The notes under the pieces were generated by a model. That model saw only the letters and a list, made by a program, of their open reading frames with translations. It was not told where the DNA came from and did not search any database. This document shows positions 1-32,017 of a stretch of DNA of 32,017 bases, piece after piece (positions within the stretch are counted from its first letter, which is position 1; every line of letters begins with the position of its first letter). Source of the DNA: a virus; the IMG/VR virus record IMGVR_UViG_3300010049_000008, positions 1 through 32,017 of that record. The stretch is one strand, 5' to 3'. A program made the translations under genes and the position numbers.

Positions 1-123
1 AGTGGCAGAAGCGTTAGAACGCTCATTCATCCAGCACATAAGCCTCCATCAGAATAGATTGTATTATCACATTTTTTGTGATGACCCCTTACAAATGCAG
101 AGTTATCAACAAGAATTAACCAA
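1..123. repeat. Terminal direct repeat, left copy (exactly equals 31895..32017)
   Basis: Compared base by base: agtggcagaagcgttagaacgctcattcat...agttatcaacaagaattaaccaa occurs at both window ends, 123/123 identical. Unit length 31,894 bp. Confidence 0.95.
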
Positions 124-141
124 AGGAGTATACGGAATATA

Positions 142-288
142 ATGGTGCAATTGGACTTTGAGAAGAAACAATTAGTTGAATGCAGACAACTCATCACAAC
201 CTACAAATGCGCTAACTGTGGATATTGGCCTTGCGGGTCATGCAGTTGGAAAAAAACCTTAAATGCCATAGACGGAGTGAAAACTTAA
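142..288 (+). CDS. 48-aa Cys-rich micro-protein (MVQLDFEKKQLVECRQLITTYKCANCGYWPCGSCSWKKTLNAIDGVKT)
   Basis: Below the track cutoff. CxxC...CxxC pattern. TAATG overlaps at both ends (140..144 and 286..290) chain it to its neighbours. Confidence 0.4.
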   Translation: MVQLDFEKKQLVECRQLITTYKCANCGYWPCGSCSWKKTLNAIDGVKT

Positions 289-929
289 TGTATATGTTTA
301 AGGTGGTGCAAAGCACTACTCAAGTAATTTTAGAATATCCAAAATTCCGAGACAAAAACGAAACATATACAAACCCTAATATTATGAGTAAGAAAATAGG
401 TGTTCTACAGTCCTGTAATAATGGTGAGCATATTTGGGATGTGGGAGTTAAATATAAAATTTCCGATGATAAAATGTTGAAGGCGTGCAGAGTTGGATTT
501 CACACTTGCATATATTATCCCATATGGATGCCCCCTTTTCAGGGGAGGGTCTTTATTTGTGAAGTTGAGGAACCTCTTCGTAACTATATTCATCATGGGT
601 TTTCTAAAAACTGGAAACTTGTAAGCCGTACCTGTAAACTCATCACCCGAATATCCCAAAAAGACGCCAACCGCATAATTAGAAGTTGGTTAAAAATAGA
701 TATTATGTTAATCAAACGCAATACTACAATGATGGATATTAGAAGAAGATTGATAAATGGGGAATTAGTCACAGATAAAAGCAGAAAATATTATAATGAA
801 ACATTATCAAGGTATAATCTTCAATCGGCTCAAAATATTCAATTTGTTTTTAAAAACTATTTAACACATAAAGAAAACAAAACATTAGCTCAATGGAGAA
901 AACAACTAAATGAAAGTTTACAATTGTAA
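288..929 (+). CDS. Hypothetical protein, 213 aa
   Basis: Track ORF 225..929. I chose the internal ATG at 288 (MYMFKVVQ...) because it overlaps the stop of the upstream micro-ORF. No family recognised with confidence. Confidence 0.6.
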   Translation: MYMFKVVQSTTQVILEYPKFRDKNETYTNPNIMSKKIGVLQSCNNGEHIWDVGVKYKISDDKMLKACRVGFHTCIYYPIWMPPFQGRVFICEVEEPLRNYIHHGFSKNWKLVSRTCKLITRISQKDANRIIRSWLKIDIMLIKRNTTMMDIRRRLINGELVTDKSRKYYNETLSRYNLQSAQNIQFVFKNYLTHKENKTLAQWRKQLNESLQL

Positions 930-1041
930 ACGATGCGGCAAAACTTATCTCCGCTACCCCGACGGCCAAGACCCCAAAGTAGAAGTTGTAACAGAAACCA
1001 TATGCCCGGAATGTTTCGTAGAAGGTGCCCAAAACTGGTAA
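910..1041 (+). CDS. 43-aa zinc-ribbon-like protein (MKVYNCKRCGKTYLRYPDGQDPKVEVVTETICPECFVEGAQNW)
   Basis: Hand-translated and below the track cutoff. CxxC(22)CxxC pattern. More protein-like than the Arg/Pro-rich N-terminus of track ORF 933..1271 in the other frame. Confidence 0.45.
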   Translation: MKVYNCKRCGKTYLRYPDGQDPKVEVVTETICPECFVEGAQNW

Positions 1042-1064
1042 ACCCATATGATGACCCTGATGTT

Positions 1065-1271
1065 ATGGGGTATTGTCCCCGGTGTGCTAAATATATCCGA
1101 TACCCCGAAAACGTAAAGTATGATAAAATTGGCCGTATGAAATGCCGGATACACCCAGCCCAACAAATGAGACTCAAAACAAACAAAAGCCGAGCAGACG
1201 CACATAAACGCCAATGGGAAAAAGAAAAAGAAAAAAAACAGAAAGCACAACAGGAGAACCCTAACCCATGA
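1065..1271 (+). CDS. 68-aa zinc-ribbon-like protein with basic Lys/Glu tail (MGYCPRCAKYIRYPENVKYDKIGRMKCRIHPAQQ...)
   Basis: Internal ATG (codon 45) of track ORF 933..1271. CxxC...CxxH pattern. Its stop overlaps the next start (ATGA at 1268). Confidence 0.4.
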   Translation: MGYCPRCAKYIRYPENVKYDKIGRMKCRIHPAQQMRLKTNKSRADAHKRQWEKEKEKKQKAQQENPNP

Positions 1272-1486
1272 AAATGGGCTTCAAACAAGTATTCGCCTAT
1301 TGCCAACAATGCCAAAACTGCGCCCCGCACTGTTTCGAGGACTGTACTACATTGTGGAGTCACAGCCGCCGCATAGAACCCCCTCCCACAGTAACCGTTG
1401 TAAATGGGGAATATGTGCGGGTGGATGCAAAAATAATATTAGACTGGACACAATCCCGATCAATAAAACCACTGGAGAAAGTGTAA
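1268..1486 (+). CDS. 72-aa Cys-rich protein (CQQCQNCAPHCFEDC)
   Basis: Track ORF with ATGA overlap to the upstream gene and a dense Cys cluster near the N-terminus. Confidence 0.55.
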   Translation: MKMGFKQVFAYCQQCQNCAPHCFEDCTTLWSHSRRIEPPPTVTVVNGEYVRVDAKIILDWTQSRSIKPLEKV

Positions 1487-1487
1487 C

Positions 1488-1673
1488 ATGAAACATGAAA
1501 TAGTTGTGACACAACGAATGTTGACGATGATGCAGACCCGGGAACTAATAATCCGATGCCGAAAATGTGCTAAAGAAATACATGTCGGGGATGAAATTAC
1601 AAGTTCGCCCACAGGACGCAACTGCACACGAAAATGGTATCACCGCACCTGCTGGAAAGAAATGTTTATCTAA
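1488..1673 (+). CDS. 61-aa zinc-binding-like protein (CRKC...CTRKWYHRTC)
   Basis: Track ORF starting 1 nt after the upstream stop. CxxC plus C/H cluster. Confidence 0.55.
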   Translation: MKHEIVVTQRMLTMMQTRELIIRCRKCAKEIHVGDEITSSPTGRNCTRKWYHRTCWKEMFI

Positions 1674-1704
1674 CCCCCCCCCGTTAACATTGTGAGGAAT
1701 AAAT
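1665..1704 (+). promoter_or_regulatory. Promoter-like element with a C9 tract: TTTATCTAA-CCCCCCCCC-GTTAACATTGTGAGGAATAAAT-ATG
   Basis: A/T box at 1665..1673, homopolymer C9 at 1674..1682, and GAGG 9 nt before ATG 1705. The same CCCCCCCCCGTTA 13-mer occurs on the other strand at 28848..28860, also upstream of a gene. Confidence 0.4.
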
Positions 1705-1941
1705 ATGAGTGAAGAAATACAAAAACAATATGATCTAAACAAACAAATTCTAAAAAAAGCTCAAGTCCAAATCGTAAACATCTTGAGTGAAATTCAAGAA
1801 AAAACAGAAATAAGATGCATGACGGTTAAAATTGAAACTGACTTTCCGAGAGGAGAAGAATTCAAAGTTAATTTTGAATCCTTGTACCAACAGCTACAGT
1901 CTATGTATCAGGAAAAAATGTGCAGACTGTTGAAAGTTTAA
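1705..1941 (+). CDS. 78-aa helical/coiled-coil-like hypothetical protein
   Basis: Track ORF with GAGG upstream. Charged heptad-like composition. Confidence 0.6.
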   Translation: MSEEIQKQYDLNKQILKKAQVQIVNILSEIQEKTEIRCMTVKIETDFPRGEEFKVNFESLYQQLQSMYQEKMCRLLKV

Positions 1942-1952
1942 AAAAGATGGGG

Positions 1953-2213
1953 TTAGAGCCGTTTTAGCTCGTCGGTGATTAACACCGTTTTTTCATCTAC
2001 TATTTTTTGAAACTCTTTCTCATTTACATTGGTGTCTTTGGCGGCTGATATGATTTCTACAACGTGTGCACCTACTTTTCCGGCTATGTTGGTGGCTTTA
2101 GCTTCATTTATTTCACTGTCTTCAGCCCGGTTTTTATTATGATACGATGCAAGCAGTGCGGGGATTATGCCGATTATGGCGGTGAGCAATATTATTATGT
2201 GGTATTCGTCCAT
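1953..2213 (-). CDS. 86-aa N-terminally membrane-anchored protein; lone minus-strand gene inside the plus-strand arm
   Basis: Track ORF with hydrophobic stretch HIIILLTAIIGIIPALLASY and AAGGTGGTGA 4-5 nt before the ATG. Its upstream region shares the TATA box of the divergent promoter at 2243. Confidence 0.6.
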   Translation of the reverse strand: MDEYHIIILLTAIIGIIPALLASYHNKNRAEDSEINEAKATNIAGKVGAHVVEIISAAKDTNVNEKEFQKIVDEKTVLITDELKRL

Positions 2214-2242
2214 ATTTTCACCACCTTATTAGTTGCAGAGGG

Positions 2243-2285
2243 TTTATATATCCGTTTGGTATATGTTAACATGGAGTTAAACAAC
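2243..2285 (+). promoter_or_regulatory. Promoter/operator/leader cassette P1: TTTATATA-N12-ATGTTAACAT-GGAGTTAAACAAC-ATG
   Basis: TATA-like octamer at 2243..2250, 10-bp palindrome at 2263..2272, GGAG, then ATG at 2286. The 49 nt at 2243..2291 are identical to 31310..31358. Confidence 0.6.
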
Positions 2286-2654
2286 ATGACCGTACTAATG
2301 AACTATAAAAAAATTGAACAATCTCATCTTAACCAAATAATAAAAAACATGGAACAACTCGGATACACAGGTAAAGACTACCACACAGCCAAACAACCTT
2401 TCCCCCAAGACAAAAAACTCAGCGGAATACAAAAAGAAAGCTTCAGCTACTCAGTTAATGGCCGTGGAGAATTAATTGACGAAACCGTAAGCCAAATGAC
2501 AATACACTCAGCCGCACAAGGCAAAGTATTAATTTATAATAAAGAATGCTTCGAAATAATAAGCCGCAACGGAAAAGGCATAGAAGCCCAAAGAATAGTA
2601 GAACTCTATCCAAAACGATTTACATGCAAGGTAGTTTTTCGCTACCTCTACTAA
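2286..2654 (+). CDS. Hypothetical protein, 122 aa (MTVLMNYKKIEQSHLNQ...)
   Basis: 3' part of track ORF 2064..2654. Start set at the ATG after the conserved GGAGTTAAACAAC leader. The upstream part of that ORF is antisense to gene 1953..2213 and crosses the promoter. Confidence 0.65.
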   Translation: MTVLMNYKKIEQSHLNQIIKNMEQLGYTGKDYHTAKQPFPQDKKLSGIQKESFSYSVNGRGELIDETVSQMTIHSAAQGKVLIYNKECFEIISRNGKGIEAQRIVELYPKRFTCKVVFRYLY

Positions 2655-2706
2655 CTTTTTCATCTCATCAATTAATCGCGGTATTGATAGAGGAGGTGAA
2701 AAGTGT

Positions 2707-2922
2707 ATGGGTAATGCATTAAGCGGGTTCTTCGGAATGATTATATGTGCTGTCCTCGGCATAGCTTCTCTTATTTTCGGCATATGGAACATTATTCAGG
2801 GAGTTATTGCTTGGAGTAGTATTTCTATTTGGCAGGTAGTCTATGCCGTCGGCGGGATTTTAGGCTTTATAATCTTTCTGGTGTTAGGCTTAGTTTGTTT
2901 AGCCATAGCAAACTCTAACTAA
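2707..2922 (+). CDS. 71-aa polytopic membrane protein (holin-like candidate)
   Basis: Strong GGAGGTGA 7 nt upstream. Almost entirely hydrophobic, with 2-3 predicted TM segments. Lies immediately upstream of the peptidase gene. Confidence 0.65.
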   Translation: MGNALSGFFGMIICAVLGIASLIFGIWNIIQGVIAWSSISIWQVVYAVGGILGFIIFLVLGLVCLAIANSN

Positions 2923-2959
2923 TCCCCAACTTTTTCTTTATCTTTTTTTAATACGAACA

Positions 2960-3002
2960 TTTAAATACTCATAAGCCTATGTAAACATAGGGAAGGAACA
3001 AC
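2960..3002 (+). promoter_or_regulatory. Promoter cassette P6: TTTAAATAC-N7-CCTATGTAAACATAGG-GAAGGAACAAC-ATG
   Basis: TATA-like box at 2960..2968, palindrome at 2976..2991 (7-nt arms), and leader ATAGGGAAGGA shared with the promoters at 24996..25038 and 19763..19809. Confidence 0.5.
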
Positions 3003-3653
3003 ATGAAAAAACAAACCTATGAATACCTAATAGCGGCATTATTAATAACCGCAATAATTTTAGGCATAACAGCTTTTATAATACTTTATCCGTGGGGACA
3101 AGAAACCACACAAGCAAACTGCAACATCACACCCACGGTAAATGTCACAGATGCAGAGTTAGCCGTATATCAACAAGTCAGCCAAGAAACCCGCATGAAC
3201 CACAAAACAAACCCCGCCTATTTCATGCAAAGCAGTCACCCAAAAATAATCGCGCTATGCAAACAATTAAACCAGCAGGGCGTAGACCAAAACCTAACCC
3301 CGGAAGAATTCGCACAATACCTCCTCAACTACGTATACACCGCCATCCAATATGCAGAAGACAAAGACACAACCCCCTACAACGACTACTACAATTTTCC
3401 CATAGAAACCTTAGCCCTCGGCTATGGCGACTGCGAAGACACCGCAATGCTCTACATGACCCTTTTAGATTACTTCAATTATGACTATTGTGCTTTCATA
3501 ACCAACACCCACTATTTTGTGGGTATAGCTGGAAACTTTAGCGGCAACCAAATAAACGGATACTACTATGCAGACACAACAACATACAACTATATTATCG
3601 GTAATCCGGTGGTACAAATAGAGGGAGAAAGAGTATGGCAATACTACCCTTAG
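3003..3653 (+). CDS. Signal-anchored transglutaminase-like (papain-fold) cysteine peptidase; candidate lysin
   Basis: N-terminal TM segment (YLIAALLITAIILGITAFIILY), then LALGYGDCEDTAMLYMTLL (the G-x-C-x-D core motif of transglutaminase-like enzymes), a later HYFVGI (His) and YYADTT (Asp). Confidence 0.65.
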   Translation: MKKQTYEYLIAALLITAIILGITAFIILYPWGQETTQANCNITPTVNVTDAELAVYQQVSQETRMNHKTNPAYFMQSSHPKIIALCKQLNQQGVDQNLTPEEFAQYLLNYVYTAIQYAEDKDTTPYNDYYNFPIETLALGYGDCEDTAMLYMTLLDYFNYDYCAFITNTHYFVGIAGNFSGNQINGYYYADTTTYNYIIGNPVVQIEGERVWQYYP

Positions 3654-3817
3654 CGGACTTGCATCTCTTCTATATTTCCCACGTATTCAAAAACTTCAGC
3701 TAAACTTCTAAACGCATACTGCTTATCTGCATGATTCAAAACATAACCCATAGTCAACTTTATTATGGTAACTGCGTTTTTGGGGGGAGATTGATTTTGA
3801 GTTTGACTCATATTCAT
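3650..3817 (-). CDS. 55-aa ORF directly after, and in frame with, the Tal/fibre stop codon (MNMSQTQNQSPPKNAVTIIKLTMGYVLNHADKQYAFRSLAEVFEYVGNIEEMQVR)
   Basis: Hand-translated. The sequence reads TAA-GTG-ATG-AAT-ATG in the Tal frame. The ORF's stop overlaps the stop of the convergent gene 3003..3653 by 3 nt (3650..3652 vs 3651..3653). Confidence 0.35.
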   Translation of the reverse strand: MNMSQTQNQSPPKNAVTIIKLTMGYVLNHADKQYAFRSLAEVFEYVGNIEEMQVR

Positions 3818-3820
3818 CAC

Positions 3821-6800
3821 TTAAGAGTTAGCTAACTTAGATATTAGTTTTTCGAGTGCCTCAACTCTTCGAGTCAATATTTGAATCGTGTCTTTCTCCT
3901 TATCCACTCGCCCCCAATATTGTAATAATTCGCCGTCATCACTATACATAGCTAAGTCACGCTCAATTTCAGTCATGCGCACATCATTTTCAAAGACCAA
4001 GTCACCGGGGGTAATGGTTACGGCACGCACAAGGCTAAATCTGTTTCCGTTCTGGCCTATAGTGCCGCTGTTATCATTTTTCGGAACAATAGAACCCGTT
4101 ATGGCAATGTTCCCGTAAGAACTACCATTATTATAATTCAACAACACATCATAATCACCAAGGCCGCCGGAAGATAACGAGGTGCCGTTAGCTTTCAGCC
4201 ACATCGTACCCTGACCGCTCGCATACACAGAAGCATTACCCGTATCAGTAGAATAGCCGGATGCAAACCCATAGTTGCCAAAGGCTGTTATTCCGTTGCC
4301 TGTGAAAGCTCCTAATACGCCCGAGTTAGCGCCTACGCCGCCTGCATTCATAGTCCAGTAGTAGAGGGGATTGTATCCGGGGAAATACCAGAGATAAGAG
4401 GGTGCAGTGTAATTTTGGCCTATCGCCGCTGTGAAATTAATAACGGTATTACTGCTGTCAAAACCTATGGTTCCTTGCTGATTTCCGCTCCCGTCCACAA
4501 AACGCAGTGATTGGCCAAATATTGAGATGCCGTTACTTGCTATATTGGCGAATGGGCTTACTAAGCCGTTTGCGCCTATGCTCATAGTTCCCGCGCCGAA
4601 AGTGCCTTTTCCAGTAGAAATATCAATGTAGAATTGTCTGACTTGGGCGCTGTCAAAGCCTGCGATGCCGCCGCTGTCGATAACTATTTCGTTGCCGCCG
4701 CCCCCGGGAGGCATAATAAACATTCCGTTTCTATTCATTGTAATTGACCCATTTGCAAAATAAGCATTACCATTAGATGCATCTATGTAAAATGAAGGTT
4801 GACCGCTTGAATTATAACCGCTTAAACCATTGCCATCTAATTTCAAAAATGGTGTTACATATCCATTTCCTATGTTGCCGTTTGAGAAGTCGAGGCGGCC
4901 GTTAGCATCGACGCCGTAAATGCTGAGTTGCCCGGCGTGTATTTGGCCTGCCATGAGTGCAAGGTTTAGGGTGCCGCATAATGTCCATACGTTTAAGCCT
5001 GTGATGGGGTCAGGTTCAGCGAAGTAATACGCTTGGGTGTCTGTGGCATAAAACATAGCGCCCTGTGAGACTGTGTCAGGTGCAGGTTTTTCAGCATCTA
5101 ACCCAAACAACAACACACCAAACCCCTGCATACTACCTATCAAATCTTCCAACGGAATATTTTTCAGGGTCTCAAAAGTGATACCACCGCGAACTTGGAT
5201 TCCGTTTACTTGTGTTGACCCGTTGCCTACCATCTGCCCGGTAATGTCTTGCAGTAACCGCATTTGCTGAGGTATGGCCACATCAAGTTCCACAGTTACC
5301 ATTGATGGGGTTTTAGTAATGCGTTTAATTTGAAAGCCGTCTGTATCAGATATGAAATCTAAGTCAGGACGATTAACAACAATAAACTGCCCCGCCCGCA
5401 TCATATACGTCTGATGTAACAAAGCATTAAGAGAGTTCCCGTTTGCGGAGGGATTGCTTAGACGTGTCCAAAGAAATTTGGCCATAGTATTTAGAGTATC
5501 TATGTCTGCGGCGTTAGGATTTTGATAAACTTTTACGGCCCCTGTTTTTACTGCTGGATATTGACCCATGATTAAGGTCTGTTCTTCGTCGGTTCCGCTT
5601 CCCCAAACTTGTACCGTCCCGATAACTTTGGATTCGTCTTTCGTTGTGTGTGACCCTGACTGCCAAAGTGGAGACTCATATAATGTTGAGCTACGGTAGC
5701 CTATGTTTATTTGGCCGTTTGCAGGCCAATAATCTAAACCAAGAACCGCCGCTAACTTTTGCACCGCCGTCAATGCATTTTCTTCGTTGAACGCGATTGA
5801 TACGGGTGTAGTAGGACATTGACCCGCGGATATATTGAGCGCTTGAGCCGCTATATGCTGCAGAATAAGGTTAGCGGGGGTTTGATCGAATGCTCTTGTT
5901 ATTGTGTTAACTGCTTTGTAGAGGTAATTTAGGACAGGGTCGAATAAACCACAAGTAATACGCGTACTATTAATATCACGTGATAACAACACACCCTGAA
6001 ATACTATAACGTCATTATATGTTAATTGAAAACTTTGACCCTGAACCGATTGCACAAACGCTAAAGCCGCCGGAGTATTAACTGTTGCAATTGTAGCTGA
6101 TAAGTTCCCGCCCGCTTCGCCCATTTCATCAAGGATTTCAATCCAATCAAATTGAAACGGAGGAGCTACATAAGCGGAACCATTCCAATAATTAACTCGT
6201 GGTTTTCCAGTGGAAGTTAACGGGGGAGTAATACGTGGACGCCAAACAGCATATAATGTTACGGGCGCAGTGCCCATAGCGAAGCTTGGAGGAGTAACCG
6301 TGTTATCAATATTCACTTTGAAGGTTGATAATGAGGCTAACGGATTGAAGTCCCAGCCGTCTAAACCATATTCCAGTATAGCCAAGTTTCCCGTATTACC
6401 TATAACGCTGACCGTTGCAAATTGGAAATATTCGTTAGGGTCTACTGGTACAGTACCCGTATAAGTTGTGCCAGATGGGGGATTAGCCGCATAAGTTACT
6501 CCAAATGATTCTTGCCAAACCGCATTAAGTGTGATATTAGCCGCTCCAATTATGAATGATGAAGGAGCTACTGTGATGCCGTCGGTTTGAATTCTGAATG
6601 AGGGGCTGTTAAGTTCTCCGGGTAAATCCCACCCAATAACCTTGTAACCCGTAGTATTGAGGTTGTTTGGGTTTGCTTGCACGGTTACGCTATCAGTTGA
6701 CCTGTACAGATTATTATCTACTGGTACTGACCCGGTTAGGGTGGTGCCTGCAGGGGGATTAGGCGCATAAGTTACGGTGTAGAGTTGTTGCCATACTGCG

Positions 6801-8452
6801 TATAGTGTAGTATTCGCGGCGGGGCTGGTGAACGTTGACGGGGTTACGGTTGAGCCGGACACCGCAAAATCAGGGGTGACCGCTGACGCAGAAAAAGCCC
6901 AGCCGAGATAGAGAAAGGGAACCGCTTGCAGATTGCCCGTATTCGCTAATACTGTTACGGGGTCGCCTGCATAGTAAGTGTTGCTATCCGTGGGTACGGT
7001 TCCGCTTGTGCTGGTTGCAGTACTGGGAAAGTTAGCGTTATATGTTACTGTTCGAGGTGTTGTGTCATGATACCAGACTGCATATAATTGCACATTGTTA
7101 GCGGGCATACTCATAGTCGGAGGTGTTGTGCCTGACCCAGATAAAGTAAATGTGGGAGTTGTTGCAGATGGATTTGTATCCCACCCCAACATTTGATAAG
7201 GCGGCGCGGTTAGACTTCCGGTGTTGCCTTGAATTGTGACCGATTCACCCGCTATATACACATTAGCATCAGTTGGCACATTTCCTCCTGTGCTGGTTGC
7301 GTCTGAAGGAAAATTAGCATTATAACCGATAGTAAATAACTGTTGCCATACTGCGTATAAAGTAACGTTAGCATTACCCATTGTAAAACTTGATGGAGTT
7401 ACAACGGTTCCGTTACTGCTAAAGGCAAATGTTGCTGTGGTGGCGCTTGGATTTGTATCCCAACCTAACAAGCGGTAGCCCATGCGGGCAAGATTTCCCG
7501 TATTCGCCGCAACTGGAACCGCCCATCCCGGCTCATATAAATTATTGTCAACGGGAACGGTTCCCGTTAATCCGGGGCCGATGGGTGCATTAGCATTATA
7601 TGTTACGGTATAGGTAGGAGTGACTTGCCATATCATGTATAAGGTGGTTGTAGTGGGGTTGGCTACGGTTGGAGCAATAAAGCTCGGAGGAGTAACCGTA
7701 TCATTAGGGCCAAAAACATAAGTTGGCACGGAAGCATTAGCCGTTGTTGCCCACCCTAACGGGGTATGATGAGGAATAGCTAAGTTCCCACTATTGGGCG
7801 CAATATACACAGTATCTCCTGCGAAATATTGGTTTGAGTCTTGGGGAACGGTGCCTGTGACGTTTCCAGCTTGACCGGCGGGGGCATTTACGTTATAAAC
7901 TACGGTTTGAGGGATTTTATATGCGTATATTCGAAACTTCCAGTTTATTGAAGATACTATCGGTGAGCCACTGTCCGTACCGCCGACCAGAGGCACGCCT
8001 GAACCACCAGCATTAAACGAGGTGAAACTGCGCCCATTATAATTCACATCATTTATCCCGTTGGAATTTCGTTCAATATCGAGAGTAGTGGCCAAGCTTG
8101 TTGAACGGGATAGCACCCAGACATATGTTTTAGCAGGGTCAAGATAAAAATCGGCTGATAAGGTGAAATCAACCCAGCCCATAGTAGTGTTTACTTGTAA
8201 CTGGGTAACGTTTGCGGGGCCAGCTAAATAACTGCCGATTGGCAGTCTTGTGGTGAGATTGGCTTCTTGGAGATAAAGTGAAATGTTGCCGTTGAATGCG
8301 GCGTTTCGTTTCATGGAAAGGGAAACTCTTCGAATATTCTTTCCATTACCCTGAAACGATGTGCCCAAAATATAATTTAATCCAAAATCCCAATTTTGGG
8401 TTGCTGTTCCTGTATCTGTACTGTTATCAATTATAACTTCATAAAAACTCAT
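3821..8452 (-). CDS. Tail tip / Tal-like baseplate hub fused to receptor-binding fibre, 1543 aa
   Basis: Follows TMP and Dit in the canonical order. It has an N-terminal beta-rich domain (aa 1-180), six ~90-aa tandem repeats (aa 182-738), a hub-like middle region, a Gly/Asn/Ser-rich fibre region and a C-terminal coiled coil (TRRVEALEKLISKL). Confidence 0.85.
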   Translation of the reverse strand: MSFYEVIIDNSTDTGTATQNWDFGLNYILGTSFQGNGKNIRRVSLSMKRNAAFNGNISLYLQEANLTTRLPIGSYLAGPANVTQLQVNTTMGWVDFTLSADFYLDPAKTYVWVLSRSTSLATTLDIERNSNGINDVNYNGRSFTSFNAGGSGVPLVGGTDSGSPIVSSINWKFRIYAYKIPQTVVYNVNAPAGQAGNVTGTVPQDSNQYFAGDTVYIAPNSGNLAIPHHTPLGWATTANASVPTYVFGPNDTVTPPSFIAPTVANPTTTTLYMIWQVTPTYTVTYNANAPIGPGLTGTVPVDNNLYEPGWAVPVAANTGNLARMGYRLLGWDTNPSATTATFAFSSNGTVVTPSSFTMGNANVTLYAVWQQLFTIGYNANFPSDATSTGGNVPTDANVYIAGESVTIQGNTGSLTAPPYQMLGWDTNPSATTPTFTLSGSGTTPPTMSMPANNVQLYAVWYHDTTPRTVTYNANFPSTATSTSGTVPTDSNTYYAGDPVTVLANTGNLQAVPFLYLGWAFSASAVTPDFAVSGSTVTPSTFTSPAANTTLYAVWQQLYTVTYAPNPPAGTTLTGSVPVDNNLYRSTDSVTVQANPNNLNTTGYKVIGWDLPGELNSPSFRIQTDGITVAPSSFIIGAANITLNAVWQESFGVTYAANPPSGTTYTGTVPVDPNEYFQFATVSVIGNTGNLAILEYGLDGWDFNPLASLSTFKVNIDNTVTPPSFAMGTAPVTLYAVWRPRITPPLTSTGKPRVNYWNGSAYVAPPFQFDWIEILDEMGEAGGNLSATIATVNTPAALAFVQSVQGQSFQLTYNDVIVFQGVLLSRDINSTRITCGLFDPVLNYLYKAVNTITRAFDQTPANLILQHIAAQALNISAGQCPTTPVSIAFNEENALTAVQKLAAVLGLDYWPANGQINIGYRSSTLYESPLWQSGSHTTKDESKVIGTVQVWGSGTDEEQTLIMGQYPAVKTGAVKVYQNPNAADIDTLNTMAKFLWTRLSNPSANGNSLNALLHQTYMMRAGQFIVVNRPDLDFISDTDGFQIKRITKTPSMVTVELDVAIPQQMRLLQDITGQMVGNGSTQVNGIQVRGGITFETLKNIPLEDLIGSMQGFGVLLFGLDAEKPAPDTVSQGAMFYATDTQAYYFAEPDPITGLNVWTLCGTLNLALMAGQIHAGQLSIYGVDANGRLDFSNGNIGNGYVTPFLKLDGNGLSGYNSSGQPSFYIDASNGNAYFANGSITMNRNGMFIMPPGGGGNEIVIDSGGIAGFDSAQVRQFYIDISTGKGTFGAGTMSIGANGLVSPFANIASNGISIFGQSLRFVDGSGNQQGTIGFDSSNTVINFTAAIGQNYTAPSYLWYFPGYNPLYYWTMNAGGVGANSGVLGAFTGNGITAFGNYGFASGYSTDTGNASVYASGQGTMWLKANGTSLSSGGLGDYDVLLNYNNGSSYGNIAITGSIVPKNDNSGTIGQNGNRFSLVRAVTITPGDLVFENDVRMTEIERDLAMYSDDGELLQYWGRVDKEKDTIQILTRRVEALEKLISKLANS
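6239..7909 (-). repeat. Six tandem ~90-aa coding repeats resembling Listeria-Bacteroides (Flg_new / InlB B-repeat) domains
   Basis: Each unit reads like TVTYNAN..TGTVP.D.N.Y..G..VTV..NTGNL...GY..LGW.T.......F.......TP..F......V.LYAVWQ. Units end at LYMIW, LYAVW (x4) and LNAVW. An identical 19-mer TGTTGCCATACTGCGTATA occurs at 6786..6804 and 7341..7359. Confidence 0.7.
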
Positions 8453-8865
8453 TAGATTAATACCACCGTAACATTAGTACCCGTCGCTTCACGGAATATC
8501 ATGTTATACCTATATATTACTTCTTTCCCCTCTTGTTTGCGGGTATAATCAAAGCTGAAAAGCCATCCTGCAGAAGTGAAAAACTGATTATCCGGGTCAC
8601 TCAACTGCACAACCTTACGATTCCAAGATTCCAGTTGTGTGAGAAAATTAGTTATCAACTGCTGATTCGTTGAGCCCGTAACCCATAAGGCCCCTGACAG
8701 CGTTACAGTTTTCGATTTCGGAAACCGAGAAATCAAAGCCGTCCCCTGTCCCTCAATGGTGAATTCTTCCAATTGGAACGGCAGAGAGACCTTTACGTTT
8801 GTGGGGGCGAACGGTAAGGTGATGGTGTTTGTTCCGTCTCCAATTTGCCAAGTATTAACACTCAT
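8452..8865 (-). CDS. Distal tail protein (Dit-like), 137 aa
   Basis: Position only: it lies between TMP and Tal, with TAATG overlap to the Tal start at 8452. Confidence 0.5.
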   Translation of the reverse strand: MSVNTWQIGDGTNTITLPFAPTNVKVSLPFQLEEFTIEGQGTALISRFPKSKTVTLSGALWVTGSTNQQLITNFLTQLESWNRKVVQLSDPDNQFFTSAGWLFSFDYTRKQEGKEVIYRYNMIFREATGTNVTVVLI

Positions 8866-8866
8866 T

Positions 8867-10477
8867 CTAATAGCGCACTCCTAATCTGTTCTGTCCTTCA
8901 GTTCCAAGCGCATTGCTTATGGCGCGGACTAAGGCTTGTTCTTCTCCCCGAGTCACCGCGTCCTCTATGGCTGAGACTATTTCGTCTAAGCTTTGCGAAC
9001 CGGAAACACTCTCTATACTTATGGTGGGGGTGCTGGTTACGTGTATTGTTACGTCTCCAGTACCGCCTCCTGTTGGGCCAGAGGGAACTATTGAACCGTC
9101 AGTACCTCCTACGGGAACCACTGCCTCGGGGCCAGCTTCCCCAATCACCCCCTGCGGAACCCCTGCTGAATCTACAAGCGTGTAGGGTTCGGTAACTATG
9201 CCGCCTGTAGCCATCTTAGTGCCCCCAGACGACCCGCCCCCGCCAAATAAGCCTCCAAAGAATCCTCCTAAAGCATTTCCAATACCGCTTAAAAAATCCC
9301 CAACGGGCTTAAATATTGTATCATAAACCTTCTTTAGGGCGTCAGCTACAGGTTTAATAAGATTATCCCAGACCCATTTAAACGCATTCCCTAAGTTTTC
9401 CCAAGCCTTTTGTAAAACATTCTTTATGAAGTTGCCAATTGGAACCAGCACATTCTCCCAAAAAGCAGTGAGTAATTTCATAACGTTCTCAATAATGCCT
9501 GTAAAGATTGTTTTTAGAACTTTGCCGAAGGCGTCTATAGCATTTTTCACAGTCTCATTATTTTCATAAAGATAATACAGGGCCAAAGCTAAAGCTACTA
9601 TAGCCGCTATAATTATTACGATTGGATTGGCCGCTAAGAAACTCATAGCGCCTCCTAAAGCTGTTGTGGCCCCTGTTTGCACGGTGGTTGCTGTGGTGGC
9701 TAATCCCTGAGCCGCTGTTTGTGCGCCAGTTGCGGCAGTGTTAGCAACTGTAGTGCCAGTTAGCGCGGCTTTTACAGCAGAAAGGGCAGATTGAGCACCC
9801 GTAAGCAATCCAGTGGCACCCTGCAGAGAAGTAACCATAGTAATCATGCTGGGAAGAACGGTTAAGGCCATTTGGACATAACCCTTCTCAAGGTTTTTCT
9901 GGGCCTGCTCTTCATTCGCTAAGGCGAGGCGGCTTTGCTCACTTTTAATGGAAAGGTTTTCATCTGCTAACGCCTGTTTATTTTTCGCATCTTCTAATTT
10001 GAGTGTGGCCTCTTCCCACTGAGGAGAATCCCTTCCAAACTCCTGCATAGCCTGATATACGGCGTCCTCGGCAGTTTGAACTTTCCAATTCGCATCTTCT
10101 AAGGCTTGGCTGGCTTTCTCTTCCGCAAACTTGGCTTTAGTTACCGCTTGAGATGACTTATCAACAGCTAACTGTTTAGTAGATAAAGAATCATAAGCAT
10201 TATAAAGCGACATAGCAGAAGTAGCTACATTGTTGGCGGCTAAAGCAGATTTGGTAAATGAAACATCGGTAGCGTTAGCGCCTTTACTTATTTCAGCGGA
10301 TGCAGAAGAAGTTGCGGAAGCGGCATCATTCATCCCCGTAGTAACAGCGGCACCAGCCGAAGCACCCGCCTCAGACATAGTATTCATAGAAGAGGTAACT
10401 TGATTACTTGCGTTATTGATAGCTTCGGAAGCTTCATCTATTACAGAAATATGTATAGTTACCTCTTCAACGCTCAC
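8867..10477 (-). CDS. Tape measure protein, 536 aa
   Basis: GTG start with GAGGT 7 nt upstream. Ala/Ser/Gln-rich helical N half, hydrophobic segment PIVIIIAAIVALALALYYLY, Gly-rich linker, and the C-terminal GVIGEAGPEAVVP motif typical of tape measures. Sits downstream of the chaperone frameshift. Confidence 0.85.
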   Translation of the reverse strand: MSVEEVTIHISVIDEASEAINNASNQVTSSMNTMSEAGASAGAAVTTGMNDAASATSSASAEISKGANATDVSFTKSALAANNVATSAMSLYNAYDSLSTKQLAVDKSSQAVTKAKFAEEKASQALEDANWKVQTAEDAVYQAMQEFGRDSPQWEEATLKLEDAKNKQALADENLSIKSEQSRLALANEEQAQKNLEKGYVQMALTVLPSMITMVTSLQGATGLLTGAQSALSAVKAALTGTTVANTAATGAQTAAQGLATTATTVQTGATTALGGAMSFLAANPIVIIIAAIVALALALYYLYENNETVKNAIDAFGKVLKTIFTGIIENVMKLLTAFWENVLVPIGNFIKNVLQKAWENLGNAFKWVWDNLIKPVADALKKVYDTIFKPVGDFLSGIGNALGGFFGGLFGGGGSSGGTKMATGGIVTEPYTLVDSAGVPQGVIGEAGPEAVVPVGGTDGSIVPSGPTGGGTGDVTIHVTSTPTISIESVSGSQSLDEIVSAIEDAVTRGEEQALVRAISNALGTEGQNRLGVRY

Positions 10478-11009
10478 CGCTTTTGACCTCGCTTATTACG
10501 CCTATTATACCACGCAAGCCAGTTAATAAGGAAAGAATACATTCCCACAGAGGCCGTATTAGGGTCAAACTGCGGGAACTCGTGCATCACATACCCCAGA
10601 TTTTTCGCGTCGGTGCAGAGGGTTATATTACGTCCTCTAAAAAACCAGTAGTCAACTTGGAAAGCAACACAGAGAAGCGGCTAAACTTTAATGCACTGCT
10701 GTCCTTGATTTGTGCTATGGTGATGTCTGGGTATACTCTTTTTTGCATGTAATATGCTAACTGTACGGTCTTGTCTATGCCGTCGGTGATTTTTTCAAGG
10801 CTTTGTTGTTCCGCTACAGTAATCATGTTGAATTTGATTTTTCCAAGTATGGGGTCTGTTATGAAAAGTTCTTTGTGGACGTCTGAGACTGTGTCAAAAA
10901 TGCTAAATTCGGTTGTAGTTTGTTCTTTGATTAATCTTTGAATTTCTGCTTGATAAAATTTGGCTTCTAATTCAGGATTACTTTTAGGGGCTGGTTTAGG
11001 AGTAGACAT
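10474..11009 (-). CDS. Tail assembly chaperone -1 frameshift product (GT-like), ~178 aa
   Basis: After a -1 slip at T_TTT_TTA (10638..10644), the frame AGA GGA CGT AAT ATA ACC ... CAA AAG CGG TGA is open for 54 codons. It ends at TGA 10474..10476, overlapping the TMP GTG start (GGTGA). Confidence 0.55.
10623..11009 (-). CDS. Tail assembly chaperone (G-like), 128 aa
   Basis: Lies between the tail tube and TMP genes and carries a TTTTTTA slippery heptamer 5 codons before its stop. Confidence 0.6.
   Translation of the reverse strand: MSTPKPAPKSNPELEAKFYQAEIQRLIKEQTTTEFSIFDTVSDVHKELFITDPILGKIKFNMITVAEQQSLEKITDGIDKTVQLAYYMQKRVYPDITIAQIKDSSALKFSRFSVLLSKLTTGFLEDVI
10638..10644 (-). promoter_or_regulatory. 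Programmed -1 ribosomal frameshift slippery site T_TTT_TTA
   Basis: In-frame X_XXY_YYZ heptamer (GGT TTT TTA) near the 3' end of the chaperone gene. The -1 frame is the only open frame filling the 145-nt gap to TMP. Confidence 0.55.
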
Positions 11010-11042
11010 AATTATAACAGTGTTATACCCGAAATAAAAGGG
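11010..11042 (-). promoter_or_regulatory. Promoter-like CTTTTATTTC box plus 15-bp palindrome TATAACACTGTTATA just upstream of the chaperone ATG
   Basis: The minus strand reads CCCTTTTATTTCGGGTATAACACTGTTATAATT-ATG, with the box 31 nt from the ATG. The same palindrome occurs at 24647..24661. Confidence 0.4.
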
Positions 11043-11456
11043 TTAGGGTGCAACCGCCCGGATGGGTGGTGCAATAATCACAGCTTCCAAACTAAAGGTC
11101 ACAATGGCCTCTTGTTCTACGCTCTGTGTGGCAGATGAAACAATTACGGAGTAGGTGTGCATTGGTTTTCCTGTTACGGGGCCAAGCGGATAATCGATGA
11201 TTTCTATAGCCGCGCCCGCCTCCAAAAGATTCGCATAAGTATCATCAACATAGAGATGCTCCATTGATATGTTTCCTGTGAGGTTCCCCATAACAGAAAT
11301 ACCCCATTGAGCCGCGCTTGTTTGGCCCAAAACATATTCCTGAACCACGTTTCCCTCTTCAGATACTTCATAACTTGTGCAATAACCAGCTATAGCGCCG
11401 TCTATCACTAACTGTGCTAATCTGCCAATTTGAGGCGTATTAGTAGGTGTACTCAT
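11043..11456 (-). CDS. Major tail (tube) protein, 137 aa
   Basis: Position immediately upstream of chaperone/TMP, with its own TTTTTTAACTTC promoter like the capsid and scaffold genes. No sheath gene is present, so a non-contractile tail is expected. Confidence 0.55.
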   Translation of the reverse strand: MSTPTNTPQIGRLAQLVIDGAIAGYCTSYEVSEEGNVVQEYVLGQTSAAQWGISVMGNLTGNISMEHLYVDDTYANLLEAGAAIEIIDYPLGPVTGKPMHTYSVIVSSATQSVEQEAIVTFSLEAVIIAPPIRAVAP

Positions 11457-11497
11457 GAATATTCACAAATAAGTTAGGTCGAAAGAAGTTAAAAAAC
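11457..11497 (-). promoter_or_regulatory. Late-type promoter: TTTTTTAACTTC box 40 nt upstream of the tail tube ATG
   Basis: The minus strand reads GTTTTTTAACTTCTTTCGACCTAACTTATTTGTGAATATTC-ATG. The 12-mer (11485..11496) recurs at 15351..15362 and, with one change, at 16729..16740. Confidence 0.5.
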
Positions 11498-11521
11498 AAA
11501 AATTATCTTGAGGTGAATAGT

Positions 11522-11560
11522 CCCCGGGTAGCATAGGAAGTTCGGAGGAACTACCCGGGG
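11522..11560 (-). terminator. 10-bp GC-rich hairpin followed by T5/T6 runs (terminator-like) between the neck genes and the tail tube
   Basis: CCCCGGGTAG (11522..11531) is complementary to CTACCCGGGG (11551..11560). On the minus strand, ATAATTTTTGTTTTTT follows about 20 nt later. Confidence 0.5.
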
Positions 11561-11625
11561 GATTGAGGCATATACGACCATGTGAGGCTTGTTCAGTTCA
11601 CAGCATATCTTCAATGGTGAAACAG

Positions 11626-12045
11626 CTACTTAAGGTTTGCGTCATACAATCTGCGCCAAACCTGCAGTGAGTTATCCTTAGTTTCAACCCGTGTTTGTTT
11701 AACAAATTCCTGCGCCTGTGTACCCGGGTGCATAACCTTCGTTGCAAAGGCGTCCTCTCCTGCATCATCAACCCAATGCAAAATAGGCTTACCAATAATA
11801 GGATGCGGCGGCGTACCCTTCTCAACATATACTGCATAGGATGCGGTGACTTCTACTTTACCCGTTAACCCGCTGACTTGTTGGGTGATAGAATCCCGCA
11901 TAGCTCCAGACTTCACGGGACAATTCTCCCGCAACCGCTGATACGCAAAATCGGTTAAGTCCTGCGCCAAATCGGGAAGAACCGCACTAAGTTCCTGCGC
12001 ATAAATGTTTAATCCTTTGCCCTGCTTGGACACAGTAACCGACAT
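11626..12045 (-). CDS. HK97 gp10-like head-tail joining / tail completion protein, 139 aa
   Basis: SYAVYVEKGTPPHPI ... VMHPGTQAQEF resembles the gp10-family signature. Start moved to ATG 12045, 5 nt after the upstream stop, rather than the overlapping track start at 12096. Confidence 0.65.
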   Translation of the reverse strand: MSVTVSKQGKGLNIYAQELSAVLPDLAQDLTDFAYQRLRENCPVKSGAMRDSITQQVSGLTGKVEVTASYAVYVEKGTPPHPIIGKPILHWVDDAGEDAFATKVMHPGTQAQEFVKQTRVETKDNSLQVWRRLYDANLK

Positions 12046-12050
12046 AGGCA

Positions 12051-12488
12051 CTACGCAATCACCGTGTGAAAAACCGTTTCCACTTTCAGCCGCCACTTCT
12101 CCGGAGCTTCAATCTTTTCGGTTGAGGGCTTCACAAAGAAAACTCTGGGGGAAGTGCTTAGGGTACGGCCTATAGTGTAGAGTTGCGCTTCCAAGTTTTC
12201 ACGGTCAGCACTAATAGCATCGATGTCGCCGCCGTAAGCATCTACACTAAATATGCAGTCGATGGTTACTTGTTCCTTTTCATATATCACAGATTTCACA
12301 GGGTGTGTTATAGTGCCTGTTTTAGGTGCATTGTAGGTGCTTATCACAATTTTAGCGCTTAGCTGACTCCAGTTATCCATAGCTTGATTGCGCGTTGAGT
12401 AATATTGGATTGGGGGTAAATCTGTTAGGTTTGACTCTATTAGCGATATAAGGTATTGTGCGTTATTTAGGGTAGGGGTATTGCTCAC
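12051..12488 (-). CDS. Neck / head-closure-type protein, 145 aa (by position)
   Basis: GTG start with AGGAGG 8 nt upstream. Lies between the adaptor and the gp10-like gene. No motif recognised. Confidence 0.45.
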   Translation of the reverse strand: MSNTPTLNNAQYLISLIESNLTDLPPIQYYSTRNQAMDNWSQLSAKIVISTYNAPKTGTITHPVKSVIYEKEQVTIDCIFSVDAYGGDIDAISADRENLEAQLYTIGRTLSTSPRVFFVKPSTEKIEAPEKWRLKVETVFHTVIA

Positions 12489-13687
12489 ACTTTTTGTCCT
12501 CCTATTCGGCCGCTGAAATCATGACCCGACGTCACCCGTAATAAACCAAGTTGTCTTAAGATTTGATTTGCCTGTGTGGTATAGTTAGCCCACTGTACGC
12601 CGTATTTCCCATCTTTGGGATACTGCACACGTAAATCTCCCAAACTGTAACTCTGCAAGACACCTCCGCTCCAAGCCGCTAACACTTTAAGCGCCGCTAA
12701 CATACTGCTAAGATGAGCAACATTAGTGGGAACAGTCGCATAGCCAAAAGTGTAGTCTACCTGAAATACTTTCATGCCGTTTACAAAGTTGCGGTAGAAT
12801 TGGATTTCACAGCGGGCCGGATAAACTTCATAATTCGCATCTGTGGGGCCGCCGTCTGCTGTTCTTCCCTCGATTGTGGGCCACCATTGGTTAGACTGCC
12901 AAAACGTCACATTATTAACTTGTACTAATGGAAAATTGTTTAGCAGAATTTGTCCCGGCGGCATCTCTAACAAGCGGTCATAAGTTTCAACTGTATCATG
13001 TAATCTGAAGTCATGTCCGCACCAGCCGTCAATAAACGCGTCCGCTTCCTCAATCATTGTTTGCGCTTGGGCTAAGGTGGGTTTGGTGGTGTCGGTGAAA
13101 GTGAAGCCTAACAAAGCTTGTAAATCTGCTATACTGCTGTAACTGTTTCCTATAGGGGTGGGAGGGTCGGTGTGCAGGGTGAGCAATTGAAAAGGCAGGA
13201 CTTCAGAAATCACTATAGCAGAATTCCAAGCCGCAGAATATTGCAAAAACATTTGACCGTTGCGCGATGCATCAGGAGAGGTACCTGTGGTGATAAACAT
13301 GTTTCCTGAACCGGGCGCAGTAGCATTCACAATAGCCACAAAATAGATAGAGCCGGAAACGGTTTGTACGGGGTTAGCAAAATCAAACTCTATCCATCCT
13401 GCCACGTTATTTATGGATTGCATCGCTATATTTACACTTGAACCCACAACAGTTTTGTTTTGGTCGAGTATTAGCATCTGCATTTGGCCTGTCTGATTAT
13501 TATTTTGGCGGCTGATAATCACCCGACCTTTATTAATTATGTCTCCGGTACCCATAAATTGTTGCGCTACGCCCGCATTATTTAGTGCGGTGCTGAGGTA
13601 TGCGGCCCCTAAGTTTTGAGTTGATGTGGGAGGATAGAGTATGATTTCATCTATGACGTCATATACTATTTCTATGGGTTCGGTCAT
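12485..13687 (-). CDS. Head-tail adaptor (gp6/gp15-like connector) with an extra N-terminal beta-rich domain, 400 aa
   Basis: The C-terminal half begins SSIADLQALLGFTFTDTTKPTLAQAQTMIEEADAFIDGWCGHDF, the usual opening of head-tail connector proteins. The N-terminal ~175 aa resembles the Tal N-terminal domain. Confidence 0.6.
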   Translation of the reverse strand: MTEPIEIVYDVIDEIILYPPTSTQNLGAAYLSTALNNAGVAQQFMGTGDIINKGRVIISRQNNNQTGQMQMLILDQNKTVVGSSVNIAMQSINNVAGWIEFDFANPVQTVSGSIYFVAIVNATAPGSGNMFITTGTSPDASRNGQMFLQYSAAWNSAIVISEVLPFQLLTLHTDPPTPIGNSYSSIADLQALLGFTFTDTTKPTLAQAQTMIEEADAFIDGWCGHDFRLHDTVETYDRLLEMPPGQILLNNFPLVQVNNVTFWQSNQWWPTIEGRTADGGPTDANYEVYPARCEIQFYRNFVNGMKVFQVDYTFGYATVPTNVAHLSSMLAALKVLAAWSGGVLQSYSLGDLRVQYPKDGKYGVQWANYTTQANQILRQLGLLRVTSGHDFSGRIGGQKV

Positions 13688-13691
13688 GTTA

Positions 13692-13901
13692 TCAGCCTAT
13701 CTTTTTTTTCAGAGTTTTATCTGGGATGTATTGTGCGGGATTTGGTTTGGTGACTTCTTTTATTGTTACGGGCGCGGCGGGTTGATTGTATAGTTTGTCT
13801 CGGATGTCTAAGAGAACTTCCAGCATTGCACGGTTAGTGTCTAATTTTGTGAAATAATTCGGGCTATCAATTGCCGCTATAATTTCTTGTTTGGTACGCA
13901 T
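13692..13901 (-). CDS. Hypothetical protein, 69 aa (MRTKQEIIAAIDSPNYF...)
   Basis: Track ORF 13692..13910 trimmed to the first ATG. A CTTTTTAAG box (13930..13938) lies 37 nt upstream. Confidence 0.5.
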   Translation of the reverse strand: MRTKQEIIAAIDSPNYFTKLDTNRAMLEVLLDIRDKLYNQPAAPVTIKEVTKPNPAQYIPDKTLKKKIG

Positions 13902-13939
13902 AACAATCAAAAATAGTAAGTAACTTGTGCTTAAAAAGG

Positions 13940-14224
13940 TTACATTTGACTTTGTAACAACGCTAAACGGTTCGCTACCGACTGTTTACTTACCAGATGC
14001 GGGTTGGGTAAGTCGGCTTGGATGTTAGGCAGTGGAATGTTAGGTTTCTTTGCCAGTGCTTGAATTAAGGGTGCGTCTAAGGCGGCTTGTGCATTGAAAT
14101 TGTCGCCAAAAGCATGGAATATTCCTTCTTGATTGAGTGGGTTAAGTATGCATTTGTTACAGTTTCGATTAGATTTATAGGTGCATATGTCGCAGGTGCC
14201 TGCTGTTGGTTTAGGAGTTGACAT
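13940..14224 (-). CDS. 94-aa Cys-rich protein (MSTPKPTAGTCDICTYKSNRNCNKC...)
   Basis: Track ORF 13940..14323 trimmed to ATG 14224, downstream of the capsid stop at 14271. The first 18 nt are 17/18 identical to the start of the chaperone gene. Confidence 0.5.
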   Translation of the reverse strand: MSTPKPTAGTCDICTYKSNRNCNKCILNPLNQEGIFHAFGDNFNAQAALDAPLIQALAKKPNIPLPNIQADLPNPHLVSKQSVANRLALLQSQM

Positions 14225-14256
14225 CAGAAAAATAAAAGGTTGAATGAAATAAAAAG
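14225..14256 (-). promoter_or_regulatory. CTTTTTATTTC box 32 nt upstream of ATG 14224 (possible leaderless or short-leader promoter)
   Basis: The minus strand reads CTTTTTATTTCATTCAACCTTTTATTTTTCTG-ATG. The box and spacing match those upstream of the chaperone gene. Confidence 0.35.
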
Positions 14257-14270
14257 ATTGTGGTAGACTG

Positions 14271-15317
14271 TTAACCAGTCTGTAGAAGTGTGACAGCTTC
14301 AGCAACGATTTTAGCGGGTGCACCGATAACGCTGGTGGTAACGTAAAAGCCTACATCTACTCCCCATCGTGTCATTTCACTGGATACGTCGCGGATTTGG
14401 GCCCATCCAATAGCCTCGTCAGCTTGCAATACTGCGCCAAGATTTGCGCCAGAGGTTGCAGGTGCGGTTGGAGCATATACAGCATCACTGAATATTTTCA
14501 TACCGAAGATTTCAGAGATTGCGCCAGACTTCACATAGCTATCCAATGCACTGGTAAATTGCACAGAGGTGATGTTGTTCATGATAAACGGATAGAATCC
14601 GAATGCACCTGTAGCATCGACTGGGAAGGTTTGGAATACATCAGCACGAAAACGTTGTCTTTCAACTTGGCCTCTTGCGGCAAGTAGATTGGCAAAGGTA
14701 TAGTTTGCGCCTGCGGCTGTGGTTTGAATGTTGGTGTTAGCGTTTGGTGTTGCGGTTGTGGTGTCGTTTACTGCGGCATAGATGTTAGCGTTTATTGCGG
14801 CATTCAACACGTTGCCGTGCAGGACACCGACAGTCTGAGCCAAGTTATAAGCCAATTGACGTTGCAGTTTGTCTTCGATGAAGGTGCTGACTGGTAGAGT
14901 GACGGTTTTTGCTTGAATTTCATATAGTGAGAGGTTTAGGGGTGCTACACCATTTGGGGGCATGGTGCCTTGTCCGTTATAGGGTTGAACTGCAGTGCCG
15001 CCTAAGCTGAGTGGTAGCCAGCCTGCTGGGGGTTTCGCGTATTGCCAGCCATAATTCACACCAGTGCCCTCGGGCATGAGTTCTGTTCGGCAGTAGGCGC
15101 GTGCGTCGATGAGTGTGGCGAGTTGGACTGCGGCGCGTGCGGCAACCATGTATGGGAATGCGGCACCGGGAGTTTGAGTGTTCATTTGTTTAATTGGTGC
15201 GATCATGGGGTTTGCGGCGTCTGTTACAAGCATGGAACCATATTTTTCGGCGAGTGTGTCAAAGGATTGCTCTATTTTTTTAGACCATGGATATTGTTTA
15301 ATGTTTCTTTGACTCAT
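14271..15317 (-). CDS. Major capsid protein (HK97-fold expected), 348 aa
   Basis: Immediately downstream of the protease-scaffold gene, with size typical of a delta-domain-less MCP and its own TTTTTTAACTTC promoter. The call rests on position and composition. Confidence 0.75.
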   Translation of the reverse strand: MSQRNIKQYPWSKKIEQSFDTLAEKYGSMLVTDAANPMIAPIKQMNTQTPGAAFPYMVAARAAVQLATLIDARAYCRTELMPEGTGVNYGWQYAKPPAGWLPLSLGGTAVQPYNGQGTMPPNGVAPLNLSLYEIQAKTVTLPVSTFIEDKLQRQLAYNLAQTVGVLHGNVLNAAINANIYAAVNDTTTATPNANTNIQTTAAGANYTFANLLAARGQVERQRFRADVFQTFPVDATGAFGFYPFIMNNITSVQFTSALDSYVKSGAISEIFGMKIFSDAVYAPTAPATSGANLGAVLQADEAIGWAQIRDVSSEMTRWGVDVGFYVTTSVIGAPAKIVAEAVTLLQTG

Positions 15318-15363
15318 AATAGTTTTTCACTACATAAGAATGAGAGACCAGAAGTTAAAAAAG
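15318..15363 (-). promoter_or_regulatory. Late-type promoter: TTTTTTAACTTC box 45 nt upstream of the capsid ATG
   Basis: The minus strand reads CTTTTTTAACTTCTGGTCTCTCATTCTTATGTAGTGAAAAACTATT-ATG. Confidence 0.5.
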
Positions 15364-15396
15364 AAAAAATAAGCTGAGAAAAACAGCTAAGAAAGG

Positions 15397-16698
15397 TTAG
15401 GGGTTGGCACCCATTAGGGCCGCCATAACTGCACCAATATCCCCATTATACTGGATGAGGAGTTCACGTGCATTCTGTTCTACACCGCGTGCCCGCTTAA
15501 CATTGGGGCCTGACCCGGTTTCTGCTGTTGGGCTGGTTTGTTTAGCATCGGTTCGGGTGGGGACTAAGTCAGGGTTCGCGTTTGGTATGGTGCCCGCATC
15601 TGCGCCCGCTTCAACTTGTTTAGCTTGCTCGTATCCACCGGTGTTGGGGCCGCCCATAGTTGGAGGACAAGTAACATTAGCGGGAGTCCAAGTACCCTCC
15701 TGATATTTACCACGGAATTTACGTTCAGCCGCCATAAGAATCTCTTGGGGTGTACGGTTCTGTTTTAGCGACTCTTCTTGTTCTTCTTCCTCTTCACCTT
15801 CGCCCTCTTCCCCCTCTTCTTCTTCGGTTTCAACTTCTACAGTAGTGATGTTGACTTCGACAGATTCTTTAGGTTTTTTCTTCTCTTTCTTTTGCTTCTC
15901 CTCTTCCTCTTCTTCCTCGTCTTTGTCGTCCGCTTCTTCTTCCTCCTCCTCTTCATCTTTAGCTTCTTCTTTGGATTTCTTTTTCTTAGCGGCCTCTTTA
16001 GATTTCTTGGTTTTGGTTTCTTCTTCTTCTTCTTCTTCTTCTTCTTCTTCTTCTTCTTCTTTGGCGGCTTGTTTTAGGGGTTTGCATGTTGGGCATCCGC
16101 ATTCTGCGACGTGTACGGGTTGGAGTTTAGCCATCATAGCTTCCAATATTTTTAGTTTCGCGTCAAAAGTTTCATCTATACGTTTCATGGCTGATTCATA
16201 TATGCGAGTTGATTTTTCGCTGTCTCTGAGGCTTTGGGTGATACGTGATATTTCAGTCATGGCCGCCTGTTCAATTGCCGGGAAAGGTGTGATGCTTAAT
16301 TCTTCGGGGTTGAATTCGATAATCATTTCTTTCCCGTCTGCGGTTAGTACCATTGGGCCGTTACCGCCGACAGAAACACCCATCAACATTTTAGGCTTAC
16401 CGTTCTCGCCGCTCATTTTTTCGAAAAGGGATTCGTGAAGCAAGCCGCGGCCAGACAACCAAAGACCATCAACAGTTTGACCCAACGCATTTTTTCCTGT
16501 ACCATATTCTGCGGATTCCACAACACCCGCAACATCACGAGACCCAAAGCCGTGGTCTAACATGAGGGGTTTTCCGGGGTACTTTGGTGCGGCGTCCATT
16601 AATGTTTTTTCGTTCCAGATATAGCCGTTGCGCGACTCGGTTGGGTAAGCCGCGAAAGCTTTCCAATTGAAATATGCATTACCTTGTTTATCTGCCAT
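15397..16698 (-). CDS. Prohead protease (HK97 / S78-like) fused to a coiled-coil and highly acidic scaffold domain, 433 aa
   Basis: PLMLDHGFGSRDVAGVV, LMGVSVGG and EELSITPFPAIEQA match the landmarks of HK97-family prohead proteases. A coiled coil and a ~100-aa Glu/Lys tract follow. Confidence 0.8.
   Translation of the reverse strand: MADKQGNAYFNWKAFAAYPTESRNGYIWNEKTLMDAAPKYPGKPLMLDHGFGSRDVAGVVESAEYGTGKNALGQTVDGLWLSGRGLLHESLFEKMSGENGKPKMLMGVSVGGNGPMVLTADGKEMIIEFNPEELSITPFPAIEQAAMTEISRITQSLRDSEKSTRIYESAMKRIDETFDAKLKILEAMMAKLQPVHVAECGCPTCKPLKQAAKEEEEEEEEEEEEEETKTKKSKEAAKKKKSKEEAKDEEEEEEEADDKDEEEEEEEKQKKEKKKPKESVEVNITTVEVETEEEEGEEGEGEEEEEQEESLKQNRTPQEILMAAERKFRGKYQEGTWTPANVTCPPTMGGPNTGGYEQAKQVEAGADAGTIPNANPDLVPTRTDAKQTSPTAETGSGPNVKRARGVEQNARELLIQYNGDIGAVMAALMGANP
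16018..16059 (-). repeat. Perfect (GAA)14 trinucleotide microsatellite inside the scaffold domain
   Basis: The plus strand reads ttc x14 without interruption and encodes a poly-Glu run. Further imperfect GAA/GAG/AAG runs extend down to about 15770. Confidence 0.9.
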
Positions 16699-16741
16699 TA
16701 TGAATTCACAATAAAAATAAGAGGTTGGGAAGTTTAAAAAG
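16699..16741 (-). promoter_or_regulatory. Late-type promoter: TTTTTAAACTTC box 42 nt upstream of the protease-scaffold ATG
   Basis: The minus strand reads CTTTTTAAACTTCCCAACCTCTTATTTTTATTGTGAATTCATA-ATG. It shares CTTATTT..GTGAAT with the tail tube promoter. Confidence 0.5.
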
Positions 16742-16756
16742 AAAAGAAATTAAGAG

Positions 16757-17290
16757 TTAGAATGTGTCTAATAGGTTCTGAATATCCGACCAATTCACAA
16801 CTTGTACTGCAGTCACTTCTACCGCTTTAGGATATTTGGCTAATACCGCGTTTTTAGCTTCTTCGAGCGTCATCCCCATTTTGTATTCAGTGAGTATATA
16901 GTATCCGAAAAGTTTCTTGATTCGGCAGGTGACTTCTATACATACATCCAAATTTGCTATTGTGTCTTTGAACTGTGTTAAGCGTTTTTGGATTTCAAGT
17001 AGCCCGGTGATTTGGGTTTCTAATTCTGTTATTTTTTCTGTTGCTTGGCTGTATAGTATGGCGTTTGGACATTCGGGTTTTTCATTGATGGCTTCAGTAT
17101 ATATTTTTGGAGGTAAGGTTTTTCGGTAGGGATATTTATGGTTTTTAATGCGACTTATAAGAGTTGAGCTTATTTTCACGTTCCAAAGTTTCATAATTTG
17201 ACTTTGGATACCGTATATTGGTTTATTTTTGTTTTTTGGGAATTGGATATAGTTTATAATTTCGGGGGTTAACTTTTTGTTTGCAACCAT
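16757..17290 (-). CDS. HTH DNA-binding protein, 177 aa
   Basis: The N-terminus LTPEIINYIQ...GIQSQIMKLWNVKISSTLISRIK looks like a resolvase/transposase-type helix-turn-helix, with a coiled-coil middle. No catalytic motif seen. Confidence 0.55.
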   Translation of the reverse strand: MVANKKLTPEIINYIQFPKNKNKPIYGIQSQIMKLWNVKISSTLISRIKNHKYPYRKTLPPKIYTEAINEKPECPNAILYSQATEKITELETQITGLLEIQKRLTQFKDTIANLDVCIEVTCRIKKLFGYYILTEYKMGMTLEEAKNAVLAKYPKAVEVTAVQVVNWSDIQNLLDTF

Positions 17291-17399
17291 GTTGATTACC
17301 TAAACCAAACTTAACGCGATACTCATACATAAGCATTATGATACCCAACACAATAATAAAGAAAGAAAAGAGTAAATTAAACAGGAGGTCGTAGTTCAT
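17223..17399 (-). CDS. 58-aa ORF with one hydrophobic helix (MNYDLLFNLLFSFFIIVLGIIMLMYEY...)
   Basis: Hand-translated and below the cutoff. Its 3' third overlaps gene 16757..17290 in another frame, which lowers confidence. Confidence 0.25.
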   Translation of the reverse strand: MNYDLLFNLLFSFFIIVLGIIMLMYEYRVKFGLGNQHGCKQKVNPRNYKLYPIPKKQK

Positions 17400-17489
17400 G
17401 ATATCCTACTCCGTCGTCCAGTAACTCACCGTCTTGCCGTCTCTTAATCTGCGCAAGTAACCGTTGTTGTTTTCTTTTTCGATTAGGGT

Positions 17490-17636
17490 TCACTGTTTTG
17501 CGGCCCGTTTCGGTTTCCCACCCTTCCAATGTGATTCTTCAGGTACACCGGGGTTACACTCATTACAGATATACTCATATTCTTCATCTGTAGAGGTGAG
17601 GTAGCGAAATATGCAGGTGTGGCAGTTTTCACCCAT
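17490..17636 (-). CDS. 48-aa zinc-ribbon micro-protein (MGENCHTCIFRYLTSTDEEYEYICNECNPGVPEESHWKGGKPKRAAKQ)
   Basis: Hand-translated. CxxC(16)CxxC pattern. Its ATG overlaps the upstream stop (ATGGGTGA). It displaces track ORF 17483..17671, which lies in another frame. Confidence 0.5.
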   Translation of the reverse strand: MGENCHTCIFRYLTSTDEEYEYICNECNPGVPEESHWKGGKPKRAAKQ

Positions 17637-17808
17637 TTAGTTTGAACCTTCCTTGTCGCATTAGTTTCCACGTGTTTATTTGGGTTTGCCAGCAGGTACG
17701 GTACATTTCTCCATCAGGCCCTACCTCTAATTTACAGTGGTTGCAGACGCAAGTAGAGGGGCGGGTGTCGAGTTTTTCATTTTTGCAGTTATGGCATGAG
17801 GCTAACAT
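17629..17808 (-). CDS. 59-aa zinc-ribbon micro-protein (MLASCHNCKNEKLDTRPSTCVCNHCKLEVGPDGEMYRTCW...)
   Basis: Hand-translated codon by codon, one residue below the track cutoff. CxxC...CxCxxC pattern. Its ATG overlaps the upstream TAG (ATGTTAG). Confidence 0.55.
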   Translation of the reverse strand: MLASCHNCKNEKLDTRPSTCVCNHCKLEVGPDGEMYRTCWQTQINTWKLMRQGRFKLNG

Positions 17809-18095
17809 GTGTGTTCATCCGCTCTTAGTTTCTGCGGGCAACGTGTCCATATGGCTGGGTTGGCGAAGCATCCGGGTGTACAACTGGTTCTTTGGGTTTC
17901 TGCATTACATTGTCTGATAATTCGGAATTGTGCGGGGTTCATGCGGCCGGCGTAGGGACAATAGTTTTGAGTGTTCTCTTCTTCATCGTTGACGGGTTTG
18001 CGGTTGGGTGGGGGAAGAATAGATTCTACTCCCCGTTCAGTTTGTTGTTTTAGTTCGAAGGTTTTGAAGGTGTTGCGTGGGTCAGAGGTAGTCAT
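17802..18095 (-). CDS. 97-aa Cys-containing protein (MTTSDPRNTFKTFELKQQ...)
   Basis: Track ORF 17802..18137 (GTG start) trimmed to ATG 18095, which overlaps the end of the upstream 38-aa ORF. Confidence 0.5.
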   Translation of the reverse strand: MTTSDPRNTFKTFELKQQTERGVESILPPPNRKPVNDEEENTQNYCPYAGRMNPAQFRIIRQCNAETQRTSCTPGCFANPAIWTRCPQKLRADEHTC

Positions 18096-18198
18096 TGGGT
18101 CGGGCCTCGAATTGAGATTTTCGGAAACAGCATTCACAGCGAAATTGACTTAGTTGATGGTGTTTGCAGTTAGCACAAGTTTTAGCTGTGTCGGTCAA
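18082..18198 (-). CDS. 38-aa zinc-ribbon micro-protein, TTG start (MTDTAKTCANCKHHQLSQFRCECCFRKSQFEARPNDYL)
   Basis: Hand-translated. GAGGAA 6 nt upstream, the TTG overlaps the upstream TGA (TTGA), and the pattern is CxxC...CxCC. Confidence 0.4.
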   Translation of the reverse strand: MTDTAKTCANCKHHQLSQFRCECCFRKSQFEARPNDYL

Positions 18199-18392
18199 GG
18201 GGGGTTCCTCGTGTATATGCTGGCGGTTTGGTAGGTTCCGTTTAGGAAGTTGTTGAGGTGTTCTTTTTTTATGTATCCGATGCCTTTGTATTTTCCTGTT
18301 TGTGGGTCTTTCATTACTACGTTTATGTAGCTGTTGTTGGTTTGGTTTTGGCTGATGAATCCTATTCCGTCACTTTTAGTTTGGTTACTCAT
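18195..18392 (-). CDS. Hypothetical protein, 65 aa
   Basis: Track ORF with ATGA-type 4-nt overlap to the upstream gene at 18389..18392. Confidence 0.55.
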   Translation of the reverse strand: MSNQTKSDGIGFISQNQTNNSYINVVMKDPQTGKYKGIGYIKKEHLNNFLNGTYQTASIYTRNPP

Positions 18393-18739
18393 GTTGTTAT
18401 CTCACCTTCACATAACTTATGTAGTTTTCGTATAGATTGCGCTACACTGTGGTCAACCAGTTTTAGGCGTTTTTCAGCATCACGGTTTCCCGTGGTGATG
18501 TTGAGCCACTCCGAACCTAAGAGAAATACGTGTCCCATTTCTAAGGCTAAGTTTTTTTCAGATGCTTCGACCTTATCATTTGTGGAGGCATATTTTATGG
18601 CGCGGATGTAGTGTGATACTGCTAAGGCCGCTTCGGTTAATTCTTCTTGCAAGCGTTCTAAGCGTTCTACTTCCGTATATTTAGCGGTTACCGCAAATAA
18701 TACGTTTATTTCAGGTAAACTGTTTATTATTTTTACCAT
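18389..18739 (-). CDS. Hypothetical all-helical protein, 116 aa; weak MazG-like NTP-pyrophosphohydrolase resemblance
   Basis: LQEELTEAALA (EExxE) followed by LALEMGHVFLL resembles the two-helix metal-binding pattern of MazG-like proteins. The second motif has His where Asp is usual, so this is tentative. Confidence 0.3.
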   Translation of the reverse strand: MVKIINSLPEINVLFAVTAKYTEVERLERLQEELTEAALAVSHYIRAIKYASTNDKVEASEKNLALEMGHVFLLGSEWLNITTGNRDAEKRLKLVDHSVAQSIRKLHKLCEGEITT

Positions 18740-19626
18740 TAAGTTTCATTCTCCTCTCTTAATTCATCTATACATATCTGGCAGAAACAACCTCCTCCTA
18801 CAACAGGCTGGTTGTGGATTTGGCACCATTTCGCTGGGTTCTTCATGTCCTCGGCTGTGGGGATTTGGGGTGCGCCTTTATCGTGTTCGAGGCAGTCAGG
18901 GCGTACTTTAGGTGTTTCTTTTCCATAGAATGATTGGTTTTGTTCTTCGGTGTTTCCGGGGGGCTGAATATTGGGTGTTGTGGTGGCTACGGTGTCTTTT
19001 GTCCATGTTTCTTCTGCACGTTTATATTGCTCTACTACTTTGGCAGGGGCTTGTTTGGCGGGTATTTTGTAATCAGCTAATGTTTTTTTTGGGTTGTAGG
19101 TTGCGGGTGGTGTGGCTTCGGGTTCAGACTGAGATTCAGCAGTAGGGGCGGGAGTTGTTACGGTGATGTCGTCGGGGTTGAGGTGCATAATGTTTTCTTC
19201 CTGTTTCAGATAAGCGTTAATCATAGATGCTATGAAGTCTGCGGGAAGAATCTTCATAAAAGCATTTCGCTCAGCCTTATTCACACATTGTTCAAATGCG
19301 AAGGGTTTATGTTTCTCCTGTTCCTTAGCGCCTAACACGTCAATGTTGTTTTCGCCGTCATGTATCTGTACTATTACGCGGTAGGTTTTTTCTGTTTCTA
19401 AGAATTGGTGGCTGGTGATGGTTACGTTTTTGCGGCGTCGTATGACTTCTTTTACACCGGCGTAGCTTAGGCATGATACTTCTCGGCCTCCTTGTTTTAT
19501 GACGTATACGTATTTTTTTAGGAGGTGGGTTTGTCCTTCCATTTCGGCCAAGATTTGTGCGTCATCTTGTCGGTCAAAGGTTTGGCAGTCTTGGGTTGTG
19601 GGTTTGTTTGTTAATTCGGTTGTCAT
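18739..19626 (-). CDS. 295-aa protein of unknown function; possible DNA-metabolism role
   Basis: A globular N-terminal ~150 aa (..LSYAGVKEV..., ..CVNKAERNAFMKILP..), a Thr/Pro/Glu-rich linker, and a C-terminal CQIH...CFCQIC knuckle. The largest non-structural gene. I could not place it in a family. Confidence 0.6.
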   Translation of the reverse strand: MTTELTNKPTTQDCQTFDRQDDAQILAEMEGQTHLLKKYVYVIKQGGREVSCLSYAGVKEVIRRRKNVTITSHQFLETEKTYRVIVQIHDGENNIDVLGAKEQEKHKPFAFEQCVNKAERNAFMKILPADFIASMINAYLKQEENIMHLNPDDITVTTPAPTAESQSEPEATPPATYNPKKTLADYKIPAKQAPAKVVEQYKRAEETWTKDTVATTTPNIQPPGNTEEQNQSFYGKETPKVRPDCLEHDKGAPQIPTAEDMKNPAKWCQIHNQPVVGGGCFCQICIDELREENET

Positions 19627-19691
19627 GTTTTCACATTCATCATGTTGTTTAATTTTATGTGATGTTTACAGTGTTTGTTGTGGTATTTAAA
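19627..19691 (-). promoter_or_regulatory. Promoter cassette P8 with micro-uORF: TTTAAATAC-N12-cTGTAAACAT-N9-TTAAACAAC-ATGATGAATGTGAAAACATGA
   Basis: TATA-like box at 19683..19691 (minus strand) and a 9/10 copy of the operator at 19662..19670. AACAACATG opens a 6-codon uORF whose TGA overlaps the gene ATG at 19626. Confidence 0.45.
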
Positions 19692-19762
19692 CCTTGCACT
19701 TACATAACCGCTTACATAACTGGTATAGTTTTTATTATGTCGTGCACCAGTTTACCAATAGT

Positions 19763-19809
19763 TTTATATATTCGTTTGCTATATGTAAACATATAGGAAG
19801 AACAACAAC
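19763..19809 (+). promoter_or_regulatory. Promoter cassette P5: TTTATATA-N8-CTATATGTAAACATATAG-GAAGAACAACAAC-ATG
   Basis: TATA octamer at 19763..19770, 18-nt palindrome at 19779..19796 (8-nt arms), and ATGTAAACAT at +21..+30 from the TATA start. Divergent from P8. Confidence 0.5.
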
Positions 19810-20007
19810 ATGACCACACAAATAACCAAAGAACGTAAAATTGAATTAATTGCACAAGCTGAAAATATTCATCGACAAGCCTTCAAACTATACTGTGACT
19901 TAGGAGAGGCAGAGGTTGGAGTTAAAATTGACAGCCAAGTTGCAAAAATCAGCCAACTTTTAAATAAAATTGTTAAAGACCTGAAAGCTCTGGAAGTTAA
20001 TAAATGA
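19810..20007 (+). CDS. 65-aa helical protein; first gene of a plus-strand island
   Basis: Track ORF with AACAACATG start context and its own promoter. Confidence 0.6.
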   Translation: MTTQITKERKIELIAQAENIHRQAFKLYCDLGEAEVGVKIDSQVAKISQLLNKIVKDLKALEVNK

Positions 20008-20144
20008 CCCTAACAGAACTTAACACCCTTTTCCAACAATATGAAGCCAAAATAGAAAAAGAATACACAGGATACCAGAAAGACCTGCAGAAACAGAGTT
20101 TAGCACGCTGGTTCTACGCCGAAAAAAAGAAGCTGGGACTCTAA
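20004..20144 (+). CDS. 46-aa helical micro-protein (MTLTELNTLFQQYEAKIEKEYTGYQKDLQKQSLARWFYAEKKKLGL)
   Basis: Hand-translated. ATGA overlap with the upstream stop. Its TAA is interleaved with the stop of the convergent gene 20141..20863. Confidence 0.45.
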   Translation: MTLTELNTLFQQYEAKIEKEYTGYQKDLQKQSLARWFYAEKKKLGL

Positions 20145-20863
20145 GCCTCCATATCTTCCGGCTTAACATCTTTGGGCACCCGCAACAGCGGCCCCCGCTC
20201 AGGTGTTACCAATCCAGTGTCTTCGGGGCTGTTCTGCTTAGAGGGCGTGTTTCCTTTCGGGAAAGTTTTTCTTGTACCGTAGGGAGACTCCACATCAATC
20301 CTATTAAGTTTAACCCACTTCTTGAACATGTATTCTCCGTGAGCAATGGTTTCGCCGTTGAAAACTGCTTGTTTCTGAAACGCTTTCTGAATCCGCTTAA
20401 TATCATCACTATAAGTTTTACGCTGATGTATTTTATTTGAGAAAGAGTAATCACCGGGGTTTTTCTTAATCAAGTCTATTTCTGGAGTTTTTAGTGGGTC
20501 AGGAGGTGAGAGACTGCCCCAATCGAAGCTGTAGGGGTCAAGGTCTTCGGCAGGTTCCAATAATTTCGCTAAGCTGTCCGGGGTATATTCTCCCGCTTTC
20601 ACCACAAGCATGCAACGGTCGTGAGGATGTACCATTGGGAATATAAGTTCATCATCATGCTCAATCTTTTCGGGGAACTGCCCATTCACTTCCATCATCG
20701 ACATAATTGATGCGTTGTATTGTTCACAATCTTCACAAGTCTTTTCATCCGCTACAGCAACATACATCCACCAGCGGGAAGCCTGCACAATCCCCCGTAA
20801 CTGCAAGATTTTCAATTGGTCGCTGACTCGAAAAGCCATAAAGGGAGGGAGAACTGATGACAT
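20141..20863 (-). CDS. Minor head / head morphogenesis protein (Mu F / SPP1 gp7-like domain), 240 aa
   Basis: VADEKTCEDCEQYN ... FPMVHPHDRCML fits the D-x-x-T-C-x-x-C ... HP-x-x-R-C signature of the Mu F family. Immediately follows the portal with TAATG overlap. Confidence 0.7.
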   Translation of the reverse strand: MSSVLPPFMAFRVSDQLKILQLRGIVQASRWWMYVAVADEKTCEDCEQYNASIMSMMEVNGQFPEKIEHDDELIFPMVHPHDRCMLVVKAGEYTPDSLAKLLEPAEDLDPYSFDWGSLSPPDPLKTPEIDLIKKNPGDYSFSNKIHQRKTYSDDIKRIQKAFQKQAVFNGETIAHGEYMFKKWVKLNRIDVESPYGTRKTFPKGNTPSKQNSPEDTGLVTPERGPLLRVPKDVKPEDMEA

Positions 20864-22458
20864 TAGCTTACACGTGTTAAGATTGTTTTACCGTCCTTAA
20901 TTTCTGTTGCCCACGATTCAGCTTGAGTTCCCGCTACGTTTGAGGAGTCGCGTAAGGTGGGTTTGGTGTTTCCTTCGTACAGGGTGCCTTCGGCGGCGTC
21001 TTCGGGTAGCTGGAGTTGTTCTCTTACGGTTTCTGCATCAATTACCCCCGCCATAAACAATTCAAGCAGAGGCCTTGTGAGCGCGGTTAGGTCGGCGGTG
21101 ACTATGGGTTTGAATCGGAATTCTAAGCCGGGGCCAATCCACTGCTTAATTAACTGCTCGTTTATGAGGTCTTCTATGGCTTGCTGGTGAGCTTTCACGT
21201 TGTTTGTGAGAACTTCAAACTTTAGGCCGCCCCACTTAATTTCTCCCTGATTATTTCCTTGCGGGTCAAGAAGAGAACTGGGTACACCCAAACCAAGTAA
21301 TACACGTTCTTTCCAGATGTTTATTAGTTCGGCTATTCCGCGTATTTGACCCTCATTTTTATAAATCTGCTCAATGGTGGTGAATATATCAGTGTATATG
21401 TCGCTGGTTGGGGGAAGAGCAGTCATCTGGGCTTTCCATTTTTGGAACCCGTCCGCAGGCGCAAAGATTGTGTCTTCTACGCCTGATTGTTTCATGTTCC
21501 CGCCATACTTTAGCTGTAGCCTGACATCTGCTCTTTTCTGTACGATAGCTGGCAGATATTGAATCATGAGCAGGTAAGCTTTGAGCGTGTAATATACTTC
21601 TTTGAATGAACTGTAACCATATATGCCTCCAGCCATGTTGTTAAATTTCAATTGATAAATCTGCTCACGATGCAAATAAATATCAGTATACGCCGCAGAT
21701 AAACCCGCCTCTATACTGGAGATGTTCTGTTCCCACGCACGCTGTATGTATGCGTCTGTTTCTATTTCTGCTAATTTCTTGTTGAACATAGATGGATTTT
21801 TTATTACTCGCATGGTTCGTGGGTCAAGTTTTTTGAGACCGTAGAACTCGGTGGCGGGCACCCATTTTATAAGGGTGCGGGCGGCGGCTAACTGAGCCGC
21901 ACCGACAGCTGTGGGAGCGGATTGGTTATTAGTCCACGTGGCCCGGCTGTTATCATTACTTTCGCAGTATCCATTTCCATAAACTATTGCGTCATGCGTC
22001 ATTTCTTTAAATTTGGCTTCTAACTTTTTGTTGTTCCATAATTCCATAAACTTTTCTTTAAGTTTAGTGTCTTTTTTGTCTGCAACAATTAAGTTAAAGC
22101 CATTTTTCCAAACTAAGTTAACGTAAAGTTTAACCATGAATGAGGCTTCAGGACAATTAGCCCGGGTCTGGATATAGTCCCAATAGAACGCCCAGTCATC
22201 CGGCCACCCGAACTGAGGATTATACACACCAAGCGGAAGTAAAGTTTGAGCTTGAGCTATGTCCGCTTGTGTAATTCTTCTACTCGCCAAGGTTGCCGCT
22301 GAAATTCCGGGAGCAAAATAAGCGTCTTTCCCATCAATATTCACACCGGTACCCATCACTCTGTAGGTGTTTTCTTCGCTGAAAGCCGGCAGTTTATTAT
22401 CCCCATAGGCTTGGGCATTGGGAGTTTGTTTGGCTATTACTTTGAAAGGATTGCGCAT
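20863..22458 (-). CDS. Portal protein, 531 aa
   Basis: Size and canonical position, 4 nt downstream of TerL and upstream of the Mu F-like gene. Confidence 0.8.
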   Translation of the reverse strand: MRNPFKVIAKQTPNAQAYGDNKLPAFSEENTYRVMGTGVNIDGKDAYFAPGISAATLASRRITQADIAQAQTLLPLGVYNPQFGWPDDWAFYWDYIQTRANCPEASFMVKLYVNLVWKNGFNLIVADKKDTKLKEKFMELWNNKKLEAKFKEMTHDAIVYGNGYCESNDNSRATWTNNQSAPTAVGAAQLAAARTLIKWVPATEFYGLKKLDPRTMRVIKNPSMFNKKLAEIETDAYIQRAWEQNISSIEAGLSAAYTDIYLHREQIYQLKFNNMAGGIYGYSSFKEVYYTLKAYLLMIQYLPAIVQKRADVRLQLKYGGNMKQSGVEDTIFAPADGFQKWKAQMTALPPTSDIYTDIFTTIEQIYKNEGQIRGIAELINIWKERVLLGLGVPSSLLDPQGNNQGEIKWGGLKFEVLTNNVKAHQQAIEDLINEQLIKQWIGPGLEFRFKPIVTADLTALTRPLLELFMAGVIDAETVREQLQLPEDAAEGTLYEGNTKPTLRDSSNVAGTQAESWATEIKDGKTILTRVS

Positions 22459-22461
22459 ATT

Positions 22462-23910
22462 TTATGACCCGCTTACATAACTATTGGGTGCTGTTTTGTT
22501 TATAAGCTTATTTTCAGCTCCCCCCACATTAGAGCTTGGTGCACGCACACCCCTAAACACATTCTCACAGAGTAACACTACGGCATCAACGGCGTCGTCG
22601 TGAGCATCTTTGGGAAAACTTACCCATTGCTGGGTAAATAATGAGTCTCTAAGTGCTGGATTGATAAGCACTCTCATGGCTTCGAAGTGAGCACTTGCCA
22701 CCGTAAAACGTATCTCCTTATTTGTGTGGGTGTGTACGGGGACGATGGGGTAAGTGGTGCCGTTGGGGTGGGTTCTGAAGTTGGCATGTTTTATCAATAT
22801 TTTCTGCATGAAATTGGCCTCAACATACATTTTTAATGGATTATATTTTTCAAATTCGTTTGGCAGATGAGCTGATAATATTTCAAAATAATCCTTATGT
22901 TCTGCCCATACATTATAGAGATATAACCTATTCTGAAACGCCGAATAACCCCCCGTGGCTATTGCAAAGTAGTCATTTTCTCCTCCTGCTGGGTCAATTG
23001 CCATATATGGTTTTATGTCGGTGGGTGTGTAGGGGCTTAAGTTTGGCTGGGTTGTATCCCAATAATGAAGCCACTCCGCTTTTAGCATATCACCCGTGGC
23101 GGGCAACGGCTGGTTTATATATTGGTTAAAGAATTTGATTGTGCCCAAATCATTTTTACGTTCTAAAAGGGCTTCGATGGGCCAGACTTCCGGCCACAAC
23201 ACTTGAGCGGGTTCACGGCCTGCAAAGTAGGCCTCGCTGTTTTTGATGGCGCTTAAACTTTGAGACGGCCATCCTAAACCATTCTCCGATTTGGGGTTTA
23301 TGAGATTACTGTATAGGTCGTTATTGTGCCATCGGGAACCTATCACAATTATTGCGCCTGTGCTAAACATTGTGGGGAGCAACGCCTCACGAAACCAATC
23401 AAACGCCTTATTTCTTTGGAGTTCGGTGCCGACATTCTCTACATCTATTATGTCGTCACAAATGATGAGGTCAAATCCCTGTCCCGTCAGATTTCCCGAA
23501 CCGTATAGGCCCGAGGCGCTTAGGGTGGGAAATTTACTTATCTGTTTTCGTTCTAAGGTGAAAGCGTTATCGTTCCATTGTTGTGGGTTATCTGGTTTTA
23601 GATTACCAAATACTTCTATGTGACGTTTATCAAATTCAATCCTGCGCCGAACAGCTTTCAAAGTATTAGTAGCCAGAGTGTCAGTTTTTGAGGTTATTAA
23701 TGCGTGTAATTCTGGGAACCGGGAGATTATCCAGCTTAAACAATTAATTGCAAAAACTTCTGATTTAGCATGTTTTCGAGGGCCAAGAAAAACATATTTC
23801 TTGAGCGCCTGCTTATGGTCGGGGAGGGGGCTTATGTGGTTCTGGTTGTTTTGGGGAGAAAATAGGTTATACCAATAGTTTTGATAATCAGCTATGTTTT
23901 GGTAACCCAT
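22462..23910 (-). CDS. terL: Terminase large subunit, 482 aa
   Basis: Walker-A-like FLGPRKHAKS, Walker B FDLIICDD, and C-terminal nuclease acidic motifs MAIDPAGG and HDDAVDAVV. Confidence 0.9.
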   Translation of the reverse strand: MGYQNIADYQNYWYNLFSPQNNQNHISPLPDHKQALKKYVFLGPRKHAKSEVFAINCLSWIISRFPELHALITSKTDTLATNTLKAVRRRIEFDKRHIEVFGNLKPDNPQQWNDNAFTLERKQISKFPTLSASGLYGSGNLTGQGFDLIICDDIIDVENVGTELQRNKAFDWFREALLPTMFSTGAIIVIGSRWHNNDLYSNLINPKSENGLGWPSQSLSAIKNSEAYFAGREPAQVLWPEVWPIEALLERKNDLGTIKFFNQYINQPLPATGDMLKAEWLHYWDTTQPNLSPYTPTDIKPYMAIDPAGGENDYFAIATGGYSAFQNRLYLYNVWAEHKDYFEILSAHLPNEFEKYNPLKMYVEANFMQKILIKHANFRTHPNGTTYPIVPVHTHTNKEIRFTVASAHFEAMRVLINPALRDSLFTQQWVSFPKDAHDDAVDAVVLLCENVFRGVRAPSSNVGGAENKLINKTAPNSYVSGS

Positions 23911-23942
23911 ATATGCGGCGTAAGCTCCCGGATGGGCGTAAG

Positions 23943-24320
23943 CTAAGTTTCGTGCTGTGTATATTCCGCATCAACTATCTGCTGTGAGTCTTGTATTTTC
24001 TTCTGGATGATGGGTAGATTTTCGAGTGTGAAAAGGTCTATAGCAGGGGTTTTTCTCACAGGTTCGGTAGTATCTTTTTGTTCAATTTTTGCGTTGATGA
24101 TTTTCGGTGTGAGAATCCGCAGTAATTCGGCTCGGCGTAGCATGCGGAATAATTCGTTACCACAGTTTTCAATCTCCTCAAGCTGGCGGCGTACTAAGCC
24201 GTCTCGAAATTCTCCGCTTAGGGTGCCATGCATATGCAGGTTTACGGTTGCCGGGGATAAGCTGATTTTATGGTTTTGGTAAAGTTTAGTTTGAATATCC
24301 CGCACAGAAAATCCTTTCAC
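23943..24320 (-). CDS. Small terminase-like DNA-binding protein, 125 aa (by position)
   Basis: GTG start. N-terminal HTH-like FSVRDIQTKLYQNHKISLSPATVNLHM followed by a helical region. Lies directly upstream of TerL. Confidence 0.45.
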   Translation of the reverse strand: MKGFSVRDIQTKLYQNHKISLSPATVNLHMHGTLSGEFRDGLVRRQLEEIENCGNELFRMLRRAELLRILTPKIINAKIEQKDTTEPVRKTPAIDLFTLENLPIIQKKIQDSQQIVDAEYTQHET

Positions 24321-24382
24321 TTGGTAAGAAATGATTAAGAGTTTAGTTTCATTATCAACCTTTTGGTTACCGTGATAGTTAC

Positions 24383-24643
24383 CTATTTCTGATGCACCCC
24401 AATAATCTTCCAGTAAAGCGGTGTGTGAATTATGCGTGCTTTAGGATGCTTCACTCCAGTGGCTTGTTTTTCAGCATCCGCACGGGTCATCTTACAATAA
24501 CGACAAAAATCAGTTGGCAACGGTGGACGGGAACCGACAAGCATCCTTTTTTTTCGCGGCTTAACAATATCTTTGTGTTTCACCATCACAATAGTTTTTC
24601 TGGCAAAGCTGTGATGTGTCTTGGGACAGGGAGAAGAGACCAT
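24383..24643 (-). CDS. Basic 86-aa protein (possibly 67 aa from MVKHKDIV...)
   Basis: Track ORF, Lys/Arg-rich, preceded by two palindromes with TATAAC half-sites. Confidence 0.45.
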   Translation of the reverse strand: MVSSPCPKTHHSFARKTIVMVKHKDIVKPRKKRMLVGSRPPLPTDFCRYCKMTRADAEKQATGVKHPKARIIHTPLYWKIIGVHQK

Positions 24644-24646
24644 AAG

Positions 24647-24661
24647 TATAACAGTGTTATA
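24647..24661 (-). promoter_or_regulatory. 15-bp perfect palindrome TATAACACTGTTATA 3 nt upstream of ATG 24643 (second copy at 11013..11027)
   Basis: The plus strand reads tataacagtgttata at both loci. An adjacent second palindrome, ATATAACC-N5-GGTTATAT, lies at about 24668..24688. Confidence 0.5.
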
Positions 24662-24689
24662 ATAGTCATATAACCGTTATGGTTATATA

Positions 24690-24995
24690 CTACAATACTT
24701 TCAAAACAACATCAGAAACAAGCGTTATTATCATAACAGCCAACCCAGCAACGACTAATTTAAGTTCTTGACTAATTTTCTTATCATGTTGAACCATCAC
24801 CCCCAAACTAATTTTTATCTCCGTTAATTCTTTTGCGAGGGGGCCGTTCATGTTGTCTTCTATTTTCGAAATTCGGTTAGAAGTTTCTTCACATTTACGA
24901 TTAAAATCGGGTATAAAGTGTCTTTGGAAAAAGTTTGAGTGACTCTTTAGCTCTACAACTGAGCGTTCTACAGCATCTATTCTTGTTTCTGTCAT
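24690..24995 (-). CDS. 101-aa coiled-coil protein with C-terminal membrane anchor
   Basis: Track ORF ending in LKLVVAGLAVMIITLVSDVVLKVL, with its own promoter. Confidence 0.6.
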   Translation of the reverse strand: MTETRIDAVERSVVELKSHSNFFQRHFIPDFNRKCEETSNRISKIEDNMNGPLAKELTEIKISLGVMVQHDKKISQELKLVVAGLAVMIITLVSDVVLKVL

Positions 24996-25038
24996 ATCCT
25001 TCCCTATACATTTCAGGGAATAAAAGCTTATAAATAAA
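24996..25038 (-). promoter_or_regulatory. Promoter cassette P7: TTTATTTATAA-N..-ATAGGGAAGGAT-ATG (TATA start 43 nt from the ATG)
   Basis: Same 43-nt TATA-to-ATG spacing as P1/P3/P6, and the same ATAGGGAAGGA leader as P6. Confidence 0.45.
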
Positions 25039-25041
25039 CTT

Positions 25042-25081
25042 GGTGGTTCTGTGCGGGGTGAATAGTCCCCGCGGAACCACC
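25042..25081 (-). terminator. Strong interrupted hairpin (8 + 6 bp stem) right after the stop of the 56-aa ORF
   Basis: GGTGGTTC/GAACCACC and GCGGGG/CCCCGC pair around the loop tgaatagt. On the minus strand the T-rich TTTATTTAT follows. Confidence 0.55.
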
Positions 25082-25083
25082 CT

Positions 25084-25254
25084 TTACAAGGGGGTTATAT
25101 GGATTTTGTCTATGTGTTCTATGATACACCGGAATATAAGGCTATCTTTTTCTTCAACAGGTATATCGAAATTATGGATTATCTCTTCAATGTCTTTCCG
25201 TAAGTTTTCGGTGAAAATAATTTCATAGTTTGCACGTTTCCAACCCATAACCAT
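25084..25254 (-). CDS. 56-aa protein (MVMGWKRANYEIIFTENLRKDIEEIIHNFDIPVEEKDSLIFRCIIEHIDKIHITPL)
   Basis: Hand-translated. Its ATG lies 1 nt after the stop of the wHTH gene. The YEIIFTENLRKDIEEI opening is reminiscent of RelE/ParE-type N-termini, but the protein is too short to call. Confidence 0.45.
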   Translation of the reverse strand: MVMGWKRANYEIIFTENLRKDIEEIIHNFDIPVEEKDSLIFRCIIEHIDKIHITPL

Positions 25255-25255
25255 G

Positions 25256-25609
25256 TTAATCCCTCTCAGTTAAGTTAGTTTTGTCATAATTGAAACGTAC
25301 ACTGCTTATTCGGCTTTCTATACCTGCAATACGTCTATTTAATTCACCTATATACAGGTCAAGTTCTACACCATCTTGGATTAGGTAATATCCATTAGAG
25401 GTTGCTCCTATGGGCAGATAGGTATGTTTAATCAGGAATCGGATGTAGCTTCTTGTTTTGGGATTGGCTTCGCCGTCGTTTATGTCAAGTTTTTCTGCTA
25501 TCTCGGTGCTGGTTATAGGGTTATCTTTTCCGGCGTGTTGTACAAGTAAGTTTTGAAGCTGTCTCAATGTTTGGCCGTCTAAACGGTGTTTAGTTCCTTT
25601 TTTGTTCAT
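25256..25609 (-). CDS. Winged-helix (HTH_11/BirA-like) transcription regulator, 117 aa
   Basis: NPITSTEIAEKLDI...KTRSYIRFLIKHTYLPIGATSNGYYL is a typical wHTH, followed by a helical tail. Start set at the ATG after the conserved leader. Confidence 0.65.
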   Translation of the reverse strand: MNKKGTKHRLDGQTLRQLQNLLVQHAGKDNPITSTEIAEKLDINDGEANPKTRSYIRFLIKHTYLPIGATSNGYYLIQDGVELDLYIGELNRRIAGIESRISSVRFNYDKTNLTERD

Positions 25610-25652
25610 GTTGTTTAACTCCATGTTAACATATACCAAAGTAGTATTTAAA
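25610..25652 (-). promoter_or_regulatory. Promoter cassette P3: TTTAAATAC-N11-ATGTTAACAT-GGAGTTAAACAAC-ATG
   Basis: 35 nt (25606..25640) are identical to P1/P2. TATA-like box at 25644..25652 and palindrome at 25623..25632. Confidence 0.55.
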
Positions 25653-25854
25653 CTTTATCTGGATATGGGAAATGCACTAAATGAGTGTGACCACCTAAAT
25701 CAAGAGACCATCTTAACCAATTTAGAAATCTATATAAAGTTATGCGGTCAGTTTGATTGTAATGCATTTTGTTTAAAAAATAAAAAGCGTTATCATGATA
25801 AACACTTATTCTTTGTTGAGAATAAAAAATGTTTATGGATTCTGAATGTTTCAT
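25648..25854 (-). CDS. Hypothetical protein, 68 aa
   Basis: Track ORF with TAATG overlap to the upstream gene. Its stop codon lies inside the P3 TATA box. Confidence 0.45.
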   Translation of the reverse strand: MKHSESINIFYSQQRISVYHDNAFYFLNKMHYNQTDRITLYRFLNWLRWSLDLGGHTHLVHFPYPDKV

Positions 25855-26102
25855 TACTCCATCAACTCTTTTCTAAAAACCATGCCTAAATGGTAGGTGT
25901 TGTTTGGTTGAGCTTTTGCATAGTTAACATACTCTTGTAGTATTGTTCGCATGCAAGAGAAACATAAATCTTTCTCATATGTTACATAATCGGTATCACC
26001 TGCGGCGTCAGTAAAACTTCCCCCTTTAATATGCATCGTTTTTATTTCGACGTCTTTATTGCATATGTCACAGTATGTTTTAGTTATGGTTTTTGTTACC
26101 AT
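25854..26102 (-). CDS. 82-aa zinc-ribbon protein (CDICNKD...CFSC)
   Basis: Track ORF 25854..26105 trimmed to the ATG. CxxC(33)CxxC pattern. Confidence 0.6.
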   Translation of the reverse strand: MVTKTITKTYCDICNKDVEIKTMHIKGGSFTDAAGDTDYVTYEKDLCFSCMRTILQEYVNYAKAQPNNTYHLGMVFRKELME

Positions 26103-26104
26103 CA

Positions 26105-26332
26105 CTATTCACTCACTACAATTTTATGAATTAACAATATAGATTTAATCATTCGGTCATTAATATTTTCATAACCTCCAAAAATCAAGTCATCTAAAAC
26201 CTGTTTAATCTCCTCAACTCTTAAGGTATCTGACTTTTTCCAGCATTCGTTAATAGCACTCGCATTAAAATCTCCACATCTACCACTAACTTGGCATGTA
26301 TCACATTTTTTATATGGTTTAGTTTCATTCAT
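26105..26332 (-). CDS. 75-aa Cys-containing protein (MNETKPYKKCDTCQVSGRCGD...)
   Basis: Track ORF 26105..26407 trimmed to ATG 26332, which interleaves with the upstream stop (ATGAATGA). Confidence 0.5.
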   Translation of the reverse strand: MNETKPYKKCDTCQVSGRCGDFNASAINECWKKSDTLRVEEIKQVLDDLIFGGYENINDRMIKSILLIHKIVVSE

Positions 26333-26471
26333 TTTTATTTGTCCATCCATCACATTTACCCATTTTATCACGAAGTAAATCAAAGCCACCCATAACAAAA
26401 CAGACAACTTTCACATCTCCCCATTCTTGGGAAGGCTTGCTGAATTTACAATTCTCACAAGTTTCACTCAT
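26325..26471 (-). CDS. 48-aa zinc-ribbon-like micro-protein (MSETCENCKFSKPSQEWGDVKVVCFVMGG...KCDGW)
   Basis: Internal ATG of track ORF 26325..26510, with ATGA overlap to the upstream 55-aa ORF. Confidence 0.45.
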   Translation of the reverse strand: MSETCENCKFSKPSQEWGDVKVVCFVMGGFDLLRDKMGKCDGWTNKNE

Positions 26472-26635
26472 GGCAATACCCTCGTTTCTTTGTTTCCGCA
26501 TATAGTACAAGCAATTATTATTTTCGATGTTGGTGGCCCAAAAATATAAAAAAAGACCACATCAGGATTTGATGATTTACAAAAGTCACATTTAAATTTA
26601 AATTGCTTGAACTCAAGATAGCCGTTCGATGTCAT
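26468..26635 (-). CDS. 55-aa zinc-ribbon micro-protein (MTSNGYLEFKQFKFKCDFCKSSNPDVVFFYIFGPPTSKIIIACTICGNKETRVLP)
   Basis: Hand-translated codon by codon and below the cutoff. CxxC(23)CxxC pattern. ATGA overlaps at both ends. Confidence 0.5.
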   Translation of the reverse strand: MTSNGYLEFKQFKFKCDFCKSSNPDVVFFYIFGPPTSKIIIACTICGNKETRVLP

Positions 26636-26985
26636 GGTTTCTCACTGTTGATTATGTGTTGTATGTCGAGTAATAGCGCTAAATAAACGTGTGGTTCAGT
26701 TTTTTCAGTTAGATTGTAATCTGAGATATCTTTGGCGATTAGTTTTAGTTTTGCGTCTGCGTTTGGCCTATAACATTCTTGTGGTTTTTGGTGCATGGTT
26801 GAGTATGATTCTTGACTGCAACTATACGTATTGCGGTATTTGCATGATTTGCATAAATCTTCTGGTTGTTTTTGTTTATAGTTACTTTTGAACCTGTCTG
26901 GATTAACGTTTAATGCACACATTAAACAAGATGTGCTGGTATTGCAGGGGCCGTGTGTACAGGTTTCACAAGATTCATTAATCAT
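26632..26985 (-). CDS. 117-aa Cys-rich protein
   Basis: Track ORF with CETCTHGPC...CLMC...CKSCKYRNTYSC clusters and ATGA overlap with the upstream gene. Confidence 0.6.
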   Translation of the reverse strand: MINESCETCTHGPCNTSTSCLMCALNVNPDRFKSNYKQKQPEDLCKSCKYRNTYSCSQESYSTMHQKPQECYRPNADAKLKLIAKDISDYNLTEKTEPHVYLALLLDIQHIINSEKP

Positions 26986-27671
26986 AAAAAACCCTCAAGC
27001 TCTGATATAGTTTTATTCAATTTTAATTTTTCTTGGTGCAAACGGTCTATTTCTTCATATAATGCTCTATTTTCTCTGCGTATACTATCTATGAGGTTAT
27101 TTCTTTCGTTTATTGTAGTTTGGGAAACGTTCCAGCCTGTTTTATATTCCTTAAGTTCTCGTTCAAGCTGTACACATCGGTCATGATAAGGCATATCTTG
27201 AGGTGATGTACGTTTAAGAGGTTTGCTTAATCGTTCATTTTCTAACCATAGATTATGATAGTCTTGTTCTAATAATTCATTTTGTGTTTTTAACTTCTTA
27301 TTTTCATCTTTAGCCTGTTGTAGTTGGAAAACTAATGCAGTGAGTCTTTCACCCATATAATCAGCATAATTACTCACCCCTTTTTGGGCCGGATTCAAGT
27401 AACGCTCCATAATAATTCTTACGAATTGAACTTGAAATTGTTCCTGCAGGTAAGTTTGTAGTTGTGTTATGATTTCAATTTGAGTTTTTGCATTAATATT
27501 TATTTTAAGCGTAAATGGGTATTTTTGGTCTATAAACTCTGACTCAAATCTTGAGGATGAGATGTAGTTATCTTTTATATGATTTTTGGTGTCATAACAG
27601 TTATGGCATTTTATCCAGAAATCTTTAACTGAATAATAACAATCATCACAAGGGACATATTTAGTATTCAT
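26982..27671 (-). CDS. 229-aa protein: N-terminal CxxC..CxxC finger plus long coiled coil
   Basis: Track ORF with PCDDCYYSVKDFWIKCHNC followed by about 150 aa of heptad-like charged sequence. Confidence 0.65.
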   Translation of the reverse strand: MNTKYVPCDDCYYSVKDFWIKCHNCYDTKNHIKDNYISSSRFESEFIDQKYPFTLKININAKTQIEIITQLQTYLQEQFQVQFVRIIMERYLNPAQKGVSNYADYMGERLTALVFQLQQAKDENKKLKTQNELLEQDYHNLWLENERLSKPLKRTSPQDMPYHDRCVQLERELKEYKTGWNVSQTTINERNNLIDSIRRENRALYEEIDRLHQEKLKLNKTISELEGFL

Positions 27672-28008
27672 AAAGTTTACAACCTATTTTTGATAAATAC
27701 AACTGACTCGTCAAACTCAACTCAAACTTAGCCTCACGAGGAAACACACCGCCATTAATTTTAATCACATGCTGAATGAGATACAAGTTATCTTTAGCAA
27801 TCTGCCTAAGTTTTTCGTCTAAATCTTTGGGGTTGGTGATGTGGTAGGCGTCAAGCATTTTGGTGTTGAATTGTTGCGTGTATTTCATGGTGCGTTCTAT
27901 GGTTAGTTTGCGTTGTTTTGCGGTTTTAAAACTGAAATGATACCCGGAACTCAATGTTTCCGCGCGGCTTATACCTGTCTTATAAATTTTGTCTGTGTGA
28001 GTTTTCAT
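27661..28008 (-). CDS. Hypothetical protein, 115 aa
   Basis: Track ORF with start context TACAACATG. Confidence 0.6.
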   Translation of the reverse strand: MKTHTDKIYKTGISRAETLSSGYHFSFKTAKQRKLTIERTMKYTQQFNTKMLDAYHITNPKDLDEKLRQIAKDNLYLIQHVIKINGGVFPREAKFELSLTSQLYLSKIGCKLYEY

Positions 28009-28037
28009 GTTGTATCAAAAAAAGTAAAGGGAATAAC

Positions 28038-28247
28038 CTATTTAGGTTTTTCGGAGGGAAACAATCCCGCAATAATAACCACGGTTAACACAAGAGCAAA
28101 AAATAAGGCTAAGCCTCCTAAAAAGTAATCCCAGCCATTAATAGTATAATTCCACAAGTATTGAAGCGCCCAACCTAAAATAAGGTTGATGAATGCAAAG
28201 CAGACAGATGTTAGTAATCCTGCGGTTAAACTTTTTCGCAAAGTCAA
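28038..28247 (-). CDS. 69-aa two-TM membrane protein (TTG start)
   Basis: Track ORF with two long hydrophobic segments. Confidence 0.5.
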   Translation of the reverse strand: MTLRKSLTAGLLTSVCFAFINLILGWALQYLWNYTINGWDYFLGGLALFFALVLTVVIIAGLFPSEKPK

Positions 28248-28252
28248 GTTAT

Positions 28253-28834
28253 TTATGCTCCCGGAAAAGTAACTTTCAAATCCTCAGCGTGCCCGGTAAA
28301 TATAAAAGTTCGTTCATGTTTTTCGGTTAAGTTGTCTGCGCATACTTTTATGGTTACCCAGAAAGTTTTCTCCTTTTCACTCTCAGACAACAGAGTCAAG
28401 GTTTTTTCTTCAGGTATGGCGGGTTCTGCTTTAGCTTTTGTTTTTGCTTCATTGAAAACTTGAATAACCTCTTTTCCCACAATATAGGGTTTAATTTTAG
28501 GATATTCTTTGATAACTTTTTTCACTATTTCAAAATATCCTAATTCAGAATCAACCAATTCTTTTATACGTGCCCAATATTTAACTTCATACATACAAGT
28601 TTCAACATTCATTTGGCACCATTGATTAGAAACAGTTTTACCCGTAATCATACAATAACCCACTACGTCATCCGCTGAAAGCTTCACAGCACACGGAATT
28701 TCCGTGCTTATATTTTCGGGATAAGTTTCTTTTTTCTCTTCGGTTATGGGGATTTCTACGGTTGGTTTATCCTCTTTTTTTGGGGTGGGTGGGATACAGG
28801 TTTTACAATTCGTTTTAATTTTGGTTTCAGTCAT
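28253..28834 (-). CDS. Hypothetical protein, 193 aa; first gene of the leftward arm
   Basis: Track ORF 28253..28843 trimmed to ATG 28834 (MTETKIKTNCKTC...). It has a Lys/Glu/Pro-rich N-terminus and several Cys. No family recognised. Confidence 0.6.
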   Translation of the reverse strand: MTETKIKTNCKTCIPPTPKKEDKPTVEIPITEEKKETYPENISTEIPCAVKLSADDVVGYCMITGKTVSNQWCQMNVETCMYEVKYWARIKELVDSELGYFEIVKKVIKEYPKIKPYIVGKEVIQVFNEAKTKAKAEPAIPEEKTLTLLSESEKEKTFWVTIKVCADNLTEKHERTFIFTGHAEDLKVTFPGA

Positions 28835-28872
28835 GTTGACCACACCATAACGGGGGGGGGAACATAAATAAA
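28835..28872 (-). promoter_or_regulatory. Leftward promoter-like element with a C9 tract: TTTATTTAT-GTT-CCCCCCCCC-GTTATGGTGTGGTCAAC-ATG
   Basis: A/T box at 28864..28872 (minus strand) and G9 on the plus strand at 28852..28860. Same CCCCCCCCCGTTA as at 1674..1686. Confidence 0.4.
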
Positions 28873-29144
28873 GCTTTCCTTCAGACGACGAAATTAAAAA
28901 ATGGTGATATATCCTACTCCGCTACCCGCGTGAAGCTAAAATGAAGAAATACCGTAAACACCAGTTTGGAGACCTTACGCCAACATGAAAACGTAAGATT
29001 GTTTTTGCGGTGCATCACAGGCAATCATCACCACCCAATAACAAGTATACAGGAATATAAATGTTAATAAAATGGCGGCTGGCTACAGCCATAACGCACC
29101 AATATACACGGCGTTTATAACCACATATACATGGATTTTGTCCC

Positions 29145-29400
29145 ATATTTTAGCTCTAAGGGGCGAGCGTCATCGTTGAGGGATAGCTTCAGCCGTTAAT
29201 CATAGCGGGCTTGGAGGCCCGTTCTTATAGCGCAAGCGGCAACTCACTATCACTTATTTCGACTTGACTGATAGCCCGGTTCATATGTGGACACTATCAG
29301 CCATTCCCGACAATCCGGCAGGGATTGACGAGCTTAACCAAGATACTTTCAGCGGTAACCGTCACAAGCCTTACGAGGGCAAGCCGTCATTACATGATTT
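29145..29400. ncRNA. Candidate structured non-coding RNA (visibly G+C-richer island inside the control region)
   Basis: Local hairpins: AGCGGGC/GCCCGTT (29204..29223), CTGATAG/CTATCAG (29268..29300) and CAATCC/GGATTG (29310..29326). TTTATAA at 29114..29120 could serve as a TATA box for plus-strand transcription. Strand and ends are unknown. Confidence 0.2.
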
Positions 29401-29567
29401 CTCTATATCTGCACTCCTACGCAAATAGTAAGTTTGCGTTAATTGCCACAATTGATTAAGCATACCCTAATAGGTGAAAGTCATAATTAAAGTTATCTGA
29501 AATCAACCAAAACAACATTTTTGTTGTAGAGGCAAAGTTTCCGTTTTTCTATTCAACCAATGACTTA

Positions 29568-29610
29568 GGGTTAACGGGGTTAAAGAGGTTTAACCCCGTA
29601 AGGGGTTTTT
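29568..29610 (+). promoter_or_regulatory. Cluster of GGGGTTAA boxes forming two mutually exclusive hairpins
   Basis: H1 pairs ACGGGGTTAAA (29574..29584) with TTTAACCCCGT (29589..29599). H2 pairs AACCCC (29592..29597) with GGGGTT (29602..29607) around a GTAA loop, followed by a T run. Confidence 0.5.
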
Positions 29611-29841
29611 GAGTATTATAGTTTAGCGTTTTTTAGAGGGAGAAAAAGAAAAGTTAAGAAAGTTAAAGTTATTAATAGTATATATACTACTACTATCTAC
29701 ATTTACTTTTACTTTTACTTACAAGTAATACAATCGATACTTACACAACATCATATTTAAGGCTTTCCCAACAAACAATCAGGTGATTAGGGTGGATTTT
29801 TGGGTGCTGGAAAAAGTGTTTTATTGTTTTTCGCTTAGAAA

Positions 29842-29868
29842 GTTTAACCCAGTTAACCCCGTTAACCC
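29842..29868. repeat. Three tandem GTT(T)AACCC(C) boxes, inverted relative to the 29568..29584 boxes
   Basis: GTTTAACCC a GTTAACCCC GTTAACCC. Together with the upstream G-strand boxes they bracket a ~230-bp A/T-rich stretch containing (TTTTAC) repeats. Confidence 0.7.
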
Positions 29869-29930
29869 TGTTTGGTTGTTGTAGTTAGTTGCAATATTCT
29901 AAAAGTTATTCAACTAAAGTTTAATCTATT

Positions 29931-30018
29931 GTTAAACATGTTAAAGGTTGTGCAAAAGGTTAAGATGTTAAACATGTTAAAGGTTGTGCAAAAGGTTAAG
30001 ATGTTAAACATGTTAAAG
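29931..30018. repeat. 36-bp tandem direct repeat, 2.4 copies (iteron/operator-like)
   Basis: gttaaacatgttaaaggttgtgcaaaaggttaagat occurs at 29931..29966 and 29967..30002, both identical, with a partial third copy at 30003..30018. Each copy contains the AACATGTT palindrome. The array abuts the TATA box at 30019. Confidence 0.9.
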
Positions 30019-30063
30019 TTTATTAATGTGAGTGCAGTAAAGTCTATTATGGAGTTAAACAAC
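30019..30063 (+). promoter_or_regulatory. Rightward promoter P4: TTTATTAAT-N21-ATGGAGTTAAACAAC-ATG (opens an 11-codon uORF)
   Basis: It shares the 18-nt leader ATGGAGTTAAACAACATG with P1-P3. The ATG at 30064 encodes only MTTNKRNYLWL, which overlaps the real start at 30090. Confidence 0.5.
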
Positions 30064-30089
30064 ATGACTACAAACAAGAGGAATTATTT

Positions 30090-30326
30090 ATGGTTGTAAA
30101 AGAAATTAAAACACATGAAACCCGTCATCTGCTCATAAAAAGTCGTCATCCCGGAGAGGCCGCGTTAATAAAAGAGTTTAAGTTAATGGCAATACGTCAA
30201 AACAGTAATCACAACGAACTGTTTAACACTGTAATTCAGTTGGTAAAGGTGATTGAGCAGTTAGAAAATAAGTCATTAAATGAAGTGTATTATGAATACA
30301 CAAAAAAGTTATCGGTAGAGGGATAG
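30090..30326 (+). CDS. Hypothetical protein, 78 aa; first gene of the rightward arm
   Basis: Track ORF with GAGGAA 7 nt upstream. Possibly a small DNA-binding protein, but no motif is certain. Confidence 0.6.
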   Translation: MVVKEIKTHETRHLLIKSRHPGEAALIKEFKLMAIRQNSNHNELFNTVIQLVKVIEQLENKSLNEVYYEYTKKLSVEG

Positions 30327-30328
30327 TG

Positions 30329-30697
30329 ATGTTAGAGTTAAAATGTGTGCATAAGCCAAGTTTGGCCGTATCGTGTACTGGTGTGGCGTGTTCGCTGAAT
30401 CCCTCACAAGAGGGATTATGCCCAAAAATGGAGAATAGATGTACTTTTGATTTTCAATGTTTTAAGGAAACCAACACTATATCTCCAAAGGAAACTCCAG
30501 ATATTAGATATGAAAGAATAGAAATAAATTGCGACTATAACAACTCAAACATATGCTGTATTTGTGATAAATGTGGGAAATATTATGATCTAACCACAAT
30601 CAGATTTAACAAAGAATATAAACATAAAGAACTGATAGTTATGAGTTGTATTAATTGTAGTGGCATTAACTTTCATATTTTCAGGAGTCCAAAATAA
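30329..30697 (+). CDS. 122-aa Cys-rich protein
   Basis: Track ORF 30326..30697 (GTG) trimmed to the ATG. Multiple Cys pairs, including CCICDKC and CINC. Confidence 0.6.
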   Translation: MLELKCVHKPSLAVSCTGVACSLNPSQEGLCPKMENRCTFDFQCFKETNTISPKETPDIRYERIEINCDYNNSNICCICDKCGKYYDLTTIRFNKEYKHKELIVMSCINCSGINFHIFRSPK

Positions 30698-30999
30698 TGG
30701 TGCAAATTATTTTCGAGGGTAGAACTCATAGGGAAGTAAACTTAGCAATAAGCGACTTCTTTGATGCAGAAAATAACCAACAGAGAAGTCTGCGACGGCT
30801 TGAACAGGCGAAGTTGGAGCAACATATTTTTGATTTAATTCTTATGGATAATTCACAGATTGAAAAATCTTCAATTCCATCAATATTAAACCGATTATAT
30901 TCGATTAAAGCCGTGGATGTGTTGCAGGCAATTATACAGTTAAGTATTGATGGAAAAATCAGCATTTCTATAGCTGGAGGCTTAAAAGTTGAGTGTTGA
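30697..30999 (+). CDS. Hypothetical protein, 100 aa (possible wHTH at the C-terminus)
   Basis: Track ORF with TAATG overlap to the upstream gene and GGAG 11 nt upstream. Confidence 0.55.
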   Translation: MVQIIFEGRTHREVNLAISDFFDAENNQQRSLRRLEQAKLEQHIFDLILMDNSQIEKSSIPSILNRLYSIKAVDVLQAIIQLSIDGKISISIAGGLKVEC

Positions 31000-31153
31000 A
31001 AGAATTTTCTCGGAGACTTACCTAAAAGGCCTGACGTGGATAAAATTACTAAATCTCAAAGCAGGTTATGAGTGCCAGCGGTTATTGCCTCCTCCAGAGA
31101 TCCAAGAGGAAATAGCGCGGAGAATAGGTGAGATAAATGGCAAAACAAGATAA
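30989..31153 (+). CDS. Possible 54-aa ORF with TTG start
   Basis: Hand-translated (LSVERIFSETYLKGLTWIKLLNLKAGYECQRLLPPPEIQEEIARRIGEINGKTR). GGAGG 8 nt upstream. It fills an otherwise empty gap and overlaps both neighbours. Confidence 0.25.
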   Translation: MSVERIFSETYLKGLTWIKLLNLKAGYECQRLLPPPEIQEEIARRIGEINGKTR

Positions 31154-31307
31154 GATAATCTGTATGTTCTGTGGGAAAGAAATAAGCGAATACACTCGGG
31201 TAACTATCACGTATAACAAGAAAACTTCGATATTGTTCACGTGCCCCAAGTGCCAGCAGGGTTATTATAGCGGGGGTTCACTCGATGACCCTCCCACATC
31301 ACCCTAA
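31137..31307 (+). CDS. 56-aa zinc-ribbon micro-protein (MAKQDKIICMFCGKEISEYTRVTITYNKKTSILFTCPKCQQGYYSGGSLDDPPTSP)
   Basis: Hand-translated and below the cutoff. CxxC(23)CxxC pattern, with GGTGA 5 nt upstream. Confidence 0.5.
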   Translation: MAKQDKIICMFCGKEISEYTRVTITYNKKTSILFTCPKCQQGYYSGGSLDDPPTSP

Positions 31308-31309
31308 CT

Positions 31310-31352
31310 TTTATATATCCGTTTGGTATATGTTAACATGGAGTTAAACAAC
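31310..31352 (+). promoter_or_regulatory. Promoter/operator/leader cassette P2 (identical to P1)
   Basis: 31310..31358 equals 2243..2291 (49/49). TATA at 31310..31317 and palindrome at 31330..31339. Confidence 0.6.
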
Positions 31353-31526
31353 ATGACCAGCACAGAACAATACAGAATAATAAACCGATTAACAACAGTA
31401 TGGGAAGAATTAGACGAACTACAACAAAGCCTATACCAGAAAGAACGCGACCAAATAATAGAGGCTAAAGTAGCGGTTGACAAAATTCTCAAAACCTTAA
31501 CAACCAACGACCACTATATAGAGTGA
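31353..31526 (+). CDS. 57-aa helical protein (MTSTEQYRIINRLTTVWEELDELQQSLYQ...)
   Basis: Track ORF 31323..31526 trimmed to the ATG after the conserved leader. Confidence 0.55.
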   Translation: MTSTEQYRIINRLTTVWEELDELQQSLYQKERDQIIEAKVAVDKILKTLTTNDHYIE

Positions 31527-31531
31527 ACAAC

Positions 31532-31861
31532 ATGCGACTAAACAATAAAGCAGACATAAAATATACTAAATCCCCACTAATTTTCAAAGAAATTACCGAA
31601 AGAGCAGAGAAAGGATTAGTACACGTCTACTTAAGAGACTCTTACTATAGTGATAAGTGTGGTGCACTTATCGCGACATTTAACAAAAAAGAAACACATG
31701 TGAAAACACTAACAGTATACCATGAAACTATAGGAAACAAACATCATAGTGTAGGGTTGCAAATGGTGAATAAACGAGATAACAGTCTTGTTTGTATTTG
31801 GGTTTTAGATAATTATAATGAGGAGAATACTCCATCTGAGGTGTGCTGTAGTGCACCGTGA
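31532..31861 (+). CDS. Hypothetical protein, 109 aa
   Basis: Track ORF 31523..31861 (GTG) trimmed to the ATG in the AACAACATG context. Confidence 0.6.
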   Translation: MRLNNKADIKYTKSPLIFKEITERAEKGLVHVYLRDSYYSDKCGALIATFNKKETHVKTLTVYHETIGNKHHSVGLQMVNKRDNSLVCIWVLDNYNEENTPSEVCCSAP

Positions 31862-31886
31862 GCTACACACCAGATACTTAGCTACT

Positions 31887-32017
31887 ATGCGTATAGTGGC
31901 AGAAGCGTTAGAACGCTCATTCATCCAGCACATAAGCCTCCATCAGAATAGATTGTATTATCACATTTTTTGTGATGACCCCTTACAAATGCAGAGTTAT
32001 CAACAAGAATTAACCAA
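31887..32017 (+). CDS. Small ORF crossing the junction (49 aa, MRIVAEALERSFIQHISLHQNRLYYHIFCDDPLQMQSYQQELTKGVYGI); finishes at TAA 140..142 in the left copy
   Basis: ATG at 31887. The frame stays open through the repeat, and its TAA overlaps the next ATG (TAATG at 140..144). No family recognised. Confidence 0.3.
   Translation, partial: MRIVAEALERSFIQHISLHQNRLYYHIFCDDPLQMQSYQQELT
31895..32017. repeat. Terminal direct repeat, right copy (exactly equals 1..123)
   Basis: Same 123-nt string as 1..123. The window stops exactly at the end of the overlap, as expected for a circular or circularly permuted contig written with redundant ends. Confidence 0.95.

Follow-up and report, generated by a model that had tools for sequence, protein, structure and literature searches.

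Genome organization and virion genes

The window (the whole stretch of DNA that was analysed, 32,017 nt) comprises 31,894 unique bp plus a 123-bp direct terminal repeat, which marks it as a complete genome, either circularly assembled or terminally redundant. The same virus is also recorded in ENA assembly ERZ27264051, as a 31,884-bp contig. The structural module had been described in the first-pass annotation as orthodox, and so it is: TerL, portal, adaptor, neck, and tape measure proteins match known families, and an HK97 fold was modelled for a 348-aa protein. With no sheath gene recognised, a long, noncontractile tail is probable. The features other than promoters are as follows.

1..123 (no strand), terminal repeat, left copy; exact identity with 31895-32017
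3003..3653 (+), transglutaminase-like cysteine protease, 216 aa; Pfam Transglut_core, 25.5 bits versus a 23-bit cut-off
3821..8452 (−), large distal tail/receptor-binding candidate, 1543 aa; next after the tape measure gene; internal repeats of ~93 aa
8867..10477 (−), tail tape measure protein, 536 aa; several tape-measure PHROGs; 72% identity to L042
11626..12096 (−), neck/tail-completion protein; phrog_5, E = 2e-12
12485..13687 (−), head-tail adaptor/connector, 400 aa; phrog_442, E = 1e-14
14271..15317 (−), major capsid protein (MCP), HK97 fold, 348 aa; AF2 model, Foldseek, and family profile
15397..16698 (−), scaffold-like protein, 433 aa; directly upstream of the MCP gene; repeats D1/D2
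20141..20863 (−), MuF-like head morphogenesis protein, 240 aa; phrog_4728
20863..22458 (−), portal, 531 aa; weak Phage_portal and phrog portal matches; homologs at 39-48% identity
22462..23910 (−), large terminase subunit (TerL), 482 aa; phrog_38, E = 1e-81; Pfam Terminase_6C
25256..25609 (−), 117-aa protein, directly after an early-type cassette; assessed by sequence motif and helix pattern
29150..30060 (no strand), noncoding hub of ~900 bp between divergent gene blocks; repeats, GTTAA/TTAAC pentamers
31895..32017 (no strand), terminal repeat, right copy; exact identity with 1..123

The AF2 model of the MCP (pLDDT 75) matched hundreds of HK97-type capsids at probability 1.0 in Foldseek. PF25209 was matched by 7 of the 21 MCP family members, and the sole PDB sequence match of the family profile was the archaeal virus HFTV1 (MCP 8qpq, E = 2e-10). 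Among 50,697 deposited phage/virus records, neither MCP nor portal found a meaningful match. The scaffold-like protein, which has a long Glu/Lys-rich low-complexity segment (15758-16074), is kept in L042, L157, L158, L159, and L162, and the L042 and L158 homologs of the MuF-like protein match Phage_Mu_F. The gene for the 1543-aa protein carries direct repeats D4, D6, and D13 at 276- to 282-nt spacing; the protein is 32% identical to its L042 counterpart and gave no match in family searches (PHROG, Pfam).

The transglutaminase-like protein has a predicted N-terminal membrane helix and is a candidate for envelope action, lysis, or entry. The 117-aa protein is a candidate winged-helix DNA-binding regulator; against the PDB its only matches, histone H1 and a transcription regulator, were nonsignificant, and its AF2 model was unusable. 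Paired CxxC motifs are present in small on-strand ORFs, as previously noted, but these putative zinc-ribbon genes number ~12-13 rather than ~15, a content only suggestive as an archaeal argument.

Promoter types and their positional constraint

Three types of putative promoter were distinguished.

2243..2288 (+), early-type cassette: TTTATATA (2243-2250), palindrome core TGTTAACA (2264-2271), GGAG, AACAAC, ATG at 2286
31310..31355 (+), early-type cassette: ATG at 31353; 100% identity to the 2243 copy across 49 nt
25607..25652 (−), early-type cassette: TTTAAATA at 25652-25645, ATG at 25609; inverted repeat I2, 90%; would drive the 117-aa putative winged-helix protein
19763..19812 (+), early-type cassette, diverged: TTTATATA, TGCTATAT, palindrome ATATGTAAACATAT, GGAAG, ATG at 19810, 47 nt from the box
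2960..3005 (+), early-type cassette, diverged, without TGGTATAT: TTTAAATA, TATGTAAACATA, GGGAAGG, ATG at 3003, 43 nt; D17
19641..19691 (−), cassette divergent from the 19763 one: TTTAAATA, TGTAAACA, TTAAACAAC-ATG at 19643; downstream, a mini-ORF of 6 codons, its stop codon overlapping the ATG (19626) of a 295-aa ORF
24993..25038 (−), promoter: TTTATTTA 43 nt 5′ of the ATG at 24995; GGGAAGG leader
30019..30066 (+), promoter bordering the repeat hub: TTTATTTAA-type box TTTATTAA, then ATGGAGTTAAACAAC-ATG at 30064; next, an 11-codon mini-ORF with an overlapping ATG at 30090
28832..28872 (−), promoter-like site: TTTATTTA 38 nt 5′ of the ATG at 28834; C-run, then GTTA
11489..11496 (−), late-type T/A box TTTTTTAA(CTTC), 40 nt 5′ of the ATG at 11456 (tail-tube-position gene); D15
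15355..15362 (−), late-type T/A box TTTTTTAA(CTTC), 45 nt 5′ of the MCP ATG at 15317; D15
16733..16740 (−), late-type T/A box TTTTTAAA(CTTC), 42 nt 5′ of the scaffold-like gene ATG at 16698
11010..11039 (−), third type (leaderless spacing): TTTTATTT from 30 nt 5′ of the ATG at 11009, palindrome TATAACAcTGTTATA between box and ATG; D9
24644..24673 (−), third type, second copy: TTATATGA from 30 nt 5′ of the ATG at 24643, palindrome TATAACAcTGTTATA; D9

The first-pass annotation had drawn attention to TTTAWATA-type octamers at 43 nt (twice 47-48 nt) from start codons, followed by a GGAG or GGGAAGG element. Spacing and leader element were both recovered: a TATA-like octamer starts exactly 43 nt 5′ of the ATGs at 2286 (+), 3003 (+), 31353 (+), 25609 (−), and 24995 (−), with distances of 47 nt at 19810 (+), 48 nt at 19643 (−), 45 nt at 30064 (+), and 38 nt at 28834 (−), and the element lies between box and ATG. 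What is nonrandom is the position of the octamers but not their number, since TTTAWATA is not over-represented (9 observed versus 8.3 ± 3.2 expected) and TTTAWWWA, at 27 versus 40, tends if anything toward depletion. In 11 to 12 of 21 nonredundant upstream regions (two near-duplicate cassettes taken out), the best TATA-like octamer fell within an 11-nt band at −38 to −48 (rotation null, P = 0.0003 to 0.006). Three of the −43 sites are not independent, being near-identical copies of 45 nt, and because the cassettes share ancestry their constant spacing is in part inherited. An A at −3 from the box is present in 8/10 sites (P = 0.0013) and fits the expectation for a BRE; the BRE G at −6 is not conserved (2/10).

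The extended −10 (TGnTATAT, TGGTATAT/TGCTATAT) is, as suspected, not general, being confined to four box sites (2243, 31310, 25652, and 19763). A conserved −35/−10 pair was likewise missing, with no −35 and no enrichment of sigma-70 promoters in a search of the genome. The hairpins followed by oligo-T runs proposed earlier did not hold up: intrinsic-terminator-like sites were at chance level (12 versus 13.2; 15 versus 16.1), and T5+ runs followed 7/25 unit ends and A5+ runs 6/25, so the enrichment is not strand-specific.

Strict box-A octamers occupied −28 to −50 in 13/19 cases in clade viruses and Bathyarchaeia loci (P = 7e-5), compared with 3/11 (not significant) in the bacterial outgroup. 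The Bathyarchaeia chromosome has canonical boxes 39-40 nt 5′ of host genes; a crude genome-wide A/T profile 5′ of Bathyarchaeia genes gave no sharp TATA peak. A BRE, TTTAWATA, and virus-specific flanks common to many small early genes have been described for archaeal viruses (PMC11065993), the same architecture as that of the window.

Palindromes and the noncoding hub

The early-type cassettes carry a palindrome with a TGTWAACA core, a motif found in cassettes only, centred 24.5 nt after the box start, just 5′ of the predicted start site. The hub contains 2.5 perfect 36-bp tandem repeats (29930-30018), inverted repeats (29567-29594/29842-29869), and 23 GTTAA/TTAAC pentamers versus 3.3 expected, and matched no family in an Rfam search. 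It is a candidate replication origin and regulator-binding hub.

Terminase and head-module relatives

Relatives of TerL and MCP and integrated copies had been proposed as a check on the host, and the outcome was contrary to a bacterial assignment. A TerL search of 185,579 species-representative (GTDB) genomes gave 38 loci, the top 11 of which all belong to Bathyarchaeia MAGs (41-50% identity, E 1e-95 to 1e-122). They include copies on the closed 3.05-Mb chromosome OY970340.1 and on 100-330 kb contigs that have cellular genes in the flanks. The next-best matches were bacterial (≤32% identity). In a neighbor-joining tree the window TerL was bracketed by Bathyarchaeia copies within a long-stem clade, outside which lay the remaining archaeal copies, from Pacearchaeota, Iainarchaeum, and Thermoplasmata MAGs (26-36% identity). 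At BLAST sensitivity, TerL is all that the Bathyarchaeia chromosomal proviruses have in common with the window. TerL varies among viruses with a common head module: neither L157 nor L158 has an equivalent of the one in L159.

Across the portal-scaffold-capsid module, the window shows 35-47% identity with two contigs, one from an NCBI Bathyarchaeia MAG and the other bearing Type IV-B/CysH. The portal is 42% identical to MEM3617897.1, annotated as "[Candidatus Bathyarchaeia archaeon]," from L158, a 30-kb contig that could be viral and binned into the MAG. Portal, MCP, scaffold, and adaptor are common to the window, L158, L159, L157 (a provirus in a 339-kb contig without host assignment), and L162. 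L159 carries Csf3, a weak Csf1, a weak RAMP, and a strong PAPS-reductase; the combination of Type IV-B and CysH is a reported hallmark of "Fuxiviridae," a Bathyarchaeia virus family assigned by spacers (PMC10848311), which L159 resembles in this module, its own membership not being established. By homology, two separate modules, TerL and the head genes, lead to Bathyarchaeia. The tetranucleotide signature, also proposed as a host check, leaned the same way but weakly (0.42 versus 0.27), with overlapping ranges.

TerL, head module, capsid affinity, and promoters together support the suggestion of an archaeal virus, from which we infer the host. The window is quite probably the complete genome of a long-tailed, HK97-capsid Caudoviricetes virus with an archaeal host, which most likely belongs to the Bathyarchaeia, and its lineage is probably new at the family level. 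The virus usefully extends a group known since its first description in 2024, though it has precedents.

Proposed transcription and alternative readings

The virus encodes no recognisable RNA polymerase and would therefore be transcribed by the archaeal machinery of its host. TBP/TFB would bind the BRE (purine-rich, A at −3/−4) and the TATA box (TTTAWATA or T-rich variants), with the transcript starting ~30 nt past the first base of the box; at most promoters the box lies 38-48 nt 5′ of the ATG, which would leave a 10- to 18-nt leader with an anti-16S motif (GGAG, GGGAAGG, or GGTGA). Early-type cassettes are predicted to drive small ORFan and zinc-ribbon genes, their TGTWAACA palindrome lying in a position from which an archaeal repressor would keep polymerase from being recruited. 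At the two leaderless-type promoters, with the box 30 nt 5′ of the ATG, a different palindrome would cover the start site, and TTTTTTAACTTC-type boxes would serve the putatively late scaffold, capsid, and tail-tube operons. The GTTAA half-site massively repeated in the hub may most simply be read as a platform for one virus-encoded regulator and/or a replication origin.

That the virus is instead a bacteriophage, its cassettes being a sigma-70 extended −10 (TGGTATAT) plus a Shine-Dalgarno leader, TTTAWATA a UP-like element or a chance A/T-rich spacer, and the links to Bathyarchaeia a product of horizontal exchange of structural genes or of mis-binning, seems very unlikely. The TGnTATAT of four cassettes does predict roughly the same start site as the archaeal reading, SD-like motifs precede 39 of 56 genes, the distant TerL relatives occur in many bacterial MAGs, TerL is exchangeable between relatives, and some bacterial loci equal the Bathyarchaeia ones in tetranucleotide correlation. 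However, the diverged cassettes (2960, 25038, 19691, 30019, and 28872) keep box and spacing without the extended −10, there is neither a −35 nor sigma-70 enrichment, and at promoters of the third type the end of TGTTATAAT lies 2 nt 5′ of the ATG, which would place a bacterial start site inside the ORF, without a nearby alternative start. Moreover, the nearest genome-resident relatives of both modules are found only in Bathyarchaeia, on contigs of up to 3.05 Mb, sequence matches of the MCP profile in the PDB comprise an archaeal virus but no phage, and family searches of the genome's proteins recognised no peptidoglycan hydrolase or holin. Another archaeal lineage of the same sediments or soils, with structural genes drawn from a pool that viruses of several archaeal groups have in common, is an unlikely host. 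Every host link does rest on homology at 39-50% identity, the closest capsid of known structure belongs to a haloarchaeal virus, TerL modules are mobile between relatives, and distant copies exist in the other archaeal MAGs; yet these fall outside the clade, whose genome-resident members (11/11), like the sole named portal homolog, are Bathyarchaeia, and the Type IV-B/CysH-bearing relative matches the spacer-assigned family.

Quite unlikely, too, is that the cassettes are mainly binding arrays for a virus-encoded factor (a replication/partition protein or virus-specific transcription factor), with TTTAWATA no TBP site and the distance to the ATG inherited through duplication of a 45-nt unit. 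Three cassettes are indeed near-identical, others share submodules (D3, D17), the hub repeats the GTTAA half-site 23 times, and the total TTTAWATA count is at chance. But box and spacing persist where the surroundings have diverged (2960, 25038, and 28872) and recur in the unrelated late-type and leaderless-type promoters, the sequences 5′ of the box vary between copies while the A at −3/−4 is retained, and canonical boxes lie at similar distances in relatives and in the Bathyarchaeia chromosome. The two roles are compatible, and the operator part of the cassette is probably such a binding site.

Genome organization and virion module

The first and last 123 bases of the window are identical, and the sequence therefore represents a complete genome, either circularly assembled or terminally redundant, with a unique length of 31,894 bp. 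ENA assembly ERZ27264051 also contains this virus, as a contig of 31,884 bp. The genome is ~90% coding, with ~56 genes; no integrase was recognized and no tRNA genes were found in the window, and an Rfam scan of it matched no family. The virion module lies on the minus strand, from ~24.3 kb down to 3.8 kb.

Virion module genes of the window, with the basis of assignment
Position in virion module, minus: small protein at the TerS position, assigned by position
22462-23910, minus: TerL; phrog_38 (E = 1e-81), Terminase_6C above the Pfam cut-off, PDB terminases (E = 1e-16)
20863-22458, minus: portal; weak Phage_portal and phrog matches, conserved position beside the terminase gene
After the portal, minus: MuF-like protein
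Before the MCP gene, minus: scaffold-like protein, 433 aa, Glu/Lys-rich
14271-15317, minus: major capsid protein (MCP); AlphaFold model, Foldseek-type fold matches, family profile
After the MCP, minus: adaptor; phrog_442
Within the module, minus: neck protein; phrog_5
After the MCP, minus: tube-position gene(s), assigned by position
Within the module, minus: tape measure, 536 aa; tape-measure PHROGs
End of the module, minus: distal tail protein, 1543 aa

The portal scored 28.7 bits, under the 39.1-bit Pfam cut-off, and its homolog P0091 has a precomputed PF04860 assignment. The MCP by itself had no family match. An AlphaFold (AF2) model built from a 21-member alignment (pLDDT 75, pTM 0.71) gave 355 PDB matches at E ≤ 0.001, with HK97-type capsids on top at probability 1.0, and the protein is thus modeled as having the HK97 fold. 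Four traits of Caudoviricetes were examined and are present in the window, i.e., an ATPase-nuclease-type terminase, a portal beside the terminase gene, an MCP of predicted HK97 fold, and a tail module. The first-pass annotation had described an orthodox HK97/siphovirus structural module and was correct in this, as TerL, portal, HK97-fold MCP, adaptor, neck, and tape measure are all represented. No tail sheath had a family match among the window genes, which is negative evidence only.

The 1543-aa tail protein had no family matches. Its gene contains diverged direct repeats at 6282-7704 (families D4, D6, and D13) spaced by 276 to 282 nt, or ~93 aa, which suggests tandem Ig-like or similar domains of a receptor-binding protein. 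A GAA/GAG-type low-complexity tract at 15758-16074 encodes the Glu/Lys-rich part of the 433-aa scaffold-like protein. The head module is split by a block of small genes (17223-20007), with the MuF-like gene on one side and the scaffold and MCP genes on the other; among its genes are a 295-aa ORFan, several ORFs of the CxxC zinc-ribbon type, and, on the plus strand, a gene (19810-20007) preceded by a separate promoter cassette. A comparable gap with Cys-rich ORFs inside is found in the head module of L042, a relative from the same sample. Genome-wide, zinc ribbons were somewhat fewer than the ~15 originally counted, with paired CxxC motifs in ~12 to 13 on-strand small ORFs. The haloarchaeal zinc-finger families HVO_2753_ZBP and DUF7479 were considered as Pfam identities and set aside, their scores being under the curated cut-offs.

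A transglutaminase-like cysteine protease is encoded at 3003-3653; it is membrane anchored, carries a GYGDCEDTA motif, and matches Pfam Transglut_core above the cut-off. Family scans recognized neither a peptidoglycan hydrolase nor a holin anywhere in the genome. The protease could be an envelope-degrading, lysis, or entry enzyme.

Terminase relatives in Bathyarchaeia chromosomes

The window TerL is at most 28% identical to those of known phages. A single-sequence query against species genomes returned no match, and an alignment of the TerL family was needed as the query; scanned against one genome per species (185,579 species), it detected 38 loci. The best 11 of these (41 to 50% identity) were all in Bathyarchaeia metagenome-assembled genomes (MAGs), including a closed 3.05-Mb chromosome (OY970340.1) and contigs of 103 to 327 kb, while the best bacterial locus was 32% identical. 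In a neighbor-joining tree, the window TerL fell inside a long-stem clade with the Bathyarchaeia copies in sister and deeper subclades and all bacterial copies outside; every genome-resident member of the clade (11/11) was from Bathyarchaeia. Ordinary cellular genes flank the TerL copies on the long contigs, and these copies are therefore chromosomal. The search for integrated relatives that the first-pass annotation had proposed thus led to Bathyarchaeia genomes, among them a closed chromosome.

At BLAST sensitivity, the Bathyarchaeia chromosomal proviruses share TerL alone with the window. A possible correspondence between the window MCP family and the capsid of one of them, L001, was examined by profile comparison and no relationship was found, so that TerL is all this provirus has in common with the window. 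Possible integration sites are a tRNA-Asn gene (L007, 1674-1750) and a tRNA-Leu gene (L012, 4969-5056), each located a few kilobases from the TerL-bearing provirus region of a Bathyarchaeia MAG contig.

A second line of evidence from the head module and capsid

Nineteen portal homologs were found in 5.8 billion protein clusters. One of them, 42% identical, is NCBI MEM3617897.1, annotated as "MAG: ... [Candidatus Bathyarchaeia archaeon]." On its contig, L158 (GCA_038872395.1), counterparts of the window portal, scaffold, MCP, adaptor, and MuF-like genes are present at 35 to 42% identity. The portal (45%), MCP (47%), scaffold, and MuF-like genes are also shared by a viral contig, L159. A provirus, L157, carries this head module too; it lies in a 339-kb contig whose flanking genes gave no clear taxon. 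L162 is a further IMG/VR relative with the head module. The head module is a second host indication, independent of TerL.

No counterpart of the L159 TerL was detected in L157 or L158 at E < 1e-5, and its alignment to the window TerL is marginal (23% identity, E = 0.004). As TerL differs among viruses that share the head module, the genome is mosaic, with TerL and head modules both pointing to Bathyarchaeia. Evidently, Bathyarchaeia-associated virus lineages have exchanged the terminase gene.

For the MCP family, the sole sequence-level match among 177,635 PDB sequences was the gp5-like MCP of the haloarchaeal virus HFTV1 (E = 2e-10), the only sequence-matched solved structure, which also ranked 3 to 4 in the fold search. 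HFTV1 has a long non-contractile tail, an architecture that is probable for the window virus as well; the two differ in host, and MCP identity in the structural alignment is only ~13%. The comparison with deposited viruses was made with MCP and portal only: tblastn of both proteins yielded no useful match in 50,697 deposited records of phages and viruses, and no deposited archaeal virus.

In the collections searched, which comprise billions of proteins, L042 alone is related to the window genome-wide. Its portal, MCP, and tape measure are 48%, 54%, and 72% identical to those of the window, and the tetranucleotide profiles correlate at r = 0.84. Both viruses occur together in metagenome assembly ERZ27264051; they are related viruses of one habitat and presumably of one host population. 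As a k-mer host signal, the tetranucleotide profile of the window agrees with Bathyarchaeia, but weakly and with overlapping ranges. Short-match blastn across ~120 loci gave no spacer-like matches besides the L042 homology.

The original interpretation as an archaeal virus is supported by the TerL and head-module relatives in Bathyarchaeia, the HFTV1 capsid match, and the positions of BRE/TATA elements (see below). On these sequence comparisons, an archaeal host appears very probable, and Bathyarchaeia are its likely, if somewhat less secure, identity.

Relationship to known viruses of Bathyarchaeia

Bathyarchaeia are among the most abundant archaea of anoxic sediments and soils. To our knowledge they are essentially uncultured and none of their viruses has been isolated; their virome was reportedly first outlined in 2024, from metagenomes. 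The window provides a complete, compact genome of a Bathyarchaeia-linked lineage.

Archaeal Caudoviricetes are already established, as are tailed viruses and proviruses of Bathyarchaeia (PMC10848311, PMC11705971); the same holds for the BRE/TATA cassettes of archaeal viruses (PMC11065993). The known groups comprise the head-tailed "Fuxiviridae" and "Kunpengviridae" (Duan et al. 2024, PMC10848311) and the tailed proviruses BATPV (PMC11705971). Like these, the window is a member of Caudoviricetes with an HK97 MCP, portal, and TerL, and its TerL relatives are integrated in Bathyarchaeia chromosomes. Both Fuxivirus (31,982 bp) and the window (31,894 unique bp) are small for archaeal tailed viruses. 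"Fuxiviridae" are reported to carry a combination of Type IV-B CRISPR-Cas and CysH, as well as Cas4, and were assigned to Bathyarchaeia by spacer matches (PMC10848311). In L159, a winged-helix gene, a weak Csf1, a weak RAMP/Cas7-like gene, a Csf3, and a strong PAPS-reductase (CysH-like) gene follow in a row at 1876-5473; these genes form a Type IV-B-like module such as has been described for "Fuxiviridae" (PMC10848311), here on a viral contig whose head module is 45 to 47% identical to that of the window.

Virus-borne Type IV-B CRISPR-Cas was the one defining "Fuxiviridae" trait tested, and it was not recognized in the window: unlike in "Fuxiviridae," no Csf, RAMP, PAPS-reductase, or Cas4 match was found in the 39 window proteins scanned against Pfam. 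The window TerL also belongs to another family than the TerL of the head-module relatives. Moreover, the host of "Fuxiviridae" was assigned by spacers whereas that of the window is assigned by homology, and the link to Fuxivirus runs through L159 only. The window probably represents a new family-level lineage. Current views are not overturned, as archaeal HK97-capsid tailed viruses with BRE/TATA promoters were to be expected; what the window adds includes evidence of mosaicism, its terminase and head module tracing to different Bathyarchaeia-associated virus groups.

TATA-like boxes at conserved distances from start codons

The archaeal TATA box consensus is TTTAWATA, as written in PMC11065993. 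The first-pass annotation had reported octamers of this type at fixed spacing from start codons; the spacing of 43 or 47 to 48 nt was reproduced, but the abundance of the motif is at chance. TTTAWATA occurs 9 times in the window against 8.3 expected, and the looser TTTAWWWA 27 times against 40 expected. The signal is thus one of position, not abundance. The distance from the octamer start to the ATG is 43 nt for the start codons at 2286, 3003, 31353, 25609 (minus), and 24995 (minus), 47 nt for 19810, 48 nt for 19643 (minus), 45 nt for 30064, and 38 nt for 28834 (minus). Six of the boxes upstream of genes are exact TTTAWATA and four have one mismatch; those at 2243, 31310, and 25652 lie in near-identical copies of 45 to 49 nt. 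After two of these three copies were dropped, 21 upstream regions remained, of which 12 had their best TATA-like octamer in the 11-nt band from -38 to -48 (rotation null P = 0.0002 to 0.0003), or 11 with conservative start-codon choices (P = 0.006).

The sequence immediately upstream of the boxes varies among copies, yet A is found at -3 in 8/10 sites (P = 0.0013) and at -4 in 7/10, with a purine at -2 in 8/10 and G at -6 in 2/10. TFB prefers a purine-rich BRE directly upstream of the box, with A at -3 and G at -6 (PMC11065993). The A at -3/-4 would correspond to this BRE feature; the G at -6 is not conserved.

Bacterial-type signals gave no comparable pattern. The first-pass annotation had noted the absence of a conserved -35/-10 pair and of an extended -10 common to all sites, and both points held: sigma-70-type pairs occur at expected frequency (41 against 42.4 expected; 38 against 34.4), TGGTATAT/TGCTATAT is confined to four cassettes, and TGnTATAT is present in 4 of the 10 box-bearing sites. 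Sigma-70-type promoters and intrinsic terminators were at chance level in both genome halves. Hairpins followed by oligo-T had also been listed as a feature of the genome; since the T-runs after unit ends are not strand specific, and with intrinsic terminators at chance, this point is unsupported.

Relatives gave modest support for the box positions. Strict box-A octamers were found at -28 to -50 in 13/19 clade-virus and Bathyarchaeia loci (P = 7e-5) versus 3/11 in the bacterial outgroup, a modest contrast (Fisher P = 0.057). Canonical boxes lie 39 to 40 nt before several host genes and the provirus capsid gene in a Bathyarchaeia chromosome, and at 42 to 45 nt in L042 and L159. An A/T profile of the regions preceding crudely called genes, in loci of Bathyarchaeia, clade viruses, and bacteria, was uninformative.

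Promoter classes, candidate operators, and the noncoding hub

The boxes fall into three classes. The early-type cassettes, at least six (repeat families D3, D17, I1, and I2), precede small ORFan genes whose proteins are unrelated to one another. In these, a palindrome with the core TGTWAACA is centered 23.5 to 24.5 nt after the box start, and TGTTAACA is the candidate operator; on the plus strand, TGTWAACA occurs in cassettes only. A late-type class, missing from the first-pass annotation, consists of TTTTTTAACTTC / TTTTTAAACTTC boxes 40 to 45 nt before the scaffold, capsid, and tail-tube-position genes. In the third class, before the genes at 11009 (minus) and 24643 (minus), the start of a T/A box is 30 nt away from the ATG, i.e., at leaderless spacing, with the palindrome TATAACAcTGTTATA between box and ATG. 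Leaders with GGAG or GGGAAGG were found as previously described, and SD-like 4-mers precede 39 of the 56 genes.

The pentamer GTTAA/TTAAC is concentrated in the 921-bp noncoding hub at 29150-30070 (23 against 3.3 expected). Inverted repeats and 2.5 perfect copies of a 36-bp repeat (TGTTAAACATGTTAAAG...) lie in the hub as well. In IMG/VR, the 16-nt core of the cassette (GGAGTTAAACAACATG) had 33 single-copy matches, judged to be chance because none of the matched records has a protein closely matching one of the window. A 117-aa protein (25256-25609) is encoded immediately after the 25652 cassette and is a candidate regulator, a putative winged-helix protein; its PDB sequence matches were nonsignificant and its AF2 model reached a pLDDT of 43.

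Similar arrangements are known from SIRV2 and other rudiviruses and the SSV T6 operons, in which a highly similar regulatory sequence precedes many small early genes (PMC11065993). It comprises a purine-rich BRE, a TTTAWATA box, and virus-specific flanks thought to bind a virus-encoded regulator, and such cassettes drive anti-defense genes in Sulfolobus viruses (PMC11065993). The window likewise has at least six such cassettes before small unrelated ORFan genes. However, SIRV2 and SSV are Sulfolobales viruses of other realms with mostly leaderless transcripts, whereas the window is a tailed virus with a predicted SD-bearing leader of 10 to 18 nt, and its candidate operator is, unlike theirs, a TGTWAACA palindrome also iterated in the hub. 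No Aca8 homolog was recognized in the window.

A proposed scheme of transcription and regulation

No RNA polymerase was recognizable among the window genes, so that the host TBP, TFB, and RNA polymerase would use the BRE/TATA boxes. In archaeal core promoters the box is centered near -26/-27 relative to the transcript start. Initiation is thus predicted ~30 nt downstream from where the box begins, at its first T, which would yield leaders of 10 to 18 nt in most units, carrying GGAG, GGGAAGG, or GGTGA-type motifs, and leaderless transcripts in two. The early-cassette palindrome would sit just upstream of the predicted start site. In the simplest model, a virus-encoded regulator would bind the palindrome/GTTAA sites, repress or time the cassettes, and mark the origin region.

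The division of promoters into early and late and the anti-defense role of the cassette genes are inferences. A fuller scheme, which we offer as speculative and rather doubtful, is that one virus-encoded DNA-binding protein recognizes GTTAA-type half-sites both in the palindromic operators over the start sites of at least six strong BRE/TATA early cassettes and in the 23-site hub, which probably would hold the replication origin, thereby coupling early transcription to replication in a virus of Bathyarchaeia; the ORFan and zinc-ribbon genes behind the cassettes would then form an early anti-defense battery, as in Sulfolobus viruses. If so, the cassettes would provide Bathyarchaeia with their first usable promoter parts that are both strong and regulatable. 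More generally, the BRE/TATA boxes, operator palindromes, and SD leaders would give a concrete picture of transcription signals in Bathyarchaeia, and the shared cassettes mark a short list of candidate early or anti-defense genes.

Start codons and leader features

An alternative to the SD-leader reading is a leaderless transcript translated from an upstream ATG (MELNNM...). The ATGGAGTTAAACAACATG cassettes have such an in-frame ATG 28 nt after the box start; diverged cassettes are without it.

Cassettes with an upstream ATG
2271-2288: upstream-ATG cassette
31338-31355: upstream-ATG cassette
25607-25624, minus: upstream-ATG cassette
30049-30066: upstream-ATG cassette

Behind two of the cassettes, a mini-ORF comes first in place of the long ORF. 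One (19626-19643, minus) has 6 codons (MMNVKT), its stop overlapping the ATG of the 295-aa ORF (ATGA); the other (30064-30099, plus) has 11 codons (MTTNKRNYLWL) and overlaps the ATG at 30090. They could serve in translational coupling or as leader peptides.

CCCCCCCCGTTA occurs twice in the window against 0.01 expected, at 1675-1686 (plus) and 28848-28859 (minus). So long a homopolymer run of C is unusual. The start codons at 1705 and 28834, respectively, follow ~20 to 25 nt downstream of the two copies.

Follow-up and report, generated by a model that had tools for sequence, protein, structure and literature searches.

Repeated cassettes upstream of unrelated genes

The window analyzed here (32,017 nt) is the complete genome of a small, circular, head-tailed virus, comprising a circular genome of 31,894 bp and a 123-nt terminal repeat. 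A reading of the sequence alone had drawn attention to a 49-nt element that is reused verbatim in this genome. The 49-mer is present exactly at two sites, both on the plus strand (copies A and B, Table 1), while none is expected from 100 shuffles. Its last 35 nt recur exactly on the minus strand at 25606-25640 (copy C). Its last 18 nt had been placed at 30049; they are found there, in a match that extends to 20 nt (30049-30068, copy F). The 18-mer ATGGAGTTAAACAACATG occurs at four sites, 2271, 31338 and 30049 (+) and 25607-25624 (-), against zero expected in shuffled sequences, and GGAGTTAAACAAC is identical ahead of four ATGs. Identity between A and B runs from the first T of the TATA box to two codons past the second of two ATGs (ATG1 and ATG2) and breaks off sharply on both sides, where 2/10 and 1/10 flanking bases match. 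Compared over the 49 nt, copies A and C are distinguished by six cassette positions only (5, 9, 10, 11, 12 and 48), a set of mismatches concentrated in the 5' 12 nt.

Beyond these copies, we identified three further, diverged family members at 19763-19812 (+), 2960-3005 (+) and 19641-19691 (-), termed D, E and G. They keep the geometry of the cassette, ATG1 being missing, and may represent an older, diverged second tier of the same promoter class, with ATGTAAACAT. Copy E is the only copy preceded by a T-rich run.

As initially proposed, the genes downstream of the cassettes are mutually unrelated: blastp comparison of their products gives no match below E = 0.4. They are ORFans: about 105 related loci contain no homologue of them, and family matches are almost absent; Pfam and PHROGs searches with the cassette-driven proteins and their neighbours were uninformative except for a match to phrog_2113. 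In copy F, ATG2 opens an ORF of 11 codons only (30064-30099), whose stop overlaps the ATG (30090) of a 78-aa ORF. Similarly, an ORF of 6 codons (19643-19623) begins at the ATG of copy G, and its TGA overlaps the start codon, ATG 19626, of a 295-aa ORF.

Table 1. Positions of cassette copies, their predicted elements and the associated genes in the window
Feature	Position	Strand	Description
Copy A	2243-2291	+	49-mer, exact
Copy A, TATA box	2243-2250	+	TTTATATA
Copy A, spacer	2251-2262	+	
Copy A, palindrome	2263-2272	+	ATGTTAACAT
Copy A, ATG1	2271-2273	+	
Copy A, GGAG	2273-2276	+	
Copy A, ATG2	2286-2288	+	
Copy A, predicted transcription start	G2273	+	Alternative A2271
Copy A, gene	2286-2654	+	122-aa ORF
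Copy E	2960-3005	+	
Copy E, TATA box	2960-2967	+	TTTAAATA
Copy E, palindrome variant	2979-2988	+	ATGTAAACAT
Copy E, predicted transcription start	2989/2990	+	Leader (A)GGGAAGGAACAAC
Copy E, gene	ATG 3003	+	216-aa transglutaminase-like protein
Copy G	19641-19691	-	
Copy G, TATA box	19691-19684	-	TTTAAATA
Copy G, palindrome variant	19670-19662	-	TGTAAACAT
Copy G, predicted transcription start	About 19660	-	
Copy G, start motif	19649-19641	-	AACAACATG
Copy D	19763-19812	+	
Copy D, TATA box	19763-19770	+	TTTATATA
Copy D, palindrome variant	19783-19792	+	ATGTAAACAT
Copy D, predicted transcription start	A19793	+	Leader ATAGGAAGAACAACAAC; ATG1 equivalent absent
Copy D, gene	ATG 19810	+	65-aa ORF
Copy C, gene	25256-25609	-	117-aa winged-helix protein, long C-terminal helix
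Copy C	25606-25653	-	35 nt identical to A and B
Copy C, ATG2	25609-25607	-	
Copy C, predicted transcription start	G25622	-	
Copy C, ATG1	25624-25622	-	
Copy C, palindrome	25632-25623	-	
Copy C, TATA box	25652-25645	-	TTTAAATA
Tandem repeat	29930-30018	+	36-nt unit present 2.5 times; directly adjoins, on the upstream side, the TATA-like box of F
Copy F	30019-30068	+	Head of the plus-strand arm
Copy F, TATA-like box	30019-30026	+	TTTATTAA, followed by 22 unrelated nt
Copy F, leader	30049-30068	+	20 nt, ATGGAGTTAAACAACATGAC
Copy F, predicted transcription start	A30049	+	
Copy B	31310-31358	+	Identical to copy A over all 49 nt
Copy B, TATA box	31310-31317	+	
Copy B, palindrome	31330-31339	+	
Copy B, predicted transcription start	G31340	+	
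Copy B, ATG2	31353	+	
Copy B, genes	31353-31526, then 31532-31861	+	57 aa, then 109 aa

Archaeal host link and promoter geometry

Relatives of the viral terminase, at 41-52% identity, are located in Bathyarchaeia genomes. The best 11 genome matches are all Bathyarchaeota/Bathyarchaeia metagenome-assembled genomes and include proviruses, in one complete 3.05-Mb chromosome and in contigs of 267-327 kb. Because the terminase relatives reside in such genomes, which links the virus to its host indirectly, the host is almost certainly an archaeon, and judging from the same matches Bathyarchaeia are its most likely lineage. No terminase relative above 52% identity was present in any collection searched; in the GenBank phage collection, we found no DNA match and a best terminase match of about 28% identity. 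TTTATATA or TTTAAATA is also found upstream of host genes adjoining one of these proviruses. Bathyarchaeia are abundant archaea of sediments, and we know of no pure culture of them. Their viruses are known from metagenomes only (PMC10541130), and that study, in its main text, says nothing of promoters or of TATA boxes.

Over all parts that can be aligned, cassettes included, an ENA assembly matches the window at 100% identity, and the repeat is also reached by a Logan contig of this virus, which terminates within it. The repeat is therefore no artefact of a single assembly.

The promoter, leader and start-codon parts that had been proposed for the cassette closely fit an archaeal promoter, in the TATA box, the spacing, the leader, the GGAG and the link to an archaeal host. 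An 8-bp match to TTTAWATA is present as TTTATATA in A, B and D and as TTTAAATA in C, E and G, with a weaker version, TTTATTAA, in F. The distance from this box to the base following ...AACAT is exactly 22 nt in A, B, C, D and G and 21 nt in E; in copy F, 22 nt separate the TATA-like box from ATG1, so that a 22-nt gap, counted to the base after ..CAT or ..TAT, is observed in six of the seven copies. While this geometry is observed directly, promoter activity and the exact transcription start are what we infer from it: the start is predicted 23 nt downstream of the TATA box, at a pyrimidine-purine step, on the G of ATG1 in copy A. In Thermococcus kodakarensis, the median distance from the TATA box to the mapped start downstream is 23 bp, 5' UTRs have a median length of 16 nt and a ribosome binding site is found in about 50% of mRNAs (PMC4247193). 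The predicted leader of the cassette is 13 nt long, with GGAG 9 nt upstream of ATG2.

Word counts single out the region next to the predicted start. TGTWAACAT has six sites (nine matches on both strands, against 1.39 expected), all six within cassette-family promoters, and ATGTNNACAT occurs 5 times against 0.69 expected, always immediately ahead of the predicted start. GTTAAC was considered as a generally enriched word and rejected (15 occurrences against 11 expected); it stands out only by its clustering in the control region and in the cassettes. An alignment of eight sequences revealed no conserved BRE or other motif upstream of the TATA boxes. Taken by its sequence, the predicted cassette promoter is of the archaeal TATA-box type and not of the sigma-70 type.

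A candidate operator and a candidate regulator

That the gene behind copy C encodes a winged-helix protein, as first suggested from sequence, is upheld at the level of the predicted fold. The AlphaFold2 model of the 117-aa protein (pLDDT 93.9) consists of a winged helix-turn-helix and a 37-residue C-terminal helix. Foldseek matches in the PDB include the winged-helix domains of MepR, NiaR, LexA, BirA, ScpB and AspA, as well as TubR; matches to winged-helix repressors have probabilities of 0.9-1.0 but weak E-values, 0.015 and above. At the sequence level, the protein matches phrog_2113, a family of unknown function (9e-15), and an exhaustive HMMER search retrieved 418 homologues, while Pfam gave no match, a PDB sequence search weak matches only and a word-index homology search only the protein itself. 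We found no homology to the ribbon-helix-helix proteins F55, SvtR and AvtR, the model being a winged helix-turn-helix.

A perfect 10-bp palindrome, ATGTTAACAT, occupies positions -10 to -1 in copies A, B and C, the last of which is the promoter of the candidate regulator itself. Copies D, E and G contain variants of it, as do the repeats adjoining F. The palindrome is a likely operator. Since the 117-aa gene sits behind copy C and its product is modelled as a winged helix, this protein is a plausible candidate for an autoregulating repressor of the cassette regulon. Both the operator function and the identity of the binder are inferred. Winged-helix dimers typically have half-sites separated by about 10 bp, so that a palindrome of 10 bp is short for them, which counts against the 117-aa protein as the binder. 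Several other small Cys-rich or Zn-ribbon proteins encoded by the virus are alternative candidates, the Zn-ribbon proteins being encoded at 31137-31307, 1488-1673 and 26632-26985.

Two of the 36-nt units upstream of copy F contain ATGTTAAACAT, a form of the cassette palindrome lengthened by one base at its centre, and the first unit shows one mismatch to it. These repeats are candidate extra binding sites for the cassette factor. The ENA assembly has one copy of the 36-nt unit fewer. A non-coding RNA reading was also considered and rejected: no tRNA and no Rfam family was found, and the segment 29140-29460 folds no better than shuffled sequence on either strand.

Alternative readings of the cassette

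The cassette might instead be a bacterial sigma-70-type promoter in a bacteriophage, since hexamers rich in A and T, TATATG and TTGGTA among them, can be made out in it; however, a consensus scan finds no -35/-10 site with a 16-18-nt spacer inside 2243-2291, and the terminase evidence, with its nearest relatives all in Bathyarchaeia genomes and the closest virus of the GenBank collection so distant, makes this reading extremely improbable. A finer question bears on the start codon. The two ATGs previously described are confirmed, at 2271 and 2286; being 15 nt apart, they are in the same frame. In copies A, B, C and F, the predicted transcription start is 0-2 nt away from ATG1, and in F it falls exactly on the A. 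Since the predicted start sits on ATG1, leaderless translation from it is possible: transcripts would begin at the A of ATG1, the 5'-terminal AUG would be used, the proteins encoded behind A, B and C would all begin with MELNN and a 16-residue peptide, MELNNMTTNKRNYLWL, would result from copy F. Leaderless mRNAs are common in several archaeal lineages (PMC4247193), and the common frame of the two ATGs fits this view. Against it, the paralogous copies D, E and G have no ATG1 and yet retain the position of ATG2 and its AACAAC context. GGAG lies at a proper Shine-Dalgarno distance from ATG2 in a genome where such motifs are in general use: GGAG, GAGG or GGTG precedes 25 of 54 gene starts, against an 11% background, and most of the 10 occurrences of AACAACATG (0.67 expected) are located at the starts of genes. 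ATG2 is also the start in the gene calls that accompany the ENA and Logan contigs, with products of 117 aa and 57 aa. Finally, winged-helix homologues have a median of 10 residues ahead of the first helix, compared with 17 in the ATG2 form and 22 in the ATG1 form, and the N-terminus counted from ATG2 is already longer than in 58 of 59 homologues. Of the two options initially left open, initiation at ATG2 behind the GGAG leader is thus favoured over the shared MELNN prefix: the geometry that D, E and G share without ATG1 makes ATG2 the likelier start. We consider leaderless use of ATG1 rather unlikely.

Two other readings concern the reason for the repetition rather than the parts of the promoter. 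Instead of selection, the exact identity could stem mainly from a recent duplication or gene conversion, in a virus whose relatives have at most 52% terminase identity. The copies would then serve as short homology patches for the gain, loss and shuffling of ORFans, much like the mobile regulatory cassettes (PeSL) of T4-type phages but in an archaeal virus, and they may be functional promoters all the same. In support of this, the genes behind the copies are ORFans, B and C share a weak similarity over about 18 nt upstream of the TATA box, as copying would leave, and verbatim reuse is lineage-specific, since about 100 related loci carry no dispersed exact repeats of at least 20 nt at comparable positions. 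The cassette was sought in related contigs, as had been suggested, and none of about 105 related loci contains it: we found no dispersed promoter-type exact repeat of at least 20 nt, no TATA-N10-14-TGTNNACAT arrangement and no copy of the leader. These loci also have no homologues of the cassette-flanking proteins. In wider searches, the 18-mer gave two unrelated matches in IMG/VR, inside coding sequence, and a 21-mer search of JGI metagenome contigs a single chance match, in a 175-kb contig. Because about 100 related loci have neither cassette nor flanking genes, selection and recent copying are not separable by this comparison. Against copying as the main cause, A, B and C have no terminator or stem-loop ahead of them, and the arrangement is the same in both assemblies. 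Moreover, identity ends where functional elements do, at the edge of the TATA box and at the start codon, and the variant TATA box of copy C is still a consensus match, which points to constraint. Among about 20 ORFs of the window, Pfam revealed no integrase or recombinase able to act on the repeats. We regard copying as possible but not the likely explanation. The palindromes and the GTTAA-type arrays may also be viewed as centromere-like or origin-associated sites for the winged-helix protein, their position before genes being secondary. This partition or maintenance reading, which recalls AspA of pNOB8, ScpB and TubR, draws on the Foldseek matches to these proteins (AspA being the pNOB8 centromere-binding protein) and on 1.2 kb of non-coding sequence (28850-30050) with GTTAAC and GTTAAA arrays of 9-10-bp period. 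No ParA/ParB-type partner or replication gene was detected by Pfam (about 20 ORFs) or PHROGs (10 ORFs), and every ATGT-NN-ACAT site keeps a constant spacing to a TATA box as well as to a start codon. Partition sites would have no reason for such spacing, which argues against this reading; we consider it very unlikely.

A predicted expression module

We return to the cassette as a complete, self-contained expression module of an archaeal virus, with a predicted promoter, transcription start, operator and binder; on the sequence evidence, this reading is fairly probable. The TATA box, which is TTTATATA or, in copy C, TTTAAATA, would be the binding site of host TBP and TFB, and RNA polymerase would start about 23 nt downstream, at the pyrimidine-purine step that ends the palindrome, on ATG1 and most likely on its G. 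The resulting mRNA would have the 13-nt leader GGAGUUAAACAAC, in which GGAG would pair with the 3' end of 16S rRNA, 9 nt ahead of ATG2, the presumed translation start. With a dimeric DNA-binding protein on the palindrome, the polymerase would not be recruited or the promoter would not open. Among the candidate binders we favour the 117-aa winged-helix protein, whose expression from copy C would make the circuit autoregulatory; this factor would also use the ATGTTAAACAT repeats that adjoin the TATA-like box of F. Copies A, B and C, together with F, which shares the leader, would place four transcription units under a single control: two sets of small ORFans, the winged-helix gene and the first genes of the plus-strand arm. 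Promoter strength, operator and translation-initiation region would be common to the four units.

Comparison with known systems

Regulons of other archaeal viruses provide the closest comparison: F55 of SSV1, acting on the T5, T6, Tind and Tlys promoters, SvtR of SIRV1, the GTC motif following the TATA box in SIRV1/2 and the winged-helix factor Stf76 of pSSVx (PMC5569661, PMC4027180). As in these systems, the predicted promoters are of the host TBP/TFB-type with a TATA box, and a putative virus-specific cis element near the TATA box or start is repeated in several viral promoters, that of the candidate regulator included. Repression in the known systems proceeds by occlusion of the pre-initiation complex (PMC5569661, PMC4027180). 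However, the element shared here is a whole module from TATA box to start codon, identical over 35-49 nt, rather than a short motif; F55 and SvtR are ribbon-helix-helix proteins, unlike the candidate regulator with its winged helix and long C-terminal helix; and the most likely host belongs to Bathyarchaeia instead of Sulfolobales, in a circuit predicted from sequence. The proposed cassette circuit is an analogue of those of F55, SvtR and AvtR and not a member of their family.

Near-identical 23-bp promoters define a class of co-regulated genes in T7-like phages, where they are read by a phage-encoded RNA polymerase. The cassette resembles these promoter families in that near-identical copies would define a co-regulated class; unlike T7-like phages, this virus has no recognisable polymerase and its predicted promoters have a standard host-type TATA box. 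The SAS and extended SAS of Cluster K mycobacteriophages (PMC3203893) share with the cassette a Shine-Dalgarno-core sequence placed before the start codons of unrelated genes. They precede non-structural genes, often with an upstream inverted repeat, in one phage lineage only, and SAS measures 13 bp, occurs in many copies per genome and has no link to a promoter (PMC3203893). Here copies are few, each is fused to a TATA-box promoter and the virus is archaeal; with a host in another domain, the likeness is one of analogy only. A similar parallel may be drawn with the PeSL elements of T4-type phages, promoter cassettes repeated before small variable ORFans, where repeats could provide homology for modular shuffling (PMC2839356, PMC4122927). 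PeSL combine a terminator stem-loop with a sigma-70 early promoter (PMC2839356, PMC4122927), and the cassette is not such a composite: no terminator-like site was found around copy A and no stem-loop or T-run directly upstream of A, B or C.

The cassette is a tidy and unsurprising case of a predicted virus-specific regulon, and as virus-specific promoter reuse is already well known, its conceptual surprise is limited. A bolder proposal, which we hold to be distinctly unlikely, is that of a portable 'plug-and-play' module, copied or recombined through its 20-49 nt of identity before new ORFans and enrolling them in a single regulon autoregulated by the winged-helix protein. As a variant of this proposal, the invariant 20-nt leader could act as an RNA-level operator of translation, maybe coupled through the mini-ORFs at F and G. 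If the portable-module reading were true, the cassette would be an archaeal counterpart of both PeSL and SAS, and the first cis-regulatory logic described for viruses of Bathyarchaeia. The genome offers an internally replicated five-part prediction, consisting of a TATA box, a start, a Shine-Dalgarno leader, a candidate operator and a candidate regulator. If confirmed, it could provide promoter and ribosome-binding-site parts, as well as a repressor-operator pair, for work on the Bathyarchaeia lineage.

A repeated putative promoter cassette

The sequence-only reading described a 49-nt promoter-operator-leader-start cassette reused verbatim ahead of unrelated genes, and its account of the repeats was accurate. 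The 49-mer TTTATATATCCGTTTGGTATATGTTAACATGGAGTTAAACAACATGACC is exact in copies A and B, where chance predicts no such repeat. The minus-strand copy C is exact over 35 nt (25606-25640), and an 18-mer, ATGGAGTTAAACAACATG, is found four times (at 2271, 31338 and 30049 on the plus strand and at 25607-25624 on the minus strand). Aligned along all 49 nt, copies C and A show six differences, at cassette positions 5, 9, 10, 11, 12 and 48; the leader copy F is exact over 20 nt. Identity between A and B ends abruptly, with only 2/10 and 1/10 bases matching on the two flanks. The two ATGs are in frame, 15 nt apart, and the downstream proteins are mutually unrelated (no blastp match below E = 0.4). An independent ENA assembly of the virus agrees with the window at every aligned base (100% identity), also in the cassettes. 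A further contig of the same virus, from Logan, ends within the repeat, the expected behaviour of a repeated 35-mer.

Features of the cassette family and its genomic surroundings
Feature	Position	Strand	Remarks
Copy A	2243-2291	+	full 49-mer
Copy B	31310-31358	+	full 49-mer
Copy C	25606-25653	-	ahead of winged-helix protein
Copy D	19763	+	TTTATATA-TTCGTTTGCTAT-ATGTAAACAT-ATAGGAAGAACAACAAC-ATG
Copy E	2960	+	TTTAAATA-N11-ATGTAAACAT-AGGGAAGGAACAAC-ATG
Copy F	30049	+	leader copy
TATA-like box of F	30019-30026	+	TTTATTAA; weaker; 22 nt before ATG1
Copy G	19691	-	TTTAAATA-N13-TGTAAACAT-CACATAAAATTAAACAAC-ATG
Mini-ORF at F	30064-30099	+	MTTNKRNYLWL-stop; 11 codons from ATG2; stop overlaps ATG (30090) of 78-aa ORF
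Mini-ORF at G	19643-19623	-	MMNVKT-stop; 6 codons from AACAACATG; TGA overlaps ATG (19626) of 295-aa ORF
Winged-helix protein	25256-25609	-	117 aa
86-aa protein	1953-2213	-	hydrophobic-looking, by eye
71-aa protein	2707-2922	+	hydrophobic-looking, by eye
216-aa protein	3003-3653	+	transglutaminase-like cysteine-protease core (Pfam PF01841, 1.7e-5)
Large terminase, portal, Mu-F-like protein, 1,543-aa tail protein		-	
Plus-strand arm	30049 across ends to 3653	+	small ORFan genes
Second small-ORFan group	28834 downwards	-	start of minus arm
Non-coding region	28850-30050		1.2 kb; both arms diverge from here
Second promoter-like class	1665-1707	+	ahead of gene at 1705
Second promoter-like class	28872-28832	-	ahead of first minus-arm gene (28834)
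Third promoter-like class	upstream of 15317, 16698, 11456	-	structural module

Predicted promoter anatomy and start codon

The earlier reading was largely right in architecture, its operator remaining putative. Judged from its sequence, the predicted promoter belongs to the archaeal class with a TATA box, a point added to that reading. Cassette positions 1-8, TTTATATA, match a canonical archaeal TATA box, and copy C has TTTAAATA in the same place; both boxes also occur ahead of host genes adjoining a related provirus. A sigma-70 promoter was rejected, as a scan for the consensus gave no site within the cassette. In Thermococcus kodakarensis, the median distance from the TATA box down to the transcription start is 23 bp and the median 5' UTR length 16 nt; roughly one mRNA in two carries a GGDGRD ribosome-binding site (PMC4247193). 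Applying the 23-bp distance, we predict +1 at the G of ATG1 (2273, 31340 and 25622), at a T|G pyrimidine-purine step; an alternative is the A two bases upstream, at a C|A step. The ten bases preceding the predicted +1 form a perfect palindrome, ATGTTAACAT.

A transcript starting there would read GGAGUUAAACAAC-AUG, with a 13-nt leader and GGAG 9 nt before ATG2. The GGAG is meaningful because Shine-Dalgarno cores are common ahead of genes in this virus (25 of 54 starts; background 11%). Of the two starts originally proposed, ATG2 behind the GGAG leader is the likelier, and an MELNN prefix shared from ATG1 is disfavoured. The diverged copies D, E and G keep the ATG2 position but lack an ATG where ATG1 would stand. 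ATG2 also lies at a fitting Shine-Dalgarno distance, and it is where the genes recorded for the ENA and Logan sequences (117 aa and 57 aa) begin. In 59 aligned homologues of the copy-C protein, a median of 10 residues precedes the first helix, compared with 17 in the ATG2 form and 22 in the ATG1 form. Against these observations, a leaderless mRNA read from ATG1 is unlikely, and retains some probability because the predicted +1 falls on that codon. At copies F and G, the overlap between the stop of a mini-ORF and the next ATG suggests possible translational coupling.

A wider family of predicted promoters

Sequence comparison places the cassette in a class of seven predicted promoters, of which it is the best-preserved part. 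Copies D, E and G have the same layout. TGTWAACAT has 9 matches on both strands (1.39 expected), only at the six promoters A, B, C, D, E and G, and ATGT-NN-ACAT occurs 5 times (0.69 expected), each time immediately ahead of the predicted +1. Copy F lacks the palindrome; ahead of it, a 36-nt unit is tandemly repeated in 2.5 copies (29930-30018), two of which carry ATGTTAAACAT, that is, the palindrome half-sites with one extra central base; the first copy has one mismatch to it. The ENA assembly has one repeat copy fewer; either the copy number truly varies or a unit was collapsed in assembly. AACAAC before the ATG ends every leader in the family. AACAACATG occurs 10 times (0.67 expected), mostly at gene starts. 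Many genes start with ATGAC(N), giving a frequent threonine second residue, and A/C-rich AACAAC or AAC precedes; this is a genome-wide start-context preference, wider than the cassette.

Two other promoter-like classes were observed. One has a TATA-like box (TTTATCTA or TTTATTTA), nine C and GTTA; by eye, C9/G9 runs seem limited to its two sites in the window. The other, which may be a late class, has TTTTTTAACTTC or TTTTTAAACTTC, about 14 nt and TTATKT..GTGAA, with 10-14-nt leaders devoid of a Shine-Dalgarno motif. Promoters G and D stand back to back, and in the interval between them CTTACATAAC is repeated directly, 13 nt apart (19697-19725); another factor may bind there. The non-coding region, which includes the 36-nt repeats, has GTTAAC/GTTAAA motifs of 9-10-bp period at 29567-29594 and 29842-29872 (mutually inverted). 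This region is possibly an origin or has a control function; it gave no Rfam match, and its segment 29140-29460, folded on both strands, showed no significant RNA structure.

The virus and its host

The first and last 123 nt of the window (1-123 and 31895-32017) form an exact direct repeat, which indicates that the genome is complete, 31,894 bp long and either circular or terminally redundant. No terminase relative above 52% identity was found among 5.8 billion proteins, and the best match in the GenBank phage collection searched reaches only about 28%. The 11 best terminase matches in the GTDB genome set all come from Bathyarchaeota/Bathyarchaeia MAGs, some of them as copies integrated into a complete chromosome of 3.05 Mb or into contigs measuring 267-327 kb; for this reason the host is very probably a member of the Bathyarchaeia, an archaeal lineage with, to our knowledge, no pure culture. 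Unlike the described Bathyarchaeia viruses, Fuxivirus with its type IV cas cluster and Kunpengvirus with its integrase and polymerase (PMC10541130), this virus has no detected type IV cas cluster, integrase or polymerase, Pfam having been run on about 20 of its ORFs.

A possible lysis module, made up of the 86-aa, 71-aa and 216-aa proteins, adjoins copies A and E; its 216-aa transglutaminase-like protein is reminiscent of the pseudomurein endoisopeptidases that methanogen viruses encode. Elsewhere, a 433-aa protein (15397-16698, minus strand) contains a long Glu/Lys-rich low-complexity tract with a perfect (GAA)n run (15780-16075); the gene directly downstream is taken to encode the major capsid protein.

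A candidate regulator

For the protein behind copy C, earlier called a winged-helix regulator, the name is supported at the level of the predicted fold. It has no Pfam match, matches phrog_2113, a family of unknown function (9e-15), and has 418 homologues in an exhaustive HMMER search, a few of which weakly match Pfam HTH families. AlphaFold2, from a 60-sequence alignment, gives a pLDDT of 93.9 and an H-H-H topology followed by a beta-hairpin wing and a 37-residue C-terminal helix. Foldseek matches in the PDB are winged-helix domains of MepR/MarR, NiaR, LexA, the BirA N-terminal domain, ScpB and AspA, with probabilities of 0.9-1.0 and weak E-values (0.015 or more). With its long C-terminal helix, the model suggests a dimer, a form that would fit a palindrome. 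By archaeal viral precedent, the protein would bind ATGTTAACAT and repress its own and the sister promoters: the sites of F55, SvtR and Stf76 overlap the transcription start or BRE in viral promoters, the regulator's own among them (PMC5569661, PMC4027180). Small Cys-rich proteins, several of which the virus encodes, could bind the palindrome instead.

Selection or recent copying

Among about 105 related loci (terminase identity 22-52%), we found no dispersed exact repeats of at least 20 nt at promoter positions, no TATA-N10-14-TGTNNACAT, no leader copy and nothing homologous to the cassette-driven proteins. The cassette thus belongs to this virus lineage alone, which argues for a virus-specific promoter element and against a general host one. 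Internal evidence for constraint comes from the edges of identity, which are functional landmarks (from the first TATA-box base to two codons past the start), from the mismatches of copy C, clustered in the first 12 nt with the TATA box still consensus, and from copy F, which shares exactly the predicted transcribed leader. These features would fit regulatory selection. The boundaries are equally compatible with gene conversion or a copy-paste origin, which partly overlaps with regulatory selection; such an origin would make the cassette an analogue of PeSL cassettes (PMC2839356, PMC4122927) and of SAS/ESAS elements (PMC3203893). Repeated virus-specific promoter/operator modules are already well known; what this example adds is mainly a set of predictions on regulation in Bathyarchaeia viruses that are concrete enough to test.

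Follow-up and report, generated by a model that had tools for sequence, protein, structure and literature searches.

The gene at positions 3821..8452 of the window (the whole 32,017-nucleotide stretch of viral DNA that we analyzed) is the one baseplate hub gene of a small virus resembling siphoviruses, and we think it likely that this is a virus of Bathyarchaeia whose one hub bears covalent adhesin arms at its N-terminus and a central fiber at its C-terminus. The gene, like all genes and protein features located below, is on the minus strand. Its 1543-residue product (stop codon at 3821-3823) is extended at the N-terminus by an adhesin-like arm and at the C-terminus by a fiber, its parts following one another as a beta-sandwich, six Flg_new-type units, a linker, a gp27/gp44-like hub, a fiber and a fiber-end module. 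A first-pass annotation made from the sequence alone had proposed this order (beta-rich domain, six Flg_new-type repeats, hub, fiber) and had placed the gene directly after the one in the Dit position, and both points were borne out. The ORF is uninterrupted, with no stop or frame change across the junction of arm and hub, and its product is 100% identical in two more independent assemblies (ENA ERZ27264051 and Logan SRR10512954).

The window is a complete genome of ~31.9 kb with a 123-bp terminal repeat. A hub HMM run over all of it matched ORF 3821..8452 alone and thus identified a single hub gene; a separate hub gene, on whose absence the first-pass annotation had made its reading depend, was not found by this search. 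That annotation had also named the product Tal (tail-associated lysin). Because searches of Pfam, NCBIfam and PHROG found no lysin, peptidase, lysozyme or glycosidase domain in any part of the protein, this label is unsupported, and 'baseplate hub protein' is the right one. N-glycosylation sequons were not enriched. The genome also encodes a prohead protease/scaffold-like ORF.

Hub domain and neighboring tail genes

AF2 modeling and Foldseek searches placed a domain of the gp27 / Mu gp44 / VgrG-N type at aa 751-1088 (5189..6202). The model (pLDDT 86, pTM 0.77) is structured from aa 751, where its first strand begins, to about aa 1075, and the HMM envelope spans aa 746-1088; the hub-like region first placed at about aa 740-1000 is therefore real, with an extent that runs on to aa 1088. 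Foldseek returned 54 PDB matches with E-values of 1e-3 or less, among them 3d37 (1.5e-15), the HFTV1 tail 9h4p_BD (4e-14), Mu gp44 1wru (6e-13) and T4 gp27 1k28_D (2.6e-10), and every one of the best 50 of the 54 was a hub protein, VgrG or an eCIS spike base (TM about 0.5–0.63). As modeled, the domain has a gp27 / Mu gp44-like hub fold, with tube-like beta-barrel domains and helix-containing insertion domains, and is alike in fold to the HFTV1 gp44 hub (PDB 9h4p), Mu gp44, the MuSo2 43-kDa protein and T4 gp27. The HFTV1, Mu gp44 and T4 gp27 hubs are trimer-forming plugs of the tail tube, to which we liken this domain from its predicted fold.

At the sequence level no similarity to the HFTV1/Mu gp44/T4 gp27 family can be detected (identity about 12%); run as a profile against PDB sequences, the hub alignment yielded nothing above noise, and the comparison had to be made by fold. 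Word-indexed searches for homologs, whether started from the C-terminal 806 aa or from the hub alignment, gave no match, and it took exhaustive HMMER to recover a hub family of 142 homologs. The hub sequence scored 21.6 bits (E-value 1.7e-4) against Pfam YQBQ-like (PF24032, cut-off 27) and the consensus of a 30-member alignment scored 33.3 bits, and family members had weak Pfam matches to Prophage_tail and Sipho_Gp37. No match to the protein was found in 50,697 GenBank phage records.

A Pro/Thr-rich linker read from the sequence, RPRITPPLTSTGK (aa 738-750, 6203..6241), connects the arm with the strand that opens the hub. We found no in-frame ATG, GTG or TTG at this boundary; the closest candidate internal starts are aa 726, which falls within unit 6 and lacks a clear ribosome-binding site, and aa 777, which falls within the hub.

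The neighboring tape measure protein (536 aa, 8867..10477) matched PHROG tape measure families with E-values down to 4e-19, and a 137-aa protein (8452..8865) is encoded between it and the hub. No Pfam or PDB sequence match was found for the 137-aa protein; however, its homologs (about 130–163 aa, E-values 1e-12 to 3e-22) are encoded in the corresponding interval in 17 related loci, 12 from metagenomes and five from genomes, with four of the five genome contigs labeled Bathyarchaeia/Bathyarchaeota. By its location in the tape measure–hub interval and its conservation with the hub, this ORF holds the Dit position. SPP1 gp21, TP901-1 Tal, lambda gpJ and T5 pb3 likewise come after a tape measure protein and Dit, and have a gp27-like hub followed by a C-terminal central-fiber extension. 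In siphophage Tal/central-fiber proteins the hub domain starts at residue 1 and extensions are C-terminal, whereas here the larger extension is N-terminal and no lysin domain accompanies it.

Composition of the N-terminal arm

Six tandem, divergent units of 87–93 aa, with 17 invariant columns in common, occupy 6242..7906 (aa 183-737), within three nucleotides at either end of the six ~90-aa units first reported at 6239..7909. Units 1 (aa 183-275, 7628..7906), 3 (aa 374-460, 7073..7333), 5 (aa 559-646, 6515..6778) and 6 (aa 651-737, 6242..6502) were delimited by unit alignment and profile, while units 2 (aa 282-369, 7346..7609) and 4 (aa 468-554, 6791..7051) both close with LYAVWQQ, encoded by the 19-mer TGTTGCCATACTGCGTATA at 7341..7359 and 6786..6804, respectively. 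The signature of the units is like that of Flg_new / InlB B-repeat (PF09479, PF18998; TIGR02543) surface proteins (V.Y..N....G.vP.d.n.Y..g..v.v..N.g.L...gY.f.GW........f......t......LYA.W), the InlB B-repeat fold being beta-grasp-like.

Against the Pfam Flg_new gathering score of 27 bits, the whole protein reached 16 bits and the unit consensus 19.2 bits, the latter aligned end to end with model positions 2-65. Searched singly, two of the six units matched (best E-value 2.2e-5), and the best single Flg_new stretch was aa 281-368 (unit 2). The units are thus longer than the 65-position model and score under its cut-off. Homology searches returned 233 matches to the repeat region, which alone was covered, with E-values down to 2e-252; among the best 120 of the 233, PF09479 is present in every protein for which precomputed Pfam domains are recorded, and PF18998 in most of them. 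A profile of the six units counted 13 units in P0004 and 19 in P0003, two related proteins that both have Pfam Flg_new on record. We regard the units as probable Flg_new members on the basis of this strong homology to PF09479/PF18998-carrying proteins, hundreds of which were matched; the Flg_new/InlB B-type pattern of the first-pass annotation thus stands by homology, while the direct Pfam score that it proposed as a check fell below the cut-off. Elsewhere, Flg_new carriers are cell-wall-anchored or secreted cellular proteins, whereas here the carrier is a virion hub protein; comparable repeats occur in three of 50,697 GenBank phage records.

The 19-mer is exact at both positions, as first noted, and no exact repeat in the region is longer. 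It was taken to mean that unit number can change by recombination; however, because the units are only 41–56% identical at the DNA level, this conserved unit end is weak evidence for copy-number change. Tandem Repeats Finder found no DNA tandem array, and no copy-number variants were found, close relatives having been sought in IMG/VR and JGI metagenomes with none found.

The arm begins with a domain (aa 1-182, 7907..8452), here called the X-domain, that is predicted to be an all-beta sandwich resembling carbohydrate-binding modules (CBMs) and fiber-head domains. We consider its AF2 model to be of moderate confidence (pLDDT 73.5, pTM 0.72, with residues 133-167 at pLDDT below 50). Its best Foldseek matches were a phi812 baseplate protein (1e-5) and then the Mycobacteriophage Douge central fiber, the phage baseplate and fiber matches ranging from 1e-5 to 3e-3, and its matches in BFVD were phage tail and fiber proteins; CBM6/35/36 appeared at E-values of about 0.02–0.1 only. 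The domain had been called lectin-like: the beta-rich fold is supported by the model, while any kinship with lectins, and with it sugar binding, is only a resemblance at the level of the fold. No family was found for the X-domain in Pfam, PHROGs or NCBIfam. A profile search recruited it at iteration 4 (E-value 6.8e-10), when the profile did not yet contain it, to a family also present in the giant Flg_new proteins of relatives. We do not claim a DUF4082-like identity for it, as Pfam DUF4082 matched the family consensus with an E-value of only 0.12.

The X-domain profile also found, at iteration 2 (E-value 3.3e-7), a 400-aa protein encoded at 12485..13687, which bears a second X-domain copy at its N-terminus (about aa 7-180; BLASTP E-value 0.005 against the N-terminal domain of the hub protein) and matches phrog_442, a head-tail adaptor, over aa 172-380 (E-value 1e-14). 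The first-pass statement that the hub protein probably carries all host-recognition functions was therefore overstated: because the head-tail adaptor bears the same beta-sandwich domain, as judged from sequence profiles, the hub protein is not the sole adhesin candidate in this genome.

Composition of the C-terminal fiber

The Gly/Asn/Ser-rich fiber (15% Gly) extends over aa 1089-1543 (3824..5188). Because the hub reaches past aa ~1000, to the end of its envelope at aa 1088, the part that follows it is about 455 aa in length and not ~560 aa as first estimated. No Pfam, PHROG or NCBIfam family was found for the fiber, and exhaustive HMMER recovered scattered homologs of its segments. The 288-aa product of the gene downstream of the hub of one relative, P0036, showed no similarity to this fiber.

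Near its end is a module conserved among homologs (aa 1439-1517, 3902..4138; ...DN.G.IG....RF.LVRAVTITPGDLVFEN..R.TE...), which exhaustive HMMER identified in about 50 representative homologs, mostly at the extreme C-terminus. Its profile matched residues 260-307 of the T5 L-shaped fiber pb1 (4uw8, E-value 1e-3), a fiber of cyanophage P-SCSP1u and the phi92 endosialidase, and it had weak PHROG matches to tail fibers and spikes. In T5 pb1, whose C-terminus (PDB 4uw7/4uw8) is of the Peptidase_S74 type, the aligned segment leads into the chaperone cleavage site, and the pb1 cleavage motif TINTSDARLKND aligns with TITPGDLVFEND here; however, the Ser and Lys of S-D-x-R-x-K are replaced by Gly and Glu (G-D-L-V-F-E), and about 45 residues follow the motif as compared with the pb1 chaperone of about 130 residues. 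With no Ser-Lys dyad, this short remainder and no Pfam Peptidase_S74 match anywhere in the 1543-aa protein, we rejected an intramolecular chaperone of this type at the fiber end.

The last residues (aa 1518-1543, 3824..3901) read as a short amphipathic helix that may be a trimer cap. The coiled-coil tail of the first-pass annotation is thus present as a heptad helix, limited in extent to about 26 aa (KEKDTIQILTRRVEALEKLISKLANS) with three heptads of hydrophobic a/d positions.

N-terminal extensions in related proteins

That such a protein normally begins with its hub domain held true for 75 of 86 hub representatives, an extension in front of the hub being the minority state (11 of 86, about 13%). 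Two distant relatives, P0036 and P0123, likewise have an X-domain and Flg_new cassette in front of the hub, and other N-terminally extended hubs carry GH5 cellulases with Flg_new_2, a polysaccharide lyase, or Big_3_5 and Flg_new_2. In another relative, L015, the X-domain is fused to the Dit-position protein, and P0002-P0006 are giant Flg_new proteins of up to 19 units that are encoded after or next to the capsid gene. We also considered whether these giant proteins end in an adaptor domain like that of ORF 12485..13687, for which phmmer against the C-terminal half of the adaptor and PHROG searches with the C-terminal 130 aa were both empty.

From the extensions seen in relatives, the hub N-terminus would appear to accept glycan or adhesion modules as plug-ins, and we count this suggestion toward the reading of the protein as a hub with covalent arms. 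The same principle is seen in the 'evolved' Dit/Tal proteins of lactococcal and lactobacillus phages, in which CBM-like domains decorate the tail-tip ring or hub protein. In those phages of bacteria the CBMs are inserted or added at the C-terminus, whereas the cassette described here is N-terminal, has a six-domain stalk and is in an archaeal virus lineage. N-terminal fused arms are an uncommon way to attach side arms to a virus tail, and we know of no described example of a large fused arm at the hub N-terminus in cultured phages. In HFTV1, a non-contractile archaeal virus, the C-terminal domains of the hub point down and the side fibers sit at the hub N-terminus; these fibers are a separate protein, gp42, docked non-covalently, whereas in our virus a 745-aa arm is fused at this site and, unlike HFTV1 with its gp42, the genome has no separate fiber gene.

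Proposed arrangement and alternatives

We propose that three copies of the hub domain would seal the distal end of the tail tube beneath a ring of the 137-aa protein, and that the three C-terminal extensions would join below the hub as a central fiber with a tip module related to the T5 pb1 fiber end. By analogy with the docking of HFTV1 side fibers, the three 745-aa N-terminal extensions would exit at the hub periphery as covalent side arms, each consisting of six Flg_new-type domains strung like beads along a stalk that is tipped by a CBM-like beta-sandwich. The arms may make the first contact with the host envelope, probably glycan-directed and reversible, after which the central fiber and hub would commit the particle and set off the discharge of tape measure and DNA; the beta-sandwich on the adaptor could provide a second adhesion site at the neck.

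What the arms bind is where an alternative fares best. They could be carried on the virion and bind plant-fiber polysaccharide, gut mucus or biofilm matrix, leaving host recognition to the central fiber, and such binding would hold particles near hosts as do Ig-like capsid domains in the 'adherence to mucus' model. This agrees with the origin of relatives in termite gut (JGI sample 3300009784; other loci came from further JGI metagenomes), with the GH5 cellulases and polysaccharide lyase on other extended hubs, and with the 13–19-unit arrays that related viruses place on the protein of a capsid-adjacent gene, far from the tail tip; in addition, Flg_new domains are reported from adhesin-like proteins of gut archaea. 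However, the arms are located on the hub, where HFTV1 bears its host-binding fibers, which favors contact with the host, and we judge the environmental role rather unlikely. That proteolysis or an internal start keeps the N-terminal 745 residues out of the mature particle, leaving them to act during assembly or once released or secreted, is more doubtful still and, in our view, quite improbable: the Pro-rich linker RPRITPPLTSTGK could be accessible to a protease, and the genome has its prohead protease/scaffold-like ORF, but there is no start codon at the boundary nearer than aa 726 and aa 777, the fused order is kept in P0036 and P0123, and ten other representative clusters keep diverse N-terminal extensions on the hub, as expected of displayed modules. 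That a frameshift or an error of assembly has produced the long ORF by joining an adhesin gene to a normal hub gene, which the rarity of the arrangement alone would suggest, is scarcely credible, given the same 1543-aa product in three independent assemblies (JGI, ENA and Logan), the same fusion in P0036 and P0123, and a junction with neither stop nor frame change.

Returning to the hub with covalent arms, we tentatively extend it to a single portable cassette for adhesion, made up of a CBM-like beta-sandwich alone or joined to a Flg_new stalk, that could have been grafted onto the N-termini of whichever symmetric virion proteins were available, a proposal we rate as possible though short of probable. 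The sites at which it occurs are the hub (this genome, P0036 and P0123), the Dit-position connector (L015), the adaptor (this genome) and the capsid-adjacent-gene protein (P0002-P0006). Were this so, the place where the host is first touched (at the tail tip, neck or head) would be an evolvable trait in archaeal tailed viruses, and side fibers would have at the hub N-terminus a general place to dock or be fused, in common with HFTV1. The protein itself indicates that a hub N-terminus can bear a large fused arm where HFTV1 docks a separate fiber, and it extends Flg_new/InlB-B repeats, known as spacers of cell-surface adhesins, to virion proteins.

Host

Of six hub loci in GTDB species genomes, five belong to Bathyarchaeia MAGs, among them contigs 1.7 Mb and 267 kb in length. 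Because homologous tail modules sit in these MAGs, the 1.7-Mb contig included, the host is probably archaeal, and from the MAG labels and the proviral context of the homologs it is probably a member of Bathyarchaeia. Bathyarchaeia, which are uncultured, abound in sediments, peat and termite guts, and to our knowledge nothing is known experimentally of how their viruses attach to them. The arm (aa 1-745) and the fiber (aa 1089-1543) can be expressed separately and are candidate probes with which environmental samples could be searched for host cells or glycans. A repeated promoter-like element containing TTTATATA is also present.

Hub Domain and N-Terminal Extension

The ORF at 3821..8452 (-) encodes a gp27-like hub protein of 1543 residues, probably from an archaeal virus, to whose N-terminus an adhesin-like arm is fused. 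The ORF is uninterrupted, with an identical product from three independent assemblies. An exhaustive HMMER search with aa 738–1543 identified 142 representative proteins, most of which cover query residues ~16–350 (aa 753–1087), and an AlphaFold2 model of the hub was built from a 30-sequence alignment (pLDDT 86, pTM 0.77). In a Foldseek search of the PDB the best 50 of its 54 matches were all to hub-type proteins. These included the Mu-like tail protein of Neisseria (3d37, 1.5e-15), the Haloferax tailed virus 1 hub (HFTV1; 9h4p_BD, 4e-14), Mu gp44 (6e-13) and T4 gp27 (2.6e-10), with further matches to eCIS, PVC and AFP spike bases, VgrG proteins and T5 tip proteins. Eight of the 30 family members matched Pfam YQBQ-like, and the family consensus scored above its gathering score. 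We found no hub homologue in 50,697 GenBank phage records. The hub profile gave no match to any further ORF of the complete genome, so the second hub gene that would have contradicted the first-pass annotation was not found. That annotation's anatomy for the protein (beta-rich domain, six repeats, hub, fibre) is correct; its label Tal finds no support in the strict sense, as no lysin domain was found in the protein.

The arrangement is, as had been proposed, unusual. Among 86 representatives containing the start of the hub domain, the hub begins the protein in 75 (73 of them with Met at the hub start), and only 11, the target protein included, have an extension (>60 aa in front of the hub). 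The hubs of Bathyarchaeia-MAG and metagenome relatives are ~950 aa long, begin at residue 1 and extend C-terminally; the target protein is one of few members extended at length on either side of the hub, and its arm/hub boundary has no start codon from which a separate hub could be made. Other N-extended hubs carry two GH5 cellulases and Flg_new_2 (P0132), Flg_new_2 (P0137), a polysaccharide lyase (P0179), Big_3_5 (P0189 and P0194), or the same X-domain and Flg_new cassette as the target protein (P0036 and P0123). In this family, modules for adhesion or glycan-directed activity are thus repeatedly found at the N-terminus of the hub.

The Six Repeat Units

With borders set by the start motif T-V-T-Y-N-A-N-x-P and the end motif L-Y-A-V-W, the six units lie at aa 183–275, 282–369, 374–460, 468–554, 559–646 and 651–737; their alignment has 17 invariant columns, with 34–48% identity to unit 1. 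At the DNA level the units are only 41–56% identical and Tandem Repeats Finder reported no tandem array, so the array is old and diverged. A shared 19-mer had earlier been taken as a sign that unit number can change by recombination. It is exact, and the region has no longer exact repeat; it codes for the LYAVWQQ with which units 2 and 4 end, and one 19-bp identity inside a conserved motif gives little reason to infer that copy number is still changing. We found no copy-number variants, because the IMG/VR and JGI collections hold no close relatives.

The proposed Flg_new (PF09479) identity of the units is supported by homology but not by direct Pfam scores, which fall below the cut-off of 27: the whole protein scored 16 bits, the unit consensus, aligned to the Flg_new model over its full length, reached 19 bits, the best single unit had an E-value of 2.2e-5, and Flg_new_2 (PF18998) matched four of the six units, again sub-threshold. 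The result of a homology search was clear-cut: it identified 233 proteins with E-values down to 2e-252, the match being confined to the repeat region (~36% of the query). In the best 120 of these, PF09479 is present in all that have precomputed Pfam domains on record and PF18998 in most (P0036, from a termite-gut metagenome, has none on record), and among the matches listed the names InlB B-repeat-containing and TIGR02543 protein are frequent. On this sequence evidence we class the units within the Flg_new superfamily, of which they would be divergent and elongated members. Comparable repeats occur in only three of the 50,697 GenBank phage records. The closest Flg_new relatives are P0003 to P0006, proteins of giant size whose genes lie just after the capsid gene on viral contigs, P0003 being from the same sample as the window genome; the six-unit profile identified 13 units in P0004 and 19 in P0003. 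On two related viral contigs, L004 (9391-13839) and L005 (10001-16774), the giant proteins encoded just past the capsid gene (1482 and 2257 aa) combine 13–19 Flg_new units with one or two X-domains and a ~110-aa C-terminal anchor domain (…ELYAAGRYLQ..PEEKTHPY…), which matches neither a PHROG nor the window adaptor.

The X-Domain

A phmmer search with aa 1–182 gave no matches. A profile seeded with the N-terminus of P0004 (E-values relative to the 261 sequences searched) recruited the N-domain of the window's head-tail adaptor in iteration 2 (3.3e-7) and that of the target protein in iteration 4 (6.8e-10, 32.6 bits, before inclusion). The adaptor, 400 aa encoded at 12485..13687 (-), has the X-domain on its N-terminal ~175 residues and phrog_442 on aa 172–380, making a second adhesion site at the neck possible. 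Within the virus lineage this cassette apparently recurs on more than one kind of virion protein, and the suggestion that the hub protein alone carries host recognition goes too far, given the adaptor of the same genome. At the related locus L015, a Dit-position protein of 308 aa (2251-3174 (+)) has the X-domain at aa 19–177 ahead of a ~130-aa Dit-like part, apparently an "evolved Dit" built from the X-domain cassette.

The AlphaFold2 model of the target N-domain is an all-beta sandwich with one disordered loop (pLDDT 73.5). Its best fold matches were to domains from the baseplate of phi812 (1e-5) and from the central fibre of Mycobacteriophage Douge, with weaker matches to CBM6/35/36, MAM and PHR domains (0.02–0.1); in BFVD it matched tail and minor-tail proteins of phages and collagen-like fibre proteins. 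The earlier description "lectin-like" is, on these matches, a reasonable yet unproven guess at function.

The C-Terminal Fibre and a Proposed Model of Attachment

Residues 1089–1543 are 15% Gly and rich in Asn and Ser, and the last 26 are predicted to form a three-heptad amphipathic helix. A fibre-end module at aa 1439–1517 (window 3902-4138 (-)), with invariant P, G, G-D, F, N and E, is common to about 50 representative proteins from the aa 738–1543 search, usually at the extreme C-terminus. Its profile aligns with a cyanophage fibre, phi92 endosialidase and the T5 L-shaped fibre pb1, in the last case over a stretch that leads up to and spans the site where the intramolecular chaperone is cleaved. 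The S-D-x-R-x-K motif of pb1 corresponds, however, to G-D-L-V-F-E in the target protein, with Ser and Lys replaced; lacking the Ser-Lys dyad and with only ~45 residues past the aligned cleavage motif, the module does not qualify as an S74 chaperone. One possibility is a compact element of an uncharacterised type that caps the fibre or processes itself.

In HFTV1, side fibres made of a separate protein dock on the hub N-terminus, the C-terminal domains of the hub point downwards, and DNA ejection sheds hub and fibres. By analogy, the three N-terminal arms would be hub-fused side fibres, each of six bead-like domains with the beta-sandwich at the distal end, and the C-terminal parts would assemble into a central fibre. 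The main rival explanation, that the arms bind environmental polymers and not the host, we regard as rather unlikely. As host-directed side fibres, the arms would make a first, reversible, glycan-directed contact, after which the central fibre and hub would trigger opening.

Genome Layout and Host

An exact 123-bp direct terminal repeat (1-123 and 31895-32017) and a second, independent assembly, the ENA ERZ27264051 contig, which is a circular permutation of the window at 100% identity, identify the window as a complete genome of ~31.9 kb, circular or terminally redundant. Its head-tail module is of classic type, all on one strand: large terminase (22462..23910), portal (20863..22458), a 433-aa protease/scaffold-like ORF (15397-16698 (-)), major capsid candidate (14271..15317), the adaptor, a gp10-like protein, tail tube (11043..11456), a chaperone-position ORF, tape measure (8867..10477 (-)), the 137-aa Dit-position ORF (8452..8865 (-)) and the target gene, followed by only one 55-aa ORF before opposite-strand genes. 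As sheath and wedge genes are also absent from the complete genome, the particle is siphovirus-like with a minimal tail tip.

Fourteen JGI metagenome loci and six loci of GTDB species genomes have homologues of the tail tube, the tape measure, the 137-aa protein and the hub, arranged as in the window; five of the six GTDB loci are in Bathyarchaeia or Bathyarchaeota MAGs. Bathyarchaeota MAG contigs L021 (CAVRJR010000001.1, 1.7 Mb) and L023 (267 kb) encode homologous tube, tape measure and Dit-like proteins and a ~950-aa hub; contigs of this size indicate that these modules are probably integrated proviruses, from which attachment sites and host range could be worked out.

In the 433-aa ORF, long poly-Glu/Lys tracts (e.g., EEEEEEEEEEEEEE) form an acidic linker of extremely low complexity. 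A 216-aa ORF (3003-3653 (+)), convergent with the target gene, matches the transglutaminase-core family PF01841 above the Pfam cut-off (25.5 bits, 1.7e-5) and may encode a cysteine-protease-like enzyme. An exact 49-bp repeat, TTTATATATCCGTTTGGTATATGTTAACATGGAGTTAAACAACATGACC, at 2243-2291 and 31310-31358 (+), with a diverged inverted third copy at about 25604-25652 (-), has a TATA-box-like TTTATATA at its start and GGAG...ATGACC at its end, and looks like an archaeal-type promoter, leader and start codon common to three genes.

Follow-up and report, generated by a model that had tools for sequence, protein, structure and literature searches.

The window, by which is meant the whole stretch of 32,017 nucleotides of DNA from an uncultured tailed virus analyzed here (IMG/VR record IMGVR_UViG_3300010049_000008), encodes the same beta-sandwich, or 'sticky', module on a putative head-tail adaptor and on a large protein placed at the tail tip by its gene position, an arrangement that is new although its parts were already known. 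Pairwise and profile comparisons identify residues 1-175 of the adaptor and residues 1-180 of the tail protein as homologous, representing two diverged copies of one module. Overall, the shared region is best explained as an accessory, solvent-exposed adhesion module carried at both sites, a reading to which a somewhat better than even chance is given, and the neck of this virus may help it hold on to cells.

The genes encoding the adaptor and the large tail protein are both located on the minus strand, and the coordinates given for them in a preliminary description of this DNA were right; the plus-strand translations are full of stop codons, while minus-strand translation of both genes yields the peptides that had been quoted (Table 1). 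Read along the minus strand, a capsid-like gene (348 aa) is followed by genes for proteins of 127 and 72 aa, the adaptor gene, a gene for a 145-aa protein, the Neck1 gene, a weak tube-like gene, and the tape measure gene. The same order was found in three relatives (L001, L003 and L013). Neck1 was recognized by both Pfam (HK97-gp10_like, 27.8 bits; cut-off, 21.4) and PHROG 5 (E 2.1e-12). The terminase of the window is at most 28% identical to that of any phage record, and no provirus of the virus turned up when genomes were scanned, one for each species. A transglutaminase-like gene is present in the window and the terminase weakly matches Methanobacterium virus Drs3; these two observations are the only hints of a methanogen host.

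Table 1. Features of the window relevant to the shared module, with their coordinates and the basis of each assignment.
Feature	Coordinates	Strand	Composition or basis
Putative head-tail adaptor gene, 400 aa	12485-13687	minus	N-terminal module, proline-rich linker and adaptor core
Adaptor N-terminal DUF4082-like beta-sandwich module (predicted), aa 9-171	13175..13663	minus	AlphaFold2, family HMM, hhalign, Foldseek
Proline-rich linker joining the module to the core, aa 172-182, HTDPPTPIGNS	13142..13174	minus	Read from sequence
Putative head-tail adaptor core, aa 183-400, and stop codon	12485..13141	minus	PHROG 442, gene order
Large distal tail protein gene, 1543 aa	3821-8452	minus	'Tal' by position only
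Tail-protein N-terminal DUF4082-like module (predicted), aa 3-179	7916..8446	minus	Adaptor-family HMM, hhalign, AlphaFold2, Foldseek
Six tandem InlB B-repeat-like repeats of 91-94 aa, tail protein aa 185-737	6242..7900	minus	Sequence, Pfam
Conserved C-terminal part of tail protein, aa 815-1543, and stop codon	3821..6010	minus	Similarity to L001 tail protein
145-aa neck protein, head-closure (stopper) position	12051..12488	minus	By position; 4-base overlap with adaptor stop
Tail completion/Neck1 protein (HK97 gp10-like)	11626..12096	minus	Pfam, PHROG
Tape measure gene	8867-10477	minus	Many PHROG tape-measure matches
Capsid-like gene (major capsid protein), 348 aa	14271-15317	minus	Precedes two small genes and the adaptor gene

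The preliminary description had proposed that the two N-terminal regions share an ordered set of short landmarks, and all six were found in aligned columns by both BLASTP and hhalign (adaptor/tail: QQFMGTG/TSFQGNG, VIISRQ/LSMKRN, TGQMQMLIL/NGNISLYLQ, VGS/IGS, GWIEF/GWVDF, and IYFVAIV/TYVWVLS). The BLASTP alignment involves only 26% identity over 103 columns with an E-value of 0.004 for a single comparison, and the tail copy has no Pfam match even at E 10, both of which would be consistent with a chance or compositional resemblance of two Asn/Thr/Ser/Gly-rich beta regions without a common origin. However, composition-preserving shuffles almost never attained the observed score; the Smith-Waterman score was 71 as opposed to 34-35 +/- 6 for 2000 shuffles of either partner, and it was reached by none of the 2000 in one case and by one of 2000 in the other. 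Moreover, in a comparison of 76 segments drawn from all window proteins, each of the two regions had the other as its best match, the next best scores being 46-49. The partner is still recovered by profiles built without it, with E-values of about 1e-6 to 1e-7 and no decoy near. Thus, a profile of the adaptor domain and its database relatives, from which the tail protein was left out, matched residues 30-123 of the tail protein (27.4 bits, E 2.6e-7 in 9,933 sequences) and no other window protein, whereas the best of 9,900 shuffled decoys scored 9.6 bits. HHalign comparison of the two regions, which had been suggested as a check, returned a probability of 93.8% (E 1.8e-7, 82 columns), and that of disjoint profiles, adaptor-only against tail-protein-only, returned 86.2% (E 4.9e-6, 83 columns). 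Each region on its own also matches the same repeats of proteins P0010, P0003, P0009, and P0006, and the two have the same predicted fold and PDB neighbors. Chance resemblance is thereby largely refuted and is regarded as highly improbable.

The earlier characterization of the module as 'duplicated' holds in the sense of shared ancestry but not in that of a recent event, given that the copies are only about 26% identical and the tail copy resembles domains of other proteins roughly as closely as it resembles the adaptor copy. A recent duplication within this genome was rejected because the tail copy scores higher against the P0010 repeats than against the adaptor copy. Hence, judging from these comparisons, the similarity between adaptor and tail protein is old.

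With respect to family, profile searches identify the module as a distant relative of DUF4082. This had been essentially anticipated, and some relatives of the adaptor domain do bear Pfam-validated DUF4082 repeats at the matched positions; a likeness to LamG, also entertained earlier, was not borne out as LamG was never among the matches. When 1.84 billion representatives were searched exhaustively with HMMER, nine matches were obtained, in some of which the aligned positions coincide with validated DUF4082 repeats, and phmmer searches with the adaptor domain matched P0005, P0007, and P0008 at their DUF4082 repeats. The envelope of the family HMM on the adaptor spans aa 30-180. Comparison by hhalign of the adaptor-only profile with validated DUF4082 repeats gave a probability of 92.8% (E 3.8e-7). 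The corresponding match of the tail copy is weak (49.6%, E 1.7e-4, 32 columns), and its membership is therefore considered to run through the adaptor-type and P0010-type domains. Among the 21 members of the alignment, 11 match DUF4082 and three match the Cwp84 Lectin_like family. The Pfam model of DUF4082 (PF13313; cut-off, 28.4 bits) recognized neither the adaptor region (13.7 bits, E 0.064, profile positions 38-92) nor its orthologues P0002 (14.8 bits) and P0011 (13.8 bits) above its cut-off, and gave no match to the tail region at E<=10. Likewise, word-indexed protein searches returned only the adaptor itself when queried with the adaptor, and nothing, the tail protein of the window included, when queried with the tail region. 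The family profile also matches two proteins of solved structure, the tripod protein of Staphylococcus phage 812 (aa 794-942, E 6e-10) and gp20 of mycobacteriophage Douge (aa 548-635, E 4e-4). The conserved residues of the family (AQxF, W..F.F, P, and Y) resemble core residues and define no binding site.

Structure prediction indicates that the module is a 12-stranded beta-sandwich of approximately 165 aa. The AlphaFold2 model of the adaptor module, based on an alignment of 21 sequences, has a pLDDT of 86 and a pTM of 0.82, with 12 strands between E9 and E171; that of the tail module, whose alignment left out the L001-derived rows, has a pLDDT of 75.5 and a pTM of 0.73, with 12 strands in the same order. 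The strands of the two models correspond one to one, the comparison having been made through strand order and lists of Foldseek neighbors and not by direct superposition. The agreement between the models is not fully independent because their alignments share 14 rows. Both models nevertheless returned the same best PDB matches, and no difference in fold of the kind that would have spoken against the preliminary description was seen. The top match of each is the phage 812 tripod protein (9eui_Q), with E-values of 2.7e-6 (adaptor) and 3.3e-6 (tail) and TM-scores of 0.66 and 0.63, respectively, and the second is Douge gp20 (8zdp_v; E 9e-5 and 1.2e-5). Further shared matches, in order of rank, are PHR domains, cyanophage A4 capsid entry 9jwb_Z, and PBCV-1 8h2i, followed at lower ranks by the Cwp84 lectin-like domain and several carbohydrate-binding modules; likeness to CBM6, CBM16, CBM35, EclA, and the Cwp84 lectin-like domain is at the level of fold (Foldseek E 1e-3 to 1e-2). 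Matches in BFVD are mostly to minor tail, collagen-repeat fiber, dockerin, and pectate-lyase proteins.

The assignment of the 400-aa protein as a probable head-tail adaptor is drawn from one PHROG family together with gene order. PHROG 442, annotated 'head-tail adaptor', aligns positions 76-260 of its 270 with adaptor residues 172-380 (E 1.1e-14), and it matches the adaptor core alone (E 7.8e-15) and the orthologue P0011 (E 1.6e-12); with P0002 and P0012 alone, significance was not reached. A proline-rich segment was found at the same place in the alignment of all four full-length orthologues, and the confidence of the adaptor model is low at the linker end. Sequence searches of Pfam, NCBIfam, and the PDB returned nothing for the core, a profile of four orthologues found no solved adaptor by sequence, and the phage GenBank collection contains no match to the adaptor; when IMG/VR was scanned with one protein at a time, neither the adaptor nor the capsid protein yielded a match. 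It might be argued that the protein is some other accessory of the neck or head, such as a collar, whisker, or decoration protein, with a C-terminal domain that is merely adaptor-like. In that event, a count of 12 copies would be wrong while the shared module would stay. That a single PHROG family supports the assignment while Pfam, NCBIfam, and the PDB are silent on the core would fit this alternative, as would the occurrence in some relatives of two tandem paralogues, unusual for a ring-forming connector, and the size of the core; gp6-type adaptors are roughly half as large as its approximately 220 aa. Yet the PHROG 442 matches to both the window protein and P0011 cover most of the profile, the gene occupies the canonical place between the capsid genes and Neck1 with no other adaptor candidate in the interval, and this position is kept in all relatives. 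The alternative is accordingly considered improbable.

The 1543-aa gene follows the tape measure gene and a 137-aa gene, which is the position expected of Tal, directly behind the tape measure and distal tail (Dit) genes, and its product is identified as 'Tal' by position only. No Tal family or gp27-like hub domain was detected in it, its N-terminus being the DUF4082-like module and not a hub domain. The B-repeats (Flg_new_2, 25.0 bits with a cut-off of 23.6; Flg_new, 20.5 bits) provided the only sequence matches in Pfam, PHROG, and the PDB. The conserved C-terminal part of the protein is 30% identical to the tail protein of L001 over 418 aa.

The preliminary description had also raised the question of whether related adaptors carry the N-terminal extension. 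It is kept in all close relatives found (L001, L002/L003, L004, L006, L007, L016, and L017) and absent in more distant ones (L005 and L008-L015; 41-46% core identity), the adaptors of which have 216-219 aa with a stop codon just upstream. These short-adaptor relatives possess homologous portal and capsid proteins (38-42% identity). Two tandem adaptor genes are present in some relatives. In L001, the orthologue of the 145-aa protein at the stopper position has 509 aa and bears one or two copies of the module at its N-terminus, and the tail protein bears up to four. Among orthologues, identity is 29-34% in the module versus 35-42% over the whole protein, suggesting that the module diverges faster than the adaptor core. 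The retention of the fusion in close but not distant relatives, coupled with the presence of the module on other proteins, therefore points to a shuffled accessory surface module.

By analogy with its relatives, binding of glycans or of the host by the module is plausible. It would most likely recognize a host-surface glycan with low affinity. Were the adaptor to form the usual dodecamer, 12 tethered modules would make up a collar just below the capsid, adding avidity or providing a first reversible contact, and the tail-tip copy, which is followed by the six InlB B-repeat-like domains, would have an equivalent role at the point where the tail becomes committed to infection. The tip-CTD construct of Douge, of which the matched tip domain is a part, recognized alpha-glucan and LAM fragments in a glycan array and also bound M. 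smegmatis cells (PMC13033339). These data concern a two-domain construct, within which the matched tip domain is a candidate binder. For phage 812, the beta-sandwich domains of the tripod have been proposed by the authors to be receptor-binding sites (PMC13433997), and in roseophage R4C the N-terminal domain of the adaptor, tethered by a flexible loop, sits outside the capsid shell (PMC10276861).

The same R4C structure provides the basis for a different view, namely that the adaptor module folds back onto the shell around the portal vertex, thereby fastening the neck to the head, and has no part in host binding, the tail copy then being a separate use of a generic beta-sandwich. The R4C adaptor consists of an N-terminal beta domain (aa 1-106), a long flexible loop and a tube domain, and contacts between its 12 copies and the major capsid proteins involve a symmetry mismatch; such attachment is the only documented role of an adaptor N-terminal beta domain (PMC10276861), and the window adaptor is laid out alike, with its beta module, proline-rich linker, and core. 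Against this, the module also occurs on the tail-tip protein and, in L001, on the neck protein that follows the adaptor, both farther from the capsid, and a short adaptor suffices in relatives with homologous portal and capsid proteins. In addition, the relatives of the module are tail fiber, tripod and central-fiber domains and cell-surface proteins, not capsid clamps, and a 12-stranded sandwich of this size differs from an Ig-like domain of approximately 100 aa. Capsid attachment is thus thought unlikely, though not negligibly so. The modules might instead form a passive collar or a dock for another virion protein, for example a fiber, through protein-protein rather than glycan contacts. The shared fold matches include PHR domains, beta-sandwiches that mediate protein interactions, and no binding-site residues were identified in the module. 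Nonetheless, no candidate fiber gene adjoins the adaptor gene in the window, the copy number and placement of the module vary among close relatives in a manner that fits adhesion better than a fixed docking interface, and the module diverges faster than the core. Docking is accordingly held to be quite unlikely.

The reading of the module as an accessory adhesin may be carried further. The neck could be a second, evolvable adsorption organ made of the module that it shares with the tail tip, equipped with 12 lectin-like modules tethered to the adaptor and, in some members of the lineage, with copies on the stopper-position protein; tandem paralogues could then assemble a mixed ring of two specificities, and exchange of modules between neck and tail could retune host range. 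This extension is speculative and must be regarded as doubtful.

There is a growing view that phage virions are covered by accessory modules that bind glycans, located on the capsid, the tube, Dit, Tal and the whiskers of the neck. The present case extends this list with a putative module of this kind that is fused directly to the head-tail adaptor. With the fusion kept in a small uncultured clade and absent in its nearest outgroup, and the module reused on another neck protein and at the tail tip, the clade offers a clear natural test case for the shuffling of domains between neck and tail genes. DUF4082, a domain without known function, gains a structural context in virions, and the two solved relatives, the 812 tripod protein and Douge gp20, supply a testable hypothesis of adhesion. 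If binding proves true, neck proteins would count as host-range determinants in the annotation of metagenomic viruses.

Several known systems resemble parts of this arrangement. The DUF4082 repeats of bacterial and archaeal surface proteins, which are related to the Cwp84 lectin-like family (PF18560) and have no assigned function, share with the module the succession AQxF, strand, W-x-x-F-x-F, P, then G-x-x-Y-hydrophobic, whereas the virus copies carry two additional strands at the N-terminus, with a V-I-D-x-I motif. The neck passage structure (collar-whisker) of the lactococcal 936 and P335 phages places multiple carbohydrate-binding modules at the head-tail junction, where they serve as ancillary, non-essential adhesins with demonstrated weak binding to the host (PMC6669499). 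However, it is a separate protein of 500-900 aa that is built from a BppU-like N-terminal ring domain, a trimeric coiled-coil stalk, and a carbohydrate-binding module at the C-terminus, and whose copy number is believed to be 18 (PMC6669499). That architecture was not found in the window; its module is fused to the adaptor core by an 11-aa linker, and the adaptor matches only PHROG 442 and no Pfam family.

An adaptor with an extra outward domain had been described as uncommon, but this needs to be tempered as the RcGTA and R4C adaptors bear an N-terminal Ig-like 'attachment domain' (PMC10276861). They are alike in layout, likewise having an N-terminal beta domain, a flexible linker, and a ring-forming part, with 12 copies outside the shell; they are set apart, by description, in that the attachment domain is Ig-like, has approximately 106 aa, contacts the capsid, and is not shared with the tail tip. 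In Douge, the profile match to the central fiber gp20 (PDB 8ZDP) falls inside the tip domain (aa 485-688), which, like the tail copy of the window, is carried at the tail tip of a siphovirus; it lies near the C-terminal tip of a separate fiber protein, whereas the window copy is at the extreme N-terminus, and the available text describes no such domain on the Douge adaptor (PMC13033339). By both profile and fold, the best solved relative is the tripod protein gp119 of phage 812 (PDB 9EUF/9EUI), a baseplate protein whose beta-sandwich domains have been proposed to bind receptors (PMC13433997); there, the matched domain is internal to a trimeric protein of 1152 aa in a contractile-tailed phage and not part of a neck protein.

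A single beta-rich domain had been proposed in the preliminary description to occupy the N-termini of both the head-tail adaptor (400 aa) and the tail protein named Tal (1543 aa), and multiple sequence tests agree that the likeness is real. The two intervals read sensibly on the minus strand only, on which the structural genes of the window (32,017 bp, the entire contig of an uncultured tailed virus; G+C approximately 42%) are coded. BLASTP aligned 103 columns of the N-terminal regions (26% identical, E 0.004), and the six landmarks listed earlier were all found in aligned columns with both BLASTP and hhalign. The Smith-Waterman score of the pair was 71 vs 34-35 +/- 6 in composition-preserving shuffles, a value attained by 0/2000 and 1/2000 shuffles (either partner shuffled), and the regions were reciprocal best matches among 76 segments spanning every window protein (next best, 46-49). 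Nine relatives of the adaptor region emerged when 1.84 billion representative proteins were searched exhaustively with HMMER. The iterated profile built on these nine, tail protein excluded, was searched against 9,933 sequences; it matched residues 30-123 of the tail protein (27.4 bits, E 2.6e-7), the other window proteins being unmatched, and scores for 9,900 shuffled decoys reached 9.6 bits at most. With hhalign, the two regions aligned at 93.8% probability (E 1.8e-7), and disjoint profiles of four adaptor modules and three tail-protein modules at 86.2% (E 4.9e-6, 83 columns). As sole query, the tail region recovered the same repeats of the database proteins P0010, P0003, P0009 and P0006 as did the adaptor region. 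The adaptor and tail modules are very probably homologous. Chance resemblance is effectively excluded. A word-indexed protein database queried with tail-protein residues 1-193 returned no match, the window's own protein included, and the adaptor was found there; the tail protein gene may be called differently in, or be missing from, that collection.

Both modules were predicted to be all-beta, with 12 strands pairing one to one by order (adaptor: 21 alignment rows, pLDDT 86, pTM 0.82; tail: 15 rows, pLDDT 75.5, pTM 0.73). Comparison by strand order and, as had been suggested, by Foldseek revealed the same top PDB matches in the neighbour lists, viz. the phage 812 tripod (9eui_Q; adaptor E 2.7e-6, TM 0.66; tail E 3.3e-6, TM 0.63) and Douge gp20 (8zdp_v; adaptor E 9e-5, TM 0.59; tail E 1.2e-5, TM 0.53), an agreement that is not fully independent because 14 rows are common to both alignments. 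Further down, both neighbour lists contained PHR domains, capsid entry 9jwb_Z of cyanophage A4 and a capsid protein of PBCV-1, with several carbohydrate-binding modules and the lectin-like domain of Cwp84 at lower rank. The family profile also matched the 812 tripod protein at aa 794-942 (E 6e-10) and Douge gp20 at aa 548-635 (E 4e-4), within the tip domain (aa 485-688).

The DUF4082-type affiliation first guessed holds as relatedness. The Pfam-validated DUF4082 repeats of P0005, P0007 and P0008 lie exactly at positions aligned to the adaptor module, and DUF4082 was matched by 11 of the 21 alignment members (the Cwp84 Lectin_like family by 3/21). The adaptor-only profile aligned to the validated repeats with hhalign at 92.8% (E 3.8e-7) and the tail-type profile weakly (49.6%, 32 columns). 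However, neither copy attains the Pfam cut-off of 28.4 bits (adaptor, 13.7 bits; tail, no match), and hence both are distant relatives of DUF4082, on which there is practically no literature, and not members by Pfam's rule. Virus-encoded copies have in common an N-terminal V-I-D-x-I strand (YDVIDEI, YEVIIDN, HVIDSIT). P0010 (896 aa), probably another viral fibre protein, has three module copies with the QSFTGNG motif, as in the window's tail protein, and, C-terminally, a Thr-rich stretch and GDVWK repeats. P0003 (485 aa), with two copies between an N-terminal signal-like segment and a C-terminal hydrophobic anchor, looks for these reasons like a cell-surface protein.

Coordinates of the module-bearing proteins and associated genes (L001-L017, contigs or loci of relatives)
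Feature	Locus	Coordinates	Strand	Remarks
Adaptor N-region	window	13163-13687	-	residues 1-175 of 400-aa protein (12485-13687)
Stopper-position protein	window	12051-12488	-	145 aa
Tape measure gene	window	8867-10477	-	536 aa, short
Gene between tape measure and tail protein	window	8452-8865	-	137 aa, small for distal tail protein
Tail-protein N-region	window	7913-8452	-	residues 1-180 of 1543-aa protein (3821-8452)
InlB B-repeat-like repeats	window	6242-7900	-	aa 185-737 of tail protein; six tandem, 91-94 aa, each ending LYAVW
Transglutaminase-like protein	window	3003-3653	+	216 aa; Pfam Transglut_core 25.5 bits (cut-off 23); cysteine-peptidase core
Stopper-position orthologue	L001	5681-7210		509 aa
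Long adaptors (module + core)	L001, L002/L003, L004, L006, L007, L016, L017
Tandem long adaptors (P0012, then P0011; N-terminal module and core present in both)	L002	8787-11200
	L003	10001-12414
	L004	7856-9432
	L007	3977-5469
Short adaptors (core only, 216-219 aa)	L005 (= L010)	195-854
	L013	9974-10633
	L014	8931-9590
	L008, L009, L011, L012, L015			L015 copy truncated by contig end

Relatives were recovered with a profile of the adaptor and its orthologue P0002, followed by their contigs and a metagenome scan. P0002, P0011 and P0012 (399-405 aa) were obtained, and related adaptors were found to exist in two forms, with and without the extension. The short adaptors share 41-46% identity with the core of the window adaptor and, given a stop codon just upstream, lack any fused module; their loci (the longest approximately 10 kb either side of the gene) contain no detectable copy. 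Portal and capsid identities between these viruses and the window are 42% and 38%, and the window's tail genes are not shared. L013 and L014, with enough sequence to compare, have portal, scaffold-like and capsid genes in common with the window and unrelated genes downstream, indicating a head/tail mosaic boundary at or just after the adaptor. In all long adaptors the linker between module and core is proline-rich, and divergence is faster in the module than in the core (29-34% identity vs 35-42% for the whole protein). With tandem paralogues, the adaptor ring might be mixed, or one copy might have a separate role.

The window's capsid-like genes are followed by those for the adaptor, which matches PHROG 442 'head-tail adaptor' at residues 172-380 (E 1.1e-14), the 145-aa protein, an HK97 gp10-like Neck1, a weak tube-like protein and the tape measure. 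After the 137-aa gene comes that of the 1543-aa protein, named Tal by position only; Pfam, PHROG and PDB sequence searches gave no match backing the name. The L001 counterpart of the 137-aa product has 199 aa (41% identical), and residues 200-393 of the tape measure also match PHROG 'endolysin' family 971. The module recurs on other neck and tail proteins. In the L001 stopper-position orthologue, the window protein is matched by the last approximately 130 aa (E 2e-11), the last approximately 150 are 61% identical to the L002 protein, and the extra N-terminal residues (approximately 350) contain one to two DUF4082-like copies. The tail protein of the window has, in order, the module, the six repeats (Pfam Flg_new_2, a divergent InlB B-repeat; 25.0 bits, cut-off 23.6) and a conserved core, module and repeats forming an adhesin-like array of approximately 740 aa; the L001 tail protein has up to four copies with B-repeats interleaved. 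Just beyond the tail protein gene, on the opposite strand, lies the transglutaminase-like gene, with weak DUF553 and LapG matches as well; it may encode a cell-wall peptidase or lysis protein and offer a hint about the host envelope.

Neck and tail-tip proteins carry N-terminally one kind of shuffled, accessory beta-sandwich module on a short linker. We infer, on indirect grounds, that it is surface-exposed and adhesive because the solved structures related to it are domains within receptor-binding assemblies, minor tail and fibre proteins make up most of its BFVD neighbours, and six InlB B-repeat-like domains follow it in the window's tail protein. In addition, a Douge tip-CTD construct bound alpha-glucan and LAM fragments, and also M. 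smegmatis cells (PMC13033339), and the tripod beta-sandwiches of phage 812 were proposed by the authors to be receptor-binding sites (PMC13433997). Adhesion is a plausible function, to which we give about even weight. A dodecameric adaptor would tether 12 modules as a collar, which could add avidity or permit reversible first contact; the earlier picture of 12 glycan binders for reversible adsorption is hypothetical.

The strongest alternative is that the module contacts the capsid, a role documented in RcGTA and R4C, whose adaptors have an N-terminal Ig-like domain on a flexible loop (PMC10276861). Three observations make this role less likely here: module copies also occur on the stopper-position protein and on the tail tip, the module is dispensable in the outgroup, and the family is known from other contexts. 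A passive collar or docking element is possible, as is misassignment of the 400-aa protein as an adaptor, the core of which matches PHROG 442 by itself (E 7.8e-15).

That phage host-interaction proteins shuffle domains is well known, and ancillary carbohydrate-binding modules on virions, neck included, are already established. New here are the direct fusion of a DUF4082-like module to an adaptor, the retention of this fusion in a clade, sometimes in duplicate, and the sharing of the module by adaptor, stopper-position and tail-tip proteins. The lactococcal neck passage structure, with approximately 18 modules, binds the host weakly and is non-essential (PMC6669499); like the window's adaptor it places accessory modules at the neck, whereas in the window the module is fused directly to the adaptor.

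Follow-up and report, generated by a model that had tools for sequence, protein, structure and literature searches.

A run of overlapping genes on the minus strand of a tailed virus genome contains three members, g38, g59 and g48, whose predicted products are only 38 to 59 amino acids long and unusually rich in cysteine. The explanation that we favour, and consider likely, is that they are real genes of an accessory cassette, coding for zinc-binding, translationally coupled and regulatory mini-proteins with a four-cysteine (Cys4) pattern. That the micro-genes are real is, taken by itself, very likely.

The window, by which we mean the whole stretch of 32,017 nucleotides that was analysed, holds a complete tailed-virus genome of about 31.9 kb with a 123-bp terminal repeat, and matches to TerL, portal and MuF among its proteins give the virus context. 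The sequence is best explained by a virus related to the 'Fuxiviridae'-type viruses of Bathyarchaeia. Like Fuxivirus, a head-tailed virus of Bathyarchaeia with a genome of 31,982 bp (PMC10848311), it is about 32 kb long and has the order TerL, portal, MuF, protease/scaffold and MCP. Its portal is 45% identical to that of a related contig, L007, the locus of which has Csf1, Csf3 and PAPS reductase like the type IV-B locus of Fuxivirus (PMC10848311). Unlike Fuxivirus, the window has no type IV-B genes among the proteins scanned, and the micro-gene cassette is absent from L007. An archaeal host, probably one of the Bathyarchaeia, is suggested because a portal homologue is found in a Bathyarchaeia MAG and because of the Fuxivirus-like relative. 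Cysteine clusters are also seen in several structural proteins of this virus, as a CEDC…HDRC motif in MuF and a CGCPTC motif in the protease.

Organization of the cassette

The cassette spans g295 to g177 (16757-19626, minus strand), lies between the MuF-like and the protease/scaffold genes, and is a lineage-specific accessory block. It is co-directional, with all neighbouring genes on the minus strand and a concordant AT skew. Upstream of it is an AT-rich intergenic region (19627..19809) from which ORFs diverge on either side and which contains the TATA-like tracts aatatataaaac, ataataaaaac, ggtttaaatacc and cataaaattaaac; it is a putative archaeal promoter region for the minus-strand cassette as well as for the plus-strand pair at 19810-20144.

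When the minus strand between 17300 and 18500 was re-read together with the ORF list, all coordinates, start/stop overlaps and cysteine patterns of an earlier, sequence-only reading were reproduced. That reading had described a chain of five genes, from g65 to g48. These five are confirmed, but the chain is longer upstream, where g295 and g116 join it. Seven ORFs, in the order g295, g116, g65, g38, g97, g59 and g48, tile 17490-19626 (2137 nt) without a single non-coding base, and a stop/start overlap between co-directional genes is present at all six junctions (1, 4, 4, 14, 7 and 8 nt). We take the operon to span g295 to g48, and it probably continues to g177. Junctions of this overlapping style also join well-supported genes elsewhere in the genome, e.g. 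at 12485/12488, 20863 and 26982/26985.

The first gene, g295 (18739..19626, on the minus strand like all the genes below), has a conserved N-terminal domain, a Cys-rich C-terminus (WCQIH…CFCQIC) and a strong coding score. It is joined by TAATG to g116 (18389..18739), a pipeline-called gene for a helical protein with a positive coding score and the Shine-Dalgarno (SD) motif GAGGAG (-7.5 kcal/mol), and this in turn by ATGA to g65 (18195..18392; SD AGGTGA, -8.5 kcal/mol), which encodes a basic protein of 65 aa without cysteine and scores highest of the small genes in coding potential per nucleotide. The TGA of g65 shares the letters TTGA with the TTG start of g38 (18082..18198; SD GAGGA, -5.9 kcal/mol), a Cys-rich protein of 38 aa with the pattern C8xxC11…C21xC23C24. 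This gene overlaps by 14 nt the ATG of g97 (17802..18095), whose frame is the best of all six and whose 97-aa product carries six cysteines in its C-terminal half; the ATG at 18095 (SD GAGG, -5.9 kcal/mol) is preferred as its start over a GTG at 18137 (-1.6 kcal/mol). The TAG of g97 overlaps the ATG at 17808 of g59 (17629..17808; SD-like GGATGA, -6.2 kcal/mol) in ATGTTAG, and the Cys-rich protein of 59 aa has C5xxC8…C20xC22xxC25 and a further C39. Finally, the TGA of g59 overlaps the ATG at 17636 of g48 (17490..17636; SD AGGAAGG, -7.6 kcal/mol) in ATGGGTGA, the last protein of the chain being 48 aa long with the Cys4 pattern C5xxC8…C24xxC27 and a basic disordered tail.

A spacer of 90 nt separates g48 from g58 (17223..17399; SD GGAG, -7.1 kcal/mol), which is pipeline-called and encodes a single-pass membrane protein of 58 aa with the hydrophobic N-terminal segment LLFNLLFSFFIIVLGIIMLMY. 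The last gene of the cassette, g177 (16757..17290), has a positive coding score, and an alternative start at 17194 gives the form of 145 aa that the pipeline calls. Directly past its stop is the oligo-T tract tttcttttcttttt (16736..16752, minus strand). Archaeal RNA polymerase terminates at oligo-T tracts, and as read from the letters this one is a putative archaeal transcription terminator. Beyond it, about 15 nt upstream of the protease/scaffold ATG, is a TATA-like ttatttttatt. Scans of the region for Rfam families, tRNAs, repeats and bacterial-type promoters and terminators gave no matches, bacterial promoter models being uninformative here.

Gene calls and coding evidence

The chain had been described as a hidden operon, invisible to an ORF track with a cutoff of 60 aa. 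This is true of g38 and g59, which are called by no pipeline, but g97 (a 97-aa call in IMG, Logan and ENA), g48 (called by three pipelines) and, in the IMG copy, g65 are already public. The word invisible holds for the 60-aa cutoff only, because the pipelines already call g97 and g48. In the ENA copy, assembly ERZ27264051, from whose calls g65 is absent, the gaps left by the gene caller are filled exactly by g59 (a gap of 166 nt) and by g65 together with g38. Two assemblies made independently agree in every base of the region and so provide no SNPs.

The earlier opinion that such an arrangement is unlikely to be chance is borne out by shuffles, by out-of-frame ORFs of real genomes and by simulated chains. 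We defined the Cys4 pattern as CxxC…C-x0-4-C in an ORF no shorter than 35 aa. When the 903-nt stretch was dinucleotide-shuffled, the pattern occurred in 0.23% of the ORFs, the probability of at least one such ORF was 0.0022, and two or more were found in none of 5000 shuffles, against three observed within 710 nt. Among 441 real out-of-frame "shadow" ORFs, taken from the window and from nine other loci (portal relatives and contigs with g295 homologues), three had the pattern (0.7%). A chain of five ORFs of at least 38 aa joined by stop/start overlaps was never produced in 2000 shuffles, nor was a chain of four; three-gene chains appeared in 0.7% of them, with a maximal coverage of 655 nt compared with the 903-910 nt observed. 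The cysteine content of g38, g59 and g48 is 8-13%, compared with 0.34% in 4087 residues of long structural proteins. SD-like pairing is found at all five starts, with energies of -5.9 to -8.5 kcal/mol, while the rival starts have -1.5 and -1.6; ranked against 1600 background start codons, the five energies fall in the top 5-15%, and they are at least as strong as the median of -5.7 for well-supported genes.

Raw Markov and codon scores of g38, g59 and g48 are negative, but entirely because of their cysteine codons, each of which costs about 2.4-3.1 bits when the model is trained on this genome's structural genes. With these codons set aside, the three genes reach +8 to +11 bits, in line with their neighbours, whereas the alternative ORFs on the plus strand are still negative. 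Codon statistics discriminate weakly between frames on the same strand: the ORF at 17483-17671 and another one, g50 (17377-17529), are also positive.

Small Cys4 ORFs are enriched 4-13 times over shuffles in the window and in the related contigs L002, L007 and L009. A Cys4 protein encoded at 13940-14323 of the window, in the structural module beside the major capsid gene, is conserved in L009 (E=3e-13), and its conservation shows that this lineage of viruses does encode genuine Cys4 proteins.

Cysteine knuckles and zinc binding

The zinc-ribbon fold group (Krishna, Majumdar & Grishin 2003, cited in PMC7911831) is, in the description given in PMC7911831, recognised by two zinc knuckles of CxxC type with two ligands apiece, placed on beta-hairpins that form a three-stranded sheet round the metal. 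Two knuckles are present in g48 (C5xxC8 and C24xxC27) and in g59 (C5xxC8 and C22xxC25, plus C20), and loosely in g38, where C8xxC11 is followed by a second knuckle that is only CxCC (C21, C23, C24). With this non-canonical knuckle and its TTG start, g38 is the weakest of the three Cys4 members. AlphaFold2 models from single sequences were all-beta and of low confidence: that of g59 (pLDDT 66.7) has four strands and leaves the first knuckle unstructured, and that of g48 (pLDDT 66.0) has one beta-hairpin, 6-12 and 20-26. Foldseek searches of PDB and BFVD with these two models gave no match at E<0.1 and no zinc ribbon. As for the earlier designation of the micro-proteins as zinc ribbons, the paired knuckles of g48 and g59 stand, but the fold is unconfirmed and suggested by the cysteine spacing only. 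We still regard g38, g59 and g48 as probably zinc-binding, although some archaeal mini-proteins with C(P)XCG motifs are described in PMC11241148 as binding no zinc.

An apparent match of g48 to the C2H2 fingers of PRDM9 (E=1e-10) was rejected: it adds up five or six weak matches to tandem fingers, each worth 5-10 bits and having by itself an E-value in the range 6-270. The C2H2 spacing C-x2-4-C-x12-H-x3-5-H is not found in g48, where only eight residues lie between C27 and H36 and there is no rightly spaced second histidine.

Homologues and related contigs

The first gene, g295, has about 60 homologues of 40-54% identity over some 130 aa, which sit in other, non-structural contexts beside integrase and GmrSD and without micro-genes. 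In the four contigs retrieved with these homologues, the downstream genes differ from those of the window and micro-gene homologues are absent. No match to g295 was found in Pfam or PDB, even with a profile of its homologues. A word-indexed search of 5.8 billion proteins with g97 returned only itself, and an exhaustive HMMER search with g59 against 1.84 billion representatives gave no true homologue; its three matches were dismissed as repeat proteins aligned in 3-7 stretches ("LAVGPDGTLY" repeats against "LEVGPDGEMY"). No relatives were found in IMG/VR with g295, g97, g59 and g48, in JGI metagenomes with g59 and g116, or in GTDB genomes with g48 and g177. Likewise, blastn and tblastn against GenBank phages gave no match, all cassette proteins were scanned against Pfam, PHROGs, NCBIfam and PADLOC without a match above noise, and PDB sequence searches with g59, g48, g97 and g116 gave no real match. 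The idea that g116 is MazG-like was dropped, since family and PDB searches did not support it.

Seven distinct related contigs were obtained from the portal homologues (L002-L012, some in more than one copy). In tblastn searches of them MuF and the protease were conserved and homologues of the micro-genes were absent, and no homologue of g38 or g65 was found in any related locus examined. In these relatives MuF is followed directly by the protease/scaffold gene, or unrelated genes lie between the two. The closest one, L002, has small Cys4 ORFs that are not homologous to those of the window in the same hotspot between MuF and protease, among them an uncalled ORF of 39 aa with overlaps of 4 nt on both sides. 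Within the cassette, g38 and g59 are weakly similar to each other (shuffle p=0.002; BLASTP E=0.003) and could possibly be paralogous.

Alternative explanations

It is conceivable, if unlikely, that only the pipeline-called g65, g97 and g48 are genes and that g38 and/or g59 are untranslated Cys-rich spacers, open by chance. Neither of the two is in the calls of any pipeline, their raw scores are below zero, they lack homologues, and g38 requires a TTG start; on a strand so poor in T, with a stop frequency of about 4.7% per codon, it is no rarity for 38-59 codons to stay open, and a spacer of about 90 nt does exist in the cassette, between g48 and g58. Chance ORFs, however, have the Cys4 pattern in 0.2-0.7% of cases, yet both supposed spacers and the called neighbour g48 carry it, and g38 and g59 have well-placed SD-like motifs, starts that overlap the upstream stop, positive scores without cysteine codons and a weak mutual resemblance. 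We find it very improbable that the real genes are instead three overlapping ORFs at 17483-17671 (minus strand, 62 aa), 17642-17917 (plus strand, 91 aa) and 17971-18153 (plus strand, 60 aa). All three are open and at least 60 aa long, and the first scores slightly better than g48 in the Markov model and in codon usage over their common stretch, but it would start with a GTG without SD (-1.5 kcal/mol, in the bulk of the background), has no cysteine motif and would overlap g59 by 43 nt. The two plus-strand ORFs are clearly non-coding (-12 to -20 bits) and lie antisense to an unbroken block of minus-strand genes with matching AT skew, and public protein sets contain g48 and g97 but not one of these three ORFs. 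Hardly credible is a single larger multi-zinc-finger gene broken by frameshifts, be it a pseudogene, an assembly error or a case of programmed frameshifting. The frame does change at each junction, and the weak similarity of g38 to g59, as if they were paralogues, is what tandem domains of one protein might show. But the identity of the two assemblies speaks against it, no larger homologue of g59 or g97 was found, well-supported genes elsewhere in the genome overlap in the same style, and at every junction a start overlaps a stop and is preceded at 6-13 nt by an SD-like motif, an arrangement required for independent cistrons but not for a broken gene.

The micro-proteins could also be real but serve as components of the virion or its assembly and not as regulators or host-interaction modules, to which we give only a small chance. 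Their cassette lies within the morphogenesis block, from MuF-like to protease/scaffold, the lineage conserves another Cys4 protein beside its major capsid gene, and several structural proteins have cysteine clusters. Against this, relatives lack the cassette or have unrelated genes in its place, and the direct passage from MuF to protease/scaffold in relatives implies that the cassette is dispensable for building a virion. It also has an AT-rich upstream region and an oligo-T end of its own, and the homologues of g295 are found in non-structural surroundings. In the haloviruses of the HF1 group, too, there are no small CxxC proteins in the assembly region (PMC7230728), a difference from the cassette described here.

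Proposed function and comparison with known systems

We propose that the chain is an operon, all ORFs of which would be translated from one polycistronic mRNA. A ribosome that ends one ORF would reinitiate at the overlapping start, assisted by the SD-like motif inside the upstream gene. Such overlap-dependent termination-reinitiation has been demonstrated for other gene pairs in an archaeon and in E. coli (Huber et al. 2019, PMC6728339; Huber et al. 2023, PMC10666635), with overlaps of 4 and 1 nt as by far the commonest classes. Three of the six junctions here have longer overlaps (7, 8 and 14 nt) than those for which coupling was demonstrated, and from the overlaps we infer that the chain is coupled. 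Each mini-protein most likely folds round one Zn2+ held by two cysteine knuckles with a hairpin of 9-15 residues between them, which would be a fold like that of a zinc ribbon or rubredoxin knuckle, and could act as a nucleic-acid- or protein-binding interaction module with a role in regulation or host take-over and not in virion building. This role is suggested by analogy only, with the small CxxC proteins that archaea and other archaeal viruses encode.

Small CxxC proteins are abundant in haloarchaeal tailed viruses, and overlapping runs of their genes have been documented (PMC7911831, PMC7230728). Serpecor1 and Hardycor2 have 21-23 of them (PMC7911831, PMC7230728), and in Hardycor1 the consecutive genes HrrHc1_195, 200 and 205 overlap at 29,114-29,867 (PMC7911831 Table 5). 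The micro-proteins fall within the descriptive class of small CxxC proteins of archaeal viruses (virus-encoded, usually below 100 aa, with at least one CxxC). Like those of the haloviruses, they are mostly shorter than 100 aa, have two CxxC-type motifs, are mostly ORFans and come from tailed archaeal viruses, where the genes often form co-directional runs with 4-nt overlaps. Unlike them, they are smaller (38-59 aa) and share no sequence homology with them, and their host is probably one of the Bathyarchaeia and not of the Halobacteria. A second parallel is offered by the one-domain zinc-finger µ-proteins of archaea, such as HVO_0758 and HVO_2753 of Haloferax volcanii and Brz of Halobacterium, whose family roles are described as regulatory or interaction-based (PMC6562870, PMC10716476, PMC11241148, PMC2253796). 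They too are below 70 aa and contain little beyond two cysteine knuckles, but the micro-proteins here are virus-encoded and lack the C(P)XCG motif: none of the six knuckles (CANCK, CECCF, CHNCK, CNHCK, CHTCI and CNECN) has a glycine after the second cysteine or a proline after the first, although the size agrees.

A bolder idea is that g38, g97, g59 and g48 are subunits of one heteromeric multi-metal complex, an undescribed virus-encoded effector in a mobile cassette, which we regard as distinctly unlikely. It draws on the observation that all four are Cys-rich and tightly overlapped and that two are possibly paralogous. If it were true, the complex could for example be an anti-defence module, or one that targets the polymerase or ribosome of the host, in a hotspot within the head-gene block of Bathyarchaeia viruses; this hotspot would then be a diversity-generating "zinc micro-protein island", since the closest relative has different Cys4 micro-genes there.

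Conclusions

Small CxxC genes in overlapping runs are already known in archaeal viruses, and the cassette is no new kind of system. It shows how gene callers and length cut-offs lose Cys-rich micro-genes: the cost of the cysteine codons lets real-looking genes of 38-59 codons score negative, and the same blind spot is seen in the closest relative. The gene pool of Bathyarchaeia-type viruses, which is very poorly annotated, gains a set of ORFan Cys4 mini-proteins, and the cassette marks the junction between MuF and protease as a hotspot for accessory genes.

Organisation of the gene chain

A chain of five overlapping genes had been proposed from the sequence-only reading, and every element of it was reproduced when the minus strand was read and ORFs of at least 25 aa were listed. 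The TGA of g65 (18195-18392; genes are named here by their length in aa), which has no Cys, and the TTG start codon of g38 (18082-18198; C8xxC11…C21xC23C24) overlap in four nucleotides (TTGA). The latter overlaps by 14 nt with the ATG at 18095 of g97 (17802-18095; six Cys), whose TAG in turn overlaps the ATG of g59 at 17808 (ATGTTAG, 7 nt). The TGA of g59 (17629-17808; C5xxC8…C20xC22xxC25) overlaps the ATG of g48 at 17636 (ATGGGTGA, 8 nt), and g48 (17490-17636; C5xxC8…C24xxC27) is followed by a 90-nt spacer. The chain extends upstream of g65 to g116 (18389-18739, junction ATGA) and from there to g295 (18739-19626, junction TAATG), all on the minus strand, and 17490-19626 is therefore seven ORFs with zero non-coding bases. 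The three competing ORFs named in the same reading do exist (17483-17671, minus strand, 62 aa; 17642-17917 and 17971-18153, plus strand, 91 and 60 aa).

The micro-genes g38, g59 and g48, which encode mini-proteins with a four-cysteine, two-knuckle (Cys4) pattern, had been described as hidden, which holds for two of them. An ENA contig (L001), identical to the window across 7.6 kb, carries predictions of g295, g116, g97, g48, g58 and a 145-aa form of g177, and its annotation gaps of 294 and 166 nt are filled exactly by g65 plus g38 and by g59. By exact look-up, the IMG copy includes g65, and IMG, Logan and ENA all include g97 and g48; no collection contains g38, g59, a 111-aa extension of g97 or any of the three alternative ORFs. 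Of the proposed genes, g38 and g59 alone are thus truly unannotated.

Chance, start sites and coding statistics

The three Cys4 mini-proteins are not explicable by chance, as had been suspected, and several independent measures (Cys pattern, chain, Cys content and start sites) agree on this. ORFs of at least 35 aa with the pattern CxxC-x6-25-C-x0-4-C make up 0.23% of the ORFs in dinucleotide-preserving shuffles of the whole minus strand, and when the 903-nt stretch was shuffled the probability of at least one such ORF was 0.0022, with two or more in 0 of 5000 shuffles. A harsher null, the real out-of-frame "shadow" ORFs inside long genes of the window and nine other fetched loci, gave the pattern in 3 of 441 (0.7%), and a chance of about 1e-6 to 1e-5 for three among five neighbours. 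Chains of three ORFs of at least 38 aa linked by stop/start overlaps were found in 0.7% of 2000 shuffles and chains of four never, and the largest coverage of a chain was 655 nt, against the 903-910 nt observed. Cys makes up 8-13% of the three micro-proteins, against 0.34% of 4087 residues in long structural proteins.

Pairing energies with the 16S 3' end are -5.9 to -8.5 kcal/mol for the five proposed starts. Among 1600 background start codons each ranks in the top 5-15%, and all five equal or beat -5.7, the median for a set of 18 well-supported genes; pairing is poor at the rival starts GTG 17671 (-1.5) and GTG 18137 (-1.6 kcal/mol). In a three-periodic Markov model trained on long genes, g295, g116, g65 and g177 score clearly positive and g97 is the best of six frames, while g38, g59 and g48 are negative or ambiguous. 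A breakdown of the codon log-odds attributes the latter to a penalty on Cys codons, which cost 2.4 (TGT) and 3.1 (TGC) bits each because Cys accounts for only 30 of 5222 training codons. With these codons removed the micro-genes reach +8 to +11 bits (0.18-0.21 bits per codon), comparable to their neighbours and to other Cys4 ORFs of the genome, and the plus-strand alternatives remain negative. The discrimination between frames of the same strand is weak, since positive scores also go to the 62-aa ORF (17483-17671) and to a 50-aa one (17377-17529), and we therefore prefer g48 over the 62-aa ORF on four other points: its ATG with an SD motif, the overlap with the upstream stop, the Cys4 motif, and that it is called by three pipelines. 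Taken one by one, g59 is very probably a real gene, the same high probability applies to g48, and g38 is a likely one with somewhat less assurance.

The 50-aa ORF (minus strand, TTG start, very basic) is a candidate that spans the "spacer" between g48 and g58, overlapping them by 40 and 23 nt. Its codon score is +10 bits, its SD is badly positioned and no pipeline calls it.

Homologues, structure models and other Cys4 ORFs

No homologues of the cassette's small genes came to light. A word-indexed search with g97 returned its own sequence only, back-translated pattern scans of IMG/VR, JGI metagenomes and GTDB genomes gave zero matches for g97, g59, g48, g116, g177 and g295, and tblastn against 15 fetched loci other than L001 gave no match to the cassette proteins below E of about 0.05. 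Three matches to g59 from an exhaustive HMMER search of 1.84 billion representatives were rejected as multi-stretch matches to repeat proteins. The only cassette gene with relatives is g295 (about 60 proteins, 40-54% identity over some 130 N-terminal residues), and these lie in differing neighbourhoods without micro-genes. This N-terminal domain, some 130 aa long, defines an uncharacterised family with 60 or more members, for which even a profile search gave no Pfam or PDB match; its invariant residues include D21, Q24, G57, K59, R120, N121 and P128, with the motif NKAERNAF..ILP, and its members are found on contigs resembling archaeal mobile elements, one adjoining an integrase and GmrSD.

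AlphaFold2 models made without an alignment gave four beta-strands for g59 (pLDDT 66.7, pTM 0.45), and for g48 one hairpin flanked by two knuckles, with a disordered basic tail (pLDDT 66.0). These predictions would fit a knuckle-hairpin mini-domain but are not proof of one, and Foldseek against PDB and BFVD found no match below E=0.1 and no zinc ribbon. A match of g48 to PRDM9 (E=1e-10) is an artefact, the sum of six 5-10-bit matches to tandem C2H2 fingers. The weak similarity of g38 to g59 (p=0.002 in a composition-preserving shuffle, BLASTP E=0.003) hints at a local duplication but does not prove one.

Small Cys4 ORFs outnumber the shuffle expectation in the window (8 against 0.9), in its closest relative L002 (7 against 0.55) and in the related contigs L007 (5 against 0.9) and L009 (7 against 1.6). 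Further window ORFs with CxxC…CxxC lie at 910-1041 and 31137-31307 on the plus strand and at 26468-26635, 26632-26985, 26982-27671 and 13940-14323 on the minus strand, several of them shorter than 60 aa. The protein at 13940-14323, adjoining the capsid gene, has a conserved counterpart in L009 (15769-16068, E=3e-13), so this lineage does make genuine Cys4 proteins. L002, which is from the same ENA sample, has Cys4 ORFs at the corresponding site that are not homologous to those of the window and were likewise missed by its gene caller: a 39-aa ORF (14585-14704, plus strand) between two called genes with a 4-nt overlap on each side, and three on the minus strand in an uncalled 1.2-kb stretch (12863-14041), at 13013-13231 (72 aa), 13228-13476 (82 aa) and 13562-13969 (135 aa), the first two linked by a 4-nt overlap.

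Genome context and probable host

An exact direct repeat of 123 bp at the ends (1-123 and 31895-32017) shows the window to be a whole viral genome of about 31.9 kb, either closed into a circle or terminally redundant. Nearly all genes between about 3.8 and 28.8 kb are on the minus strand, with a matching AT skew, and Pfam identifies the terminase large subunit (22462-23910), the portal (20863-22458) and a MuF-like protein (20141-20863). In relatives the protease/scaffold homologue follows the MuF-like gene directly or past one or two unrelated small genes; in the window and L002 several kb of unrelated small genes are inserted there, and the junction is thus a hotspot for accessory genes. The protease/scaffold-like protein itself (15397-16698, minus strand, 433 aa) is conserved among the relatives in its N- and C-terminal parts, and its centre (residues ~210-310) is of extreme poly-Glu/Lys low complexity, the same place being Ser/Ala-rich in L002. 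Diverging from the cassette within the minus-strand block are two plus-strand ORFs called by the ENA pipeline (19810-20007 and 20004-20144; 65 and 46 aa, coiled-coil-like, 4-nt overlap). Elsewhere, a 216-aa protein (3003-3653, plus strand) with a transglutaminase-like core domain (PF01841, E=1.7e-5, above the gathering score) adjoins a 1543-aa tail-region protein.

Many operon-first genes of the window are almost leaderless and the internal genes have SD motifs of the GAGG/GGTGA type, a pattern typical of archaea. Portal homologues are 34-48% identical, and one comes from a Candidatus Bathyarchaeia MAG. L007, with a portal 45% identical, has Csf1, Csf3 and a CysH-like PAPS reductase at 2172-5473, a Fuxivirus-like type IV-B CRISPR-Cas module in agreement with the locus of Fuxivirus, a Bathyarchaeia virus of 31,982 bp (PMC10848311). 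None of these three genes was found among the window proteins scanned.

Discussion

The seven ORFs form a gap-free, co-directional string equipped with SD motifs, in a lineage-specific cassette. Upstream of the cassette lies an AT-rich divergent intergenic region of 183 bp with TATA-like tracts, and an oligo-T tract follows immediately past g177; a single polycistronic transcript could run from the one to the other. Translation would proceed by termination-reinitiation, a process demonstrated on overlapping gene pairs of Haloferax volcanii and E. coli, with a steep dependence on distance (PMC6728339, PMC10666635).

Each mini-protein may hold one Zn2+. The location of the cassette inside the morphogenesis block would fit a role in the virion, and this is a live alternative, but the relatives do without the cassette, which makes it dispensable, and homologues of its first gene, g295, are found in non-structural contexts. 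We rather think of the mini-proteins as putative interaction modules in regulation or host take-over, by analogy with small proteins of haloarchaeal viruses that carry CxxC motifs, and with AFV1p06, Brz and the Haloferax µ-proteins (PMC7230728, PMC7911831, PMC2253796, PMC6562870).

Overlapping runs of small CxxC genes are already known in archaeal tailed viruses, and the window holds a further instance. Hardycor1 has three consecutive CxxC genes with 4-nt overlaps (HrrHc1_195, 200 and 205; PMC7911831), and viruses of the HF1 group have 21-23 CxxC proteins, most below 100 aa (PMC7230728). The present genes differ in being ORFans and smaller still, in lacking the C(P)XCG signature, and in lying inside the morphogenesis block, where the HF1-group genomes have none. 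The finding is of value mainly as a lesson for annotation and because it points to an accessory-gene hotspot in viruses of the Bathyarchaeia type.

Follow-up and report, generated by a model that had tools for sequence, protein, structure and literature searches.

Archaeal repressors that prevent the recruitment of RNA polymerase (RNAP) classically bind in the interval next to the start site. MDR1, Phr, LrpA, and NrpR are cellular archaeal repressors that act between the TATA box and the start, as do TrmB/TrmBL1 and SurR when their site lies downstream of the TATA box. Cellular archaeal operators are usually 16–20 bp long with separated half-sites and belong to chromosomal regulons. Mycobacteriophages carry start-associated sequences and, in addition, stoperators—asymmetric sites that are scattered in genes. 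The Rep protein of iteron plasmids binds direct repeats as a monomer and an inverted-repeat operator as a dimer. Bathyarchaeia are abundant uncultivated sediment archaea, and their viruses are known from metagenomes only; the words "promoter" and "TATA" are absent from the survey paper on these viruses, and we found nothing on transcription control in them.

The closest described regulators are encoded by other archaeal viruses. [quoted passage not shown] The SNJ2 protein Orf4, a repressor of the winged-helix type, has a palindromic operator beside the TATA box, and for the phiH1 repressor, binding to interrupted palindromes ahead of its own gene has been suggested (PMC10123103). All four are small viral proteins with repeat or palindromic sites in or beside the TATA box, BRE, or TSS of several viral promoters, their own included (PMC5569661, PMC10123103). 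The virus described here resembles these systems in that one common site is found at six promoters, of which one drives a winged-helix gene. The ribbon-helix-helix proteins F55 and SvtR bind tandem or imperfect repeats, whereas the site found here is a compact palindrome of 10 bp that follows the TATA box at a fixed distance. The candidate regulator, whose binding is putative, belongs to another winged-helix family (phrog_2113) than SNJ2 Orf4 and the phiH1 repressor.

The window—the whole stretch of DNA that was analyzed—comprises the 32,017 nucleotides of the IMG/VR record IMGVR_UViG_3300010049_000008. Bases 1–123 are identical to bases 31895–32017, and this terminal overlap leaves a complete genome of ~31,894 bp (roughly 31.9 kb), which reads as a circular or circularly assembled tailed-virus genome. 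Its minus strand encodes the large terminase (22462–23910; phrog_38 match at 1e-81) and the portal (20863–22458), and head–tail adaptor and tape-measure-like proteins are encoded as well. A comparison with the GenBank phages (INPHARED) returned zero nucleotide or protein matches to the virus. Terminase relatives are found in 11 Bathyarchaeia MAG contigs at 41–50% identity, one of them within a 3.05-Mb chromosome; the closest terminase relative reaches 52% identity, and homologues of the winged-helix protein are likewise annotated in Bathyarchaeia MAGs. The contig itself recurs in ENA sample ERZ27264051, and SRR10512954 has a 9.6-kb contig that includes part of it. As the terminase relatives sit in Bathyarchaeia MAGs, the host is an archaeon, and TTTAWATA can hence be read as an archaeal TATA box; this element of the original prediction is sound. 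In five of the six promoters, AA is found at −4/−3 ahead of the TATA box, as expected for a BRE that directs transcription toward the downstream gene.

The TTTAWATA octamer occurs nine times in the genome. Six copies are intergenic, all with the box, and three are intragenic (19959+, 23114+, and 25738−) and lack it. At the six intergenic copies the order is always the same: TTTAWATA, then (A/C)TGTWAACAT, then the start context AACAACATG. The box starts 20 nt past the first T of TTTAWATA in P1, P3, P4, P5, and P6 (nt 21–30) and 19 nt past it in P2 (nt 20–29). The fixed offset that had been predicted is thus borne out, and the five promoters for which it had been claimed are actually six, as the imperfect copy shares the offset from its own TATA box. 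Against 0.44 expected from shuffled sequence, the 10-mer ATGTWAACAT gives eight strand-hits, a number reached in 0 of 100 shuffles; every one of the six TGTWAACA octamers genome-wide falls on these promoter sites. The half-sites TATGTWA, TGTWAAC, and GTTAAM occur at the expected frequency genome-wide. Hence, only the full site is special.

All the box positions and palindromes given in the original prediction were found again. In the interval from which it started—P5, 25606–25652 on the minus strand—the TATA box TTTAAATA (25645–25652) overlaps the stop codon of the upstream gene and is followed by the box ATGTTAACAT (25623–25632), the leader GGAGTTAAACAAC, and the ATG (25607–25609) of the winged-helix gene. 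The same perfect 10-bp palindrome is present on the plus strand in P1 (2243–2288; TATA box 2243–2250, box 2263–2272, ATG of a 122-aa gene at 2286) and in P6 (31310–31355; TATA box 31310–31317, box 31330–31339, ATG of a 57-aa gene at 31353). Two further plus-strand promoters carry ATGTAAACAT, in which the arms of ATGT-AA-ACAT are extended to 7 bp and 8 bp, respectively, with different outer bases (CC../..GG versus CTA../..TAG). [quoted passage not shown] In P3 (19763–19812; TATA box 19763–19770), the box (19783–19792) is the center of the 18-bp palindrome CTATATGT-AA-ACATATAG (19779–19796), and the ATG at 19810 belongs to a 65-aa gene. P3 forms a divergent pair with P4 (19623–19691, minus strand; TATA box 19684–19691), which bears the 9/10 box CTGTAAACAT at 19662–19671 and then AACAACATG; the latter opens a 6-codon mini-ORF (19643–19623) that overlaps the ATG (19626) of a 295-aa gene. 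The ATGT/ACAT arms are hence present in five of the six sites, and P4 retains only TGT/ACA. Overall, the box has an A+T content of 80%, and its final bases are CAT, with G or A coming next, in five of the six promoters. A seventh promoter, P7 (30019–30099, plus strand), has a weak TATA-like element (TTTATTAA, 30019–30026) without the box and the same ATGGAGTTAAACAACATGAC leader (30049–30068), which opens an 11-codon mini-ORF (30064–30099) overlapping the start of a 78-aa gene at 30090.

Not all of these copies are independent. P1 (2243–2291) and P6 (31310–31358) show 100% identity across 49 nt, and P5 matches both at 90%, which marks the three as one duplicated promoter/leader/start-codon cassette; independent support comes from P2, P3, and P4. 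Among independent promoter types, identity amounts to 7–8/8 for the TATA box, 8–10/10 for the box, and 9/9 for the start context AACAACATG, whereas the TATA-to-box spacer is identical at only 0–5/12 positions in comparisons with P2 or P4, and the leader identity of P2 and P4 versus the rest is about random. As the box was kept while spacer and leader diverged, it is a discrete block under its own constraint and no passenger of a recent duplication.

The position of the box relative to the start can be approached by the spacing of leaderless-type promoters. At two such promoters of this genome (genes starting 11009− and 24643−), the A of the ATG is nt 31 after the TATA-like element, and it is nt 31–32 at three consensus-TATA promoters in Bathyarchaeia loci and at one in a related virus contig—a pattern that would be expected of leaderless mRNAs. 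The archaeal distance of ~26–27 bp between TATA center and start agrees with this spacing. Applied to the box promoters, the leaderless-type spacing places the start near nt 29–32 and the box at about −10 to −1, so that initiation would coincide with the 3′ end of the box (C-A-T, then G or A) or follow directly after it. The expectation that the box is located at the initiation site was therefore well founded, with the box abutting the predicted start. At this predicted start point, P1, P5, P6, and P7 carry ATGGAGTTAAACAAC-ATG in frame. Their mRNAs may lack a leader and encode a five-residue extension (MELNN), or may bear a 13-nt leader with a GGAG Shine–Dalgarno sequence at the extreme 5′ end.

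The arms of the box recur outside of these promoters. Two and a half copies of a 36-bp iteron (29930–30021, plus strand) lie in a 1.2-kb non-coding region between divergent gene blocks, and the last copy abuts the weak TATA box of P7. Two of the iteron copies contain ATGTTAAACAT (ATGTT-A-AACAT; 29965–29975 and 30001–30011), and copy 1 reads TTGTTAAACAT (TTGTT-A-AACAT). ATGTTAAACAT equals the arms of the box (ATGTT/AACAT) plus one extra central A. The iterons had been predicted to contain a related palindrome as their core; they are real and do share palindrome arms with the box, but the core that had been named, AACATGTT, is less close to the box than ATGTTAAACAT. Adjoining the iterons, 28-nt inverted repeats (29567–29594 and 29842–29869) flank an AT-rich stretch. 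A second palindrome, TATAACAGTGTTATA (TATAACA-G-TGTTATA), fills the interval between TATA-like element and ATG at two other promoters (11013–11027 and 24647–24661). With this second class, it looks as if the genome generally places palindromes between TATA and start.

The best candidate for these features is, in our tentative reading, a promoter-proximal operator: the box (T)ATGT-WA-ACAT(A) would be bound by a dimeric regulator that blocks RNAP. A dimeric sequence-specific DNA-binding protein, most likely encoded by the virus, would sit between TATA box and start; TBP/TFB could still occupy the TATA box, and the recruitment of RNAP or the opening of the promoter would be prevented. Thereby, the six strongest viral promoters would be held down co-ordinately—the packaging/structural operons of P5 and P4 as well as four accessory operons—, and the operon headed by the winged-helix gene would be among those held down. 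The same protein may also bind the three iteron sites just upstream of the weak early promoter P7. By analogy, the arrangement would work like archaeal promoter-proximal operators, and it is a demonstrated member of no regulator family. With cellular archaeal repressors it shares a dyad site over about −10 to +1 and the expected block of RNAP recruitment after TBP/TFB binding; unlike cellular operators, the site is viral, shorter, and welded to a conserved TATA box and start context.

Several observations argue for an operator. The box forms its own conserved block among diverged promoters, all six TGTWAACA octamers stand at one offset from a consensus TATA box, and the dyad symmetry is something that a one-directional initiator does not need. 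Furthermore, the box abuts the predicted start, its arms recur three times in the iterons beside P7, and a second palindrome class also fills TATA-to-ATG intervals. The precedents of SSV1 F55, SvtR, SNJ2 Orf4, and phiH1 in archaeal viruses point in the same direction, as do the 26 TATA-bearing upstream regions from Bathyarchaeia and related virus loci, all of which lack the box, and the loci of relatives, which lack it too. The lineages behind these upstream regions may not be the host of the virus, which applies equally to the rpoB and peptidase promoters of other Bathyarchaeia lineages, where the box is absent as well. In the relatives, the 10-mer is missing from all loci examined, and their contigs contain few consensus TATA boxes, none with a box. 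Searches of IMG/VR for the combination of TATA and box returned only single chance matches, and the exact 20-mer of the cassette has 0 matches there; the three-block pattern of TATA, box, and start context gave one chance match in the JGI metagenomes, on a bacterial contig. Within the data covered by these searches, only this virus has the cassette.

The operator reading is weakened in turn by three of the six copies being one duplicated cassette and by the lack of this cassette in any relative. Moreover, the perfect coupling of the box to a consensus TATA box and to AACAACATG is equally expected of a constitutive strong-promoter cassette. This leads to the main rival explanation, which we consider possible, if doubtful: the box might be the AT-rich proximal or initiator element of a composite core promoter that is read by TFB/TFE/RNAP of the host. 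Consensus TATA box, box, and the optimized translation start AACAACATG would then constitute a strong cassette that was copied around the genome, with incidental palindromy and no dedicated regulator. Consistent with such a cassette, the box is found at every intergenic consensus TATA box and is absent from promoters with weaker TATA boxes (P7, 28843(−), and the TATAACAGTGTTATA class), the three blocks are conserved jointly, and the identity of P1 and P6 over 49 nt indicates recent copying. The AT-rich box spans the region that is melted in the open complex, and its 3′ end has C-A and T-G/T-A steps, as would suit a pyrimidine/purine initiator.

A known virus-specific element downstream of the TATA box is the GTC motif of SIRV1/2, which is the nearest precedent for a core element (PMC5569661). 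It consists of 3 nt directly after the TATA box and, unlike the box, is non-palindromic. What the box has in common with GTC and the mycobacteriophage elements is that one virus repeats a short motif at many of its promoters or gene starts; the box, for its part, is missing from the promoters examined in other Bathyarchaeia lineages. The invariant start context AACAACATG behaves like the start-associated sequence of mycobacteriophages; unlike stoperators, however, all copies of the box occupy one promoter position. An initiator would need neither dyad symmetry nor arms that are extended with different outer bases, and the occurrence of the same arms in the iterons—outside of any TATA-to-start interval—is not what a core element calls for, nor is the count of 0 among the 26 TATA-bearing upstream regions of Bathyarchaeia or related loci. 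In addition, the archaeal proximal elements known to us are degenerate and contain no invariant 8-mer, which counts against a core element.

If the box is an operator, the question arises which protein binds it. The first gene downstream of P5 (25256–25609, minus strand) encodes a 117-aa protein of phrog_2113, a family of unknown function, for which an exhaustive HMMER search yielded 418 representatives. The winged-helix assignment made for this gene in the original prediction was confirmed by an AF2 model with a pLDDT of 93.7 based on a 70-sequence MSA (43 from the single sequence) and by Foldseek. The model displays three helices, a β-hairpin wing (residues 67–76), and a long C-terminal helix (residues 80–116), which is a possible dimerization element. 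Foldseek retrieved generic winged helices—NiaR, TM1602, the N-terminal domain of BirA, MepR, and LexA—with E-values of about 1e-2. The protein also matches uncharacterized phage proteins. A sequence search of the PDB with the single protein and with the profile gave no significant match, and PDB 3B73, a member of the phiH1-repressor-like family (PMC10123103), was absent among the best 50 Foldseek matches in the PDB.

A copy of the box does precede this winged-helix gene, but nothing ties its product to the box, so that of the suggested autoregulation only the arrangement stands. In four independent contexts that are non-viral, including three Bathyarchaeia loci, homologues of the protein neighbor N6_N4 DNA methyltransferase genes. 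In three cases the two genes are convergent with a small Zn-ribbon ORF in between, and the fourth homologue lies near GmrSD and MazE. The upstream regions of these homologues bear no comparable palindrome, and a methyltransferase of the N6_N4 type was not found in the virus genome. This neighborhood without an upstream box weakens the operator reading, as does the shortness of the site: in our view, 10 bp is little for a winged-helix dimer with two recognition helices spaced by a helical turn, since both arms fall within about one major groove; a ribbon-helix-helix dimer would be the better match. For a winged-helix dimer, the extended palindromes of 16–18 bp in P2 and P3 would be more suitable than the 10-bp box. 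Perhaps the winged-helix protein is the binder of the box; we judge this unlikely. Searches of Pfam, PHROGs, and the PDB detected no ribbon-helix-helix protein. The product of 30090–30326, which follows P7 and the iterons as the first real gene, was considered as one, and was rejected, as its β-α-α pattern was seen by eye only and had no match in the same three databases.

The iterons allow for an extension of the operator reading, which we regard as rather improbable: one viral protein could read the ATGTT/AACAT arms in two geometries—on the three 11-bp iteron sites upstream of P7, for activation or as an origin, and on the 10-bp boxes at the start sites, for repression. Related sites upstream of the weak TATA box of P7 would fit the position-dependent logic of activation and repression of SurR and TrmBL1. 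As a long shot, a replication or segregation protein could, in a manner resembling iteron plasmids, bind the direct repeats as origin or partition site and, as a dimer, the box, coupling copy number to expression; such dual use falls under protein binding as a special case. In the non-coding control region, the direct repeats do share their arms with the inverted repeats of the promoters, as in iteron plasmids, and the neighboring 28-nt inverted repeats around an AT-rich stretch are in line with the putative origin role. However, no replication initiator, ParB/ParA, or Rep-like protein was recognized among the ORFs, the spacing of the half-sites differs by one base between iteron and box, and the inverted repeats are located at six promoters and not at one rep promoter. 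As the iterons abut the TATA box of P7, they are also explainable as an ordinary upstream regulatory site.

An effect at the RNA level is very improbable. Here, the transcribed palindrome would fold into a hairpin at the 5′ end or base-pair with the start region AACAUG and thus influence mRNA stability or translation. Indeed, P2 and P3 can form 6–7-bp hairpins with UAAA loops (z = −2.8 and −3.8), their outer arm bases differ yet remain complementary, and AUGUU is complementary to the AACAU of the start context. On the contrary, the folds of P1, P4, P5, and P6 are not significant (z = −0.2 to −1.6), and a useful hairpin is impossible from the perfect 10-mer. Moreover, transcripts from the local promoter would lack the 5′ arm, since the predicted start is at the 3′ edge of the box.

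Two further ideas were rejected. A bacterial sigma-70 reading with TTTATA as −35 and TATATG as −10 element would leave an 11-nt spacer, finds no −10 element at all in P2 and P4, and conflicts with an archaeal host; a scan for the sigma-70 consensus within 19400–20200 gave two sites versus 1.8 expected and hence no excess. A restriction site (GTTAAC, HpaI) is absent from three of the six boxes, and 12 of the 15 GTTAAC sites are outside of promoters.

Whichever of these readings applies, this genome offers an unusually clean promoter set: six near-consensus TATA boxes with a common palindrome and start context, a second palindrome class, and an early promoter that is free of the box. If the box is an operator, these promoters would make up the first regulon defined for a Bathyarchaeia virus. 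If it is a core element, it would inform on the promoter architecture of Bathyarchaeia. In both cases the principle is a familiar one; an operator would be a common type of switch, seen here in viruses that have received little study. The two-geometry reading would, if true, amount to a genome-wide, position-dependent temporal switch and to the first regulatory circuit for this virus–host group—a viral counterpart of the dual regulation of the SurR/TrmBL1 type or of Rep autoregulation in iteron plasmids.

The cassette, in which promoter, leader and start codon follow one another, has a constant start context: AACAACATG is found unchanged at all seven cassette starts and, in addition, upstream of two other gene starts. 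Sites of this start context lie at 2280, 2997, 19804, 30058, 31347 and 31526 on the plus strand and at 25615, 19649, 18398 and 21642 on the minus strand. There are 14 copies of the 8-mer CAACATGA where 1.6 would be expected, and these two elements look like a virus-specific start-associated sequence. Four leaders read ATGGAGTTAAACAAC-ATG (2271–2288, 30049–30066 and 31338–31355, and 25607–25624 on the minus strand). Because a further, in-frame ATG within them coincides exactly with the predicted start site, mRNAs from these promoters could be leaderless and their proteins extended by MELNN—in which case the apparent GGAG Shine–Dalgarno motif would be codon 2.

In P4, one of the box-bearing promoters, and in P7, the weak-TATA promoter that shares the cassette leader without the box, the ATG of the cassette begins no more than a mini-ORF. 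Both mini-ORFs overlap the real gene's start codon, which lies at 19626 for P4 (MMNVKT*, 19623–19643, minus strand) and at 30090 for P7 (MTTNKRNYLWL*, 30064–30099, plus strand); these overlaps suggest upstream-ORF or translational-coupling control.

Sequences related to the box—the palindromic 10-mer at a fixed offset after the TATA element—are also present elsewhere. In the divergent P3/P4 region, a tandem pair of GTTATGTAAG copies set 12 bp apart (19699–19720, minus strand) directly precedes the P4 TATA, and a third is located at 22472–22481 (minus strand), which makes three copies against 0.1 expected; GTTATGTAAG contains TATGTAA, the box's left arm as it stands in P2 and P3. The promoter of gene 24690–24995 (24997–25038, minus strand) carries TTTATTTATA and then ATGTA joined to TAGGGAAGGA. 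The box's left half here runs straight into the P2 leader, as though AACA had dropped out, and this promoter may represent a degenerate seventh member of the box promoters.

Two further promoters form a second class in the window. Here, the 15-bp palindrome TATAACA-G-TGTTATA (11013–11027 and 24647–24661, for minus-strand genes starting at 11009 and 24643) occupies the whole gap from the TATA-like element to the ATG, with 31 nt from the TATA start to the A of the ATG—a leaderless-type geometry. The half-site TGTTA is common to this palindrome and the box, in opposite relative orientation.

Other sequence elements lie ahead of gene starts as well. Two C9 homopolymer tracts followed by GTTA lie 20–30 nt upstream of the gene starts at 1705 (tract at 1674–1682, plus strand) and 28843 (28852–28860, minus strand, directly after the TATA-like TTTATTTATG), and may be slippage-prone or regulatory. 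On the minus strand, two intergenic elements are repeated: TTTTTTAACTTC (11485–11496 and 15351–15362) precedes the gene starts at 11456 and 15317, and the GC-rich GGGGACTATTCACC (11512–11525 and 25057–25070) those at 11456 and 24995. The flanks of GGGGACTATTCACC, inspected by eye rather than folded, can form a stem at 25057–25070 but only a weak one at 11512–11525, and this element is possibly a terminator.

On a larger scale, a 1.2-kb non-coding control region separates divergent gene blocks. Within it, 29560–30021 contains 28-nt inverted repeats rich in GGTTAAC/GGTTAAA (29567–29594 and 29842–29869) with an AT-rich stretch between them, followed by the 36-bp iterons, and resembles an origin or a hub of regulation. 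Positions 1–123 and 31895–32017 are an exact direct repeat of 123 bp; hence, the contig is a complete genome of ~31,894 bp, circular or terminally redundant.

Two gene products deserve mention. Gene 15397–16698, with weak major-head-protein matches (PHROGs), harbors a long GAA/CTT triplet-rich repeat (15758–16074) encoding an acidic, Glu/Lys-rich low-complexity segment. The P2-driven gene 3003–3653 encodes a transglutaminase-like protein of cysteine-protease fold (PF01841, 1.7e-5) with an N-terminal membrane anchor, seen by eye as a hydrophobic N-terminal segment, and might act in envelope degradation or egress.

The winged-helix protein encoded downstream of P5 has homologues on contigs of Bathyarchaeia MAGs and on a single unassigned contig from a metagenome (L154–L165). 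There, in four independent contexts, they adjoin genes for N6_N4 DNA methyltransferases (PF01555). In three of these, homologue and methyltransferase gene are convergent with a small CxxC Zn-ribbon ORF in between; in the fourth, the unassigned contig L165, methyltransferase genes flank the homologue on both sides, and GmrSD and MazE genes are close by. These surroundings hint that the winged-helix family may be connected with restriction–modification or defence.
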